Source: a virus (taxonomy: Duplodnaviria > Caudoviricetes). From it: 37,530 nucleotides of DNA. The notes below the pieces were generated by a model. It saw only the letters and a list, made by a program, of their open reading frames with translations, had not been told where the DNA came from and ran no database searches. Location: IMG/VR virus record IMGVR_UViG_3300033562_001394, positions 1 to 37,530 of that record. One strand, 5' to 3'. Shown here piece by piece: positions 1 to 37,530 of the stretch. Position numbers and translations under genes: made by a program. Within the stretch, counting starts at the first letter, position 1; every line of letters starts with the position of its first letter.

Positions 1-111
1 ATCAATAATACCTGATTTAAAACGCTCAGCAATATTAATACGAGGAGGTTCATTAGTAATAAGAAGAATATCATTAATAAATAACAATAGACTTGTTATA
101 TCAAAATCCAT
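1..111 (-). CDS. Hypothetical protein of the flanking element, truncated by window edge (MDFDITSLLLFIND...)
   Basis: ATG at 111 directly follows the stop of the CI-like gene; frame is open to position 1. Confidence 0.5.
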   Translation of the reverse strand, partial: MDFDITSLLLFINDILLITNEPPRINIAERFKSGIID

Positions 112-489
112 TTAATTGAAATTCCCAATTTCAGCAGCACGAAGCGCACCAACAAGTTGAAGTACAACGTGTTTATGTGGCATAGAAAGTTGTGAAAAAC
201 CACTAATAGAGATTTCTTCATTACTTTTAGATAATTTAGTAGTAATCCAATCAGGTAAATCAGGACGAATTTCTCTCGGATCAACATCCAAAAAATAAGC
301 AAACTTAAACGTAGCTTCAATACCCAATGGTACAGAACCACGCACATACATAGAAACCGCAGATTGATTCATACCTAAATGCTCAGATGCAGTTTCCTGA
401 GTAAAGCGACGTTCTAATTTTCGTTGCTCCCAAATAGAACGCAATCTCTTTGCCGCTTCAATATCTAATTCAATTATTTTCCTATCCAT
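112..489 (-). CDS. CI-like XRE/HTH repressor of the flanking element (no S24 peptidase domain)
   Basis: RLRSIWEQRK...FTQETASEHLGMNQSAVSMY...PL...FAYFLDVDPREIRP resembles the lambda CI N-terminal domain. Confidence 0.8.
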   Translation of the reverse strand: MDRKIIELDIEAAKRLRSIWEQRKLERRFTQETASEHLGMNQSAVSMYVRGSVPLGIEATFKFAYFLDVDPREIRPDLPDWITTKLSKSNEEISISGFSQLSMPHKHVVLQLVGALRAAEIGNFN

Positions 490-555
490 TCAAAAATTAT
501 TAGCTAACATGATATTTTTATCAAATATCATAAATGTTTAAAAAATATTTGCGTT

Positions 556-563
556 GTTAAATA
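556..563 (+). repeat. Target-site duplication, left copy GTTAAATA
   Basis: Immediately precedes TGTACGG at 564; identical to 36937-36944. Confidence 0.85.
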
Positions 564-650
564 TGTACGGAGACAAGTGGAATGAGACAGATTGACAAGA
601 GATTTGAGAATGAAAAAGTGGTTTGAAAATGAGTAAATGATTGAAAAATA
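564..650 (+). repeat. Left end (attL) with degenerate ~19-bp transposase-binding repeats
   Basis: GACAAGTGGAATGAGACAG (572-590), GACAAGAGATTTGAGAATG (594-612), AAAAAGTGGTTTGAAAATG (613-631); resemble the inverted right-end sites. Confidence 0.7.
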
Positions 651-854
651 TAAAATTATTTGGGGAATGAATGGAATTTTAAAAATTGGTCAGAATTTAA
701 GGGTATTCATGTTTTGATAGTATTTTTAATAAGTTATGACAAAGGAAGCACTTCCTTTCTTCCTTTCTTTTACTTCCTTTGTCTTGATGCTCACTTCCTT
801 AGTCGAATACCGTACCTTTTTACTGTGCTTTTAATAACCCTATTTAAAATAACC

Positions 855-1406
855 TTAACGCTTTTCCCTATTAAAACTACTGATAATCCCATCGGTAAGG
901 TACACAACAAGGTAGCCGTCCGTGTAATCGTACCACAATCGCTTCTTTTTCTTATTTTGCGATATTTCTTCCCTAACTTCTGAATATTCGCCAAGAATGT
1001 AGAGCAGGTCAGTTTCGGTTAAGCCAATCTCAATTTTCCCTTCATCCCTAAGTTTGTTGAGGTATTTTAGGCGAGCGATGCGTTCATCGCGCTGTTCGAG
1101 ATGGTCCTTGGCGTGTTGGCGATATTGTTCGGCTTTTTGTGGGTCTTTTTCACAAGTGTCGTCGATGATTGTGCCGCGTTGCCAAACGACTGTGCATGGG
1201 GGATTGGGGTGTTGAAATTTTCCCTCATACCAATACGGCATTCGACCTGATAGATGTGGCGTACCCGTGCGGTTGTCGTTCCATTGGTAGGTGCGTGGAT
1301 ACCGTGCTTCATAATCGGCATCGAACTTAGGTGGTTCGTTGGCATATACCGCACCTATCAAAAGGCTAAAAGCCCATGATTTCTTGAGCACGGCGGACTT
1401 CTTCAC
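855..1406 (-). CDS. Putative exported protein downstream of the repressor (lysogenic conversion or exclusion candidate)
   Basis: Signal-peptide-like N-terminus MKKSAVLKKSWAFSLLIGAVYA; C-terminal IEIGLTETDLLYILGE...WY motif resembles SmpA/OmlA-like domains. Confidence 0.6.
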   Translation of the reverse strand: MKKSAVLKKSWAFSLLIGAVYANEPPKFDADYEARYPRTYQWNDNRTGTPHLSGRMPYWYEGKFQHPNPPCTVVWQRGTIIDDTCEKDPQKAEQYRQHAKDHLEQRDERIARLKYLNKLRDEGKIEIGLTETDLLYILGEYSEVREEISQNKKKKRLWYDYTDGYLVVYLTDGIISSFNREKR

Positions 1407-1731
1407 GGGCGCGATCCAGCTCTATGCGTACCATTTCTAAGGTATCGCTTAACTCGCTGATTAAAATTGGTTTTCCTGTCTTTTTGTTCAAATAAGTGAC
1501 GTTGGGCGTTGCACCCGCGTACATCTCTCCCTCTCCCGTCAAAAGCCAATGCAGGCTTATTTCAGGCAATTTTTTGGCGATATTTATCGCTATCTCCATG
1601 TTTAAATTTGATTTTTTGCCCGATTCTATATCTGAGAGATAGCTGGTCGATATTTCGATGACCTCAGAAAACGCTTTTTGGTTTAATTTTTTTTCGCTTC
1701 TTAATGCCCTGATTCTATTGCCAATCGTCAT
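1366..1731 (-). CDS. Prophage repressor, XRE-family HTH
   Basis: IGNRIRALRSEKKLNQKAFSEVIEISTSYLSDIESGK and WLLTGEGEM motifs; leftward gene at the Mu c position. Confidence 0.9.
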   Translation of the reverse strand: MTIGNRIRALRSEKKLNQKAFSEVIEISTSYLSDIESGKKSNLNMEIAINIAKKLPEISLHWLLTGEGEMYAGATPNVTYLNKKTGKPILISELSDTLEMVRIELDRAREEVRRAQEIMGF

Positions 1732-1754
1732 ATAAAAATCCTCTACAGAAAAAT

Positions 1755-1859
1755 AATTTCGCTGTAGCTGTTGACAAATTTCGCTGTGGCGAATAATCTA
1801 TGTCCATACCGCACGGACATAATGTCTGTAGGTAAGGTAAAAAAATACCGCACGGTCAT
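1755..1859 (+). promoter_or_regulatory. Early promoter with operator repeats
   Basis: TTGACA (1771-1776)-N17-TAATCT (1794-1799); AATTTCGCTGTRGC at 1755 and 1777, the second within palindrome TTCGC-N4-GCGAA; ATACCGCACGGWCAT at 1806 and 1845. Confidence 0.7.
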
Positions 1860-1883
1860 GCGGCTTAACATTTGGGAATGTGT

Positions 1884-2171
1884 ATGGACGTACAAGAAGT
1901 AGAAAGACTTCTAAAGGACGAAACAGGTAAATCGTTGATTGAATGGTCAACTTCACACGGCTACAAGCTAGATACCGTTCAAAAAACGATTCGCCGTTGG
2001 AATCATCGAACGCACGGACACCCAGGGGGGATTGCAGCTGAGATTGCGATCAAACTGAGCGTTGACATTGGTAAAGCGATAACCCCTGTACTCAAGAAAC
2101 ACATCAAGGCAATCGTAGCATACGAAAAGGAACTTAACAATGGCACTGAGTCAAGACAAACGAGCGATTGA
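1884..2171 (+). CDS. Ner-like DNA-binding protein (BcepMu gp16-like)
   Basis: GKSLIEWSTSHGYKLDTV...GIAAEIAIKL pattern; divergent from the repressor. Confidence 0.7.
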   Translation: MDVQEVERLLKDETGKSLIEWSTSHGYKLDTVQKTIRRWNHRTHGHPGGIAAEIAIKLSVDIGKAITPVLKKHIKAIVAYEKELNNGTESRQTSD

Positions 2172-2430
2172 TGCGTATGTCAGTAAAGAATTAAAGGAAT
2201 TTCTTGCGCAAAAAGCTAAAGAAGATGGGTTATCGATGTCGACCTTAGCGGGTGACGCGCTTTTGCAATACGCGAAAAAGCAAGGATTTCAAGAGACTGC
2301 GCAATTAGATGAAGTAATGATCGAACAAGCCCGCGCCAATCCAAAATGGGCAATGGAGATGTTTCAACGGATGGCGCAAGCAATTGCCGAAACGCCCACC
2401 AAAATGGTTTTTGCAATGGTATGTGGATAG
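2140..2430 (+). CDS. Ribbon-helix-helix-like DNA-binding protein
   Basis: IDAYVSKELKEFLAQKAKEDGLSMSTL fits a CopG/RHH pattern. Confidence 0.6.
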   Translation: MALSQDKRAIDAYVSKELKEFLAQKAKEDGLSMSTLAGDALLQYAKKQGFQETAQLDEVMIEQARANPKWAMEMFQRMAQAIAETPTKMVFAMVCG

Positions 2431-2482
2431 TCGGTGAAGTGAAGGTGGTAATGGTTATTTTAGCGTTTTTGGCGGGGTTGAT

Positions 2483-2731
2483 ATGGAAACGTTAATGTTA
2501 CTCGCAGCGCTGGCAGCCCCACACGAAGCGTTGTTCACGATTACCCAGATATGTTGGGATGCAACAAAGGGTTATGAGTTACGCGAGGATTTTAAATGGG
2601 CAACGCATTCGCCCACTCCCGTTAAGGTCATTCAAGTGAAGAAAGGCTGCAAAGGGAAAGGAAATCTAGCGTGCGATGAATGGGAATGTATGTATTTTCC
2701 CCCTAAAAACAAACCTGAATTAAGAGGATAA
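2483..2731 (+). CDS. Hypothetical protein
   Basis: ORF with purine-rich RBS in the early operon. Confidence 0.5.
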   Translation: METLMLLAALAAPHEALFTITQICWDATKGYELREDFKWATHSPTPVKVIQVKKGCKGKGNLACDEWECMYFPPKNKPELRG

Positions 2732-2740
2732 ATTACTCCA

Positions 2741-2825
2741 GATTCCCTCCTTTGGGAGGGCTTTTTAAAAAGTCTCCTTCACCTTTGCTGGGTGATTCCC
2801 TTTCGTAAGAGAGGGCTTTTTAAAA
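2741..2825 (+). repeat. Two related hairpin + GCTTTTTAAAA units
   Basis: GATTCCCTCCTTTGGGAGGGCTTTTTAAAA (from 2741) and GATTCCCTTTCGTAAGAGAGGGCTTTTTAAAA (from 2794). Confidence 0.7.
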
Positions 2826-2856
2826 GGCATTTAAGTGTTTTTTAAGTGAGGTTTTT

Positions 2857-3210
2857 ATGACAACGCTCAAACAAATGAAACAAGAGTTTGAGGAACTTAG
2901 AAAAGAGTTTCTCATTCTTAAAAAAGGCAAGAAATACCGTTTTGTTGATTATTTCCCGAAAGGTTGGTTTCTAATTGATGGAAATAACGCCGTATTTTTA
3001 GGTAAAAATTGGCAACTTGCAAACGTTAAATTATTGACTTTAAATCCCAATAAAAGATTTAGCAATCAAGCAGTTGGGTTTTATTTACCGCCCGCGTTGT
3101 ATTGCGGTCAAAACCATTATCAAGTGTTAGAAATGGGATTTGAAGAAAGCATTTTTCCTGTGTTAGTTGAAATGAGAAAAGCCGCTTTCTGGGATTTACA
3201 CCCACCCTAA
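2857..3210 (+). CDS. Hypothetical protein
   Basis: ORF with GAGG RBS. Confidence 0.6.
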   Translation: MTTLKQMKQEFEELRKEFLILKKGKKYRFVDYFPKGWFLIDGNNAVFLGKNWQLANVKLLTLNPNKRFSNQAVGFYLPPALYCGQNHYQVLEMGFEESIFPVLVEMRKAAFWDLHPP

Positions 3211-3266
3211 AACAACTGTTTTTTAGTGCATGGTTTGGTTTAAAAACAACGGGAAAGGGTAGTTTT

Positions 3267-5183
3267 ATGATTTGGTTGAAAATCTCTGAAGTAAGCAAAT
3301 TAGCGGGTGTATCTGAACGAGCCATTCAGCTTATTGCTAAAAACGGCAAAGCATGGCGCGGTGCGCAGGTTGAGATCAGAGAAGTGGCGGGGATGGGACG
3401 GGGTGGCAAAAGCTATGAGTTTGCATTGGAATCGTTACCCATTGAGTTGCAAAAGAAATACGCAAAAAGCCAAGTCAAAGCATTGCCTGAAACGGTTGTG
3501 GAAAAAGTTGTGCCAATCCAAGTTCCCGATAAAAACAGTTTGTGGAGTGGATTTGAGATTAGACCCGATTCAATCAAAGAAGAAGCGAAGAGAAAACTTA
3601 ATATTTTGAATGAATTAGAGGATTTTCTAGCGAAAGGGCTGGGCGAAGTGAGGGATTTTGCGCTCACGCAAGAGGTCACTGCGGCGACTATCTATCGGTG
3701 GAAGCAAAAGCTCAAAGGGATCGACAAATCGGATTGGCTGCCCGTTTTAGCGGATAAGTACGTGGGCGGACTCCCAACCGCAGAAATTAGCGACGCAGCA
3801 TGGTCGTTTTTCAAGACTTGTTATTTGAATCGGGCGAAAAAACACGCGGCAACCGCCTATAAATACACGGTGATCGCGGCTCGGGAGAATGGTTGGTCGC
3901 TCCCCTCGTACCGTACGGTATTGAGAAAGCTGCAACGTGACGTACCCAACGACGTAGTACGGGTGATGCGTGAAGGAAGCGATGTGGTGAAAGAATTGAT
4001 GCCCAAAATCCGTCGTACCACCGAATGGATGAAAGCCCTTGAATTGATAAACGGTGACGGTCTTGACCCTAAATTGACCTTCGGGGTGGTGTTCACCGAA
4101 GACGGTGAGGTGATTCCACACCCCAAAATCTGGATTTGGCAAGACGTGTACAGCGGGATGATTTTAGGATTTGAACTCGCCAAAAGCGAAAACCGCGACA
4201 TGATTCGCACATCGTTGGGTGAAGTGATTGAAAAGTATGGGATTCCCGATGCCGTGTTGCTCGATAACACCCGCGCAGCAGCAAACAAAGAATTGAGTGG
4301 AGGGATTTCACATCGTTATCGTTTCAAAGTTAAAGAAGAAGAAGCGGACGGGATTCTGAAAATCCTAGGGATTCAAGTGCATTGGGCAACCCCAGGGCAA
4401 GGTTGGGTGAAACCGATTGAACGCAAAAACCGTGATTTGAACGCGCTCATTCCCAACCACCCAATTGTTTTAAATGCAATGACAGAGAAACGCCCTGTTA
4501 GCGATATTGAATTGAATCAAGTTATTTTATCAGCGGTCGAGCAAATTAATAGCGACGTGAAATGTAGAAGTCAGATTTGTGGTGGGGTAAGAAGTCCTTA
4601 TCAAGTGTTTGAAGAATCCTATCAAAAACAATTGATTACTAGACTTACCGTTGAGCAACGCCGTTTATTTATGCTTGCTGCTGAAGGGGTTTCTGTTAGA
4701 AAGGACGGATATATTTCGTTTTATGACAATCTGTATTGGAATGCAGCCTTAGCAAACCATCGGGGTCAAAAAGTTATCGTACGATTTGATGCGAAGGAAC
4801 TTAGAAAGGCGGTTGCGGTGTACATGACCGACGGACGCTTTATGTGTGAAGCCGATTATCAACCCAGCATCGGATTTCTGGATCGGGAAGGCGCACGAAC
4901 CGCAAAACGAATCCAAAAGAATTACAAAGATTCACTTAAAAAAGCTACTGAATTACAGGTCAAAATGGGTGCATCATTAGCGGCAAAACTTATGCCAGAA
5001 ACGCAAAAAACCGTTGAAATTCAACACACTAATGTGGTCAAAGGGCATTTTGGCAAAGGAATTAAAAAGGAAGTGAACGAACCCATGAAGGCAACTGGTA
5101 CGGATGGGAAATCGTATGAAGATGTTTTTACAGCGAATTTAGCAAGATTGAAAGCTGAAAAAGCAAAGAAACCAGTGATTTAA
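3267..5183 (+). CDS. Mu-family DDE transposase (MuA-like)
   Basis: N-terminal Mu HTH (GRGGKSYEFALESLP), I-beta/gamma-like region, catalytic candidates INGDG / LLDN / KPIER, C-terminal NLY...VIVRFD. Confidence 0.95.
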   Translation: MIWLKISEVSKLAGVSERAIQLIAKNGKAWRGAQVEIREVAGMGRGGKSYEFALESLPIELQKKYAKSQVKALPETVVEKVVPIQVPDKNSLWSGFEIRPDSIKEEAKRKLNILNELEDFLAKGLGEVRDFALTQEVTAATIYRWKQKLKGIDKSDWLPVLADKYVGGLPTAEISDAAWSFFKTCYLNRAKKHAATAYKYTVIAARENGWSLPSYRTVLRKLQRDVPNDVVRVMREGSDVVKELMPKIRRTTEWMKALELINGDGLDPKLTFGVVFTEDGEVIPHPKIWIWQDVYSGMILGFELAKSENRDMIRTSLGEVIEKYGIPDAVLLDNTRAAANKELSGGISHRYRFKVKEEEADGILKILGIQVHWATPGQGWVKPIERKNRDLNALIPNHPIVLNAMTEKRPVSDIELNQVILSAVEQINSDVKCRSQICGGVRSPYQVFEESYQKQLITRLTVEQRRLFMLAAEGVSVRKDGYISFYDNLYWNAALANHRGQKVIVRFDAKELRKAVAVYMTDGRFMCEADYQPSIGFLDREGARTAKRIQKNYKDSLKKATELQVKMGASLAAKLMPETQKTVEIQHTNVVKGHFGKGIKKEVNEPMKATGTDGKSYEDVFTANLARLKAEKAKKPVI

Positions 5184-5244
5184 ATCGGTCGTGAGGGCGC
5201 AATCCTCACAACCACTAACTCTTAACCCAATGAAGGTATTCATT

Positions 5245-5589
5245 ATGGAAACTTATGTTAAAAATATTGGCGCAATCGGAGTTAAAAATATTGGCGCAAT
5301 CGGAGTTGAAAATATTGGTCCAATCGGCGTAACTACTGTTGCAAACTATTATTTTCCTGTGAAATTGGGTTACACAGCGGTAATCGAAACACAAAAATGT
5401 AAATACATTTCAGTTCGTCGAAATAAAAAAAATGGGTATTGGGAGGTTGTTTATAATAAAAAAATTTTGGGATCATTTGTAAATAAGAAAGAAGCAATTA
5501 ATTCTAAGTTGAGGTTAAAAAAATACCTTAAAAAATGCCGTAGACTTGACATGCGGCGAAAAGTGCGGTACGGTATTCGCACTACTTAA
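5245..5589 (+). CDS. Small basic protein with VKNIGAIG repeats and an AP2-like DNA-binding motif
   Basis: KYISVRRNKKNGYWEVVYNKKILGSFVNKKEAI resembles the AP2 W...LG.F....EA pattern. Confidence 0.5.
   Translation: METYVKNIGAIGVKNIGAIGVENIGPIGVTTVANYYFPVKLGYTAVIETQKCKYISVRRNKKNGYWEVVYNKKILGSFVNKKEAINSKLRLKKYLKKCRRLDMRRKVRYGIRTT
5257..5328 (+). repeat. 3 x 24-bp tandem repeat GTTAAAAATATTGGCGCAATCGGA
   Basis: Two identical copies (5257, 5281) and one diverged copy (5305). Confidence 0.9.
5546..5574 (+). promoter_or_regulatory. Sigma70-type promoter for the C4/rha unit
   Basis: TTGACA-N17-TACGGT. Confidence 0.6.
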
Positions 5590-5657
5590 ATCCAGTGCGG
5601 TCATCCGCAATTCGTTAATTCCTGCGGCTTTTTTTTGCCCGTTGTGTTATGCTTTTT

Positions 5658-5723
5658 ATGCGGGATGAGAAGGGAAAATATCCAATATCCCTCGCCGTTC
5701 ACTGGACGGTAGTTGAGTCCCGC
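5658..5723 (+). ncRNA. C4-like antisense RNA
   Basis: Closing stem GCGGGA/TCCCGC; CACTGGA and GTAGT are complementary to upstream ACTAC...TCCAGTG (5581-5597) and downstream ACTA...CCAGTG (5747-5761) at the rha RBS. Confidence 0.7.
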
Positions 5724-5770
5724 TCCCACTCATTTTTTGGGAGCATACTAAAAAACCAGTGAGGCATTAT

Positions 5771-6340
5771 ATGTCTAATTTATTCCCTGCTCTAATTACG
5801 CCCGACGTTTCTATCGTTAATGGCGAACCTCAAACAACCTCCCTTGCAATCGCTGACTTCTTTGGTAAATTCCACAAAGACGTTCTTGAAAAAATAAAAC
5901 TTCTTGATTGTTCTGAAGAATTTTCACGGCGGAATTTTACGCTGTCAAATTACACCACAGAACGCGGCAGAAATTACCCGATGTATAACATTACAAAAGA
6001 CGGGTTTGTGTTTTTGGTGATGGGATTTACGGGACGCGAGGCGATGAGATTCAAAGAAGCGTACATTAAACGGTTCAATGAAATGGAAGCGACACTCAAA
6101 AAAGGCGTTAAAAGTCAAGTGGATAGCCACGCTTACATTGAGGTTTTAGAGAAATACGTTGCATTGCTGGAGGAAAAGAACGTGCCAAAACCCAAACGTC
6201 ACGCTGGCAAACGGGTCACGGATGAAGCAAAGATCAAATTTAGCACACTACGCGAAGCGGGTTTTACGAATATTGAAATCGCCGAGCAAACGGGCTATTC
6301 AGATTCAACGGTGAGCTTGATTTTAAAGGGGATGATGTAA
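5771..6340 (+). CDS. rha: Rha-family phage regulatory/antirepressor protein with C-terminal HTH
   Basis: TTSLAIADFFGKFHKDVL...YPMYNITKDGFVFLVMGFTG...FKEAYIKRFNEME is the Rha signature. Confidence 0.92.
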   Translation: MSNLFPALITPDVSIVNGEPQTTSLAIADFFGKFHKDVLEKIKLLDCSEEFSRRNFTLSNYTTERGRNYPMYNITKDGFVFLVMGFTGREAMRFKEAYIKRFNEMEATLKKGVKSQVDSHAYIEVLEKYVALLEEKNVPKPKRHAGKRVTDEAKIKFSTLREAGFTNIEIAEQTGYSDSTVSLILKGMM

Positions 6341-6543
6341 TGAAAATTGTCTTAGAATACCCAACATCTAATGATTTCTTTGATGCGTTGCAGAATAAAA
6401 TCGTCCAACTCAACAACTTTGCCAATGCTGCAATCAAAGGTGAGCTTTCTGGTGACGATCTCGTTTGCCAAAATGCTATTGATGCGTTATGCGCAGACAT
6501 AATCGACCATCTTAACCAAGCCAGCAAAATCTTTAAAATCTAA
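6340..6543 (+). CDS. Hypothetical protein
   Basis: Coupled to the rha stop (TAATG). Confidence 0.6.
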   Translation: MKIVLEYPTSNDFFDALQNKIVQLNNFANAAIKGELSGDDLVCQNAIDALCADIIDHLNQASKIFKI

Positions 6544-6565
6544 TCAGGTGTAATTCCTCCAAATT

Positions 6566-6597
6566 AAAAGCTGACCTTCGGGTTGGCTTTTTTTATG
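6566..6597. terminator. Intrinsic terminator, possibly bidirectional
   Basis: AAAAGCTGACC-TTCG-GGTTGGCTTTTTTT. Confidence 0.8.
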
Positions 6598-6620
6598 GGT
6601 TTTTAACGTGCTATAAAAAA

Positions 6621-6828
6621 ATGAAATCCTTCATCTAACTTTCACCGCACAAATGAGCAAGCATTTATTGAAATCCTCAAAGCGCAAAACAAAGGAATTT
6701 ACCTTGAATTTCGCAAACAAGGGTATTCAGTGACTGAAGCATCCGATGCGGTATTAAATTACATCGACCAAGTCGCCGCAGATATGAAAACCAATTTTAA
6801 CGCTTTTGTACAAAATAGAGGATTTTGA
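6621..6828 (+). pseudogene. Small ORF apparently frameshifted just after its ATG
   Basis: 67-codon open frame 6625-6828 (NPSSNFHRTNEQAFIEILK...) is one base out of frame with ATG 6621. Confidence 0.4.
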
Positions 6829-6829
6829 A

Positions 6830-7180
6830 ATGCAACTTTCTAAAATGAATCATTTTGCACCACCTATTAAAGATGGTTGGTTGCCCCGCCGTCGCCCGTG
6901 TTTGATGTCATGGGGTCGGATTAGTGAAATCGTGGTGGGTTGTTTGGGTTTGAAACCAAGCAAATTAGAAACCCAAATGACGCATCACAACAAAGAAATC
7001 AATCAATACTTTTTACCTTTATTACCCGCGCAAGTGGAGGTTTTAAAGCGAGTGCAAATGATTGATAACAACAAACATGATCGACGCATTGTGACGCATC
7101 GGATGCACCCTAAATTTGCCAAAAGAAGAAAACCCACTCACATCGTCGTTAGAAATGGTCAACAAGTGGAGGTTACATGA
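6830..7180 (+). CDS. Hypothetical protein
   Basis: GAGGA RBS before ATG 6830. Confidence 0.6.
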   Translation: MQLSKMNHFAPPIKDGWLPRRRPCLMSWGRISEIVVGCLGLKPSKLETQMTHHNKEINQYFLPLLPAQVEVLKRVQMIDNNKHDRRIVTHRMHPKFAKRRKPTHIVVRNGQQVEVT

Positions 7181-7327
7181 AACCGTGCAACTGTGGAATG
7201 AATCAAGGCGCGTGCGTCAATGGAACAGGTGATTGCATGGCTGAACCGCTTGTTGAAGAAATGAAATAAAAGGTCATGCCGAGCAACCTTTGAATGCTCG
7301 GCGTTAATTAAGTGAGGAATTTGAGTT

Positions 7328-7846
7328 ATGGCGGCATTAAAAAGACCCGCAGCACCTACTACCGTTGAAGAGGTTGAAACATTGATTTCTGAATTAGGGC
7401 GTTTGCAACGTGAAAGTAAGCGTTTTGAAACGGAAATGAATGATGAAATTGCCAAGGTAAAATCGGCGTATGAAGAAGTAAATCGCACTAATAACGAAAG
7501 TATTAGTGAACTTACAGATCGGTTGTATTTGTATGCGGAGAGAAACCGTGAAGATTTATTGAAAGGTGGAAGAAAAACCGTACCTTTCACAAATGGCGAG
7601 TTTTCATGGAGATTTGCGCCTAATTCTGTGAGAGTAAGTAGTGCAGAGTTAGCTATTTTAAATTTGAGAAACGCTGGATTAGAACAGTTTATTCGCACAA
7701 AAGAAGAAATTGCTAAGGATATGATTAAAGCCGATCCCGATGCAATCAAAGGAATTAAAGGGCTTTCAATCAAGAAAGGCGAGGAGTTTTTCTATGTGAA
7801 ACCCTTTGAAACAAACTTAGAAACTGCGGTTGCGGTGCGTTCCTAA
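7328..7846 (+). CDS. gam: Mu Gam-like DNA end-protection protein
   Basis: EMNDEIAKVK...YAERNR...KTVPFTNGEFSWR...FIRTKEEIAK...EEFFYVKP. Confidence 0.9.
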   Translation: MAALKRPAAPTTVEEVETLISELGRLQRESKRFETEMNDEIAKVKSAYEEVNRTNNESISELTDRLYLYAERNREDLLKGGRKTVPFTNGEFSWRFAPNSVRVSSAELAILNLRNAGLEQFIRTKEEIAKDMIKADPDAIKGIKGLSIKKGEEFFYVKPFETNLETAVAVRS

Positions 7847-8094
7847 TGGACATCACGAGAAACACGGGTTCAATTTATTATACCGTTGAGTATCGTGGTA
7901 AGGAATTTCAAGTCGTTGCAATGTATTCACGCGGCGACTGGAATTTTGAAATGCGCAGAGGAGGAATATCATTAACGCCTTCGTTGCAACCCATTCAAAC
8001 AAGTGGTTTGTATCCAACCAAACAAGAGATAGAAACTGCTATTTTAAATATGTTTGTTTTTAACCCACAACTTAACCAATACTTTGAGGATTAA
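7846..8094 (+). CDS. Hypothetical protein
   Basis: Translationally coupled to gam. Confidence 0.55.
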   Translation: MDITRNTGSIYYTVEYRGKEFQVVAMYSRGDWNFEMRRGGISLTPSLQPIQTSGLYPTKQEIETAILNMFVFNPQLNQYFED

Positions 8095-8097
8095 CTC

Positions 8098-8421
8098 ATG
8101 CCAAGAGAAAAGAGCAACACCCTTTCAAAAGCCGATATTGCCGCTGCGCTTTCTGTGATTCACGACAGCACACTCACGAAAGTCAAAGCAGCAGAGATCA
8201 TGGATACCATTTCTGAAGTGATTTTAAAGGCATTAGAAGAAGGTAAAACGGTGGATTGGTATCGGATGTTCAATCTCACGCCAGAATGGAAACTCGCCCA
8301 CAAAGGTCGCCATCCTAAAACGGGTGAAGAAATTGAGGTTGCTGCGAAATGGATGGTTTCTGCAAGACTTTCTCAAACCGTGAAAGATGCCGTGAAACAA
8401 TTACCACCACCCACCCTTTAA
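8098..8421 (+). CDS. HU/IHF-like DNA-binding protein
   Basis: SKADIAAAL...ALEEGKTV...GRHPKTGEEIEVAAK...LSQTVKDAV. Confidence 0.88.
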   Translation: MPREKSNTLSKADIAAALSVIHDSTLTKVKAAEIMDTISEVILKALEEGKTVDWYRMFNLTPEWKLAHKGRHPKTGEEIEVAAKWMVSARLSQTVKDAVKQLPPPTL

Positions 8422-8503
8422 AAGCGAAACGGGGTTTCTTTGTGAAATCCCGTCTTTCTAAAGTCGCGTTTAGAAACTGATGAGCAGCGAATGGAGAATA
8501 AAG

Positions 8504-8713
8504 ATGTTAGAAGTAGAGGTTTTAGTAACGAAAGTTAATGGGAAGTTAAACGCGAAATATTTGCCTGAATATCCATTATCAGGAAAGCCTTGCAAGGTTT
8601 CAATAGTATATAGTCCAAAAGAGCTTGGTAATGATTTAGAAGCTCAACAATTTGGAGAATGGAGTGCTGGTATTATTGATTATTTAGGAAATAAACCATG
8701 CAAGCGAAACTAA
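8504..8713 (+). CDS. Hypothetical protein
   Basis: GGAG RBS; lies within the operon. Confidence 0.5.
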   Translation: MLEVEVLVTKVNGKLNAKYLPEYPLSGKPCKVSIVYSPKELGNDLEAQQFGEWSAGIIDYLGNKPCKRN

Positions 8714-9105
8714 TTAAAACGATTTCAACGGCGAAGTCAAAGCTAGGAATTGACGAGGATGATTGGCGTAATCAAATCCTGCCCCGATTTGGTGCGAAAG
8801 AAATCAACGGACGGGTGAGTTTAAAATCGCTTTCTATTGTGCAAATGGAAGCACTTTTAGAGGAATTAAGAAGTAAAGGTTTTGAGAAACCCGTTGGCAC
8901 AAAACCCTTTGACCAGCTCGCCTATATTAGATTGCTGTGGAAAGAATTGTACGAGTTGGGGATTGTGAGAAACCCAAGTGAGAAAGCCATCATTGCATGG
9001 GCAAAGCATTATTTTGAAGGATTGGATTGTCTTGAATGGTTGAACGTTAAGCAAAAAATCAAACTCATTCAAGCCCTTAAAGATTGGAAAAAACGAGGAA
9101 AATAG
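8698..9105 (+). CDS. gemA: GemA (Mu gp16-like, DUF1018) protein
   Basis: IKTISTAKSKLGIDEDDWR...SLKSLS...GF...IRLLWKEL...LIQALKDW. Confidence 0.88.
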   Translation: MQAKLIKTISTAKSKLGIDEDDWRNQILPRFGAKEINGRVSLKSLSIVQMEALLEELRSKGFEKPVGTKPFDQLAYIRLLWKELYELGIVRNPSEKAIIAWAKHYFEGLDCLEWLNVKQKIKLIQALKDWKKRGK

Positions 9106-9107
9106 CG

Positions 9108-9551
9108 ATGTTAAAGAAATCAAAAGCCGTTGCAGAGTATGCCCGCGCTCAAACAAAAACGATTATAGTTCTTAGACGACGGGGTTTCAAATTTAGAGAA
9201 ATTCAGGAGGCTTTGGTATATCCGTCTCAAAATCTTATTGCAAAGATTTATTATAGAAATGAACTCCTTGAGATAAGTGAAAGCGAGGAGATTGAAATTA
9301 TTCAACGATTTGCTTTTCTATTGGAAGAAAAGGAATTAGAGGAACAATCAAAGGAAACCGTAAAGGAACAATTTGAGAAATGGATAGATGAAAAGCTGGT
9401 TTCTAAATACGCTGCAAAAGGTGAATATGATTGGTTGCCCGTTTTCTTTATTAAAAACCACTATGTCACCCATTCAACTGCTAAACGAATTTACCTTCAA
9501 CTTCAAGCCTTAAAAAGGAAACAAACCGATGAAACACCCAGCTACCATTAA
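9108..9551 (+). CDS. Hypothetical protein
   Basis: Tightly packed ORF after gemA. Confidence 0.55.
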   Translation: MLKKSKAVAEYARAQTKTIIVLRRRGFKFREIQEALVYPSQNLIAKIYYRNELLEISESEEIEIIQRFAFLLEEKELEEQSKETVKEQFEKWIDEKLVSKYAAKGEYDWLPVFFIKNHYVTHSTAKRIYLQLQALKRKQTDETPSYH

Positions 9552-9738
9552 AACCCTGACGTGGGTATTTGAACTCGCAGGAAGAAAGAAGAAATTCATC
9601 TATGCACACGTCCAAAAAATAGGTAAAAGATACCACGCCAAAATAGTCGGTCGTGAAACTCCGCCGATTGTTGGATTTACCGAGCAATCCATTGAGCAAC
9701 AACTCCGTCAAATCATTGAAACGCCAACGGTGAAATAA
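9529..9738 (+). CDS. Hypothetical protein
   Basis: Packed ORF in the operon. Confidence 0.55.
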   Translation: MKHPATIKTLTWVFELAGRKKKFIYAHVQKIGKRYHAKIVGRETPPIVGFTEQSIEQQLRQIIETPTVK

Positions 9739-10200
9739 ATGAGTAATAGCGTAGAGGAAATACATTGTCCGATCTGTGGGTCAAGGATTACATTGGACGC
9801 GGTGTTGGCGAAAAACACCGAAGCAAGTTATTGGAAAACGATATTTGAACTTCCAAGAAACGTGCAAAATGAAATTCATGGTTATGTGACGTTATTTCGT
9901 CCAGAGAAAAGCAGACTTTCGTCATCGCGGGCATTGAGGATTTTGAAAGAAACGCTTGGTTTGTGCGACGACTTGGAACGGCTGGGGAGCGCGTGTGCCA
10001 AAACCGTCGACCAAATCCATGCGAAAAGAAAAGACGGTGAGAAGTATAGCGCATTTTCCAATCATGCGTATCTTGAAAAAGTCCTTTCTTCAACGCCGTC
10101 GACGGTGGAAAGAAACGTGCCAAAAGTCATTCAACAACAACCCGTTAAAACGTCAAAGCAAAGTCAAGGGCTTACCGCATTGGAAAGGTTGAAGAGATGA
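9739..10200 (+). CDS. Conserved Mu-like phage protein with N-terminal CxxC
   Basis: CPICG...YVTLFRPEKSRLS...NHAYLEKV motif familiar from Mu-like prophages. Confidence 0.65.
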   Translation: MSNSVEEIHCPICGSRITLDAVLAKNTEASYWKTIFELPRNVQNEIHGYVTLFRPEKSRLSSSRALRILKETLGLCDDLERLGSACAKTVDQIHAKRKDGEKYSAFSNHAYLEKVLSSTPSTVERNVPKVIQQQPVKTSKQSQGLTALERLKR

Positions 10201-10907
10201 ACGATCATATCCCCGATTGGTTTTATAATCAAATCAATGATTTATTTCAGAATATGTATATGATTGGATTGCCCAATACGCCACCCGCAGAAAACCTTGA
10301 TAAAACATTTCAAGTGTGGGTGAATATTTTGTGGGGTGATCAAAGCAAACGGGTGTGGAAAATAGAGGATTTAGCACGTTTCACCGCGTCGTTTCGGTTT
10401 GTAATGGAGAAAGCCGAGCGTTTCCCAACGCCAGCGGAGATTCTCAAAAACCTGCCCGAACGTAATTCACCGCTTTTGAAATCAACAGAAGAACGATTAG
10501 CCTTGCCTGCGCCCGTTTCAAAATTGACCGATGAGCAAAGAGAACTTGAACGTCAGAAATTGAGAAACGCGGTCGTAGCATTCACGGAGAAAATGGACAT
10601 GGAAAAGCATTTGGCAAAGAAAGCCCGCGAACGCAAACAACTTGACGCGGCATTGAAGGCTGATTTTGAAGGGCTTTTGGAGGCGACTAAACAGGATTTA
10701 ACTCGGCTTGAAATGACCTTTGAAAGTTGTCCATCGCCTTGTCCGCATACCGCGTCGACCTGTGTTTTTTATCATGAATTGATGCGGGTGGTATCAGAAA
10801 TGCAAGCGTGGGAAGTGCCGTACAGTGCGTTGACTTCGCCGCCCATTGATGCCGTACCTTCCGATCCCCAACCAACCAAGAAACGCCGTAAAAAGGCTAC
10901 CGTTTAA
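10197..10907 (+). CDS. Conserved Mu-like phage protein
   Basis: LPNTPPAE...RF...ERFPTPAEILKNLP motif; ATGA overlap with the previous gene. Confidence 0.65.
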   Translation: MNDHIPDWFYNQINDLFQNMYMIGLPNTPPAENLDKTFQVWVNILWGDQSKRVWKIEDLARFTASFRFVMEKAERFPTPAEILKNLPERNSPLLKSTEERLALPAPVSKLTDEQRELERQKLRNAVVAFTEKMDMEKHLAKKARERKQLDAALKADFEGLLEATKQDLTRLEMTFESCPSPCPHTASTCVFYHELMRVVSEMQAWEVPYSALTSPPIDAVPSDPQPTKKRRKKATV

Positions 10908-10911
10908 ACTG

Positions 10912-10933
10912 ACCCGCTTCGGCGGGTTTTTTT
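10912..10933. terminator. Intrinsic terminator between convergent operons
   Basis: ACCCGC-TTCG-GCGGGT followed by a T run. Confidence 0.85.
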
Positions 10934-10936
10934 ATG

Positions 10937-11722
10937 TCACCACGACGGATGATGGGGGAGGACGGTGCAACCACAATTCACGACTTCACCAATCGGGGCG
11001 ATCGGGTCTTTGGGAAAGCGCATGGGGATTCCTCCAATACTAAAAGATTCATTCACGCTCACGATCTGACCGTCAGCGGCAGCGTGTGAAGGGCGCGGCA
11101 TGGCTTTTCCCGAACCCTTCCATTTCTTTTGCATATCGGGAATGAATTCATTGGCATCTTCAAGACGGGTTTGGGTTGCCGATGAAAAGGCGCGCCCCGT
11201 TTCGGTGCGGGTGATCATGAGTGCACGGTTCATGCCAATGTTGGCAATGCCGTCGATGGCTTTCGCCGCTTCAAAAGGATTCTTCACGCCCGTCATCACA
11301 AACGACAGCTCGGTGTTCATGCGCGGGAGTAATTCAGTGGCGATGTCTTTGATTTTCCCTGTAGTGAACGCGGACATTTTCTCTAATTGGCTGACGTTCA
11401 AGACGGGCATCATTCCTTTCGCCATTGTCCCCGTCACAAGTAAGGGTTGCTCGACCAGTTGCCCGCCCAATTCATAAGCATCTTTGAGTTGTGAACCTGT
11501 CGCCATTGCCGCTTGATTGCTTGCATCTTTGAGAAGTTGTTTTAATTCGCGCTTGACTTTTTCCAAATGCCATGTTTCAAACTCGCTCGGTGAATTAGCT
11601 AACACCCGATTGATTTCTTCCATCGACTGTTTCAAATACCCGATCACCCGTTGATCCGTGACCTTTTGAACGCGGCGAAATTCCTGTTGAATCTCCCGCA
11701 TCACCCCGTTAGGCGACGGCAT
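10937..11722 (-). CDS. Head morphogenesis protein (MuF / SPP1 gp7 family)
   Basis: RALMITRTETGRA...KKW...RPSHAAADGQ...F...MRFPKDP...VNCGC. Confidence 0.9.
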   Translation of the reverse strand: MPSPNGVMREIQQEFRRVQKVTDQRVIGYLKQSMEEINRVLANSPSEFETWHLEKVKRELKQLLKDASNQAAMATGSQLKDAYELGGQLVEQPLLVTGTMAKGMMPVLNVSQLEKMSAFTTGKIKDIATELLPRMNTELSFVMTGVKNPFEAAKAIDGIANIGMNRALMITRTETGRAFSSATQTRLEDANEFIPDMQKKWKGSGKAMPRPSHAAADGQIVSVNESFSIGGIPMRFPKDPIAPIGEVVNCGCTVLPHHPSW

Positions 11723-13121
11723 CGTCCGTCACCGCGGGTTGTTCAGAATAGAGGTCGTTTTGGGCTTGGGCAAGCATCGCGTTTTGGGCTTTTTCGATCT
11801 CGATAGCCGCATCAATATCCACACCCATTTGTGAGGAAATGGTATTGAGAATTTCAATTGCCGTTTCGGGTGAAATGAGATTTTGCTGTAAATTCATTAC
11901 GATCCCAGCGGTTAATTGTTGGAACGCCGCTGCATATCGACTGTTATCTTTGGGATTCATTTCAGGGAAAATCGCATGGATTTCAGGTGTTTGTTGATTT
12001 GGCATACCCATTGCTATGAAATACTGACGTGCGACGTAATTGAGGATTTCTTCAACCATTTGCTTTAATTCACGTTGCCGCATCGAAAAGATTTTGTAAG
12101 TCGGATCATCCATTGCTTCAGCGGTCGATCGATTGGCATCGCCGCCTCCCCCAATCCAATGCTCTGGAATGGTATTTCCTGCGAGAATGTGGTTTCTGAA
12201 AAGCCGTGCTGCTGCTGCGGATTCATACGCTCCCATCGACGGAGCTTCGGCTTTCCATTCTTCGTTTTCGTTGTGGAATCGGACGCTTGCCGGCTTTGGC
12301 GCGGTTGTTGCCTTGGCGCGGGCGGTGATTTCTTCTTGGGTTGCACCCGTGACTTTCACATCCCACATAAAAGTACGGGAAATATTCGCCCGTTCGACCT
12401 CGCCAAACATGAAGGTTTCGTAGAGATCGAGCCAATCGAAACTCGCTGCCAAGTCCGAACGACCGCGTTTTGATCCGATTAAGTTATTGATTGCGAAAAA
12501 AAAGCATTCGCCGTCGGTGGCGAGTTGGCGTAAATATTGATCCCGTTCTGAAAACAAGGTTTCGTCAGATTGCGAATAAATAATTTTGAGTTGAAAACAT
12601 TTTCCCGCTTGATTTTGGGTGGTTTTTATGATAACGGGCGATCGTCCGTCATCACTCATGATCACCTCTTCGATATGAACCGCTGGAATGTACCCGATTC
12701 GAACCGTTCCCGTGTACGGCGACACGAACATCGGTAAGCACACTTCGCCATAAATCCCTAATTCCCGTATGAATTGAATGAGAAACTTATCCATTTGATT
12801 CGTCGGGAAATGCCAAAAGTCATTGACTTTCTGATCGATCAATGATTGCAAATCGGGATCATCGGATGCCACTCTCCACGACACCCCGCCGCCTAATAAA
12901 TGCGCGACTTTCAACTCGATCATGCGGTTGGCGATCATGTTGTATCCCCACAAATACACCGCCATGTCTTGCATTCGACGCTGATCGTAGGGCATCAGAT
13001 CGCGGTTTTTGTCACCGCTTAATGGAGTCCAGCCAATATCCTCATTTGCGAAGGTGGTTTGCCCCGCCGCTTCACGCACTGAAAACCATTTTTTAACTGT
13101 GGAAATGATTGTTTTTAGCAT
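11709..13121 (-). CDS. Portal protein
   Basis: 470 aa between TerL and MuF; IYGEVCL, RGRSDL and IPEHWIG motifs. Confidence 0.8.
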   Translation of the reverse strand: MLKTIISTVKKWFSVREAAGQTTFANEDIGWTPLSGDKNRDLMPYDQRRMQDMAVYLWGYNMIANRMIELKVAHLLGGGVSWRVASDDPDLQSLIDQKVNDFWHFPTNQMDKFLIQFIRELGIYGEVCLPMFVSPYTGTVRIGYIPAVHIEEVIMSDDGRSPVIIKTTQNQAGKCFQLKIIYSQSDETLFSERDQYLRQLATDGECFFFAINNLIGSKRGRSDLAASFDWLDLYETFMFGEVERANISRTFMWDVKVTGATQEEITARAKATTAPKPASVRFHNENEEWKAEAPSMGAYESAAAARLFRNHILAGNTIPEHWIGGGGDANRSTAEAMDDPTYKIFSMRQRELKQMVEEILNYVARQYFIAMGMPNQQTPEIHAIFPEMNPKDNSRYAAAFQQLTAGIVMNLQQNLISPETAIEILNTISSQMGVDIDAAIEIEKAQNAMLAQAQNDLYSEQPAVTDDAVA

Positions 13122-13124
13122 CGT

Positions 13125-14510
13125 TTAAGTCCTTATTAGGTGGCGTTTAATTCCGCCCCAAAAACTAGGACGTTCGATGATCGGCGCGGGGTCGATATAC
13201 GCACCCGCAGATTTGACGGGCGAGTGGGTTATCAACCATGTGATCGACCACACTAGTGCGTCCATGCGGTCAGGTGAACTTACGTCGATGGTTGGGTCCC
13301 ATGAGCACATCTCATCTTCGAGGTCGTTGAACGTGCCAACGTGGTGGACTTTCCCTTGTTCGTAGAGCATTGAGATGGGTTCAGCGCGGGTAGTTTTTCC
13401 AACCGACGCACGCACGCCCGCAAAAGGAACGCCGTCGCCACCATTCGCCCGCAGCATCGATTCAATGAGATCGCCGCCTTGATTGGTTTCGCCGACCACC
13501 ACGTTGGCATAGAATTTGTGGTATGCCGTAATAATCTCGGCTGCCCATTCGTGAGGCTTGCCTTTCATGGAGTTATCGGCGAGCACATAGTAGTGCCCGT
13601 CCTTCCCACGACCCACCACCACGATGCCCGTTTGGTTTGATTTTTCGTTGGCGGTGACTGCGGGATCAACGCCGACCACGATGTGCGTGAGTTCGGGTGC
13701 TTTCGTGACGCGAAGCTCATCGATAAGCCCACGATTCCATAGGGCATTTGGATTGTCATCAAGGATTTCTCCATAGAGTTCTTGTCGACCTAAGCGCGTC
13801 CCCTCGTATTTTGCAACGATCTTTTCAATAAAGTTACCCGCAAGGTTTTCATGGTTATCATAAGTCGATCCCCGCGTGACAATCACCCGATCATCGGCGA
13901 CAAGGCTTTTGATTATTTTGGTGGGACGTGGGGTCGTTGTCACCATGAATTGCGGGTGAATGCCTAAGCGCAATCCAAACATCGCGTTGTCGAAGGATTC
14001 TTCGGCATACGTCCAAGCCGCTAACTCATCCATCCATAAAAGACAATGCTGTGGACCGCGTAACAAATCGGGTTCTTCGGCGGTAAAAACCATGCCAACT
14101 GCGCCGTTGGGGAATTCAATTTTGCGTTCGCCGCGCTTATAAACTGGACGATCTTTGCGGGAATAACAGGACAACAAACCGCTTTCGCCGTCGACCATGA
14201 CTCCGCGCACGTCAGATGTGGTACGCCCCACTAATGAAACGCGGGGATAATTGCCAGTAGCAACCATGTTTTTAATCCACTCTGCACCCGTCCGTGTTTT
14301 GCCAAAACCCCGACCCGCTAAAATCAACCAACCATCCCATTCACCTTCGGGTGGCAACTGATTATCGCGTGCCCAAAACTCCCACGAAAAGAGCATTTCT
14401 TCGGCTTCTGCATTGGTTAGATTTGCAATAAACTCAAGTTTTTGACTTTTCGAGAATTGCTGCCAACTTTTCCGTAAGTCGTTGTTTGGCTTCATTGTTA
14501 GTTTGTCCAT
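13125..14510 (-). CDS. Terminase large subunit
   Basis: Walker A LAGRGFGKT, Walker B LWMDE, TTTP motif, nuclease VGVDP and SPDRMDA. Confidence 0.95.
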   Translation of the reverse strand: MDKLTMKPNNDLRKSWQQFSKSQKLEFIANLTNAEAEEMLFSWEFWARDNQLPPEGEWDGWLILAGRGFGKTRTGAEWIKNMVATGNYPRVSLVGRTTSDVRGVMVDGESGLLSCYSRKDRPVYKRGERKIEFPNGAVGMVFTAEEPDLLRGPQHCLLWMDELAAWTYAEESFDNAMFGLRLGIHPQFMVTTTPRPTKIIKSLVADDRVIVTRGSTYDNHENLAGNFIEKIVAKYEGTRLGRQELYGEILDDNPNALWNRGLIDELRVTKAPELTHIVVGVDPAVTANEKSNQTGIVVVGRGKDGHYYVLADNSMKGKPHEWAAEIITAYHKFYANVVVGETNQGGDLIESMLRANGGDGVPFAGVRASVGKTTRAEPISMLYEQGKVHHVGTFNDLEDEMCSWDPTIDVSSPDRMDALVWSITWLITHSPVKSAGAYIDPAPIIERPSFWGGIKRHLIRT

Positions 14511-14979
14511 CTTTGAGGGCAGCGGATTCTTGTTTCATGGTGCGGCGTTCAGGCGCGACGAAGCGTTGGGCTTTAGCGTTTGATGATTGGGCATTTGTAA
14601 TCTTAAAAAGCAGATTCATGCGGGCGAGCGGATCAAGCTGTTCAATATCCTCTTTGGTGATCTCAAGCCAGCCAATCATTTCGTTAAATCTTGCATCAAG
14701 AATCAGGTTATTGAACGCCGCCGTATCATGGATTTTATCGCCCACCTCAGTTAGAAAGGCTTCTGCAATCTCGGCGGCGTGTTTTGCTCGCGTTGCGTCA
14801 TCTTTCATGGATTTAGAGATTCTCCCAGTGGTCGTGCGTGATCGTTCATAGTCAGGTTCGAGGCGTTTGATCTCCGAGTGCAAGCCGTCAATGTCAGAAA
14901 AACCATTATTTTCCTGACGTTGGCGAATTCGTTTCAAAGTCTTCTTTGAAAATTTAGTGTCTGCACGCGGTTTTGGCAT
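14434..14979 (-). CDS. Putative terminase small subunit (Mu gp27/DUF3486-like)
   Basis: Directly upstream of TerL; SRTTTGR HTH-like segment. Confidence 0.6.
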   Translation of the reverse strand: MPKPRADTKFSKKTLKRIRQRQENNGFSDIDGLHSEIKRLEPDYERSRTTTGRISKSMKDDATRAKHAAEIAEAFLTEVGDKIHDTAAFNNLILDARFNEMIGWLEITKEDIEQLDPLARMNLLFKITNAQSSNAKAQRFVAPERRTMKQESAALKDGQTNNEAKQRLTEKLAAILEKSKT

Positions 14980-14985
14980 GATTTT

Positions 14986-15204
14986 TTACATCTTGCAATC
15001 GTTGGTTTTTGCGCAGTCAACTCGCGCTCGCATCGAGTCGAGCTTGTGATCGTTAATTTCCCTTTTGATTGAGTTGATTTCTGCGCGAAGTTCTGCTATT
15101 TGCTCTTTCATGTCGATGTACATTGAGCGTACCATCGGGAAAATAATGCCCATGATAATTGCCGCACTAATTGAAAGGATAGTGGGGATCATTTCAGCCG
15201 TCAT
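14986..15204 (-). CDS. Small membrane-anchored coiled-coil protein of the lysis/packaging region
   Basis: MTAEMIPTILSISAAIIMGIIFP hydrophobic helix followed by coiled coil; ATGA coupling. Confidence 0.6.
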   Translation of the reverse strand: MTAEMIPTILSISAAIIMGIIFPMVRSMYIDMKEQIAELRAEINSIKREINDHKLDSMRARVDCAKTNDCKM

Positions 15205-15326
15205 TTTTTGGTTTCTATTTGGGAGGTAAGGGCTTTGGCGATACCGTTTAGAGCCATTCCAACATTCATCACAAATAACCCTGCTAAAAGCGAGAGTAAA
15301 ATGGCAAGTTTGGTGGCTGGTTTCAT
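15201..15326 (-). CDS. 41-aa hydrophobic peptide (MKPATKLAILLSLLAGLFVMNVG...)
   Basis: Not in the ORF track; ATGA-coupled to both neighbours. Confidence 0.55.
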   Translation of the reverse strand: MKPATKLAILLSLLAGLFVMNVGMALNGIAKALTSQIETKK

Positions 15327-15514
15327 TTTGAGAAATCCACTTTATCGGGAATGGAAATGCCAAATGTCCCCGCAATCGTAATGGCTGCGCTCGTGATAAG
15401 GCTTGCTGTTTCAGTGGAAAATGCAAAGCCAAAAAGCCCGCCAATAAATAGCACTGCACCACGCCAAGTCGAGGGTTCTTTGAGACGTTCTGAGATGTAT
15501 TCTGGGTTAATCAT
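15323..15514 (-). CDS. Putative holin
   Basis: RLKEPSTWRG motif and two hydrophobic segments; first gene of the leftward late operon. Confidence 0.65.
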   Translation of the reverse strand: MINPEYISERLKEPSTWRGAVLFIGGLFGFAFSTETASLITSAAITIAGTFGISIPDKVDFSK

Positions 15515-15545
15515 ACGCTGAAATCCTTGATATTTAAATGATTCC

Positions 15546-15597
15546 AGTGTATGAGAAGGGACAGGGGAAAGGCTAGGGGAAGGGCTTCATTTTTTTA
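15546..15597 (-). promoter_or_regulatory. Leftward late promoter (candidate Mor/C-dependent)
   Basis: TAAAAAAATGAAGCCCTTC (15597-15579), 27 nt, then TACACT. Confidence 0.65.
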
Positions 15598-15886
15598 TGA
15601 TGCTGCGAATTTGGCGTACCGTGAGGTGGTATTTGTGGGCAAGTTCACGGGCGTTTGAACCATTGAATTCAGCGGCTATTGCTTGGTTTCGATAGTGTGT
15701 GGAGAGCGCGGTCGCTTTGGGGACATAGAATTGATCGCCGCCGTATTGTTGAGTGATGCGTAGGGTGATTTGATCGGCATGGTGAACCGCTTGAATCGGA
15801 TCGTTAATGAGCACCATGAGGGTGTTTGCAATGATTTCATTGATCCCGCCAAGTCCTTCGCCCCATTTTTCAGATGCTAATCCCAT
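15587..15886 (-). CDS. mor: Mor/C-family transcription activator
   Basis: YGGDQFYVPK...RNQAIAAEFNGSNARELAHKYHLTVRQIRSII. Confidence 0.92.
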   Translation of the reverse strand: MGLASEKWGEGLGGINEIIANTLMVLINDPIQAVHHADQITLRITQQYGGDQFYVPKATALSTHYRNQAIAAEFNGSNARELAHKYHLTVRQIRSIIKK

Positions 15887-16101
15887 TTCAAACTCCTAAT
15901 CTATTGTTTTCAAGTGTTATTTTAACACAAAACCATCCCAAAAAAGCAAGCCTTTTCAAATCCCTTTTCCTTTCCTTGAAATCCGAACTCAAAATCAACT
16001 TAAAACCCCTCTTAAAAGCCCTTAAAACACGATTTAAGTGGCTTAACGTTTTCTGGACTTGTCATTTTGCGTTGTGGTTTTTGAACGCCTTAAAACGGCA
16101 T

Positions 16102-16153
16102 TAAAAAAATGAAGCCCTTCACCTGACGTTTATGTGGTTTTGATTCTTAAAAT
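16102..16153 (+). promoter_or_regulatory. Rightward late promoter (candidate Mor/C-dependent)
   Basis: TAAAAAAATGAAGCCCTTC (16102-16120), 27 nt, then TAAAAT. Confidence 0.65.
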
Positions 16154-16185
16154 GTGCCAATCCCATTTTTCAGGAACAGAATCTC

Positions 16186-18084
16186 ATGACCGCCGACACT
16201 GCTGTCGAACTCAAAGACCAAACGGGGATATTCGTCGAAGCATCGGCGACCCCAAACCAATTCAAAATCACTGCGATTTGTGCGGGAAAGTCCAAAAACA
16301 ATAATTTCTATCCAGATTCGACATTAAAGGAAGCCGTGTCGCTTTTCGAAAGTGCGCGGGTGTTCATGAAGCCAGATGCCCTTCATTTGCAAGGCGGTGG
16401 CAAAGACGTGTCCCGATTGATTGGCGGTTTGCGAAACGCGGCTTTCGTCGAGGGCGCAACGCCAGACAGCGGCAGCATCACCGCCACGCTCGTGGTCATC
16501 GAACCCTCGATTGCAGCGAAACTCACCGAAGCCGTTAATGCTGGCATGACAGGTCTTTTTGGGTTCAGCATCGATGCGGAAGGCGATATTCAAAAGCGTG
16601 CGGACGGCGTGCGTGAAGCTAAGAAATTCAATCGCGTGCATTCGGTCGATATGATTGTCGAAGCGGGCGCGGGTGGCAAACTCGACGGGTTAATGCGCGA
16701 AGCCTTTGGTGGTTTGGCAGCGAATGATGAATCCAAATATGCGGGCAAACCGCCTTTTGTGCCACAACCTCAACCCGTTCCCGCCGCTGCACAACCTGCT
16801 GGGATTACGCAAGCCCAAATGTTGGAAGCGATGAGTTCGATGCAAATGGTGACGGCGTGCAAACTACCCGACCTTGCAAAACAAAAGGTTATGGAAGCGT
16901 TGCAGGCAAATCCCACGATTGCGAATGCCACTCGACTGATCGAAAGTGAAGGCAAATACCTCGAACAAAACGGTGCTTTCAAAGAAGCCCAACGCACCGA
17001 TTCATTTGGGAATTTTATTATGGCGGGTGAAGACCAATCTCAAAAAGCCCAAACCATGCTCGATGACCTTCTAAATGGTAAGGTTCATAGCCTCAAAGAA
17101 GCCTATCGACATATCACGGGCGACGTTGAAATGACGGGTCAATTCACCTCAAAAGTTGCCGCGCGTTTGCGTGAAACTGCGCCCGCTCAATTTCGTGAAG
17201 CGGTGAGTGCCAGCACTTTCCCGTTGATGTTTGGTGCTTCGTTGAATAAGAAAATGATCAGCGATTACAACAGCATGACCCAGTATCAAATCTGGCGACC
17301 GCTCGTTCAAGTTGTGCCGCTCGGGGATTTCAAAACCCAGCATCGCGTGCGTATGGGCGGGTATGGTGGAACGTTGGCAACCATTGCTGAACGCGGAAAT
17401 TACACCGCATTGACCTCGCCAACAGAGGAAGAAGCCACGTATGCACCTACGAAACGGGGCGCAACTGAAAGCATTTCTTGGGAAGCAATTCGTAATGATG
17501 ACGTTGGAATGCTTCGCCGCTTACCCGTCAAAATGGCAGATGTTGCCTCACGAACCTTAGGGATGCACGTCTTAGACATTTTGCGTGCCAATCCCACGAT
17601 TTACGACACCAAAGCCCTTTTCCACACGGATCATGGGAATTTAGGAAGCGCGGCGTTAAGTGCGAATAGCCTTGCAGCGGCTCGCCTTGCGATGATGGCA
17701 CAAACCGAGTTGGGTTCGAGTGTGCGCTTAGGAATTCCACCACGCAATTTATGGATTCCCGCCGATCTCGAGCAAGCCGCTTATGATTTGTTTAACCGCA
17801 CAACCAACCTTGATAAAAGTTTCATTCAAAGTCAAGCACTTAATATTTCAACGGTGTGGTATTGGACGGACGTAAATGATTGGGTAGTGACGGCGGATCA
17901 AACCAGTATTCCCTTTATTGAATTAGGCTTTTTGGATGGTCGTGAAGAACCTGAATTGTTCATTCAAGATATGCCAAACACGGGCTCGATGTTCACCAAC
18001 GACGTGATCACCTACAAATTACGTCATGTTTATGGGTCAACGGTTTTAGATTATCGCGGCGCGTATAAATCCGTAGTCGCTTAA
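16186..18084 (+). CDS. Fused prohead protease/scaffold and major capsid protein (Mu gpT-like)
   Basis: N-terminal GKSKNNNFY...GFSIDA...SVDMIVEAGAGG protease-like domain; C-terminal SWEAIRNDD, LFHTDHGNL and YKLRHVYG...DYRG capsid motifs. Confidence 0.9.
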   Translation: MTADTAVELKDQTGIFVEASATPNQFKITAICAGKSKNNNFYPDSTLKEAVSLFESARVFMKPDALHLQGGGKDVSRLIGGLRNAAFVEGATPDSGSITATLVVIEPSIAAKLTEAVNAGMTGLFGFSIDAEGDIQKRADGVREAKKFNRVHSVDMIVEAGAGGKLDGLMREAFGGLAANDESKYAGKPPFVPQPQPVPAAAQPAGITQAQMLEAMSSMQMVTACKLPDLAKQKVMEALQANPTIANATRLIESEGKYLEQNGAFKEAQRTDSFGNFIMAGEDQSQKAQTMLDDLLNGKVHSLKEAYRHITGDVEMTGQFTSKVAARLRETAPAQFREAVSASTFPLMFGASLNKKMISDYNSMTQYQIWRPLVQVVPLGDFKTQHRVRMGGYGGTLATIAERGNYTALTSPTEEEATYAPTKRGATESISWEAIRNDDVGMLRRLPVKMADVASRTLGMHVLDILRANPTIYDTKALFHTDHGNLGSAALSANSLAAARLAMMAQTELGSSVRLGIPPRNLWIPADLEQAAYDLFNRTTNLDKSFIQSQALNISTVWYWTDVNDWVVTADQTSIPFIELGFLDGREEPELFIQDMPNTGSMFTNDVITYKLRHVYGSTVLDYRGAYKSVVA

Positions 18085-18122
18085 TTTTATTGATTTTTCA
18101 ACAACAAAGAGGACGTAAAGCA

Positions 18123-18272
18123 ATGGAAGAGTTTCGTGCAAACGGACACACCTATCGATGGAATCCAGAAACCAAGAAAATCTATGTGGTTTCTAACGAA
18201 GACCATTCCCAAAACTATACGGGAAAGAAGGCGGATTCCATCGATGAAGCTAAAGAAGTGGTGCAGGCGTAG
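18123..18272 (+). CDS. Small hypothetical protein
   Basis: GAGGA RBS; 49 aa. Confidence 0.45.
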   Translation: MEEFRANGHTYRWNPETKKIYVVSNEDHSQNYTGKKADSIDEAKEVVQA

Positions 18273-18274
18273 CC

Positions 18275-18907
18275 ATGAGTAACTTGTACGCGGGTCTTCT
18301 ATCGACGGTCGCACGCGGGGTGATGCCTGCGGAGGTGAACTCGCCAGAATATCAGCGTCAGGCGGTGACGTTGGACGAGTTTGGTAGCAATATCAATGCC
18401 ATAACCTTTCCAACGGCACTCACCACTTGGGGGAAACTCGACGAAATCGGGCTTTTTGATGGGGTGATCGCGGGTAAAAAAGTCGCTTCCCAAAAAATTC
18501 CTCCTCAATTTATCAATGAAGGCGATACAGTTGAAATACCTGCTAAAAATTTAGTAATTTCAATGGCTTGCCCTAATTTACCCGCTATTTCTTTACCATC
18601 GCCAAATACGCTTAGTTTTTCATGGGTTGAGTTATTCCCAAAACCGTTATTTGTGTCGAAGGCTGGAAAATCAGTATTAGTTGTTCGGATATTTATTGAA
18701 GAACCTTTTGATGATGAAACCGTTATTTCAATTGGAGACTCAAATAATCTAGAACAATTAGTTTCTCACTTAATGGTTTATCCGACAGACGTAGGAGAAT
18801 ACTCACTTTCAATTGGTTATACCTATCCAGTTGATACGCCTATTTTCCTCTATATTTCAAACGCAACACATGGGTCTGGTGTAGTTATTGTAACATTAGA
18901 ACCATAA
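18275..18907 (+). CDS. Putative virion structural protein
   Basis: YQRQAV...ITFPTALTTWG...IGLFD motif typical of phage fibre/structural modules. Confidence 0.55.
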   Translation: MSNLYAGLLSTVARGVMPAEVNSPEYQRQAVTLDEFGSNINAITFPTALTTWGKLDEIGLFDGVIAGKKVASQKIPPQFINEGDTVEIPAKNLVISMACPNLPAISLPSPNTLSFSWVELFPKPLFVSKAGKSVLVVRIFIEEPFDDETVISIGDSNNLEQLVSHLMVYPTDVGEYSLSIGYTYPVDTPIFLYISNATHGSGVVIVTLEP

Positions 18908-18917
18908 AGGAAAAAAC

Positions 18918-19373
18918 ATGACTTTTCCAATATGGCAAAACATCTTAGGAACGCTTTCTCAAACCTTTAAAATTGGAGGAAAGAACGGCGTAACCTTAGG
19001 AAATAATAGCGGACAATTAACCGTCAATGGTTCTCCGCTTACAAGTGGCGTGCAAATGAAAATTGTGGATGTTGCTTTTAATTCCTCTGCAACAATTAAT
19101 ACTATTAACTTGCCAATTGGTAGTTCTATTATTGATGCGCGTCTATATGTAGATACGGTATTTGATGGCACACCAACGCTGTCAGTAGGTGTTTCTGGGG
19201 ATACTTCAAAATATGTTTCTACGAGTGATATTGATTTAACATCGGCGGGTGCTTATCCAGTCATTACAAATCCTCTCGCTGCAACCACAGAAGAAAGTGT
19301 CATTATTTCTTATTCCAGCGGCTCTGCAACAGCAGGTAGCGCACGGTTATTATTAGTTTATGGGGTAGGTTAG
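18918..19373 (+). CDS. Putative head decoration/structural protein
   Basis: Beta-rich, S/T/G-rich; LPIGSSII...VDTVFDG...LSVG...TAGSARLLLVY. Confidence 0.55.
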   Translation: MTFPIWQNILGTLSQTFKIGGKNGVTLGNNSGQLTVNGSPLTSGVQMKIVDVAFNSSATINTINLPIGSSIIDARLYVDTVFDGTPTLSVGVSGDTSKYVSTSDIDLTSAGAYPVITNPLAATTEESVIISYSSGSATAGSARLLLVYGVG

Positions 19374-19375
19374 AA

Positions 19376-20200
19376 ATGAGCGCGGCAATCCTCAATTGGA
19401 TTAAACTTCTTCGTTTGAAAGTTGTAAATGGGATTTATTCATCGACGATTGCTGCGCCCACCCTTACTGCGAATAGAAACCTTGTTGTTCCAGATAGTAG
19501 TGGAACATTCGCATTAACCACTGAAAATGAACCCTTTCTTCGTGATTTTAAAACCATTCGGGTATTTGAGGATTGGATTGGATCAGATATTAGAGGAACA
19601 ATCGGGTGGAATACTGGAGTTGCAAACACTGGAACGGCTGGCGTTACTTCCTTGATTTCAAATAATAATAATCAAGGCGTGATTGGGCTTGCAACGCAAA
19701 GCAATGCAGCGGGTCGGGCATCTATTTATACAGCGGATTTTAATGGTGCGGGTTGTGGTTTCTTTTTAGATGGTGTAATTAAAATGCGTTGGGTTATCAA
19801 TATTTCCACGCTTGCAGCCATTGGATCAAATGAATTTTTTATAAAAATTGGACTTTCAAATAACGTTTCATCTGCAACAGAAGGTTGCTTAAATGGGCTT
19901 TTATTTTCTTATAAAGCGACTTCAAGTTTAAATTGGGAAATAATTGCAACAAAAGCAGGTTCAGAAACCAAAATAACCACTAATATTCCTGTTGTTGCAA
20001 ACAAATGGGTTGTTTTAGACATGAGTTTTGATGGCACAAATGCCAGTTTTTCAATAAATAATACCAGTATTGGAACAATTTCAAATGCAAATTTACCAAT
20101 AAATACAACGACTTTAGGATTGCACGCTCGCCTTGTGAAAACATTAGGAACAAGCAATAGAGCTCTTTATATTGATAAATGTTTCTTTACGAGAAATTAA
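19376..20200 (+). CDS. Putative head fibre/lectin-like structural protein
   Basis: TANRNLVVPDSSGT fibre motif followed by a beta-sandwich-like domain. Confidence 0.5.
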   Translation: MSAAILNWIKLLRLKVVNGIYSSTIAAPTLTANRNLVVPDSSGTFALTTENEPFLRDFKTIRVFEDWIGSDIRGTIGWNTGVANTGTAGVTSLISNNNNQGVIGLATQSNAAGRASIYTADFNGAGCGFFLDGVIKMRWVINISTLAAIGSNEFFIKIGLSNNVSSATEGCLNGLLFSYKATSSLNWEIIATKAGSETKITTNIPVVANKWVVLDMSFDGTNASFSINNTSIGTISNANLPINTTTLGLHARLVKTLGTSNRALYIDKCFFTRN

Positions 20201-20203
20201 TCC

Positions 20204-20908
20204 ATGACCGTTCAAATTCCACAAACCATTTTGCAACCGATTGGGTGTGTGACAGTTGAGAAACTGCTTGATGAGATGTTCATGGGAATGGGTGATAATT
20301 TCACAGAACAATCAAAAACTTACGCAATCACAATGGCGTTGGGAAAATATTCAACGGATTGCCCTCGTGAAATTATGGCGAATGTGAATGGACGTGGCGA
20401 TAGATTGTCCTTGCCAAGTGAGTGGGTTTTTAGGCTTTCAGAAATTAGAAATATTGAATTTCCACTCTACCAAAATCCACCATCATTCTTAAAAAACGAG
20501 TGTTTTCAAGTGTATGCGTCACCGTCTGGGCAAGAAATACGACTGTTCGATGTGGCGATCAAAACGACTGACCTCGCGCGCGTGACGTACACGACCGCAT
20601 GGAAAGAGAGCGATTTGGAGATGAATGGCATCGAAGCGGTGGCGATGTGGGCGGCGAGTTTGTTGTGCGAACAGTTTGCGACGCGGTTTGCCCCATCAAC
20701 CGATAGCACGATCTCGGCGGACGGCGTAAGTCATGTATCGAAAAGCCAGAATTTTTCAACTCGCGTCAAGGCATTGCGTGAAAGATACGAGCAAATCGTG
20801 GGCAAAAAAGCCGATAACTTCCCTAAAGCCGCGTGCGCAGTAGTGAATTTGAACGCAACCACTTCACGCGGACGGGACTTTTTCACACACCCGAATCGGT
20901 GGCGATAA
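20204..20908 (+). CDS. Putative head-tail connector
   Basis: Synteny after the capsid; DSTISADGVSHVSKSQNF motif. Confidence 0.55.
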   Translation: MTVQIPQTILQPIGCVTVEKLLDEMFMGMGDNFTEQSKTYAITMALGKYSTDCPREIMANVNGRGDRLSLPSEWVFRLSEIRNIEFPLYQNPPSFLKNECFQVYASPSGQEIRLFDVAIKTTDLARVTYTTAWKESDLEMNGIEAVAMWAASLLCEQFATRFAPSTDSTISADGVSHVSKSQNFSTRVKALRERYEQIVGKKADNFPKAACAVVNLNATTSRGRDFFTHPNRWR

Positions 20909-21435
20909 TGGCTTCAGAAATCGTGATTCAAGGGTTTGCTGGATTAGCCCATGTCTTTGAAAAAGCACCCAATTTAGCGTTTGAACGGTTGGGCGCGGCG
21001 ATGTACGAAGCGGAGTTATTGATCGAAGCCCTTGCGAAAGAGAAAACGCCCGTTTTTACAGGGTTATTGCGTGATTCGATAGCGGCGAAAAAGCCCGTCG
21101 TTGAAAACATGGGTTTGATTGGCGTGGTGGGATCGCCGATAAAGTATGCGATTGCTGTGGAATTAGGTTCTGCACCGCATTTTCCTCCGATTGCACCGCT
21201 TCAAGAGTGGGCGTTTAGAAAACTCAAAGGAAATCAAAAACTTTCCAAAAAGAAAGCCCGTCAAACCAATGCAGACGCTAAGGATTTTGCTATGAAAATA
21301 GCGTGGAAAATCAAGGCTCGCGGTACGAAAGGGCATTTCATGATGACCAACGCTTTCAAAGCAGCAACGGGTCAAGTAAATGGCATCCTAAACAGGGCTT
21401 TAAAACAACTTGAGAAGGATTTTAAGGGTGCTTGA
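20908..21435 (+). CDS. HK97 gp10-like / virion morphogenesis (tail completion) protein
   Basis: TPVFTGLLRDSI...YAIAVELGS...HFPP...RGTKGHFM. Confidence 0.8.
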   Translation: MASEIVIQGFAGLAHVFEKAPNLAFERLGAAMYEAELLIEALAKEKTPVFTGLLRDSIAAKKPVVENMGLIGVVGSPIKYAIAVELGSAPHFPPIAPLQEWAFRKLKGNQKLSKKKARQTNADAKDFAMKIAWKIKARGTKGHFMMTNAFKAATGQVNGILNRALKQLEKDFKGA

Positions 21436-21883
21436 GCAAATCCGTTCAAAGATTGTGGAGATGCTGCGGGCGATTCCAGACATCGGGATCGTGCATGAGC
21501 GCGAACGGTACTTTTCAGACCTCGACAAAATCCGTGCCGCATACACATGGCAACCCACGACAGCGGGATCGCCCAAACAAGTGCGTGGTTGGTTTCTACG
21601 ACGGGTAAAAATGAACCCAGAACACTTAGGGAATTTCAAGTATGACCTTGAAAATACCTGGGAAATCACGGGTTATGTGGGTTGGAATGAAGAGCTTAAT
21701 TCTGAAATCGTTTTTGATGGGTTAATTGAGGAAATATTTCAAACCTTTAAAAAACCCATCCCATTGAATTTATTAGGTTTAACCGCGTTTGGAATTGAAT
21801 TAGTTGATTCGAGCACGGTGAATTTCACGGGAGTGGTTTGCCATCGAGCAACCCTTCAATTGGTTACAAAACACAAATCATAA
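21428..21883 (+). CDS. Putative tail terminator
   Basis: Synteny; IGIVHERERY...RGW...SEIVFD...CHRATLQL. Confidence 0.6.
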   Translation: MLEQIRSKIVEMLRAIPDIGIVHERERYFSDLDKIRAAYTWQPTTAGSPKQVRGWFLRRVKMNPEHLGNFKYDLENTWEITGYVGWNEELNSEIVFDGLIEEIFQTFKKPIPLNLLGLTAFGIELVDSSTVNFTGVVCHRATLQLVTKHKS

Positions 21884-21895
21884 GGAATTTTAATC

Positions 21896-22639
21896 ATGGC
21901 TGGGATTATTGCAGCGGGCGATCTTCGGATTGCAAGATGGGAAAATGGGGATTTCAAAGCATTTCAAGAAATGCCAATCAATTGCACTAAGTTTGAAATA
22001 AAACCTGACGGCGAATTTAAAACAAGAATGCTAACTCAGATTGAAAAATACGGGCAAGTTGGTGGGGGAGTAGGACTTCCAAAGCCCATGAGTTTAAGTA
22101 TTGAAGTAGATGATTCAGATGATGCAGAAGTGCTTGGAATTGCTTTAATGGGAACGGTTTATACTGAAGCCGCCGCTACTAATGCAACACCTGTAACCGA
22201 TGAATCATTTGTGGTGAAAGAACTAAATGGATATTTACCACTAAATCATACAAATATTACTAATTTAGTTGTTAAAACCCAAGCGGATGTTGTTATTAAT
22301 CCAAGTAATTATAAACTTTATCCGCGTAAAACAGGCATGATTTTGTTTAGCGGTGGGGTGACTAAAGGTGAAACAGTTAAATTAAGTTATTCTCACCAAG
22401 CGGGTTCAAACACCAAAATTAAAGTAATGACTAATAGTTTAATTAAAGCACAGGTTTGGCTTGATGGTGTGAATTTAGAAACTGGAAAAGATTTTGAAGT
22501 TAAGTTTCACCGTGTAGGATTTTTATCTAAATCTGCATTAAATTTCATGAGCGGGGATTTTGTGAAAACCGCGCTAGAAGGAACGCCAGAAACCCCCACT
22601 GGTTTCGATTCTCCTTGTGATTACATCAAATACGAATAG
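21896..22639 (+). CDS. Major tail (tube) protein, siphovirus type
   Basis: Position before the chaperone and tape measure; LDGVNL...F...DF...LEG motifs; no sheath gene present. Confidence 0.7.
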   Translation: MAGIIAAGDLRIARWENGDFKAFQEMPINCTKFEIKPDGEFKTRMLTQIEKYGQVGGGVGLPKPMSLSIEVDDSDDAEVLGIALMGTVYTEAAATNATPVTDESFVVKELNGYLPLNHTNITNLVVKTQADVVINPSNYKLYPRKTGMILFSGGVTKGETVKLSYSHQAGSNTKIKVMTNSLIKAQVWLDGVNLETGKDFEVKFHRVGFLSKSALNFMSGDFVKTALEGTPETPTGFDSPCDYIKYE

Positions 22640-22650
22640 GAAGTCAAGCC

Positions 22651-23058
22651 ATGACCAAAGTTAAAACCTCATTAGGGGTAGTTGAAGTTAAGGAATTGAG
22701 TACGCAAGCAGCGATGCAAACCTTTGATAACATGAAGAAAATCGCCGAGCAACATAGCATTCTGAACCTTCAAGATGTGTTGTTAATGATGTTGGGTTCG
22801 ATGACGGATTCGGTGGGCGACGCGGTGAAATTGCCCGACGGCGTGACCTTTGGCGCGTTGCGATTTTCAGAAACCGTCCATGTGGTGGAGGCGTTTATCA
22901 ACGAAAACCCCTCTTTTTTCGACAAAATGAGAAGCATCAGCGTCGCCACTCGCGTGGTAACTCTGTGGTTAGATTCGCTCATTCCTGCCAAAGAAACCAC
23001 GACAACCTTGTCGGACTCGTCTGCCGACTTACCGAACTCGGACACTCCCACGTCCTAA
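22651..23058 (+). CDS. Tail assembly chaperone (gpG-like; probable -1 frameshift product ends at 23114)
   Basis: NPSFF motif; T TTT TTC at 22914-22920; -1 frame is open to 23114. Confidence 0.7.
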   Translation: MTKVKTSLGVVEVKELSTQAAMQTFDNMKKIAEQHSILNLQDVLLMMLGSMTDSVGDAVKLPDGVTFGALRFSETVHVVEAFINENPSFFDKMRSISVATRVVTLWLDSLIPAKETTTTLSDSSADLPNSDTPTS

Positions 23059-23097
23059 GTTATCCCTACTCGTTTTTAATGAAAGTGGTTGATTTTT

Positions 23098-25503
23098 ATG
23101 GCAGAAAAACTTGAACTCACCGCGATTCTAAAGCTCAATGCGAATGAATTCCTGAAATCAGTACAGGAATCGGGCGCACGACTGACTGAATTTGGGAAAA
23201 CCGCGGAACAATCAGGAAAAACGGTTTCTTCTGCCATTCCAAAAGACCCCATGAAAGACCATGTGGCGCATCTTGATAAAGCAGCGGCGGGTCACGACAA
23301 ACTCGCCAAAGCCGCCGCACAATCAGGGAAAACCATCGGTGACATCAAACAAAAAACCGATGACGCGGCTAATTCATCTGTTTCGGCAGAATCTGGATTT
23401 TCAAAGTTGACGGGAACAATCGCAAAAGTAGTAGCGGTCGCTGCCTCCGCAAAAGTAGCGTTTGATTTCCTTTCTGATGCCACAATAGCCGCTGCAAAAG
23501 AACAGCGGTTTGAATTGGCTACCGAAGCCCATTTAAAAGCACTCAATACAGATTCAAACTCAGGAATGCTTACAACGCAAGAGCTAAATCCTTTAATTGA
23601 AGATGTTACAAAAACATCATTTACAACCGTTGATCAAGCACGCGATGCAATTTCGTCATTAGCCCGTCTTGAACTCCCTAAAGAACAATTTAAATCTTCT
23701 ATTGACGTGGCAAAGAATTTAGCTGAAGTGCTCGGTGTTTCAATGCCAATGGCTGCCTACAAATTACAATATGCATTAGAATCACCTGCTTCTTCATTTA
23801 CGGCATTTACGCAAGCGGGTGTTTCATTTACAAGTGAAGAAAAGGAAAAAATTGAGGCTTTACAGGATTCAGGGGAATTATTAGAAGCTCAACAGATTAT
23901 TTTAGAGAAACTAAATGGTTCATTAGGAAATGCTGCTGTTGCAGCCGCAAGTGGATATGAAGGCGCAGTGGATCAAGTTGATAAAGCGTGGGAAAGATTA
24001 CTAATTACGGTTGGGAAAAATACCGTTAATGGTGAAACCTTTTTTGTAAAAATGAAAGCTGCTGCACTAAATTATTTAACTGATGTGGTCGATTTAACTA
24101 TAAATCCAACTACTAATGCAAATATTCAATTAAAAGAACAGCGTATCAAATCAGTTCAAATGGAAAATGCAAATCCATTTCAAGATATTGCAGAATCAGA
24201 TGAAGAAACTTTAAATGGTTTAAGAGATCAAATTATTAATAGGATTTCAGCGTATGACCAAATAAAAGCAGAAATGCAAGGAAAAGGCGTTTCAGAATTA
24301 AATTTGAACTTTCAAGAAGCAGAAGGACAATTAAAACGCTTCCAAGATCAATTAGCCTTAGTTGACCAAACGCTTGAAAATAATGGATTTATGAAATATG
24401 GTGCAGATGCTAAACAAATTTTAGCAGAAATAGCGAGAATTGAAAACGCAACAAGCGCACAAAGAACCGTCTTGGAAAAAAAAGAAAATGATAATAATAA
24501 ACATCTTATTAAAGAGATGCTTTCAGGCAGAAGAGCTTTTGATTTAGAAGTTATCCAAAATACTAAATTCAAAGTTGATGAGATTGTTAAGTTAGAAGAA
24601 GATTTAAAGAAAAGATTAGAAACAATTGAACAATCAAAAGAACAAAAATCATTAAGTATTGCTGATAAAATTCGTGCGAAAGGTCGTGTGAATATGACTG
24701 ACGCTGGAAAAGAAGCCGATATTCAAGCGGAAGCCCAAGAAAAATTAGCTGCATCTGCAAAAGCCTTAGAAGAAGGTGATACTGAAAAAGCTAAGAAACT
24801 CGCTGAGCAAGCTGAAAATCTAGCGGGTCAAGTTCAGGATTATGATGCGTCGGTTTCTTTATATAAAGAAGCGGAAGCCGCTTTTAACGCCTCACTCGAT
24901 AAAGATGCTGAAAATGCGCAAGCGGGTTTAGATGAATTAGCAACCCAAGAAGGCAGTACCACAAAAGTTGAAGTGGATATTTCTGAAGCGGATGCAAAAA
25001 TTGAAGAACTCAAGGCTAAATTTGAGGAAATTAAAAACCAAACTATTAAAGTAGAAGTTGAACTTCCTGATTTGGGCGAATTTAAAAGCGCGGGAAAATT
25101 AACGCTTGGAAGTAATGAAGTACAAGAATATGCAACGGGTGGGCAATTATCGGGATTTGGGGGTGGAGATAGAATACCTGCGTTATTAGAAGCGGGCGAG
25201 TTTGTTATCAATAAAGATAGCACGCGGCAACATAACAACTTATTGCATTTGATTAATTATTTTCCAGAGCAAGTGCCAAGGTTTTCAACGGGTGGCGGGA
25301 TTGGATTACCCGATATTTCATTACCCGATATTCCAGAAATGCCTCAAGGATTAAAGGATTCCCCTTCAAAATCCCCTGAAATAATGGTTTTAAAGTGGGA
25401 AAACGGGGCGGGTCAAACAGGTCAAATCAAAACCTTTTTAGATCAACGTGAGGAACTCGTGCGTTTCACCAGCGCGTTCAAACAAGCAGGGAGAGGAACT
25501 TAA
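23098..25503 (+). CDS. Tail tape measure protein
   Basis: About 800 aa, Ala/Glu/Lys-rich coiled coil; ATGG...GGGDRIPALLEAGEFVIN C-terminal motif. Confidence 0.9.
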   Translation: MAEKLELTAILKLNANEFLKSVQESGARLTEFGKTAEQSGKTVSSAIPKDPMKDHVAHLDKAAAGHDKLAKAAAQSGKTIGDIKQKTDDAANSSVSAESGFSKLTGTIAKVVAVAASAKVAFDFLSDATIAAAKEQRFELATEAHLKALNTDSNSGMLTTQELNPLIEDVTKTSFTTVDQARDAISSLARLELPKEQFKSSIDVAKNLAEVLGVSMPMAAYKLQYALESPASSFTAFTQAGVSFTSEEKEKIEALQDSGELLEAQQIILEKLNGSLGNAAVAAASGYEGAVDQVDKAWERLLITVGKNTVNGETFFVKMKAAALNYLTDVVDLTINPTTNANIQLKEQRIKSVQMENANPFQDIAESDEETLNGLRDQIINRISAYDQIKAEMQGKGVSELNLNFQEAEGQLKRFQDQLALVDQTLENNGFMKYGADAKQILAEIARIENATSAQRTVLEKKENDNNKHLIKEMLSGRRAFDLEVIQNTKFKVDEIVKLEEDLKKRLETIEQSKEQKSLSIADKIRAKGRVNMTDAGKEADIQAEAQEKLAASAKALEEGDTEKAKKLAEQAENLAGQVQDYDASVSLYKEAEAAFNASLDKDAENAQAGLDELATQEGSTTKVEVDISEADAKIEELKAKFEEIKNQTIKVEVELPDLGEFKSAGKLTLGSNEVQEYATGGQLSGFGGGDRIPALLEAGEFVINKDSTRQHNNLLHLINYFPEQVPRFSTGGGIGLPDISLPDIPEMPQGLKDSPSKSPEIMVLKWENGAGQTGQIKTFLDQREELVRFTSAFKQAGRGT

Positions 25504-25505
25504 CC

Positions 25506-25874
25506 ATGCGGGTGCTTGGCAATCTGGTGTTACCCGATAATACCCAATGGACAAATCAAATGACGTGGTCGCCCGTTCGTCGAACCACCCAACGCACAAC
25601 GGGCGGCGGGATCGTGGTCACGCATCAACGTTTGAAAGGCGGGCAACCGATTACGTTGACCTTTCTTGAAGCGGATTTTTGCTTGACATTTCAAGACGTT
25701 GAGAAAATCAAAGAGATGGCAATGCGGGCGGGTGAATCGTTTAGTTTTGTGTGGGATTCGTTTGTGAGCGCGGTGGTGTTTGACGAGCAACCCCACGAAT
25801 TGAAACCTTGTTTTAACTATTTTGAAACCGAACAAGACTTCTTCTTCGGTGAAATCAAACTCTTAGGATTATAG
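25506..25874 (+). CDS. Putative distal tail protein
   Basis: Follows the tape measure gene; LPDNTQW...W.PV...GQPITL motif. Confidence 0.6.
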   Translation: MRVLGNLVLPDNTQWTNQMTWSPVRRTTQRTTGGGIVVTHQRLKGGQPITLTFLEADFCLTFQDVEKIKEMAMRAGESFSFVWDSFVSAVVFDEQPHELKPCFNYFETEQDFFFGEIKLLGL

Positions 25875-25876
25875 CT

Positions 25877-26896
25877 ATGCCTTTACAAGCCACAGATTTA
25901 GTGTTACGTCCTTCAAAATATGTTAGCCAAACCGATGGCGACGGCGGCATGATGGACAGTTCTAAAAGCATTTCAAATAATGTGATTGGAAATCTCATCA
26001 AAAACGTAACAAATGCTCAAAGAACCAATGGTGCTTCATTACATTACAAAGCCTTTATCCACAATATAAGTGCAAGTAGCAACTTGTTTAAAGAAAGTGT
26101 GGCGTATTTAGGAAGACAGGTTGATGGTGTGCCGATTTCTTTGTTGGCGGGAACGCAAACAAATACTTGGGAAACCGCTAAAACAGGTCAAAAATACGGC
26201 GTGGGCAACCTTAAAACCGCCGTCACAGCGGGTTTGACAACCGTTGTGGTAATAACCCAAGGGCGGGCATTTAACCACTTCGTAAATGGCGGTTTAGTGG
26301 TCATTCAAAACCTTGCAAGTCCAACGGATTCAACAGGTCAATACGAAACTGTGCGAGTTTCTAGTGTTTCATGGAGCGGCGACGAAGCAACCTTAACCCT
26401 TGCCACGCCGTTGGAATATGATTATCCCACTAGTCGAACGGTTAATTTTCAAACCGTCAAAACCCGCATATCAAGTGCGATTGAATCTGGAGATGTCAAG
26501 CCCACAGCCACCACCCTCGACAAGGTCAGCGCGGGAACAGTCACCGAAAGCGCGTTAATCCTTAATTTTGCAGGCACAATTGCGCAAACCCTCACCCTTT
26601 CATTCACCAGCGCAAACACCTTTCTTGTGACCAGTTCTTTGGGGATTACATTGCCAGCGGGACAACGAAACGCAACCTACGCCCCACAAAATCCAGATGC
26701 GTTCCAACCCTATATTTCAGTGCCGTCGTCCTTCTGGACGGGAACGTGGGCGGCGGGTGATAGCATCAAAATCACCACCATTCCCGCTGCTATTCCGTTA
26801 TTTGTTTTACTTGAAATCCCCATCGGTTCTCCTTCAGTAGATTTGGGTCTATCGGGGATTTGGTATTTAGGCGATGACGGCGGTGTGGTTGTATGA
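25877..26896 (+). CDS. Tail-associated structural protein
   Basis: DGGMM...NLIKNVTNAQRTNG...KAF motif; Thr-rich. Confidence 0.6.
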   Translation: MPLQATDLVLRPSKYVSQTDGDGGMMDSSKSISNNVIGNLIKNVTNAQRTNGASLHYKAFIHNISASSNLFKESVAYLGRQVDGVPISLLAGTQTNTWETAKTGQKYGVGNLKTAVTAGLTTVVVITQGRAFNHFVNGGLVVIQNLASPTDSTGQYETVRVSSVSWSGDEATLTLATPLEYDYPTSRTVNFQTVKTRISSAIESGDVKPTATTLDKVSAGTVTESALILNFAGTIAQTLTLSFTSANTFLVTSSLGITLPAGQRNATYAPQNPDAFQPYISVPSSFWTGTWAAGDSIKITTIPAAIPLFVLLEIPIGSPSVDLGLSGIWYLGDDGGVVV

Positions 26897-28515
26897 GTGA
26901 GCAAATCACCGCTTCGGTTGGGCTTTCTTTAACGAGAACCGAAATTGAGCAAATCTATTTCACGCCATCGATTGAATTCCCCGTCGATGATCGAAATAGC
27001 CCGCCAATTTATATGCCAGAAGTGGTGGTTGCACAGGATTGCAAACTCCCAAAAGAACTTGAAGACGAAGTGTGGAAACAACACGACAAAGATGACCCTT
27101 TGTCGGGCAATAATGGCGGTGACGATCCGTTGAAATTAGGGGATACCGTTCACGTCAATTCAACCATTCCTATTAAACTCGCTAATGACCAAGGTAAAGC
27201 AACTGAATATAAAACCGATGAAATGAAATTGGTTCGGTTTGGTTCGCAGGTTATGCACGTTTTTGGACCCGCTACGCATTTGGCGTGTGGTGCTTTTCGT
27301 TATGATCCAGAAACCAATATATCTAGTCGTTGGTGTAGCAATATTCCAGTTGAAGAAAAGGTTATTGTTTTCTCAAAATTAAATCAAAGTGAATCGGGTC
27401 AAGATGGTGATTCTAACGCTGAAAATACCGATGCAAGCAGTGATTACAATTCTCGTTTTAATAGATATGAAAATGGTCAATTTAACCAGCAAAACGATAA
27501 AGAAAATATTGCCAACGCTAGTGCTTATTTATTGAAAATGTGGTTTGCAGGACGTTGGTGGAGAAAAACCTTTTTAATTCCTGCAAATAGAAATGGTGCA
27601 AATAAACAAATCAACTTTGTAGGACGTAAGGTTAAATGGATGAAAGAAACCTTGCATTTTAGTGGAAGTCAAGAGCAAGGTATTAAATATTGGTATGATA
27701 ACCCAGAAATAAATGTTGCGTACTCATCAATGTTTATTGATGAAAATGGCAATGAAGTTGCTCTCCCAAAACAAAAAGAACAGGGTAAATTTGTAACGCC
27801 TAAACCCGTGTGGGGTTCTATTTCTGTAGAATACCAAACGTCATACTCTGAGTTCTTATTGCTTTACGATTACCCCAATATGCAACGCTCGTATGAAGTA
27901 TTGCCAGGTGCGATTGAGAAAGTAGGTTATATTACGGTTGATACGAATGATAAACCCATCGCAGAGAAAAGTGGAGAGCCTAAACGTCAAGGATACTCGC
28001 TTCGTGATGGAGGATTTGGTTTCAAGAAGAAAGAGAGTGGTGGTGGGTACATTTTAGAGGATCGGCGAGATCAAGGATTAGCAGATAACTTAGTTGAAGG
28101 TGATCTTAGTTATGATCGAATTGAGTTAGATAAGGATTGGATTCGTCAAAACAAATCCAAATCAGATTATAAGTTATCAAATGCGCCACAAGTTGCTCTC
28201 AAATTATTAAAGAAACTTCGTTTCAAACCTGTTTCTGTGCAACCGATTGACATCTTTTATACGAATGGGAAGCGGTCGGTTTCTGCGAGTTTTTCTGCGC
28301 CCGCACCGATTATCTTAGATATGCCCGAGAAAGAACTCCCCAAAATAGCGATTTTTGAGAAACGTTTGCGGGAGAAAACAGCCGCGGGCGGGTGGAATAT
28401 CAACGTAGTGGAAGTAAGATTTCTGGATATTTTAGGAAATGTCACCCAAGAAAAACTTGAAATGGGTTGGAAAACCGATTGGAAAAACAAACCCAGCAAA
28501 GGAGTCGGTCCCTAA
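26893..28515 (+). CDS. Hypothetical tail-region protein
   Basis: 540-aa coupled ORF in the tail operon. Confidence 0.6.
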   Translation: MSEQITASVGLSLTRTEIEQIYFTPSIEFPVDDRNSPPIYMPEVVVAQDCKLPKELEDEVWKQHDKDDPLSGNNGGDDPLKLGDTVHVNSTIPIKLANDQGKATEYKTDEMKLVRFGSQVMHVFGPATHLACGAFRYDPETNISSRWCSNIPVEEKVIVFSKLNQSESGQDGDSNAENTDASSDYNSRFNRYENGQFNQQNDKENIANASAYLLKMWFAGRWWRKTFLIPANRNGANKQINFVGRKVKWMKETLHFSGSQEQGIKYWYDNPEINVAYSSMFIDENGNEVALPKQKEQGKFVTPKPVWGSISVEYQTSYSEFLLLYDYPNMQRSYEVLPGAIEKVGYITVDTNDKPIAEKSGEPKRQGYSLRDGGFGFKKKESGGGYILEDRRDQGLADNLVEGDLSYDRIELDKDWIRQNKSKSDYKLSNAPQVALKLLKKLRFKPVSVQPIDIFYTNGKRSVSASFSAPAPIILDMPEKELPKIAIFEKRLREKTAAGGWNINVVEVRFLDILGNVTQEKLEMGWKTDWKNKPSKGVGP

Positions 28516-30389
28516 TGGCAACTCTGCTCAACAAATACCAAAAATGGTTTGAAGAATTGCCTTATACAGAACTCTATACCGCAGCAAAAGGGGTAAATTC
28601 AATTGAGTATGAAGAGAGGAAGGAGGGTGGGAATATAGAGATTGTTGCAACCTCAAAACTCCCTGAATTACAAAACAAAAATTATCAAAATGCAAACATC
28701 TTTAATCGCCCAAAGAAAAACGATTTGGAATACCAAACAAATGGCTATTCAAATGACTGGTTTAAATCAACACTAAAGTATCTTTATGAGAAAAAGCAAG
28801 CTACTTTATTAGAAAACTTTATTGGTGCTGCTTTTTCTACATATAGGGTTGGTGAGTTTTATTTGTTATTTTCGAAAGAACAAACTGGTTTTAATTTGCA
28901 TTTAAAAATCAACGATGTTGAATATAAATTGGAAAAAACTACTATTTCTAACGTTAAATCCAGATTGAAGGGCAGTGGTTTTGATGTGTTTGAATTGCCT
29001 AATGGGGCTTTTCCTGATTTAGAAAAAGCACCCACACTTCGGGTTTCAATTCCTAAAGAATCAAATGATATTTTCTTTGATTTAGAAGAGCTAGAATCAA
29101 ATGATATAGAGGTTATTGAAGTGGCTTTTTCAATATCTTTTGATTTTGATTTTGCGGATGAGAAATTTGACCACACACAACCAAATATAGTTGTTGGTGA
29201 TGATACTGGAATTATGAGTATTCACTATATTATTGATAAAGAACAAGGTGAGGAAAACAAATTAAGAATTGGCGTTTTGAAATATTGGATGACAATAGAT
29301 TATTCACAAGACACCACAAAGGATGCTACTAAATTTTTTATGACCTATCGGTTATATTACTTAGATGATATTTTAAAATATAGAGAAAAGCCACGTTCTG
29401 CTTTTAGAAAAAGTAAAGAAGAACTAAGAGGAACAGGGGTTATTTGTGCACCTCCTTTCTTAATTAAATCAGAATCTTGGAAACGAGAAAGACCTTATTA
29501 TAGCGGGGAAGATATGGCTGACTACCTGTTTTATGCGATGGGTGAGTCTGTTCCTATTGGAAATCCTTTGTGGGGTTATGCTTTTAATAGCCAAACCTCT
29601 TATTCAAAAGAAACCCAAACAGCGTCTGTAACTGTTTATCATCAAACAAATCAAGGTAGAACAACTACTGGAAACATTGAAATAAAAAACTTTCATTTTA
29701 ACGCTACAGGCTCAATTCATAATGAGCAACAAAGTTCTGTTTATTGGATTCGACAAATCAGAGGAGGGGATTTCAGTGTTACACCTGATGATACTAAAAA
29801 TAATTATGATAATAGAAATGTTCATAGGTATTTAGATGTTTATTGGCATAATAAATATGAAGAAAAAGAGAAAACAACTTTAAAGGATAGAAGCGGTCAA
29901 AAATTAGCTGAGATCGACTGGTGGATTGGCACGGGAAGGGCAAATGAAAATAATGGGATGTATGTAAGCGATTATATTCATGCCAACTCGCCTTTTTCTG
30001 CTGATAAAATCACTGCAATTATTGATGTTGAGTATCCTAATTCACTTTGTTATGTTGAAGTAAGTAAAGATAGAACGTATTTAGATTTCTTAGAACTAAG
30101 AGAGCAAGAAAGAGAGGATTTAATCGCCTATATAGATAAGCAAACAAACGCAAGAGAACAATTTAAAACGTTAAAAGAAAACATTTTATCGCTTGATAAG
30201 AAGGATGAAAAGTACGATGAGAAGGTAGAATCCTTTATTGATGCTTTTGAGAAGAGTTTCTATAAGATTTTGTATAACAATTTTTGCGGTTGGGATGTCA
30301 TAAAGCAACTGAATGGCGGACAAACCTATTTCATTTTAAAACGGACAGAAGAAGAGGAAGAAGAAGATGGCGAACGTGAAACCAATTAA
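28515..30389 (+). CDS. Hypothetical tail-region protein (AT-rich)
   Basis: About 624-aa ORF with TAATG coupling. Confidence 0.6.
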   Translation: MATLLNKYQKWFEELPYTELYTAAKGVNSIEYEERKEGGNIEIVATSKLPELQNKNYQNANIFNRPKKNDLEYQTNGYSNDWFKSTLKYLYEKKQATLLENFIGAAFSTYRVGEFYLLFSKEQTGFNLHLKINDVEYKLEKTTISNVKSRLKGSGFDVFELPNGAFPDLEKAPTLRVSIPKESNDIFFDLEELESNDIEVIEVAFSISFDFDFADEKFDHTQPNIVVGDDTGIMSIHYIIDKEQGEENKLRIGVLKYWMTIDYSQDTTKDATKFFMTYRLYYLDDILKYREKPRSAFRKSKEELRGTGVICAPPFLIKSESWKRERPYYSGEDMADYLFYAMGESVPIGNPLWGYAFNSQTSYSKETQTASVTVYHQTNQGRTTTGNIEIKNFHFNATGSIHNEQQSSVYWIRQIRGGDFSVTPDDTKNNYDNRNVHRYLDVYWHNKYEEKEKTTLKDRSGQKLAEIDWWIGTGRANENNGMYVSDYIHANSPFSADKITAIIDVEYPNSLCYVEVSKDRTYLDFLELREQEREDLIAYIDKQTNAREQFKTLKENILSLDKKDEKYDEKVESFIDAFEKSFYKILYNNFCGWDVIKQLNGGQTYFILKRTEEEEEEDGERETN

Positions 30390-31194
30390 GGCGCGCAATG
30401 CACGCAAGTATATGCTTGATGGGACGGTTGATTTTGATACCGATACTTTCATGGTGGCGTTGCTCACTAGCGCGTACCAACCCATCAAAAGCCGTGCCAA
30501 TTCAACCAGTTACTTGACTGGGGATTGGTATCGTGACGCATCGGACAATGGGCATTTCTACCGCTGCATGAAAGCGGGTCAAAGCGCGTCCAGTCAACCG
30601 ACCGTCAAAACCGACGGGACGGCTTTTGTTGATGGCACTGCAACCTTTCAAGATATGGGGATATTGTACACGCCCGTGATCCCCGCCCGTGCGAACACCA
30701 CCGCGTACATCGTTGGGCAAGCCTACCAACCCGCTGTTTTTAATGGGCATTGGTACATTTGCACGGTCGCGGGCACGAGCGCGAGTTCTGCGCCCGTCTT
30801 TACCTCGAATGGTACGATTGTTGTCGACGGCACTGCAACCTTTCAAGACATGGGTGTGCGATTCCCAGAAGTGTTTGTGAGTGACTTGACCTATGGCGAC
30901 GTTGCCGCGTATGAAATCACGGGCACGGGTTACACGACAGGCGGTTTAACCCTCGCAAACGTCACGGTTACTCGCAACGGCGATGCCTACATGATCGATG
31001 CCAATGATGCGGTGTGGGCGGGTGCAACTTTCAACGCACGGCACGCGGCACTGTATAAAAACGGCACTGCAAATTCTGTGGAAAATGCGTTGATGGGGAT
31101 TTTTGAACTCGACGAATCCCATGCGGACGTGGGCGCGAGCAGTTCGAGCTTCACCATCCAATGGAACGACAACGGCATTTTCACGCTTGCCTAA
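30367..31194 (+). CDS. Minor tail protein with two internal CBM-like repeats
   Basis: DFDTDTFMVALLTSAY / GTGYTTGG / FTIQWNDNGIF frame with 2 x 65-aa RAN.T.Y..G...NGH.Y.C..AG.S...DGTATFQDMG. Confidence 0.7.
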   Translation: MANVKPIKARNARKYMLDGTVDFDTDTFMVALLTSAYQPIKSRANSTSYLTGDWYRDASDNGHFYRCMKAGQSASSQPTVKTDGTAFVDGTATFQDMGILYTPVIPARANTTAYIVGQAYQPAVFNGHWYICTVAGTSASSAPVFTSNGTIVVDGTATFQDMGVRFPEVFVSDLTYGDVAAYEITGTGYTTGGLTLANVTVTRNGDAYMIDANDAVWAGATFNARHAALYKNGTANSVENALMGIFELDESHADVGASSSSFTIQWNDNGIFTLA

Positions 31195-31203
31195 GGAGTT
31201 GAC

Positions 31204-32169
31204 ATGAAAGCAATCTACCAATACAACGCGGGTGCAACCGCTGCTCATATCCTTAGCGATTTGACGGCGATTTTCACCGGAGAAACCACCGTTGCAAACC
31301 TTTCTGCCAGTTGTAATAAAGCAACCACCACCATTACATCGGTCGTTGCGGCGGGTTGGACGTTGCACGATGGTTCGGCGAGTTCAACCTCAAAAGTCAT
31401 CAAAGCACCCTATGCCGATGACGGCGCAACGTTCAAATACGCAGAGATTTCAATTCCCGATAACAACGGCGTGCGAATGTTTGGGTATGAAACCTTTAAT
31501 GCAACCGCCCACACAGGTACAAATAAAACTGCAAATAATTCAGGATTTTACCAACGTATTGATGTTGCAAATAGCGGTAAATTATACCTTTATTCAAGCG
31601 CCCGTTTTCTAATGGTAGTTGCTGAAACAAATTCTTATTGGGGTGATGTAAATGCTGCTGGTGATAGTTATTCGGGACCGTTTCTAATTGCCGAGCATTC
31701 ACGCATTGCCCCGTGGAATACAGTGGCGAGCGGGTATCCAGCGTTTTGTTTCATTTCAATGTCGTTGGTGAATTATGGGAACTTGAATTCGTATTACGCT
31801 CCTATCTATTCACCGCGTTTCAAAAATAGATACGATGCGGATTTGACGAGTTCAAATGCAATCCTTTGGGGTTCTTCTGTGTGCGGATATAATATGTTTA
31901 ATGACGCGAACAACTTTCCCCAAGGCGTTGATGCGAAGATTAGAGATAGTAGTGGAAGCCTTCAAATTCCGTTTTTACCGTTGTTTTGCAATTCGCCTTC
32001 ATTGACGGTTATTCCAATGGGAGATTTTTCAAGTATTTCAGATGTTTGGCTTGCACCTGCGGGCGTGTTAGCTAACTTTGAAACCATTGCAAAAGATTCA
32101 AATAACTATATTGCAATTCGTTACGGATCACAGTCTTTAAATCATAGAATCCTTGTGAGAAACGAGTAA
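31204..32169 (+). CDS. Putative tail/receptor-binding protein
   Basis: AGGAG RBS; A/S/T/N-rich; tail operon position. Confidence 0.55.
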   Translation: MKAIYQYNAGATAAHILSDLTAIFTGETTVANLSASCNKATTTITSVVAAGWTLHDGSASSTSKVIKAPYADDGATFKYAEISIPDNNGVRMFGYETFNATAHTGTNKTANNSGFYQRIDVANSGKLYLYSSARFLMVVAETNSYWGDVNAAGDSYSGPFLIAEHSRIAPWNTVASGYPAFCFISMSLVNYGNLNSYYAPIYSPRFKNRYDADLTSSNAILWGSSVCGYNMFNDANNFPQGVDAKIRDSSGSLQIPFLPLFCNSPSLTVIPMGDFSSISDVWLAPAGVLANFETIAKDSNNYIAIRYGSQSLNHRILVRNE

Positions 32170-32173
32170 AGAA

Positions 32174-34627
32174 ATGGCATTTCAATTCCCTTCATTTCCA
32201 ATCCAATTTGCACCATATCCGATAGCGAATGGATTTGCGATAAACGTCCCGTTGCAATTTGGAACAACGGAGACGGCGACGGGTTTTGGAATGCTATTTG
32301 TCACGATTGGATTTGCAAATTATCCAATTTATCAAGGGCTTGCAATTAATGTGCCCGTGCACTTTGGGCTTCCTGAAACACGGACGGGTTTTGAGTTCCC
32401 GATAATTTACCCTAAAGGTTTAGGGGGAACTCCGCCGCTTCTTTTAGTTCCGCCGTCGATGGATTTTAGCCTTGATATACCCACGCCGACGGTGGTTATT
32501 CCCCATTTAAGTGCCGTTTTAGAGCCACTTAATTTTGATTTTAGCCCTCAAATCCCTCATGTTTTTGCGAGTTTTCAAACGACTTCGCCGCAGGTTGAAT
32601 TTGATTTAACCATCGAAAACCCTACTGTTCACGCGGGTGCAAACCTGTTTGTTGAGCCGCTGTCGTTTGCGTTGGAAATGCCCGCGCCATCCTTTGCGAG
32701 TGCGCAGATCATTTTCGTGCCAACGACGGAATTTGACCTTACAATTCAAACACCTACCGTTCACGCGGGTGCACATCTTTATCCGCCCGCGCTTGACTTT
32801 GAGTTAAAACTCCAAATACCCAAGTGTTTTTCAAGTTGGCATGGTTTATGTCAAGCTGAAAACTTCTTCTTAACCCTTGAAACGCCTAGTGTTTTCGTAG
32901 CCGCTGTTGTAAATGTGCCCGCGTCCGCGTTTGATTTGGGAATGCCGCCGCCGCGCATTATGCCGTTTGTGCCGTCGCTAGGTTTCGACCTTGAAATCCC
33001 CGTTCCAACGGTAGTCGTCAGTTTCATTTCAACCGCCGACCCTTTTGACCTTTTCTTTGAAATGCCCACACCCAAAATAAGAAAAGTTATTTTGAGTGGC
33101 ACGGATTTACCTATTTCTTATCGGGTATTATCGGGTATTGACCTACCTTTTTATAGGGAATTGCGGATCATGTCGGGCGTGGATTTGCCCTTGAAAGTCG
33201 TTGAAAATGACAAGGTCATGGCGGGCGTTGATCTGCCCTTCAAAGTAAGGTTGTTATCGGGTATTGACCTACCTTTTTATAGGGAATTGCGGCTCATGTC
33301 GGGCGTGGATTTGCCCTTGAAAGTCCTTGAAAACGACAAGGTCATGGCGGGCGTTGATCTACCCTTCAAAGTAAGGTTATTATCGGGTATTGACCTACCT
33401 TTTTATAGGGAATTGCGGATCATGTCGGGCGTGGATTTGCCCTTTATGGATGAAAAAAAGGTGTTATCTGGTATTGATTTACCCTTTAAGATTCAAGATA
33501 AAACCATCATTTTATCAGGGGTTGATCTTCCTTTCACGTCAATTGAAAAGCCCTCGATCTTTGTGGTTAGCGATGAGAATTATGCGATCCATCAAGGGCA
33601 ACGGGTTGATTTGCTTGACTATATGATTTCACAGGATTGGGATACTTACCTGTGGACGGGTCAAATGTCAATAGCGAATCATCAAGATTACGCACGAATG
33701 CGCAAAAACGATGCCATAATTTTGGTTTTACAAGGTGTTGATTATACGTTGGTTATTCAAAACCGTTCGCATTCTGATGATGGGAATAATGGGCAAGCCA
33801 AATTTACCATCGATGTTGCGTCGCCGACCGTTGCGTTAAGCGATAAAAACCTTAAAATATCAAAGGCATGGGGTGCAGTGATGGCAAGCGTCGCCGCGCA
33901 AGCAATCGTTGAACAACCCATTGATTGGCAAATCGTGGATTGGTTATTGCCAGCGGGTCGTTTGAGTTATGAAAACGCCAACCCAATGGAATTATTAAGA
34001 AAATTAGTCGACGCAGCGGGCGGGATCGTGCAAACCACACGGACGGGATCGCTCAAAGTTCAATACAAAACACCCTGTGCAATCAATAAGTTATCTGCGT
34101 CGGCGATTGATTTCACCTTTTCAGACACCGCCCACATTTTCAACTACGATGAACGCACGCCGAGTGGGGATTTTTTCAACGCGGCGATCATCACCGATAC
34201 GGATAACGCGGTCGACCGCCAATGGTCGGGTGAATACATACCGACCGATGATGTGAGCGGCGTGTTAAGGGTGTATGGTCACGCATGGCTTAACCCAGAC
34301 AGCTTTGAAGTGACCACGACGGGAAATCCAAGCATCAAAATCGGGCAAGGCGTGGTAGTATATATAGAAGAAAATCAAACGCTTGAATTTAAAAAAGGTC
34401 AAGCATCGACCAGTTACCCCGTGTTTATTCTCAGAGAATGTGTGTGGAAATATGCAAATTTAGGAGAATTGATGTGGGAATTGGATTCACCTCAACTCAA
34501 AACCGCCGCGCCGTCGTACAGTGTGGCAGAACTAAAATACACTCGCCGTGTGGTAGATTTCCCGATCCGCCATAACGTGCAAGACCTTGAAACCTCTCAA
34601 TTTTTGGTGGCAGAATATGTCGACTAA
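32174..34627 (+). CDS. Large tail protein with repetitive N-terminal half and hub-like C-terminus
   Basis: Pro/Phe repeats, 11 x [SA]G[IVT]DLP, then WQIVDWLLPAG...NPMELLRKLVDAAGG. Confidence 0.7.
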   Translation: MAFQFPSFPIQFAPYPIANGFAINVPLQFGTTETATGFGMLFVTIGFANYPIYQGLAINVPVHFGLPETRTGFEFPIIYPKGLGGTPPLLLVPPSMDFSLDIPTPTVVIPHLSAVLEPLNFDFSPQIPHVFASFQTTSPQVEFDLTIENPTVHAGANLFVEPLSFALEMPAPSFASAQIIFVPTTEFDLTIQTPTVHAGAHLYPPALDFELKLQIPKCFSSWHGLCQAENFFLTLETPSVFVAAVVNVPASAFDLGMPPPRIMPFVPSLGFDLEIPVPTVVVSFISTADPFDLFFEMPTPKIRKVILSGTDLPISYRVLSGIDLPFYRELRIMSGVDLPLKVVENDKVMAGVDLPFKVRLLSGIDLPFYRELRLMSGVDLPLKVLENDKVMAGVDLPFKVRLLSGIDLPFYRELRIMSGVDLPFMDEKKVLSGIDLPFKIQDKTIILSGVDLPFTSIEKPSIFVVSDENYAIHQGQRVDLLDYMISQDWDTYLWTGQMSIANHQDYARMRKNDAIILVLQGVDYTLVIQNRSHSDDGNNGQAKFTIDVASPTVALSDKNLKISKAWGAVMASVAAQAIVEQPIDWQIVDWLLPAGRLSYENANPMELLRKLVDAAGGIVQTTRTGSLKVQYKTPCAINKLSASAIDFTFSDTAHIFNYDERTPSGDFFNAAIITDTDNAVDRQWSGEYIPTDDVSGVLRVYGHAWLNPDSFEVTTTGNPSIKIGQGVVVYIEENQTLEFKKGQASTSYPVFILRECVWKYANLGELMWELDSPQLKTAAPSYSVAELKYTRRVVDFPIRHNVQDLETSQFLVAEYVD
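33128..33444 (+). repeat. About 2.5 x 126-bp in-frame tandem repeat
   Basis: TTATCGGGTATTGACCTACC starts at 33128, 33254 and 33380. Confidence 0.9.
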
Positions 34628-35228
34628 CAAAGAAATCAAAACCAGTTTTACGGTTCAGTTGGGCAAGGAAAAAGACAGCTCACTGAGCGCGGAGATTGAT
34701 ACCCGTGACCTCATGGATGGTGGGGATAATGCGGCTCGACTGGGCAAAACCAGCGGCTTCGAACCAGGGGAAGACGTGGCTTTCCTTGTCTACGCATCCG
34801 ACAGCGTGACCCTTGACGAACTAAGAAATACCATGGAAGATTTAGGGGCAACTATTGTCGGCGGGGCGACCGTGACCATCAAAGTCGAAGAAACCCTTAA
34901 ATTCCCAATGTTAAACGCCTCCGCCACCCTTTCCAAACCGACCACGCAAGAGAATTTTAGCGCGTATTGGATTGGCAACGATTTGGGATATGCGTCAGTG
35001 GCGAGCGATGGAATCACGGTGAAATTAGGCGAGCCGCCCGTCAAAATCCTCCCGTCCGATGATGACGATACCAAGAAAACCAAGCTCAAAACCTTGCATA
35101 AATGTGGGATTTTGAAGTGTGAATACACCACCTCCGCACGGTTATATCACCTTTACACCCCGCACGAAATCCCCAACCGATTACCTCCTTACGATTTGGA
35201 GGTGATTATTTATGGCACTAAAAATTAA
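34617..35228 (+). CDS. Hypothetical tail-region protein
   Basis: Overlapping ORF in the operon. Confidence 0.6.
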   Translation: MSTNKEIKTSFTVQLGKEKDSSLSAEIDTRDLMDGGDNAARLGKTSGFEPGEDVAFLVYASDSVTLDELRNTMEDLGATIVGGATVTIKVEETLKFPMLNASATLSKPTTQENFSAYWIGNDLGYASVASDGITVKLGEPPVKILPSDDDDTKKTKLKTLHKCGILKCEYTTSARLYHLYTPHEIPNRLPPYDLEVIIYGTKN

Positions 35229-35520
35229 GGTGATTCGTGACGCAGGCGACGTGGAAAAGCCAGACCCGATCGTTAATCCGTATTGCACGGACTTGGTCGC
35301 CGCGTTGCAATTGGGGCGCGTGCAGATCGACCTAGGGTCGAACCCGTCGCCCGTCACGCAAAAGGTTGTTTTTACAGGTGAAGCCTCGGTCGGATGGGTT
35401 TGTGAATCCTTTGACCGACTGAATGGCGCTGCATGGCGTGGGGTTGTTACGGGCGTGCAACATGGCATGGATTCTGCGGGTAAATTAATCACTCAAATCA
35501 ATATGTTAAGAGGGGAATAG
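35212..35520 (+). CDS. Hypothetical tail-region protein
   Basis: GGAGG RBS; GD...PDPIVNP...A..LGR motif. Confidence 0.6.
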   Translation: MALKIKVIRDAGDVEKPDPIVNPYCTDLVAALQLGRVQIDLGSNPSPVTQKVVFTGEASVGWVCESFDRLNGAAWRGVVTGVQHGMDSAGKLITQINMLRGE

Positions 35521-35521
35521 C

Positions 35522-35743
35522 ATGAACCCGTTGGTAGATTTTAAAACCCTTCAAACGACCAGTGCGCAAAGTGGCACGATTGTTGACAAAACGGCGAACG
35601 GCGTGACGGTGAAATTAACCACCGGCAGCGTGTTGGCTTTCCCCAACCAACCCAACCTCGAACTCGGCGATGCCGTCGCACTTTCCAACGGTCGCCTCTC
35701 CAAATCCCCTACCCTTAAAACCACCCAAGTCTATGTGGTTTAG
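35522..35743 (+). CDS. Small tail-region protein
   Basis: MNPL...F...GTIV...GD.V pattern; GAGGGG RBS. Confidence 0.6.
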   Translation: MNPLVDFKTLQTTSAQSGTIVDKTANGVTVKLTTGSVLAFPNQPNLELGDAVALSNGRLSKSPTLKTTQVYVV

Positions 35744-35757
35744 ATTGGACTGAATCT

Positions 35758-35766
35758 TGCTATAAT
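35758..35766 (+). promoter_or_regulatory. Extended -10 promoter for the methyltransferase
   Basis: TGCTATAAT about 50 nt upstream of the ATG. Confidence 0.6.
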
Positions 35767-35815
35767 TCTGTGGTTTTGCGCACGGACGCGCTCACATCAT
35801 AAGGATTTGAAAACC

Positions 35816-36592
35816 ATGAAAAAAGCTATTTTTGGATATTTAGGCGGTAAATCTCAACTTTCCAAACTCATTATTCCCCTTATTCCCGAACACACCTGTT
35901 ATGTTGAACCTTTTTGTGGAGCAGCGTGGGTATTTTTTAAGAAAAATCCTTCAAAAACAGAGATTTTAAATGACTTAAATGGCGAATTGGTGAATTTATA
36001 CCGTGTAATTCGTGATGATTTTGGAAAGTTTGTGCGTTATTTTAGGGGCATACCCATTGCCCGCGAGCAGTTTAACTATTTCAAAAGCCAACGTATTGAT
36101 TTAATTGATGATCCGATTGAACGAGCCGCCCGTTTTTTCTATCTATTACGGACATCTTACGGCTCAAAAACCTTTAAACCAACGCTTTCTATTACACACA
36201 GTCGCCCTTCAAATTTAAATTTACTCACCTTGAAACGAGAAATTATGCGCGGACAACAACGGCTTGCGCGGGTTTATTTAGAAAACCTACCTTATTTTAA
36301 GGTCATCGAACGCTACGATCGCACTGACACTTTCTTTTATATTGATCCGCCGTATTGGAATTGCGAGGATTATTATGGGGAAGGCTTGTTTGAAAGGGCA
36401 GATTTTGAACGGATGCGCGATTTATTGTTGAAAATAAAAGGAAAATTTATCATGAGTTTGAATGACTTGCCCGACGTGCGGCGGGTTTTTGGCGATTTTA
36501 ATTTCAAATCCGTTACCGTCCGCTACAGCGTGCAAACAGGTAGCGCTAAAATTATTCCCCGCTTCAGCGAAGTCTTGATTTCTAACTTTTAA
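35816..36592 (+). CDS. Dam-like (D12 class) N6-adenine DNA methyltransferase at the mom position
   Basis: YLGGKS, YVEPFCG, ILND and FYIDPPY motifs. Confidence 0.93.
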   Translation: MKKAIFGYLGGKSQLSKLIIPLIPEHTCYVEPFCGAAWVFFKKNPSKTEILNDLNGELVNLYRVIRDDFGKFVRYFRGIPIAREQFNYFKSQRIDLIDDPIERAARFFYLLRTSYGSKTFKPTLSITHSRPSNLNLLTLKREIMRGQQRLARVYLENLPYFKVIERYDRTDTFFYIDPPYWNCEDYYGEGLFERADFERMRDLLLKIKGKFIMSLNDLPDVRRVFGDFNFKSVTVRYSVQTGSAKIIPRFSEVLISNF

Positions 36593-36615
36593 ATTGTTCA
36601 TACTTTTATAGGGGA

Positions 36616-36647
36616 AAAAGCTAGCCTTCGGGTTGGCTTTTTTTATG
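36616..36647. terminator. Intrinsic terminator
   Basis: AAAAGCTAGCC-TTCG-GGTTGGCTTTTTTT. Confidence 0.8.
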
Positions 36648-36788
36648 CCACATGGTTAGAATATGCACGGTCGCGTACAAAAAAATCTACGGGTTTTTGC
36701 CTTGCTGACTACCTCAGAATCCACCACAATCGCCCATTTTTAAAATTTAAGAGGGCACTTAAAATTTAAGCCCGCCGGCTTAAAAATT

Positions 36789-36936
36789 CCAGTCGCAAAC
36801 CAGTTGGCAATAAATCGGGATTTAACAAAAACCAGTCGCAAACCAGTTGGCACGACCCCGCCCGCAATCCCGCATTATACCGTCATATTCCATAATATCC
36901 CGCCTCCCCCAGTCGCAAACCACCTGCCCGCTTACA
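36789..36936 (-). repeat. Right end (attR) with three transposase-binding repeats
   Basis: CCAGTCGCAAACCAGTTGGCA at 36789 and 36832; CCAGTCGCAAACCACCTGCCC at 36909; terminal TTACA. Confidence 0.85.
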
Positions 36937-36944
36937 GTTAAATA
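36937..36944 (+). repeat. Target-site duplication, right copy GTTAAATA
   Basis: Immediately follows the terminal CA; identical to 556-563. Confidence 0.85.
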
Positions 36945-36995
36945 TACATTAGTACTATAATATCACTTTTGTTGATACAGATAAAGACAACCACC

Positions 36996-37154
36996 ATGAG
37001 TGCGAAAGTCACAAATTTCTATATTAAGAAACAGGACACCAAAGGCACACCCCGCCTTGTGTTATGGATACTTTCAGAATGTGCCGAAGAACTTAAAAAC
37101 AAACCTAAAAATCAAACTGTTAAAACAGATTTTGATGATGATGTGCCATTTTAG
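36996..37154 (+). CDS. 52-aa protein with SSB-like acidic tail (DFDDDVPF), flanking element
   Basis: C-terminus matches the SSB C-terminal peptide DFDDDIPF; too short for an OB fold. Confidence 0.55.
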   Translation: MSAKVTNFYIKKQDTKGTPRLVLWILSECAEELKNKPKNQTVKTDFDDDVPF

Positions 37155-37164
37155 GAGAAAAAAA

Positions 37165-37419
37165 ATGAGTAACCATGAGTTAATTGATGTAAGAGCAACT
37201 ACTGTCCCTTTTTGGCAAATCAGTGAAATTAAAAATGCCATTCGTGCAATTAGAACTTATGAATATATCATTGCGGAAAATTTAAAACAATATCAAAGAT
37301 TTGTTTCTATAAATCCTATTGATATTAAAACAACCATGCAAATGGATAATCTTGTTGGAACTCTCGAAAATCTTAGAGTTTATAACTCAAATCATTACCA
37401 ATCAATTCAAAGAAATTGA
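37165..37419 (+). CDS. Hypothetical protein, flanking element
   Basis: AGGAG RBS. Confidence 0.55.
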   Translation: MSNHELIDVRATTVPFWQISEIKNAIRAIRTYEYIIAENLKQYQRFVSINPIDIKTTMQMDNLVGTLENLRVYNSNHYQSIQRN

Positions 37420-37487
37420 GATTTATTTAACATAGAATCTGCTTTATTAGCATTATTACCCAGTAAAGAACTTTAGGAGAAAACATC

Positions 37488-37530
37488 ATGAAACTTGAAT
37501 TAAACAAAATCCGTGTCGACGGTGGTACAC
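37488..37530 (+). CDS. Start of a possible ParB-like phage protein (truncated)
   Basis: AGGAG RBS; MKLELNKIRVDGGT resembles the IR.DGGTQ start of phage ParB-like proteins. Confidence 0.45.
   Translation, partial: MKLELNKIRVDGGT

Follow-up and report, generated by a model that had tools for sequence, protein, structure and literature searches.

Bacteriophage Mu leaves a 5-bp target duplication, the textbook value, and in the Mu structure a loop at approximately residues 419–430 of its transposase reportedly contacts the target DNA. Mu-like transposable phages are described in PMC8705779 as 36–39 kb in size, and transposable prophages as being marked by a 5- or 6-bp scar. A duplication other than 5 bp is already represented by Pseudomonas phage B3 and by transposable prophages of Leptospira (PMC8705779), although these employ a B3/Tn552-type transposase and leave 6 bp, whereas the element described here encodes a Mu-family enzyme. 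Across DDE enzymes cut spacing correlates with the bend of the target, RSV giving mixed 5/6-bp products (PMC6900584, PMC9410886). As among the MuA proteins considered below, spacing varies within one enzyme family in retroviral integrases (4–6 bp) and other DDE transposases (2–9 bp), yet the available text of these two papers ties it to no single deletable loop.

The stretch of DNA analysed in this study (37,530 nucleotides, hereafter the window) harbours a 36,373-bp Mu-type prophage with TG…CA ends, which spans positions 564–36936. It is bordered by two copies of the 8-mer GTTAAATA on the plus strand, the left copy (556..563) abutting TGTACGG, which starts at 564, and the right copy (36937..36944, its first base coinciding with the start of an X3 contig) abutting CTTACA, which ends at 36936. 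As in Mu-like phages, the ends carry repeated transposase sites: the left end (564..631, plus strand) comprises the terminal TG and three MuA-type sites at 571–590, 593–612 and 612–631, while the right end (36790..36936, minus strand) comprises three such sites at 36910–36929, 36833–36852 and 36790–36809 and the terminal CA. The MuA-site matrix already contained L1 and R1–R3, which leaves L2 and L3 as the sites recovered independently. The terminal 27 bases of the aligned ends are identical at 18 positions (18/28 in a second comparison), in agreement with the originally noted 18/27 end identity. In a leave-one-out end matrix, seeded on 5-bp cases and excluding the window, 564 and 36936 ranked highest in their own regions; they also form the sole TG/CA pair with a flanking repeat of at least 6 bp among all pairs in 501–700 × 36800–37049. 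The probability of this 8-mer repeat arising by chance at fixed ends, calculated from flank composition, is 8.7e-5. The duplication is neither the 5 bp of Mu nor the 6 bp of B3.

Sequencing runs of two other studies (X3 and X4) contain contigs whose likeness to the window ends after 564 and which then continue with the letters of the right flank (21/21 and 28/30 of those shown being alike). As these contigs pass from 564 directly to the right flank, they represent the empty site with a single 8-mer. The original prediction, which called for a Mu-like prophage with an 8-bp target duplication and for one rather than two 8-mers in the empty allele, is therefore borne out by both the ends and the empty site. 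In X3 a contig begins exactly at 36937 and is covered twice as deeply as the filled junction. In run X9, 564 is the very first base of one contig and 36936 the very last base of another; contigs stopping at both ends are what mixed flanks would cause. X6/X7, which are probably a single data set, and L020 resemble the window up to 36936 and then continue into a different flank, indicating relatives at other sites. Both junctions were recovered in X3 and in L012/L014; X3, X4, L012 and L014 all hold the insertion of the window and no new one. The AT-rich target, and the T that follows the 8-mer on both sides, might suggest that the repeat is an artefact of mis-called ends, a pre-existing target repeat or chimeric assembly, but the one-copy empty site in two runs, the ends fixed by X9, X6/X7 and L020 and the recovery of both junctions render this explanation, at the level of contigs, exceedingly improbable.

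To the left, the target context consists of a cI-like HTH gene (112..489, minus strand; phrog_8, PF01381) of another, probably mobile, element, and to the right (36945..37530, plus strand) of small ORFs matching no family and a stretch resembling a promoter; this right side is covered more deeply than the phage in X3, X6 and X7. A pattern search with the left flank returned five viral matches, all unrelated, and of 15 loci from a metagenome scan two represented the identical insertion, one the right end only of a relative, and 12 were unrelated. No close MuA relative with its context was found in the viral and genome contig collections.

At 36,373 bp, with head, packaging and tail genes, the prophage lies within the Mu-like range, and it shares with Mu and D108 its TG…CA ends with three sites each and genes for a repressor, Gam, GemA, Mor and gp27- and gpF-like proteins. 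A repressor-like HTH protein (1366..1731, minus strand; PF12844/PF01381, phrog_8) occupies the c position, and a small divergent gene (1872..2171, plus strand), assigned by position and matching only phrog_8503 (unknown function), that of ner/cro. Family matches identify a semi-essential region (7328..9105, plus strand) encoding Gam (7328–7846), an HU-like protein (8098–8421) and GemA (8698–9105), and a packaging module (10937..15886, minus strand) encoding a gpF-like protein, the portal, the large terminase, a gp27-like small terminase and the Mor activator. These are followed by a fused protease-major capsid gene (16186..18084, plus strand; phrog_4523, PF25209) and, again by family matches, a tail region (20833..35743, plus strand) specifying a completion protein, the major tail protein (21896–22639), the tape measure protein (23089–25503) and tip/fibre-like proteins; several of the tip/fibre-like genes are without family. 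A Dam-like adenine methyltransferase (35807..36592, plus strand; PF02086, with TIGR00571 below cut-off) lies at the mom position. Unlike Mu and D108, the prophage encodes its protease and capsid as one fused gene, carries its packaging genes on the other strand and has a Dam-like enzyme in the mom position. It lacks the colinear genome and shared virion proteins of Muvirus in the strict sense, its layout and head module being different, and it is not classified under Muvirus.

A further difference from Mu, which the original proposal did not mention, is the lack of MuB, the AAA+ ATPase whose gene adjoins that of MuA in Mu-like phages. Four MuB queries gave no tblastn match in the window (best E 0.14), which also contains no AAA family match and no fitting Walker A motif. 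The usual MuB place in relatives is here taken (5184..6597, plus strand) by a 114-aa ORF (5245–5589), Rha (5759–6340), a 67-aa ORF and a terminator-like repeat; both ORFs are single-member clusters, and an Atlas family look-up for the ORF after MuA returned none. Among 160 control loci a MuB match was present in 143, four were incomplete, and 11 of the 13 others had an ORF with a Walker A motif downstream of MuA. The best 120 of 245 MuB matches included none on a contig with a length equal to those bearing the close-clade MuA proteins. In the relative L020 the Rha module is located at the right end. Most likely, the Rha cassette took the place of MuB, and this loss most likely left the prophage reliant on a helper or inefficient at transposition. 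The nearest full phage with context, prophage L338/G675, has a loop-less MuA on the sister branch and a repressor, GemA, two early ORFs and a methyltransferase in common with the window, but carries MuB directly after MuA and gives no head or terminase match to the window at E 1e-4; its sequence is truncated at the left flank. NCBI names the MuB of L338/G675 as a Beggiatoa leptomitoformis protein.

The MuA transposase itself (3267..5183, plus strand; 638 aa) matches PF02914, PF09039 and PF09299 above cut-off, with 4FCY, the Mu structure, as its best fold match, and is approximately 32% identical to Mu A. It is a MuA-type DDE transposase, as residues D264, D333 and E385 align with D269, D336 and E392 of Mu; it is not of the B3/Tn552 type, its rve match being below cut-off and its DDE_2 match far above, with an 8-bp duplication. 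The catalytic-domain loop corresponding to approximately residues 419–430 of Mu A (about 11 residues) is absent, the E385–N428 segment (4419..4550, plus strand) comprising 43 residues versus 56 in Mu A. Loop length is bimodal among 438 homologues, 46 having at most 48 residues and 392 at least 52. The clade of the window also differs elsewhere around the active site, for example by four extra residues after D264. The predicted MuA model (pTM 0.41) is uncertain around the catalytic loops.

Loop presence and stagger length went together in every one of the 37 elements with readable ends, the window included. Readable ends were obtained for 26 of 42 loop-bearing relatives (16 without), every one with 5 bp: a set of 38, in which the ends were called without regard to the repeat, gave 5 bp in 21 cases and another length in none, three more elements gave 5 bp by joint score, and G479 and G1144 gave 5 bp each. 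Of 16 loop-less elements, the window included, 11 were readable, seven with 8 bp (the window, G041, G934, G798, two copies in G704, and G1057), four with 7 bp (G854, G819, G851 and G725) and none with 5 bp; both G704 pairs were matched via flanks across contigs. The deletion is at the identical place in all 11. G041 was chosen for its absent loop before its ends were known and then proved to have 8 bp, while G479, whose MuA is 44% identical to that of G041, has kept the loop and gives 5 bp. The five loop-less elements without readable ends are G039 (no end signal) and G042, G043, G675 and G1023 (incomplete); the two counts exclude G971 (incomplete, loop unread), the loop-bearing G110 was left out, and two loop-bearing G1192 elements gave no clear result. 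Repeats of 9–10 bp suggested by joint score (E 0.014–0.048) in L057, L028, L058, L060 and L099 were rejected, their termini being un-Mu-like and none being upheld by blind end calling. A Fisher's test (11/0 versus 0/25) was computed but set aside because the elements are related.

Given 7–8 bp in 11/11 readable loop-less elements and 5 bp in 26/26 loop-bearing ones, the long stagger characterises a subgroup of MuA proteins and is not an accident. The homologues' duplication lengths, and the 7–8 bp in 10/10 readable loop-less elements other than the window, uphold the proposal of a different strand-transfer stagger in this MuA. The same proposal had suggested that the trait may mark a distinct lineage of transposable phages; it is not confined to phages, for the readable loop-less relatives are 12–20-kb elements, and the three annotated ones had no capsid or portal match. 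The trees described below differ on whether the loop-less proteins form one lineage. The 7–8-bp relatives are only about 31–37% identical to the window in MuA, and the closest relatives (68–96% identical) yielded no second measurable duplication. No loop-less element turned up in two samples of gammaproteobacterial genomes (61 and 401 genomes), and a literature search found no paper reporting 7–8 bp for MuA. The insertion of the window is the single readable one in its close clade, seen again in identical form in the other runs, and it stems from a copy without MuB; it might then be a one-off of an enzyme that normally makes 5 bp, produced, for example, by recombination between two copies that had landed 3 bp from each other or by aberrant repair of a MuB-less insertion. 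This is improbable, since ten other loop-less elements all show 7–8 bp, two of them as separate copies in one genome, the annotated ones carry MuB, and none of the 26 readable loop-bearing elements has a long repeat. We therefore regard the long stagger as very probably intrinsic to the MuA of the window.

Whether the loop itself is responsible is a different matter. That loop-less elements leave 7–8 bp and loop-bearing ones 5 bp in every readable case implies that the loop likely helps to set the cut spacing, and its role as the main cause is, in our estimation, evenly balanced. The trees supply only one to two independent contrasts between loop and stagger, which may consequently be two marks of one ancestry. 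The large tree places 42 of 46 loop-less proteins in a single group (support 0.77), and a single origin, though not demonstrated, is not rejected by an AU test run on the quick tree with no mixture model (p 0.252); domain III stabilises the target bend in Mu (PMC5357137). The stagger may accordingly be intrinsic to these proteins while the deletion merely marks descent, the cause lying elsewhere, in the domain III helix or the tetramer interfaces. This explanation is plausible but somewhat doubtful: loop-less proteins are divided over three branches in the smaller tree, at least two changes are needed in the mixture-model tree (starred branches forcing two), stagger and loop state agree on each branch, and the deletion is identically placed in all 11 cases.

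Overall, it is likely that this Mu-type prophage, whose 8-bp duplication is single in the empty allele, encodes a MuA that joins its ends to target positions 8 bp apart, probably through loss of the loop. By analogy with Mu chemistry, MuA would bind three sites per end, nick at the terminal CA and attack the target with a stagger, which host gap filling would turn into the duplication. A loop-less transpososome may grip a target bent less sharply than the roughly 140 degrees of Mu, or space its active sites differently, either of which would place more base pairs between the cuts, and its looser fit could permit 7 or 8 bp. More speculatively, the loop of approximately 11 residues may act as a ruler whose repeated loss shifted the stagger from 5 to 7–8 bp on every occasion; loop-less enzymes would drive both full phages and 12–20-kb, capsid-less, satellite-like Mu elements, and the clade of the window may transpose without MuB.

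A natural loop deletion that tracks the stagger offers a direct and cheap test of cut-spacing control in the best-studied DDE model enzyme, and the link could be relevant to insertion tools built on Mu or TnsB. The 5-bp stagger of MuA has been treated as fixed, and the 5/6-bp scar serves to detect transposable prophages and delimit them (PMC8705779), so elements with 7–8-bp duplications would be missed or mis-bounded.

The 8-mer GTTAAATA occurs at 556–563 and 36937–36944 of the window and abuts, on their outer side, the TG (564) and CA (36936) that bound an element of 36,373 bp. This is the sole TG/CA pair in the neighbourhood of both ends with a flanking repeat of at least 6 bp, the chance of such an 8-mer at fixed ends being 8.7e-5, and three MuA-type sites are predicted at each end. 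The record is a single contig of the virus class, with which contigs from 6 of 23 metagenome runs were compared (assembled contigs, not reads). In X3 and X4, runs of studies other than the possible source of the window, contigs follow the window up to 564 and continue with right-flank letters; since they pass straight from one flank to the other, they represent the empty site with one 8-mer that the original prediction of an 8-bp duplication called for. The filled left junction is also present in both runs, and an X3 contig starting exactly at 36937 has a depth of 12.3, compared with 6.2 at the filled junction, an excess that a merging of the filled and the empty allele would produce. Two contigs of run X9 begin at 564 and terminate at 36936, respectively, and similarity ends at 36936, with a different flank beyond, both in the related locus L020 and in X6/X7, which are probably a single data set. 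Given ends fixed by these contigs and a single-copy empty site, a 5-bp duplication with a shifted end is excluded and the 8-bp duplication is real.

The window MuA is approximately 32% identical to Mu A with an intact DDE triad, and its model (pTM 0.41) best matches the fold of the Mu transpososome 4FCY. It has few close relatives (96, 86 and 68% identity), the next reaching at most 39%. From the catalytic E to a conserved N it has 43 residues against 56 in Mu A, the segment matching Mu A ~419–430 (the loop) being absent. Mu A residues 410–430 reportedly contact the target. Among 438 non-identical homologues this stretch measures at most 48 residues in 46 and at least 52 in 392, with none between.

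Duplication lengths were compared using the right-end regions of 38 genome-borne, loop-bearing MuA prophages as controls. Ends were picked, blind to repeats, by a leave-one-out matrix of end sequences for which twelve 5-bp cases and the window served as seeds. The matrix returned 8 bp for the window and, for the controls, 5 bp in 21 of 38, no repeat in 17 and another length in none; a joint score added 5 bp in three further controls. Of four other loop-bearing elements, G479 and G1144 gave 5 bp each and two in G1192 gave no readable duplication; in total 26 of 42 loop-bearing cases were readable, and all of them carry 5 bp. The loop-less element of G041 (G041:C18:89912-105948; 16,037 bp), selected for loop absence ahead of any knowledge of its ends, has an 8-bp duplication. 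Further loop-less elements, from a draw of 401 genomes of G042's class, have 8 bp (G934, G798, G1057 and two copies in G704, whose ends, spread over four contigs, were paired by flanks) or 7 bp (G854, G819, G851 and G725); in G819, G851 and G798 one end scored below the matrix's top. The 7- and 8-bp repeats are not nested readings, hence both lengths are real. Counting the window, a duplication could be read in 11 of 16 loop-less elements, and in no case is it 5 bp long. These homologues bear out the altered strand-transfer stagger first proposed for this MuA, and a long stagger is very probably intrinsic to it.

The association of loop and stagger is perfect among readable elements, but it falls short of causality because the trees offer only one or two independent contrasts and a single origin of loop loss is not rejected (AU p 0.252). 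A FastTree without the loop columns, rooted on Mu A, placed 42 of 46 loop-less proteins in one group (support 0.77), while a 39-protein tree placed them on three branches, requiring at least two changes. Published accounts state that Mu cuts its target 5 bp apart and requires target bending (PMC5357137), that this bend measures about 140 degrees, with different bends needed for cut spacings of 2–9 bp (PMC6900584), that integrases with 5–6-bp spacing prefer a target angle more obtuse than does PFV, whose spacing is 4 bp, RSV giving a mixture of 5 and 6 bp (PMC9410886), and that a domain IIalpha loop, for which residue numbers are not given, sits in the IIbeta cleft (PMC5961161). Loop loss might thus relax the target bend or re-space the active sites, yielding a 7–8 bp stagger; that the loop is the main cause we judge an evenly balanced proposition.

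Eight of the loop-less elements (G854, G934, G1057, G041, G798, G819, G851 and G725) are precisely bounded and measure 12–20 kb. Three of them were annotated inside their ends: G854:C41:48771-62260 (7 bp, 14 ORFs), G934:C69:3084-15958 (8 bp, 10 ORFs) and G1057:C210:1807-13952 (8 bp, 15 ORFs). These, and 11 ORFs of G041, include repressor, Ner-like, MuB, GemA and/or Mor genes; tape-measure-like genes occur in three of the four, and G041 also has tail chaperones and a small terminase. Their annotated ORFs gave no match to capsid, portal or large terminase, and the 12–20-kb elements may be either transposable satellites of phages or prophages that have become reduced. In short elements L359 (16098–17777) and L362 (14179–15828) an HTH + DDE_3 (IS630-like) gene of approximately 550 aa occupies the same position near the right end; it may be a second transposase-like gene native to these elements.

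Neither four MuB queries nor a Walker A scan revealed a fitting MuB in the window. Of 160 control loci, 143 gave a MuB match, four were incomplete, and 11 of the other 13 had a Walker-A ORF directly after MuA. The MuB position holds an ORF of 114 aa together with a Rha module; in a relative the Rha module lies at the right end instead. Since the nearest full phage, the sister prophage L338/G675, has MuB, the most economical explanation is that MuB was replaced and so lost. The Rha cassette, with a structured-looking leader, lies at 5545–6597 in the window versus 5359–6400, the methyltransferase position, in L020, and a 32-bp terminator-like stretch occurs twice in the window (6566–6597 and 36616–36647). 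Short ATPase-like ORFs (~240–275 aa), missed by the Mu-type queries, stand beside Mu-family MuA in L025, L033, L060, L091, L146, L148, L153, L190, L192, L208, L209 and L217; L060 has a 5-bp duplication all the same.

Family scans of the window identified repressor, MuA, Gam, HU-like, GemA and tail genes, together with a Dam-like methyltransferase, a gene that fuses protease and capsid, and a packaging module on the minus strand that includes Mor. The gpF-like, portal, both terminase and Mor genes (10937–15886, minus strand) are antisense to the other late genes, unlike in Mu, and capsid and protease form one gene. A type II hammerhead ribozyme (RF02276; 8422–8493, plus strand; 47.7 bits, gathering 37) directly follows the HU-like gene and overlaps the next start codon. 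Relatives in X3, X4 and X9 change sequence at ~799 and ~1492, which marks left-end cargo and the repressor region as exchangeable modules.

A cI-like gene borders the insertion point on one side and small divergent ORFs on the other; in X3, X6 and X7 these ORFs have approximately 3–6 times the depth of the phage. The target is probably a regulatory region belonging to a different mobile element. By eye, the empty site (549–563 joined to 36945–36958) reads TTGCGT, 17 bases, TACTAT, a putative sigma-70-like promoter by consensus match, split by the insertion. An adjoining 9-bp inverted repeat (509–531, by eye) may be the operator of the flanking repressor. The sister phage's MuB carries a Beggiatoa protein name and the runs compared derive from mats, biofilm, soil and groundwater; our guess at the host is a sulfur-mat gammaproteobacterium.

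According to PMC8705779, the known scars measure 5 bp in Mu and 6 bp in B3. Literature listings and abstract starts, a scope excluding subscription papers and supplements, yielded no report of 7–8 bp for a MuA element, nor did the accessible parts of bioRxiv 2026.05.11.724261, bioRxiv 2022.08.05.502904 and PMC9371665 mention such a duplication. Of the features defining Mu-like elements, the window element departs in its scar, which is not of 5 or 6 bp, and in MuB; its duplication is real, and the element is otherwise predicted to work like Mu.

What the first reader, a model, noticed from the sequence alone, without database searches (positions are those of the whole stretch)
3267..6543. No MuB ATPase: an AP2-like repeat protein and a Rha cassette occupy its slot
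Seen: the only convincing ATPase Walker A/B pair in the prophage is in TerL. The gene after MuA is a ~114-aa basic protein with VKNIGAIG-type repeats and an AP2-like motif. Known: MuB, an AAA+ protein encoded right after A, does target capture, target immunity and MuA activation. Inference: either a MuB-independent transposition system, possibly using a small DNA-binding protein for targeting (notable together with the 8-bp TSD), or a prophage that lost B by cassette replacement. The otherwise intact genome makes the first option worth testing.
Basis: partly seen in the sequence, partly recalled or inferred. Interest (0 to 1): 0.78.

Follow-up and report, generated by a model that had tools for sequence, protein, structure and literature searches.

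The report
Mu-like prophage crippled by MuB loss
This Mu-like prophage lacks MuB because a foreign 1.4-kb anti-repressor cassette has replaced that gene and half of the next one, while most of its close relatives keep MuB, so it is likely an ordinary defective prophage and not a new MuB-free way of transposing.

Summary
In detail: there is no MuB in any frame, and an orphan 114-aa ORF, a Rha gene and a 67-aa ORF follow MuA. The exciting reading does not hold. A relative with 84% MuA identity (L002) has an intact MuB here. The window keeps MuB's leader and first 7 coding bases, then 1,406 foreign bases replace 1,102 bases, and homology resumes inside the next gene, which is left headless. Of 9 close relatives with near-full-length MuA, 7 have a MuB record on a contig of the same length, including the two closest (96-97%). 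The other 2 are broken in other ways. All 79 more distant MuA loci with downstream sequence have a MuB-like gene. The 114-aa ORF is a fusion to MuB's start codon, has no true homologue, and is only weakly AP2-like. The rest of the cassette is a self-contained module also found in an unrelated phage: promoter, structured RNA whose variable loop matches sites on both sides (c4-type logic, related to Rfam sRNA-Xcc1), and Rha. Verdict: a likely defective transposable prophage made by cassette replacement. The RNA covariation is the better side lead.

The parts
3267..5183 (+). MuA-family DDE transposase, open frame, 638 aa
   Evidence: Pfam and PHROG hits; close relatives at 67-97% identity
5184..5251 (+). 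Remnant of the MuB locus: A-B spacer, ribosome-binding region and the first 7 coding bases of MuB (start codon 5245)
   Evidence: Aligns to L002 2196-2263, where MuB starts at 2257
5252..6657 (+). Foreign 1,406-bp cassette replacing 1,102 bp (nearly all of MuB plus the 5' half of the next gene)
   Evidence: Joint 'skips 1102, 1406 letters between'; reciprocal joint 5251 to 6658; blastn
5245..5589 (+). 114-aa orphan ORF: MuB start codon fused in frame to cassette DNA; C-terminal half predicted as three strands plus a helix (AP2-like, unproven)
   Evidence: G+C 0.33 against 0.45 for MuA and 0.51 for L002 MuB
5257..5341 (+). Tandem 24-bp repeat in three copies, which gives the VKNIGAIG repeats; starts 5 bases after the left junction
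   Evidence: Family D2
5546..5574 (+). Likely promoter of the Rha module (perfect -35, 17-base spacer, weak -10); lies inside the last codons of the 114-aa ORF
   Evidence: Conserved in L017 and visible upstream in many related loci; not called by the consensus scan
5592..5597 (+). Upstream site complementary to the RNA's variable loop
5660..5723 (+). Structured RNA, predicted c4-type antisense regulator; shortened relative of Rfam sRNA-Xcc1 that lacks the distal hairpin
   Evidence: Fold z -2.5; alignment and pair counts; 10 of 20 relatives pass the RF02221 gathering score; the window copy does not
5756..5761 (+). Downstream site complementary to the loop, next to the Rha ribosome-binding site
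5771..6340 (+). Rha-family phage regulator with a C-terminal HTH, 189 aa
   Evidence: Pfam Phage_pRha E 9e-31; PHROG anti-repressor and Rha families
6340..6543 (+). 67-aa ORF coupled to Rha, no family
   Evidence: L017 has a 64-aa ORF in the same place with no BLAST similarity
6566..6597 (+). Terminator-like hairpin closing the cassette, 94% identical to the one at 36616-36647
   Evidence: Family D4; fold z -3.6; not called by the scan
6658..6828 (+). Headless 3' half of the gene that follows MuB (105 aa in L002); the only in-frame start listed is a GTG at 6730 (32 aa)
   Evidence: tblastn 75% over residues 46-105, E 3e-27; frames
556..563 (+). Left copy of the 8-bp flanking direct repeat; prophage starts TG at 564
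36937..36944 (+). Right copy of the 8-bp flanking direct repeat; prophage ends CA at 36936

Best explanation
This Mu-like prophage lost MuB when a foreign 1,406-bp cassette replaced 1,102 bp running from the third codon of MuB to the middle of the next gene, which likely leaves it transposition-crippled. Shown: the junctions, the retained MuB leader and start codon, the headless downstream gene, and MuB in the relatives. Inferred: the swap was an illegitimate or microhomology recombination with another mobile element. The 114-aa ORF is likely donor DNA that happens to be read from MuB's start codon. The promoter, RNA and Rha form a self-contained anti-repressor module in which the RNA would silence Rha by pairing with sites in its own leader, as c4 does in P1. 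With intact ends and MuA but no B, the element would transpose far less often and would fail at lytic replication unless a B-positive relative supplies MuB in trans. The cassette's terminator may also cut transcription of gam and later early genes.
For: L002 MuB: phrog_296 E 2.6e-80, Phage-MuB_C and AAA_22 above cut-off. Junctions. A 7,685-bp contig in run X6 differs from the window's MuA at 32 of 1,899 bases and runs without a break from A into B; a full-length MuB with Walker A and B is on record on a contig of that length (P0201). 7 of 9 close relatives have a MuB record on a contig of equal length. 79 of 79 distant MuA loci with downstream sequence have a MuB-like gene. The downstream gene is decapitated. 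The 114-aa ORF has no true homologue among 5.8 billion clusters or 1.84 billion representatives. The promoter-RNA-Rha module recurs at 72% DNA identity in an unrelated phage contig, without the 114-aa ORF. In Mu, B-less prophages transpose nearly two orders of magnitude less often and had not lysed when wild type had (passages of PMC7350765).
Against: The rest of the prophage looks open-framed, with both ends and a flanking repeat, so decay has not begun or the lesion is recent. The cassette form is seen in more than one study (both junctions in X3; each cassette protein on 5 contigs), so it persists. I did not test whether those copies sit at one site or several. The donor was not found, so the recombination mechanism is untested. 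The 114-aa ORF's C-terminal half is predicted to fold (pLDDT 70-90), so it may be functional. Activity was not measured.
Confidence: 0.86

Rival explanations
1. MuB-independent transposition: the 114-aa protein, made from MuB's own start codon, replaces MuB as target-capture factor for MuA.
For: It sits exactly in B's slot under B's translation signals, is basic, and has a predicted three-strand-plus-helix half with weak AP2-type matches. MuA, the ends and the flanking repeat are intact. Mu can transpose weakly without B (PMC7350765).
Against: A singleton. MuA is about 98% identical in DNA to B-using relatives, so no sign of adaptation. The swap also broke the next gene. The ORF's end overlaps the Rha promoter, and the Rha module occurs elsewhere without it. 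No B-less lineage among relatives.
Confidence: 0.03
2. Helper-dependent hitchhiker: the B-less prophage stays mobile by borrowing MuB in trans from a co-resident B-positive relative, and the acquired Rha module helps to induce that helper.
For: Ends, MuA and structural genes are kept. Short low-depth contigs resembling L002 MuB occur in runs X1 and X3. Rha matches anti-repressor families. That MuB can act in trans is recalled knowledge.
Against: The MuB-like pieces are 37-179 bases long, two of the three at depth about 2, and cannot be placed in the same cell. No second insertion site was seen. Rha's target is unknown.
Confidence: 0.08
3. Assembly chimera: the cassette was joined to the prophage by misassembly.
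For: The Rha region has very high summed depth from other elements in some runs, which favours misjoins.
Against: One 7,789-bp contig in X1 spans both junctions, and contigs in X3, a different study, show both junctions with the cassette's letters.
Confidence: 0.03

Closest known systems
Phage Mu and Mu-like transposable prophages (MuA-MuB operon); B-deleted Mu prophages
   Same: MuA family, TG...CA ends, about 36.4 kb, gam, GemA and Mor genes. Relatives carry the standard A-B pair. A B-less state has been studied in Mu (PMC7350765, passages).
   Different: B is lost by natural cassette replacement. The flanking repeat is 8 bp, against 5 for Mu and 6 for B3 (PMC8705779, passages). The terminase-portal block is on the opposite strand to the other late genes.
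P1/P7 immI (c4 antisense RNA, icd, ant)
   Same: A small structured RNA inside the leader of an anti-repressor-type gene, with a variable segment complementary to sites on both sides. c4 control of ant is described in passages of PMC8201110 and bioRxiv 2020.03.17.996009.
   Different: No match to Rfam C4. The downstream gene is Rha-HTH. No icd or ash ORF was identified. Regulation is untested.
Rfam sRNA-Xcc1 (RF02221)
   Same: 10 of 20 relatives of the RNA pass its gathering score and align with the window copy.
   Different: The window copy lacks the distal hairpin and does not score. The passages I read treat the family as a trans-acting or virulence-linked sRNA, not as a cis-paired c4-type regulator.
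AP2-domain proteins of phages (alone or on HNH endonucleases)
   Same: Predicted three strands plus a helix; weak Foldseek neighbours include HNH and AP2/ERF entries.
   Different: No significant match: Pfam E 0.058, best Foldseek E 0.027, no HNH domain.

Membership tests
Mu-like transposable prophage | MuA-type DDE transposase | tested here: met
Mu-like transposable prophage | MuB AAA+ ATPase next to A | tested here: not met
   Present in relatives, so the loss is secondary and the element is filed as a defective derivative
Mu-like transposable prophage | TG...CA ends with a short target duplication | tested here: met
   564-36936 with an 8-bp repeat, one site only
Mu-like transposable prophage | Mor/C and GemA marker genes, virion genes | tested here: met
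   markers named in PMC8705779
Mu-like transposable prophage | Replicative transposition on induction | not testable with these tools
   No culture, RNA or virion data
MuB-independent transposition system | B consistently absent across a lineage with intact A | tested here: not met
   7 of 9 close and 79 of 79 distant relatives have B
MuB-independent transposition system | A conserved substitute gene in B's slot | tested here: not met
   The 114-aa ORF is a singleton
AP2 domain (PF00847) | Profile score above the curated cut-off | tested here: not met
   14.1 bits against 33.3
AP2 domain (PF00847) | Three-stranded sheet packed on a helix | tested here: inconclusive
   Single-sequence model shows the topology; no fold match at E<=0.001; the wide structural search could not be run
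Rha family (PF09669) | Profile score above cut-off | tested here: met
   106.7 bits against 29.9
c4 antisense RNA (RF01695) | Covariance-model match | tested here: not met
c4 antisense RNA (RF01695) | Single-stranded segment complementary to sites upstream and downstream in the same leader (works-like test; feature partly recalled) | tested here: met
   At least 6 complementary bases in 21 of 21 upstream and 19 of 21 downstream, against 8% and 6% of 414 non-cognate pairs
sRNA-Xcc1 (RF02221) | Covariance-model score of 53 bits or more | tested here: not met
   Window copy. Met by 10 of 20 relatives

The most novel reading that the evidence does not exclude
The B-less prophage is a newly arisen MuB-independent transposable phage in which a small AP2-like DNA-binding protein, made from MuB's own start codon, delivers MuA to targets without ATP.
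Probability: 0.03. Interest if true: 0.8.

Novelty: new member of a known kind. Interest (0 to 1): 0.17.

Why it matters
As it stands it is a clean natural snapshot of how a transposable prophage is disarmed: one small swap removes the replication ATPase and leaves ends, transposase and virion genes in place. It warns that 'transposase without MuB' genomes should be checked against relatives before a new mechanism is claimed. If the novel case were true it would be a transposable phage working without an AAA+ partner, which would matter for target selection and genome engineering. The side result, that sRNA-Xcc1-like RNAs carry a variable loop matching sites on both sides of their own locus, makes a testable claim about what that family does.

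Tried and rejected
Divergent or frameshifted MuB in the window: rejected. MuB elsewhere in the host could not be tested, because the held genome is only this record. Close MuA relatives in viral and genome collections: none; left-end pattern in viral contigs: 0 hits, so no second duplication could be measured. The four extra phmmer hits to the 114-aa ORF are long repeat proteins and were rejected as artefacts. Atlas hits of 0.80-0.84 are at chance level; the AP2 cluster scored 0.76 with 15% of members. PDB fold search: nothing at E<=0.001; the wide search never ran. The 67-aa ORF and the L017 64-aa ORF do not align. Rfam on the cassette gave only chance matches. The promoter/terminator scan missed both predicted signals. 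Co-folding the ORF with MuA was not run: I do not claim binding, and a single-sequence orphan chain would give a weak test. 41 of 62 motif hits lacked the closing stem and were dropped as chance; L136 duplicates L088 and was dropped. Small-share runs were not used. Three look-ups in earlier findings returned nothing. Paper searches for a described natural B-less Mu-like phage found none; the library lacks most subscription journals and I read no supplements.

Full report
The window is a 37.5-kb virus record, and nothing else of its genome is held. It contains a Mu-like prophage: MuA at 3267-5183, gam, an HU-like gene, GemA, Mor, terminase, portal, head and tail genes, and an adenine methyltransferase. 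The element starts TG at 564, an end shared with relative L001 while the flanks differ, and ends CA at 36936. The same 8 bases flank both ends (the script was one base off and shows a 9-base repeat that includes the T of TG). This is one site only.

AAA_22, TniB and Phage-MuB_C find nothing in six frames. phrog_296 hits only the Rha C-terminal HTH at 12.6 bits. A relative's MuB finds nothing by tblastn, best E 0.64. An HMM of 76 MuB proteins gives 4.1 bits at best. Of 7 Walker-A-like motifs, only TerL's is in an ATPase family.

Relatives decide the question. Three loci were fetched from the metagenome collection. L002 (MuA 84%) has a 319-aa MuB directly after A. The window matches L002 through the spacer and the first 7 bases of MuB, then diverges, and rejoins at window 6658 = L002 3366, inside the 105-aa gene that follows B. 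The window keeps only the last 55-60 codons of that gene, at 75% identity, without its start. Laying contigs on L002 gives the joint 'skips 1102, 1406 letters between' in run X1, which may be the source. Both junction ends also appear in X3, a different study, so misassembly is unlikely.

Closer relatives keep B as well. A 7,685-bp contig in X6 differs from the window's MuA at 32 of 1,899 bases and runs unbroken over L002 1700-3149, that is from A through 893 of the 960 bases of B. In X8 a contig with 42 differences runs 172 bases into B and a second contig covers most of the rest. One search lists 13 close MuA records: the window, 3 fragments (dropped) and 9 others. 7 of the 9 have a MuB record on a contig of identical length, including the two closest at 96-97%. 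This link by length is an inference. The two without B are L001, which jumps from window position 5235 into a diverged tape-measure gene, about 19 kb missing (possibly a misassembly), and L003, whose MuA is cut short and followed by a replication-initiator-like ORF near the contig end. Neither carries the cassette. Among the best 80 of 594 distant MuA loci, 76 have a MuB-like gene downstream by tblastn, 3 more by HMM, and 1 has no downstream sequence.

The 114-aa ORF is MuB's start codon fused in frame to cassette DNA. Its repeats are a 24-bp triplication beside the junction. Its G+C is 0.33 against 0.45 for MuA. It has no true homologue. A single-sequence model leaves residues 1-52 unresolved and gives three strands and a helix for 55-109 at pLDDT about 70-90. 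AP2 support is weak: Pfam E 0.058, Foldseek best E 0.027 in viral models and nothing in the PDB, Atlas at chance level. Its last codons overlap the predicted Rha promoter. I read it as captured donor DNA, possibly the end of an AP2-type gene (inference).

The rest of the cassette is a portable module. An unrelated phage contig (L017) shares 5559-6100 at 72% and has the same order: promoter, leader, Rha, small ORF. A 17-base motif search gave 62 loci, of which 21 have the closing stem. In the window and 20 distinct relatives, a variable loop of the RNA is complementary over at least 6 bases to a site upstream in 21 of 21 and to a site downstream in 19 of 21, against 8% and 6% of 414 non-cognate pairs. 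The set was picked by motif and its members are related, so this is not a formal probability. 8 of 19 consensus pairs show two-sided changes. 10 of 20 relatives pass Rfam sRNA-Xcc1. The window copy lacks the distal hairpin and passes neither that model nor C4. The layout matches c4 control of the P1 anti-repressor (passages of PMC8201110 and bioRxiv 2020.03.17.996009; details of c4 pairing are recalled). I found no paper assigning c4-type action to sRNA-Xcc1 in two searches (passages read; the original 2011 paper was not read). A terminator-like hairpin closes the cassette.

How it likely works. Shown: replacement of B and half of the next gene. Inferred: illegitimate or microhomology recombination with another mobile element; the donor was not found. 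In Mu, loss of B lowers transposition by nearly two orders of magnitude, and B-less prophages had not lysed when wild type had (passages of PMC7350765). The element is therefore likely trapped, unless a B-positive relative helps in trans. The 8-bp repeat does not argue otherwise: the stagger is attributed to the transposase (PMC8705779) and the target consensus to MuA. A 2026 preprint lists 'transposase without MuB' as a genome class without describing a mechanism in the passages I read.

Against this reading: the remainder looks undecayed, the cassette form persists in more than one study, and I could not test whether it occupies more than one site. No activity was measured. Verdict: observation confirmed, MuB-independent system not supported, defective prophage by cassette replacement (0.86). 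Interest 0.17. Supplements were not read; they might hold catalogues of B-less prophages.

Noticed in passing
window 5546-5770; L082-L137 (21 loci): RNAs of or near Rfam sRNA-Xcc1 carry a variable 6-8-base loop that matches sites upstream and beside the downstream ribosome-binding site in each locus. This suggests the family acts as c4-type regulators of the adjacent gene; I did not find this in two paper searches.
   Followed up: partly
window 556-563 and 36937-36944: 8-bp flanking direct repeat, longer than the 5 and 6 bp reported for Mu and B3. One site only; likely a trait of this MuA lineage, untested in relatives.
   Followed up: partly
L001 8941-9180: A second close relative (MuA 94%) lost B by a deletion of about 19 kb that starts 16 bases from the window's junction, and L003 has a truncated MuA. 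Repeated lesions at the A/B junction may reflect selection to disarm these prophages, or a fragile spot.
   Followed up: partly
window 10937-15886: Mor, terminase, portal and head-morphogenesis genes lie on the minus strand, opposite to the other late genes. A contig of run X8 spans 10437-12000 with 9 differences, so the arrangement is shared and not a lesion.
   Followed up: partly
window 112-489 and 37000-37419: The prophage sits between a CI-like repressor gene and small divergent ORFs, so it likely inserted into the control region of another prophage. L001's copy lies near tRNA-like genes (judged from translations), a different site.
   Followed up: no
window 6566-6642, 16102-16130, 36616-36647: The cassette's end resembles the phage's own signals: the hairpin is 94% identical to the one after the methyltransferase, and 6614-6642 is 83% identical to a stretch upstream of the head gene. 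The donor may be a related phage.
   Followed up: partly
L095 1448-1535: A Thiomargarita MAG carries a similarly shortened RNA (81% over 89 bases); a weak hint that the host is a large sulfur bacterium.
   Followed up: no
window 33123-33500: Three 126-bp tandem repeats in an 817-aa tail-like gene. No endolysin was recognised by Pfam or PHROGs among 52 ORFs.
   Followed up: no
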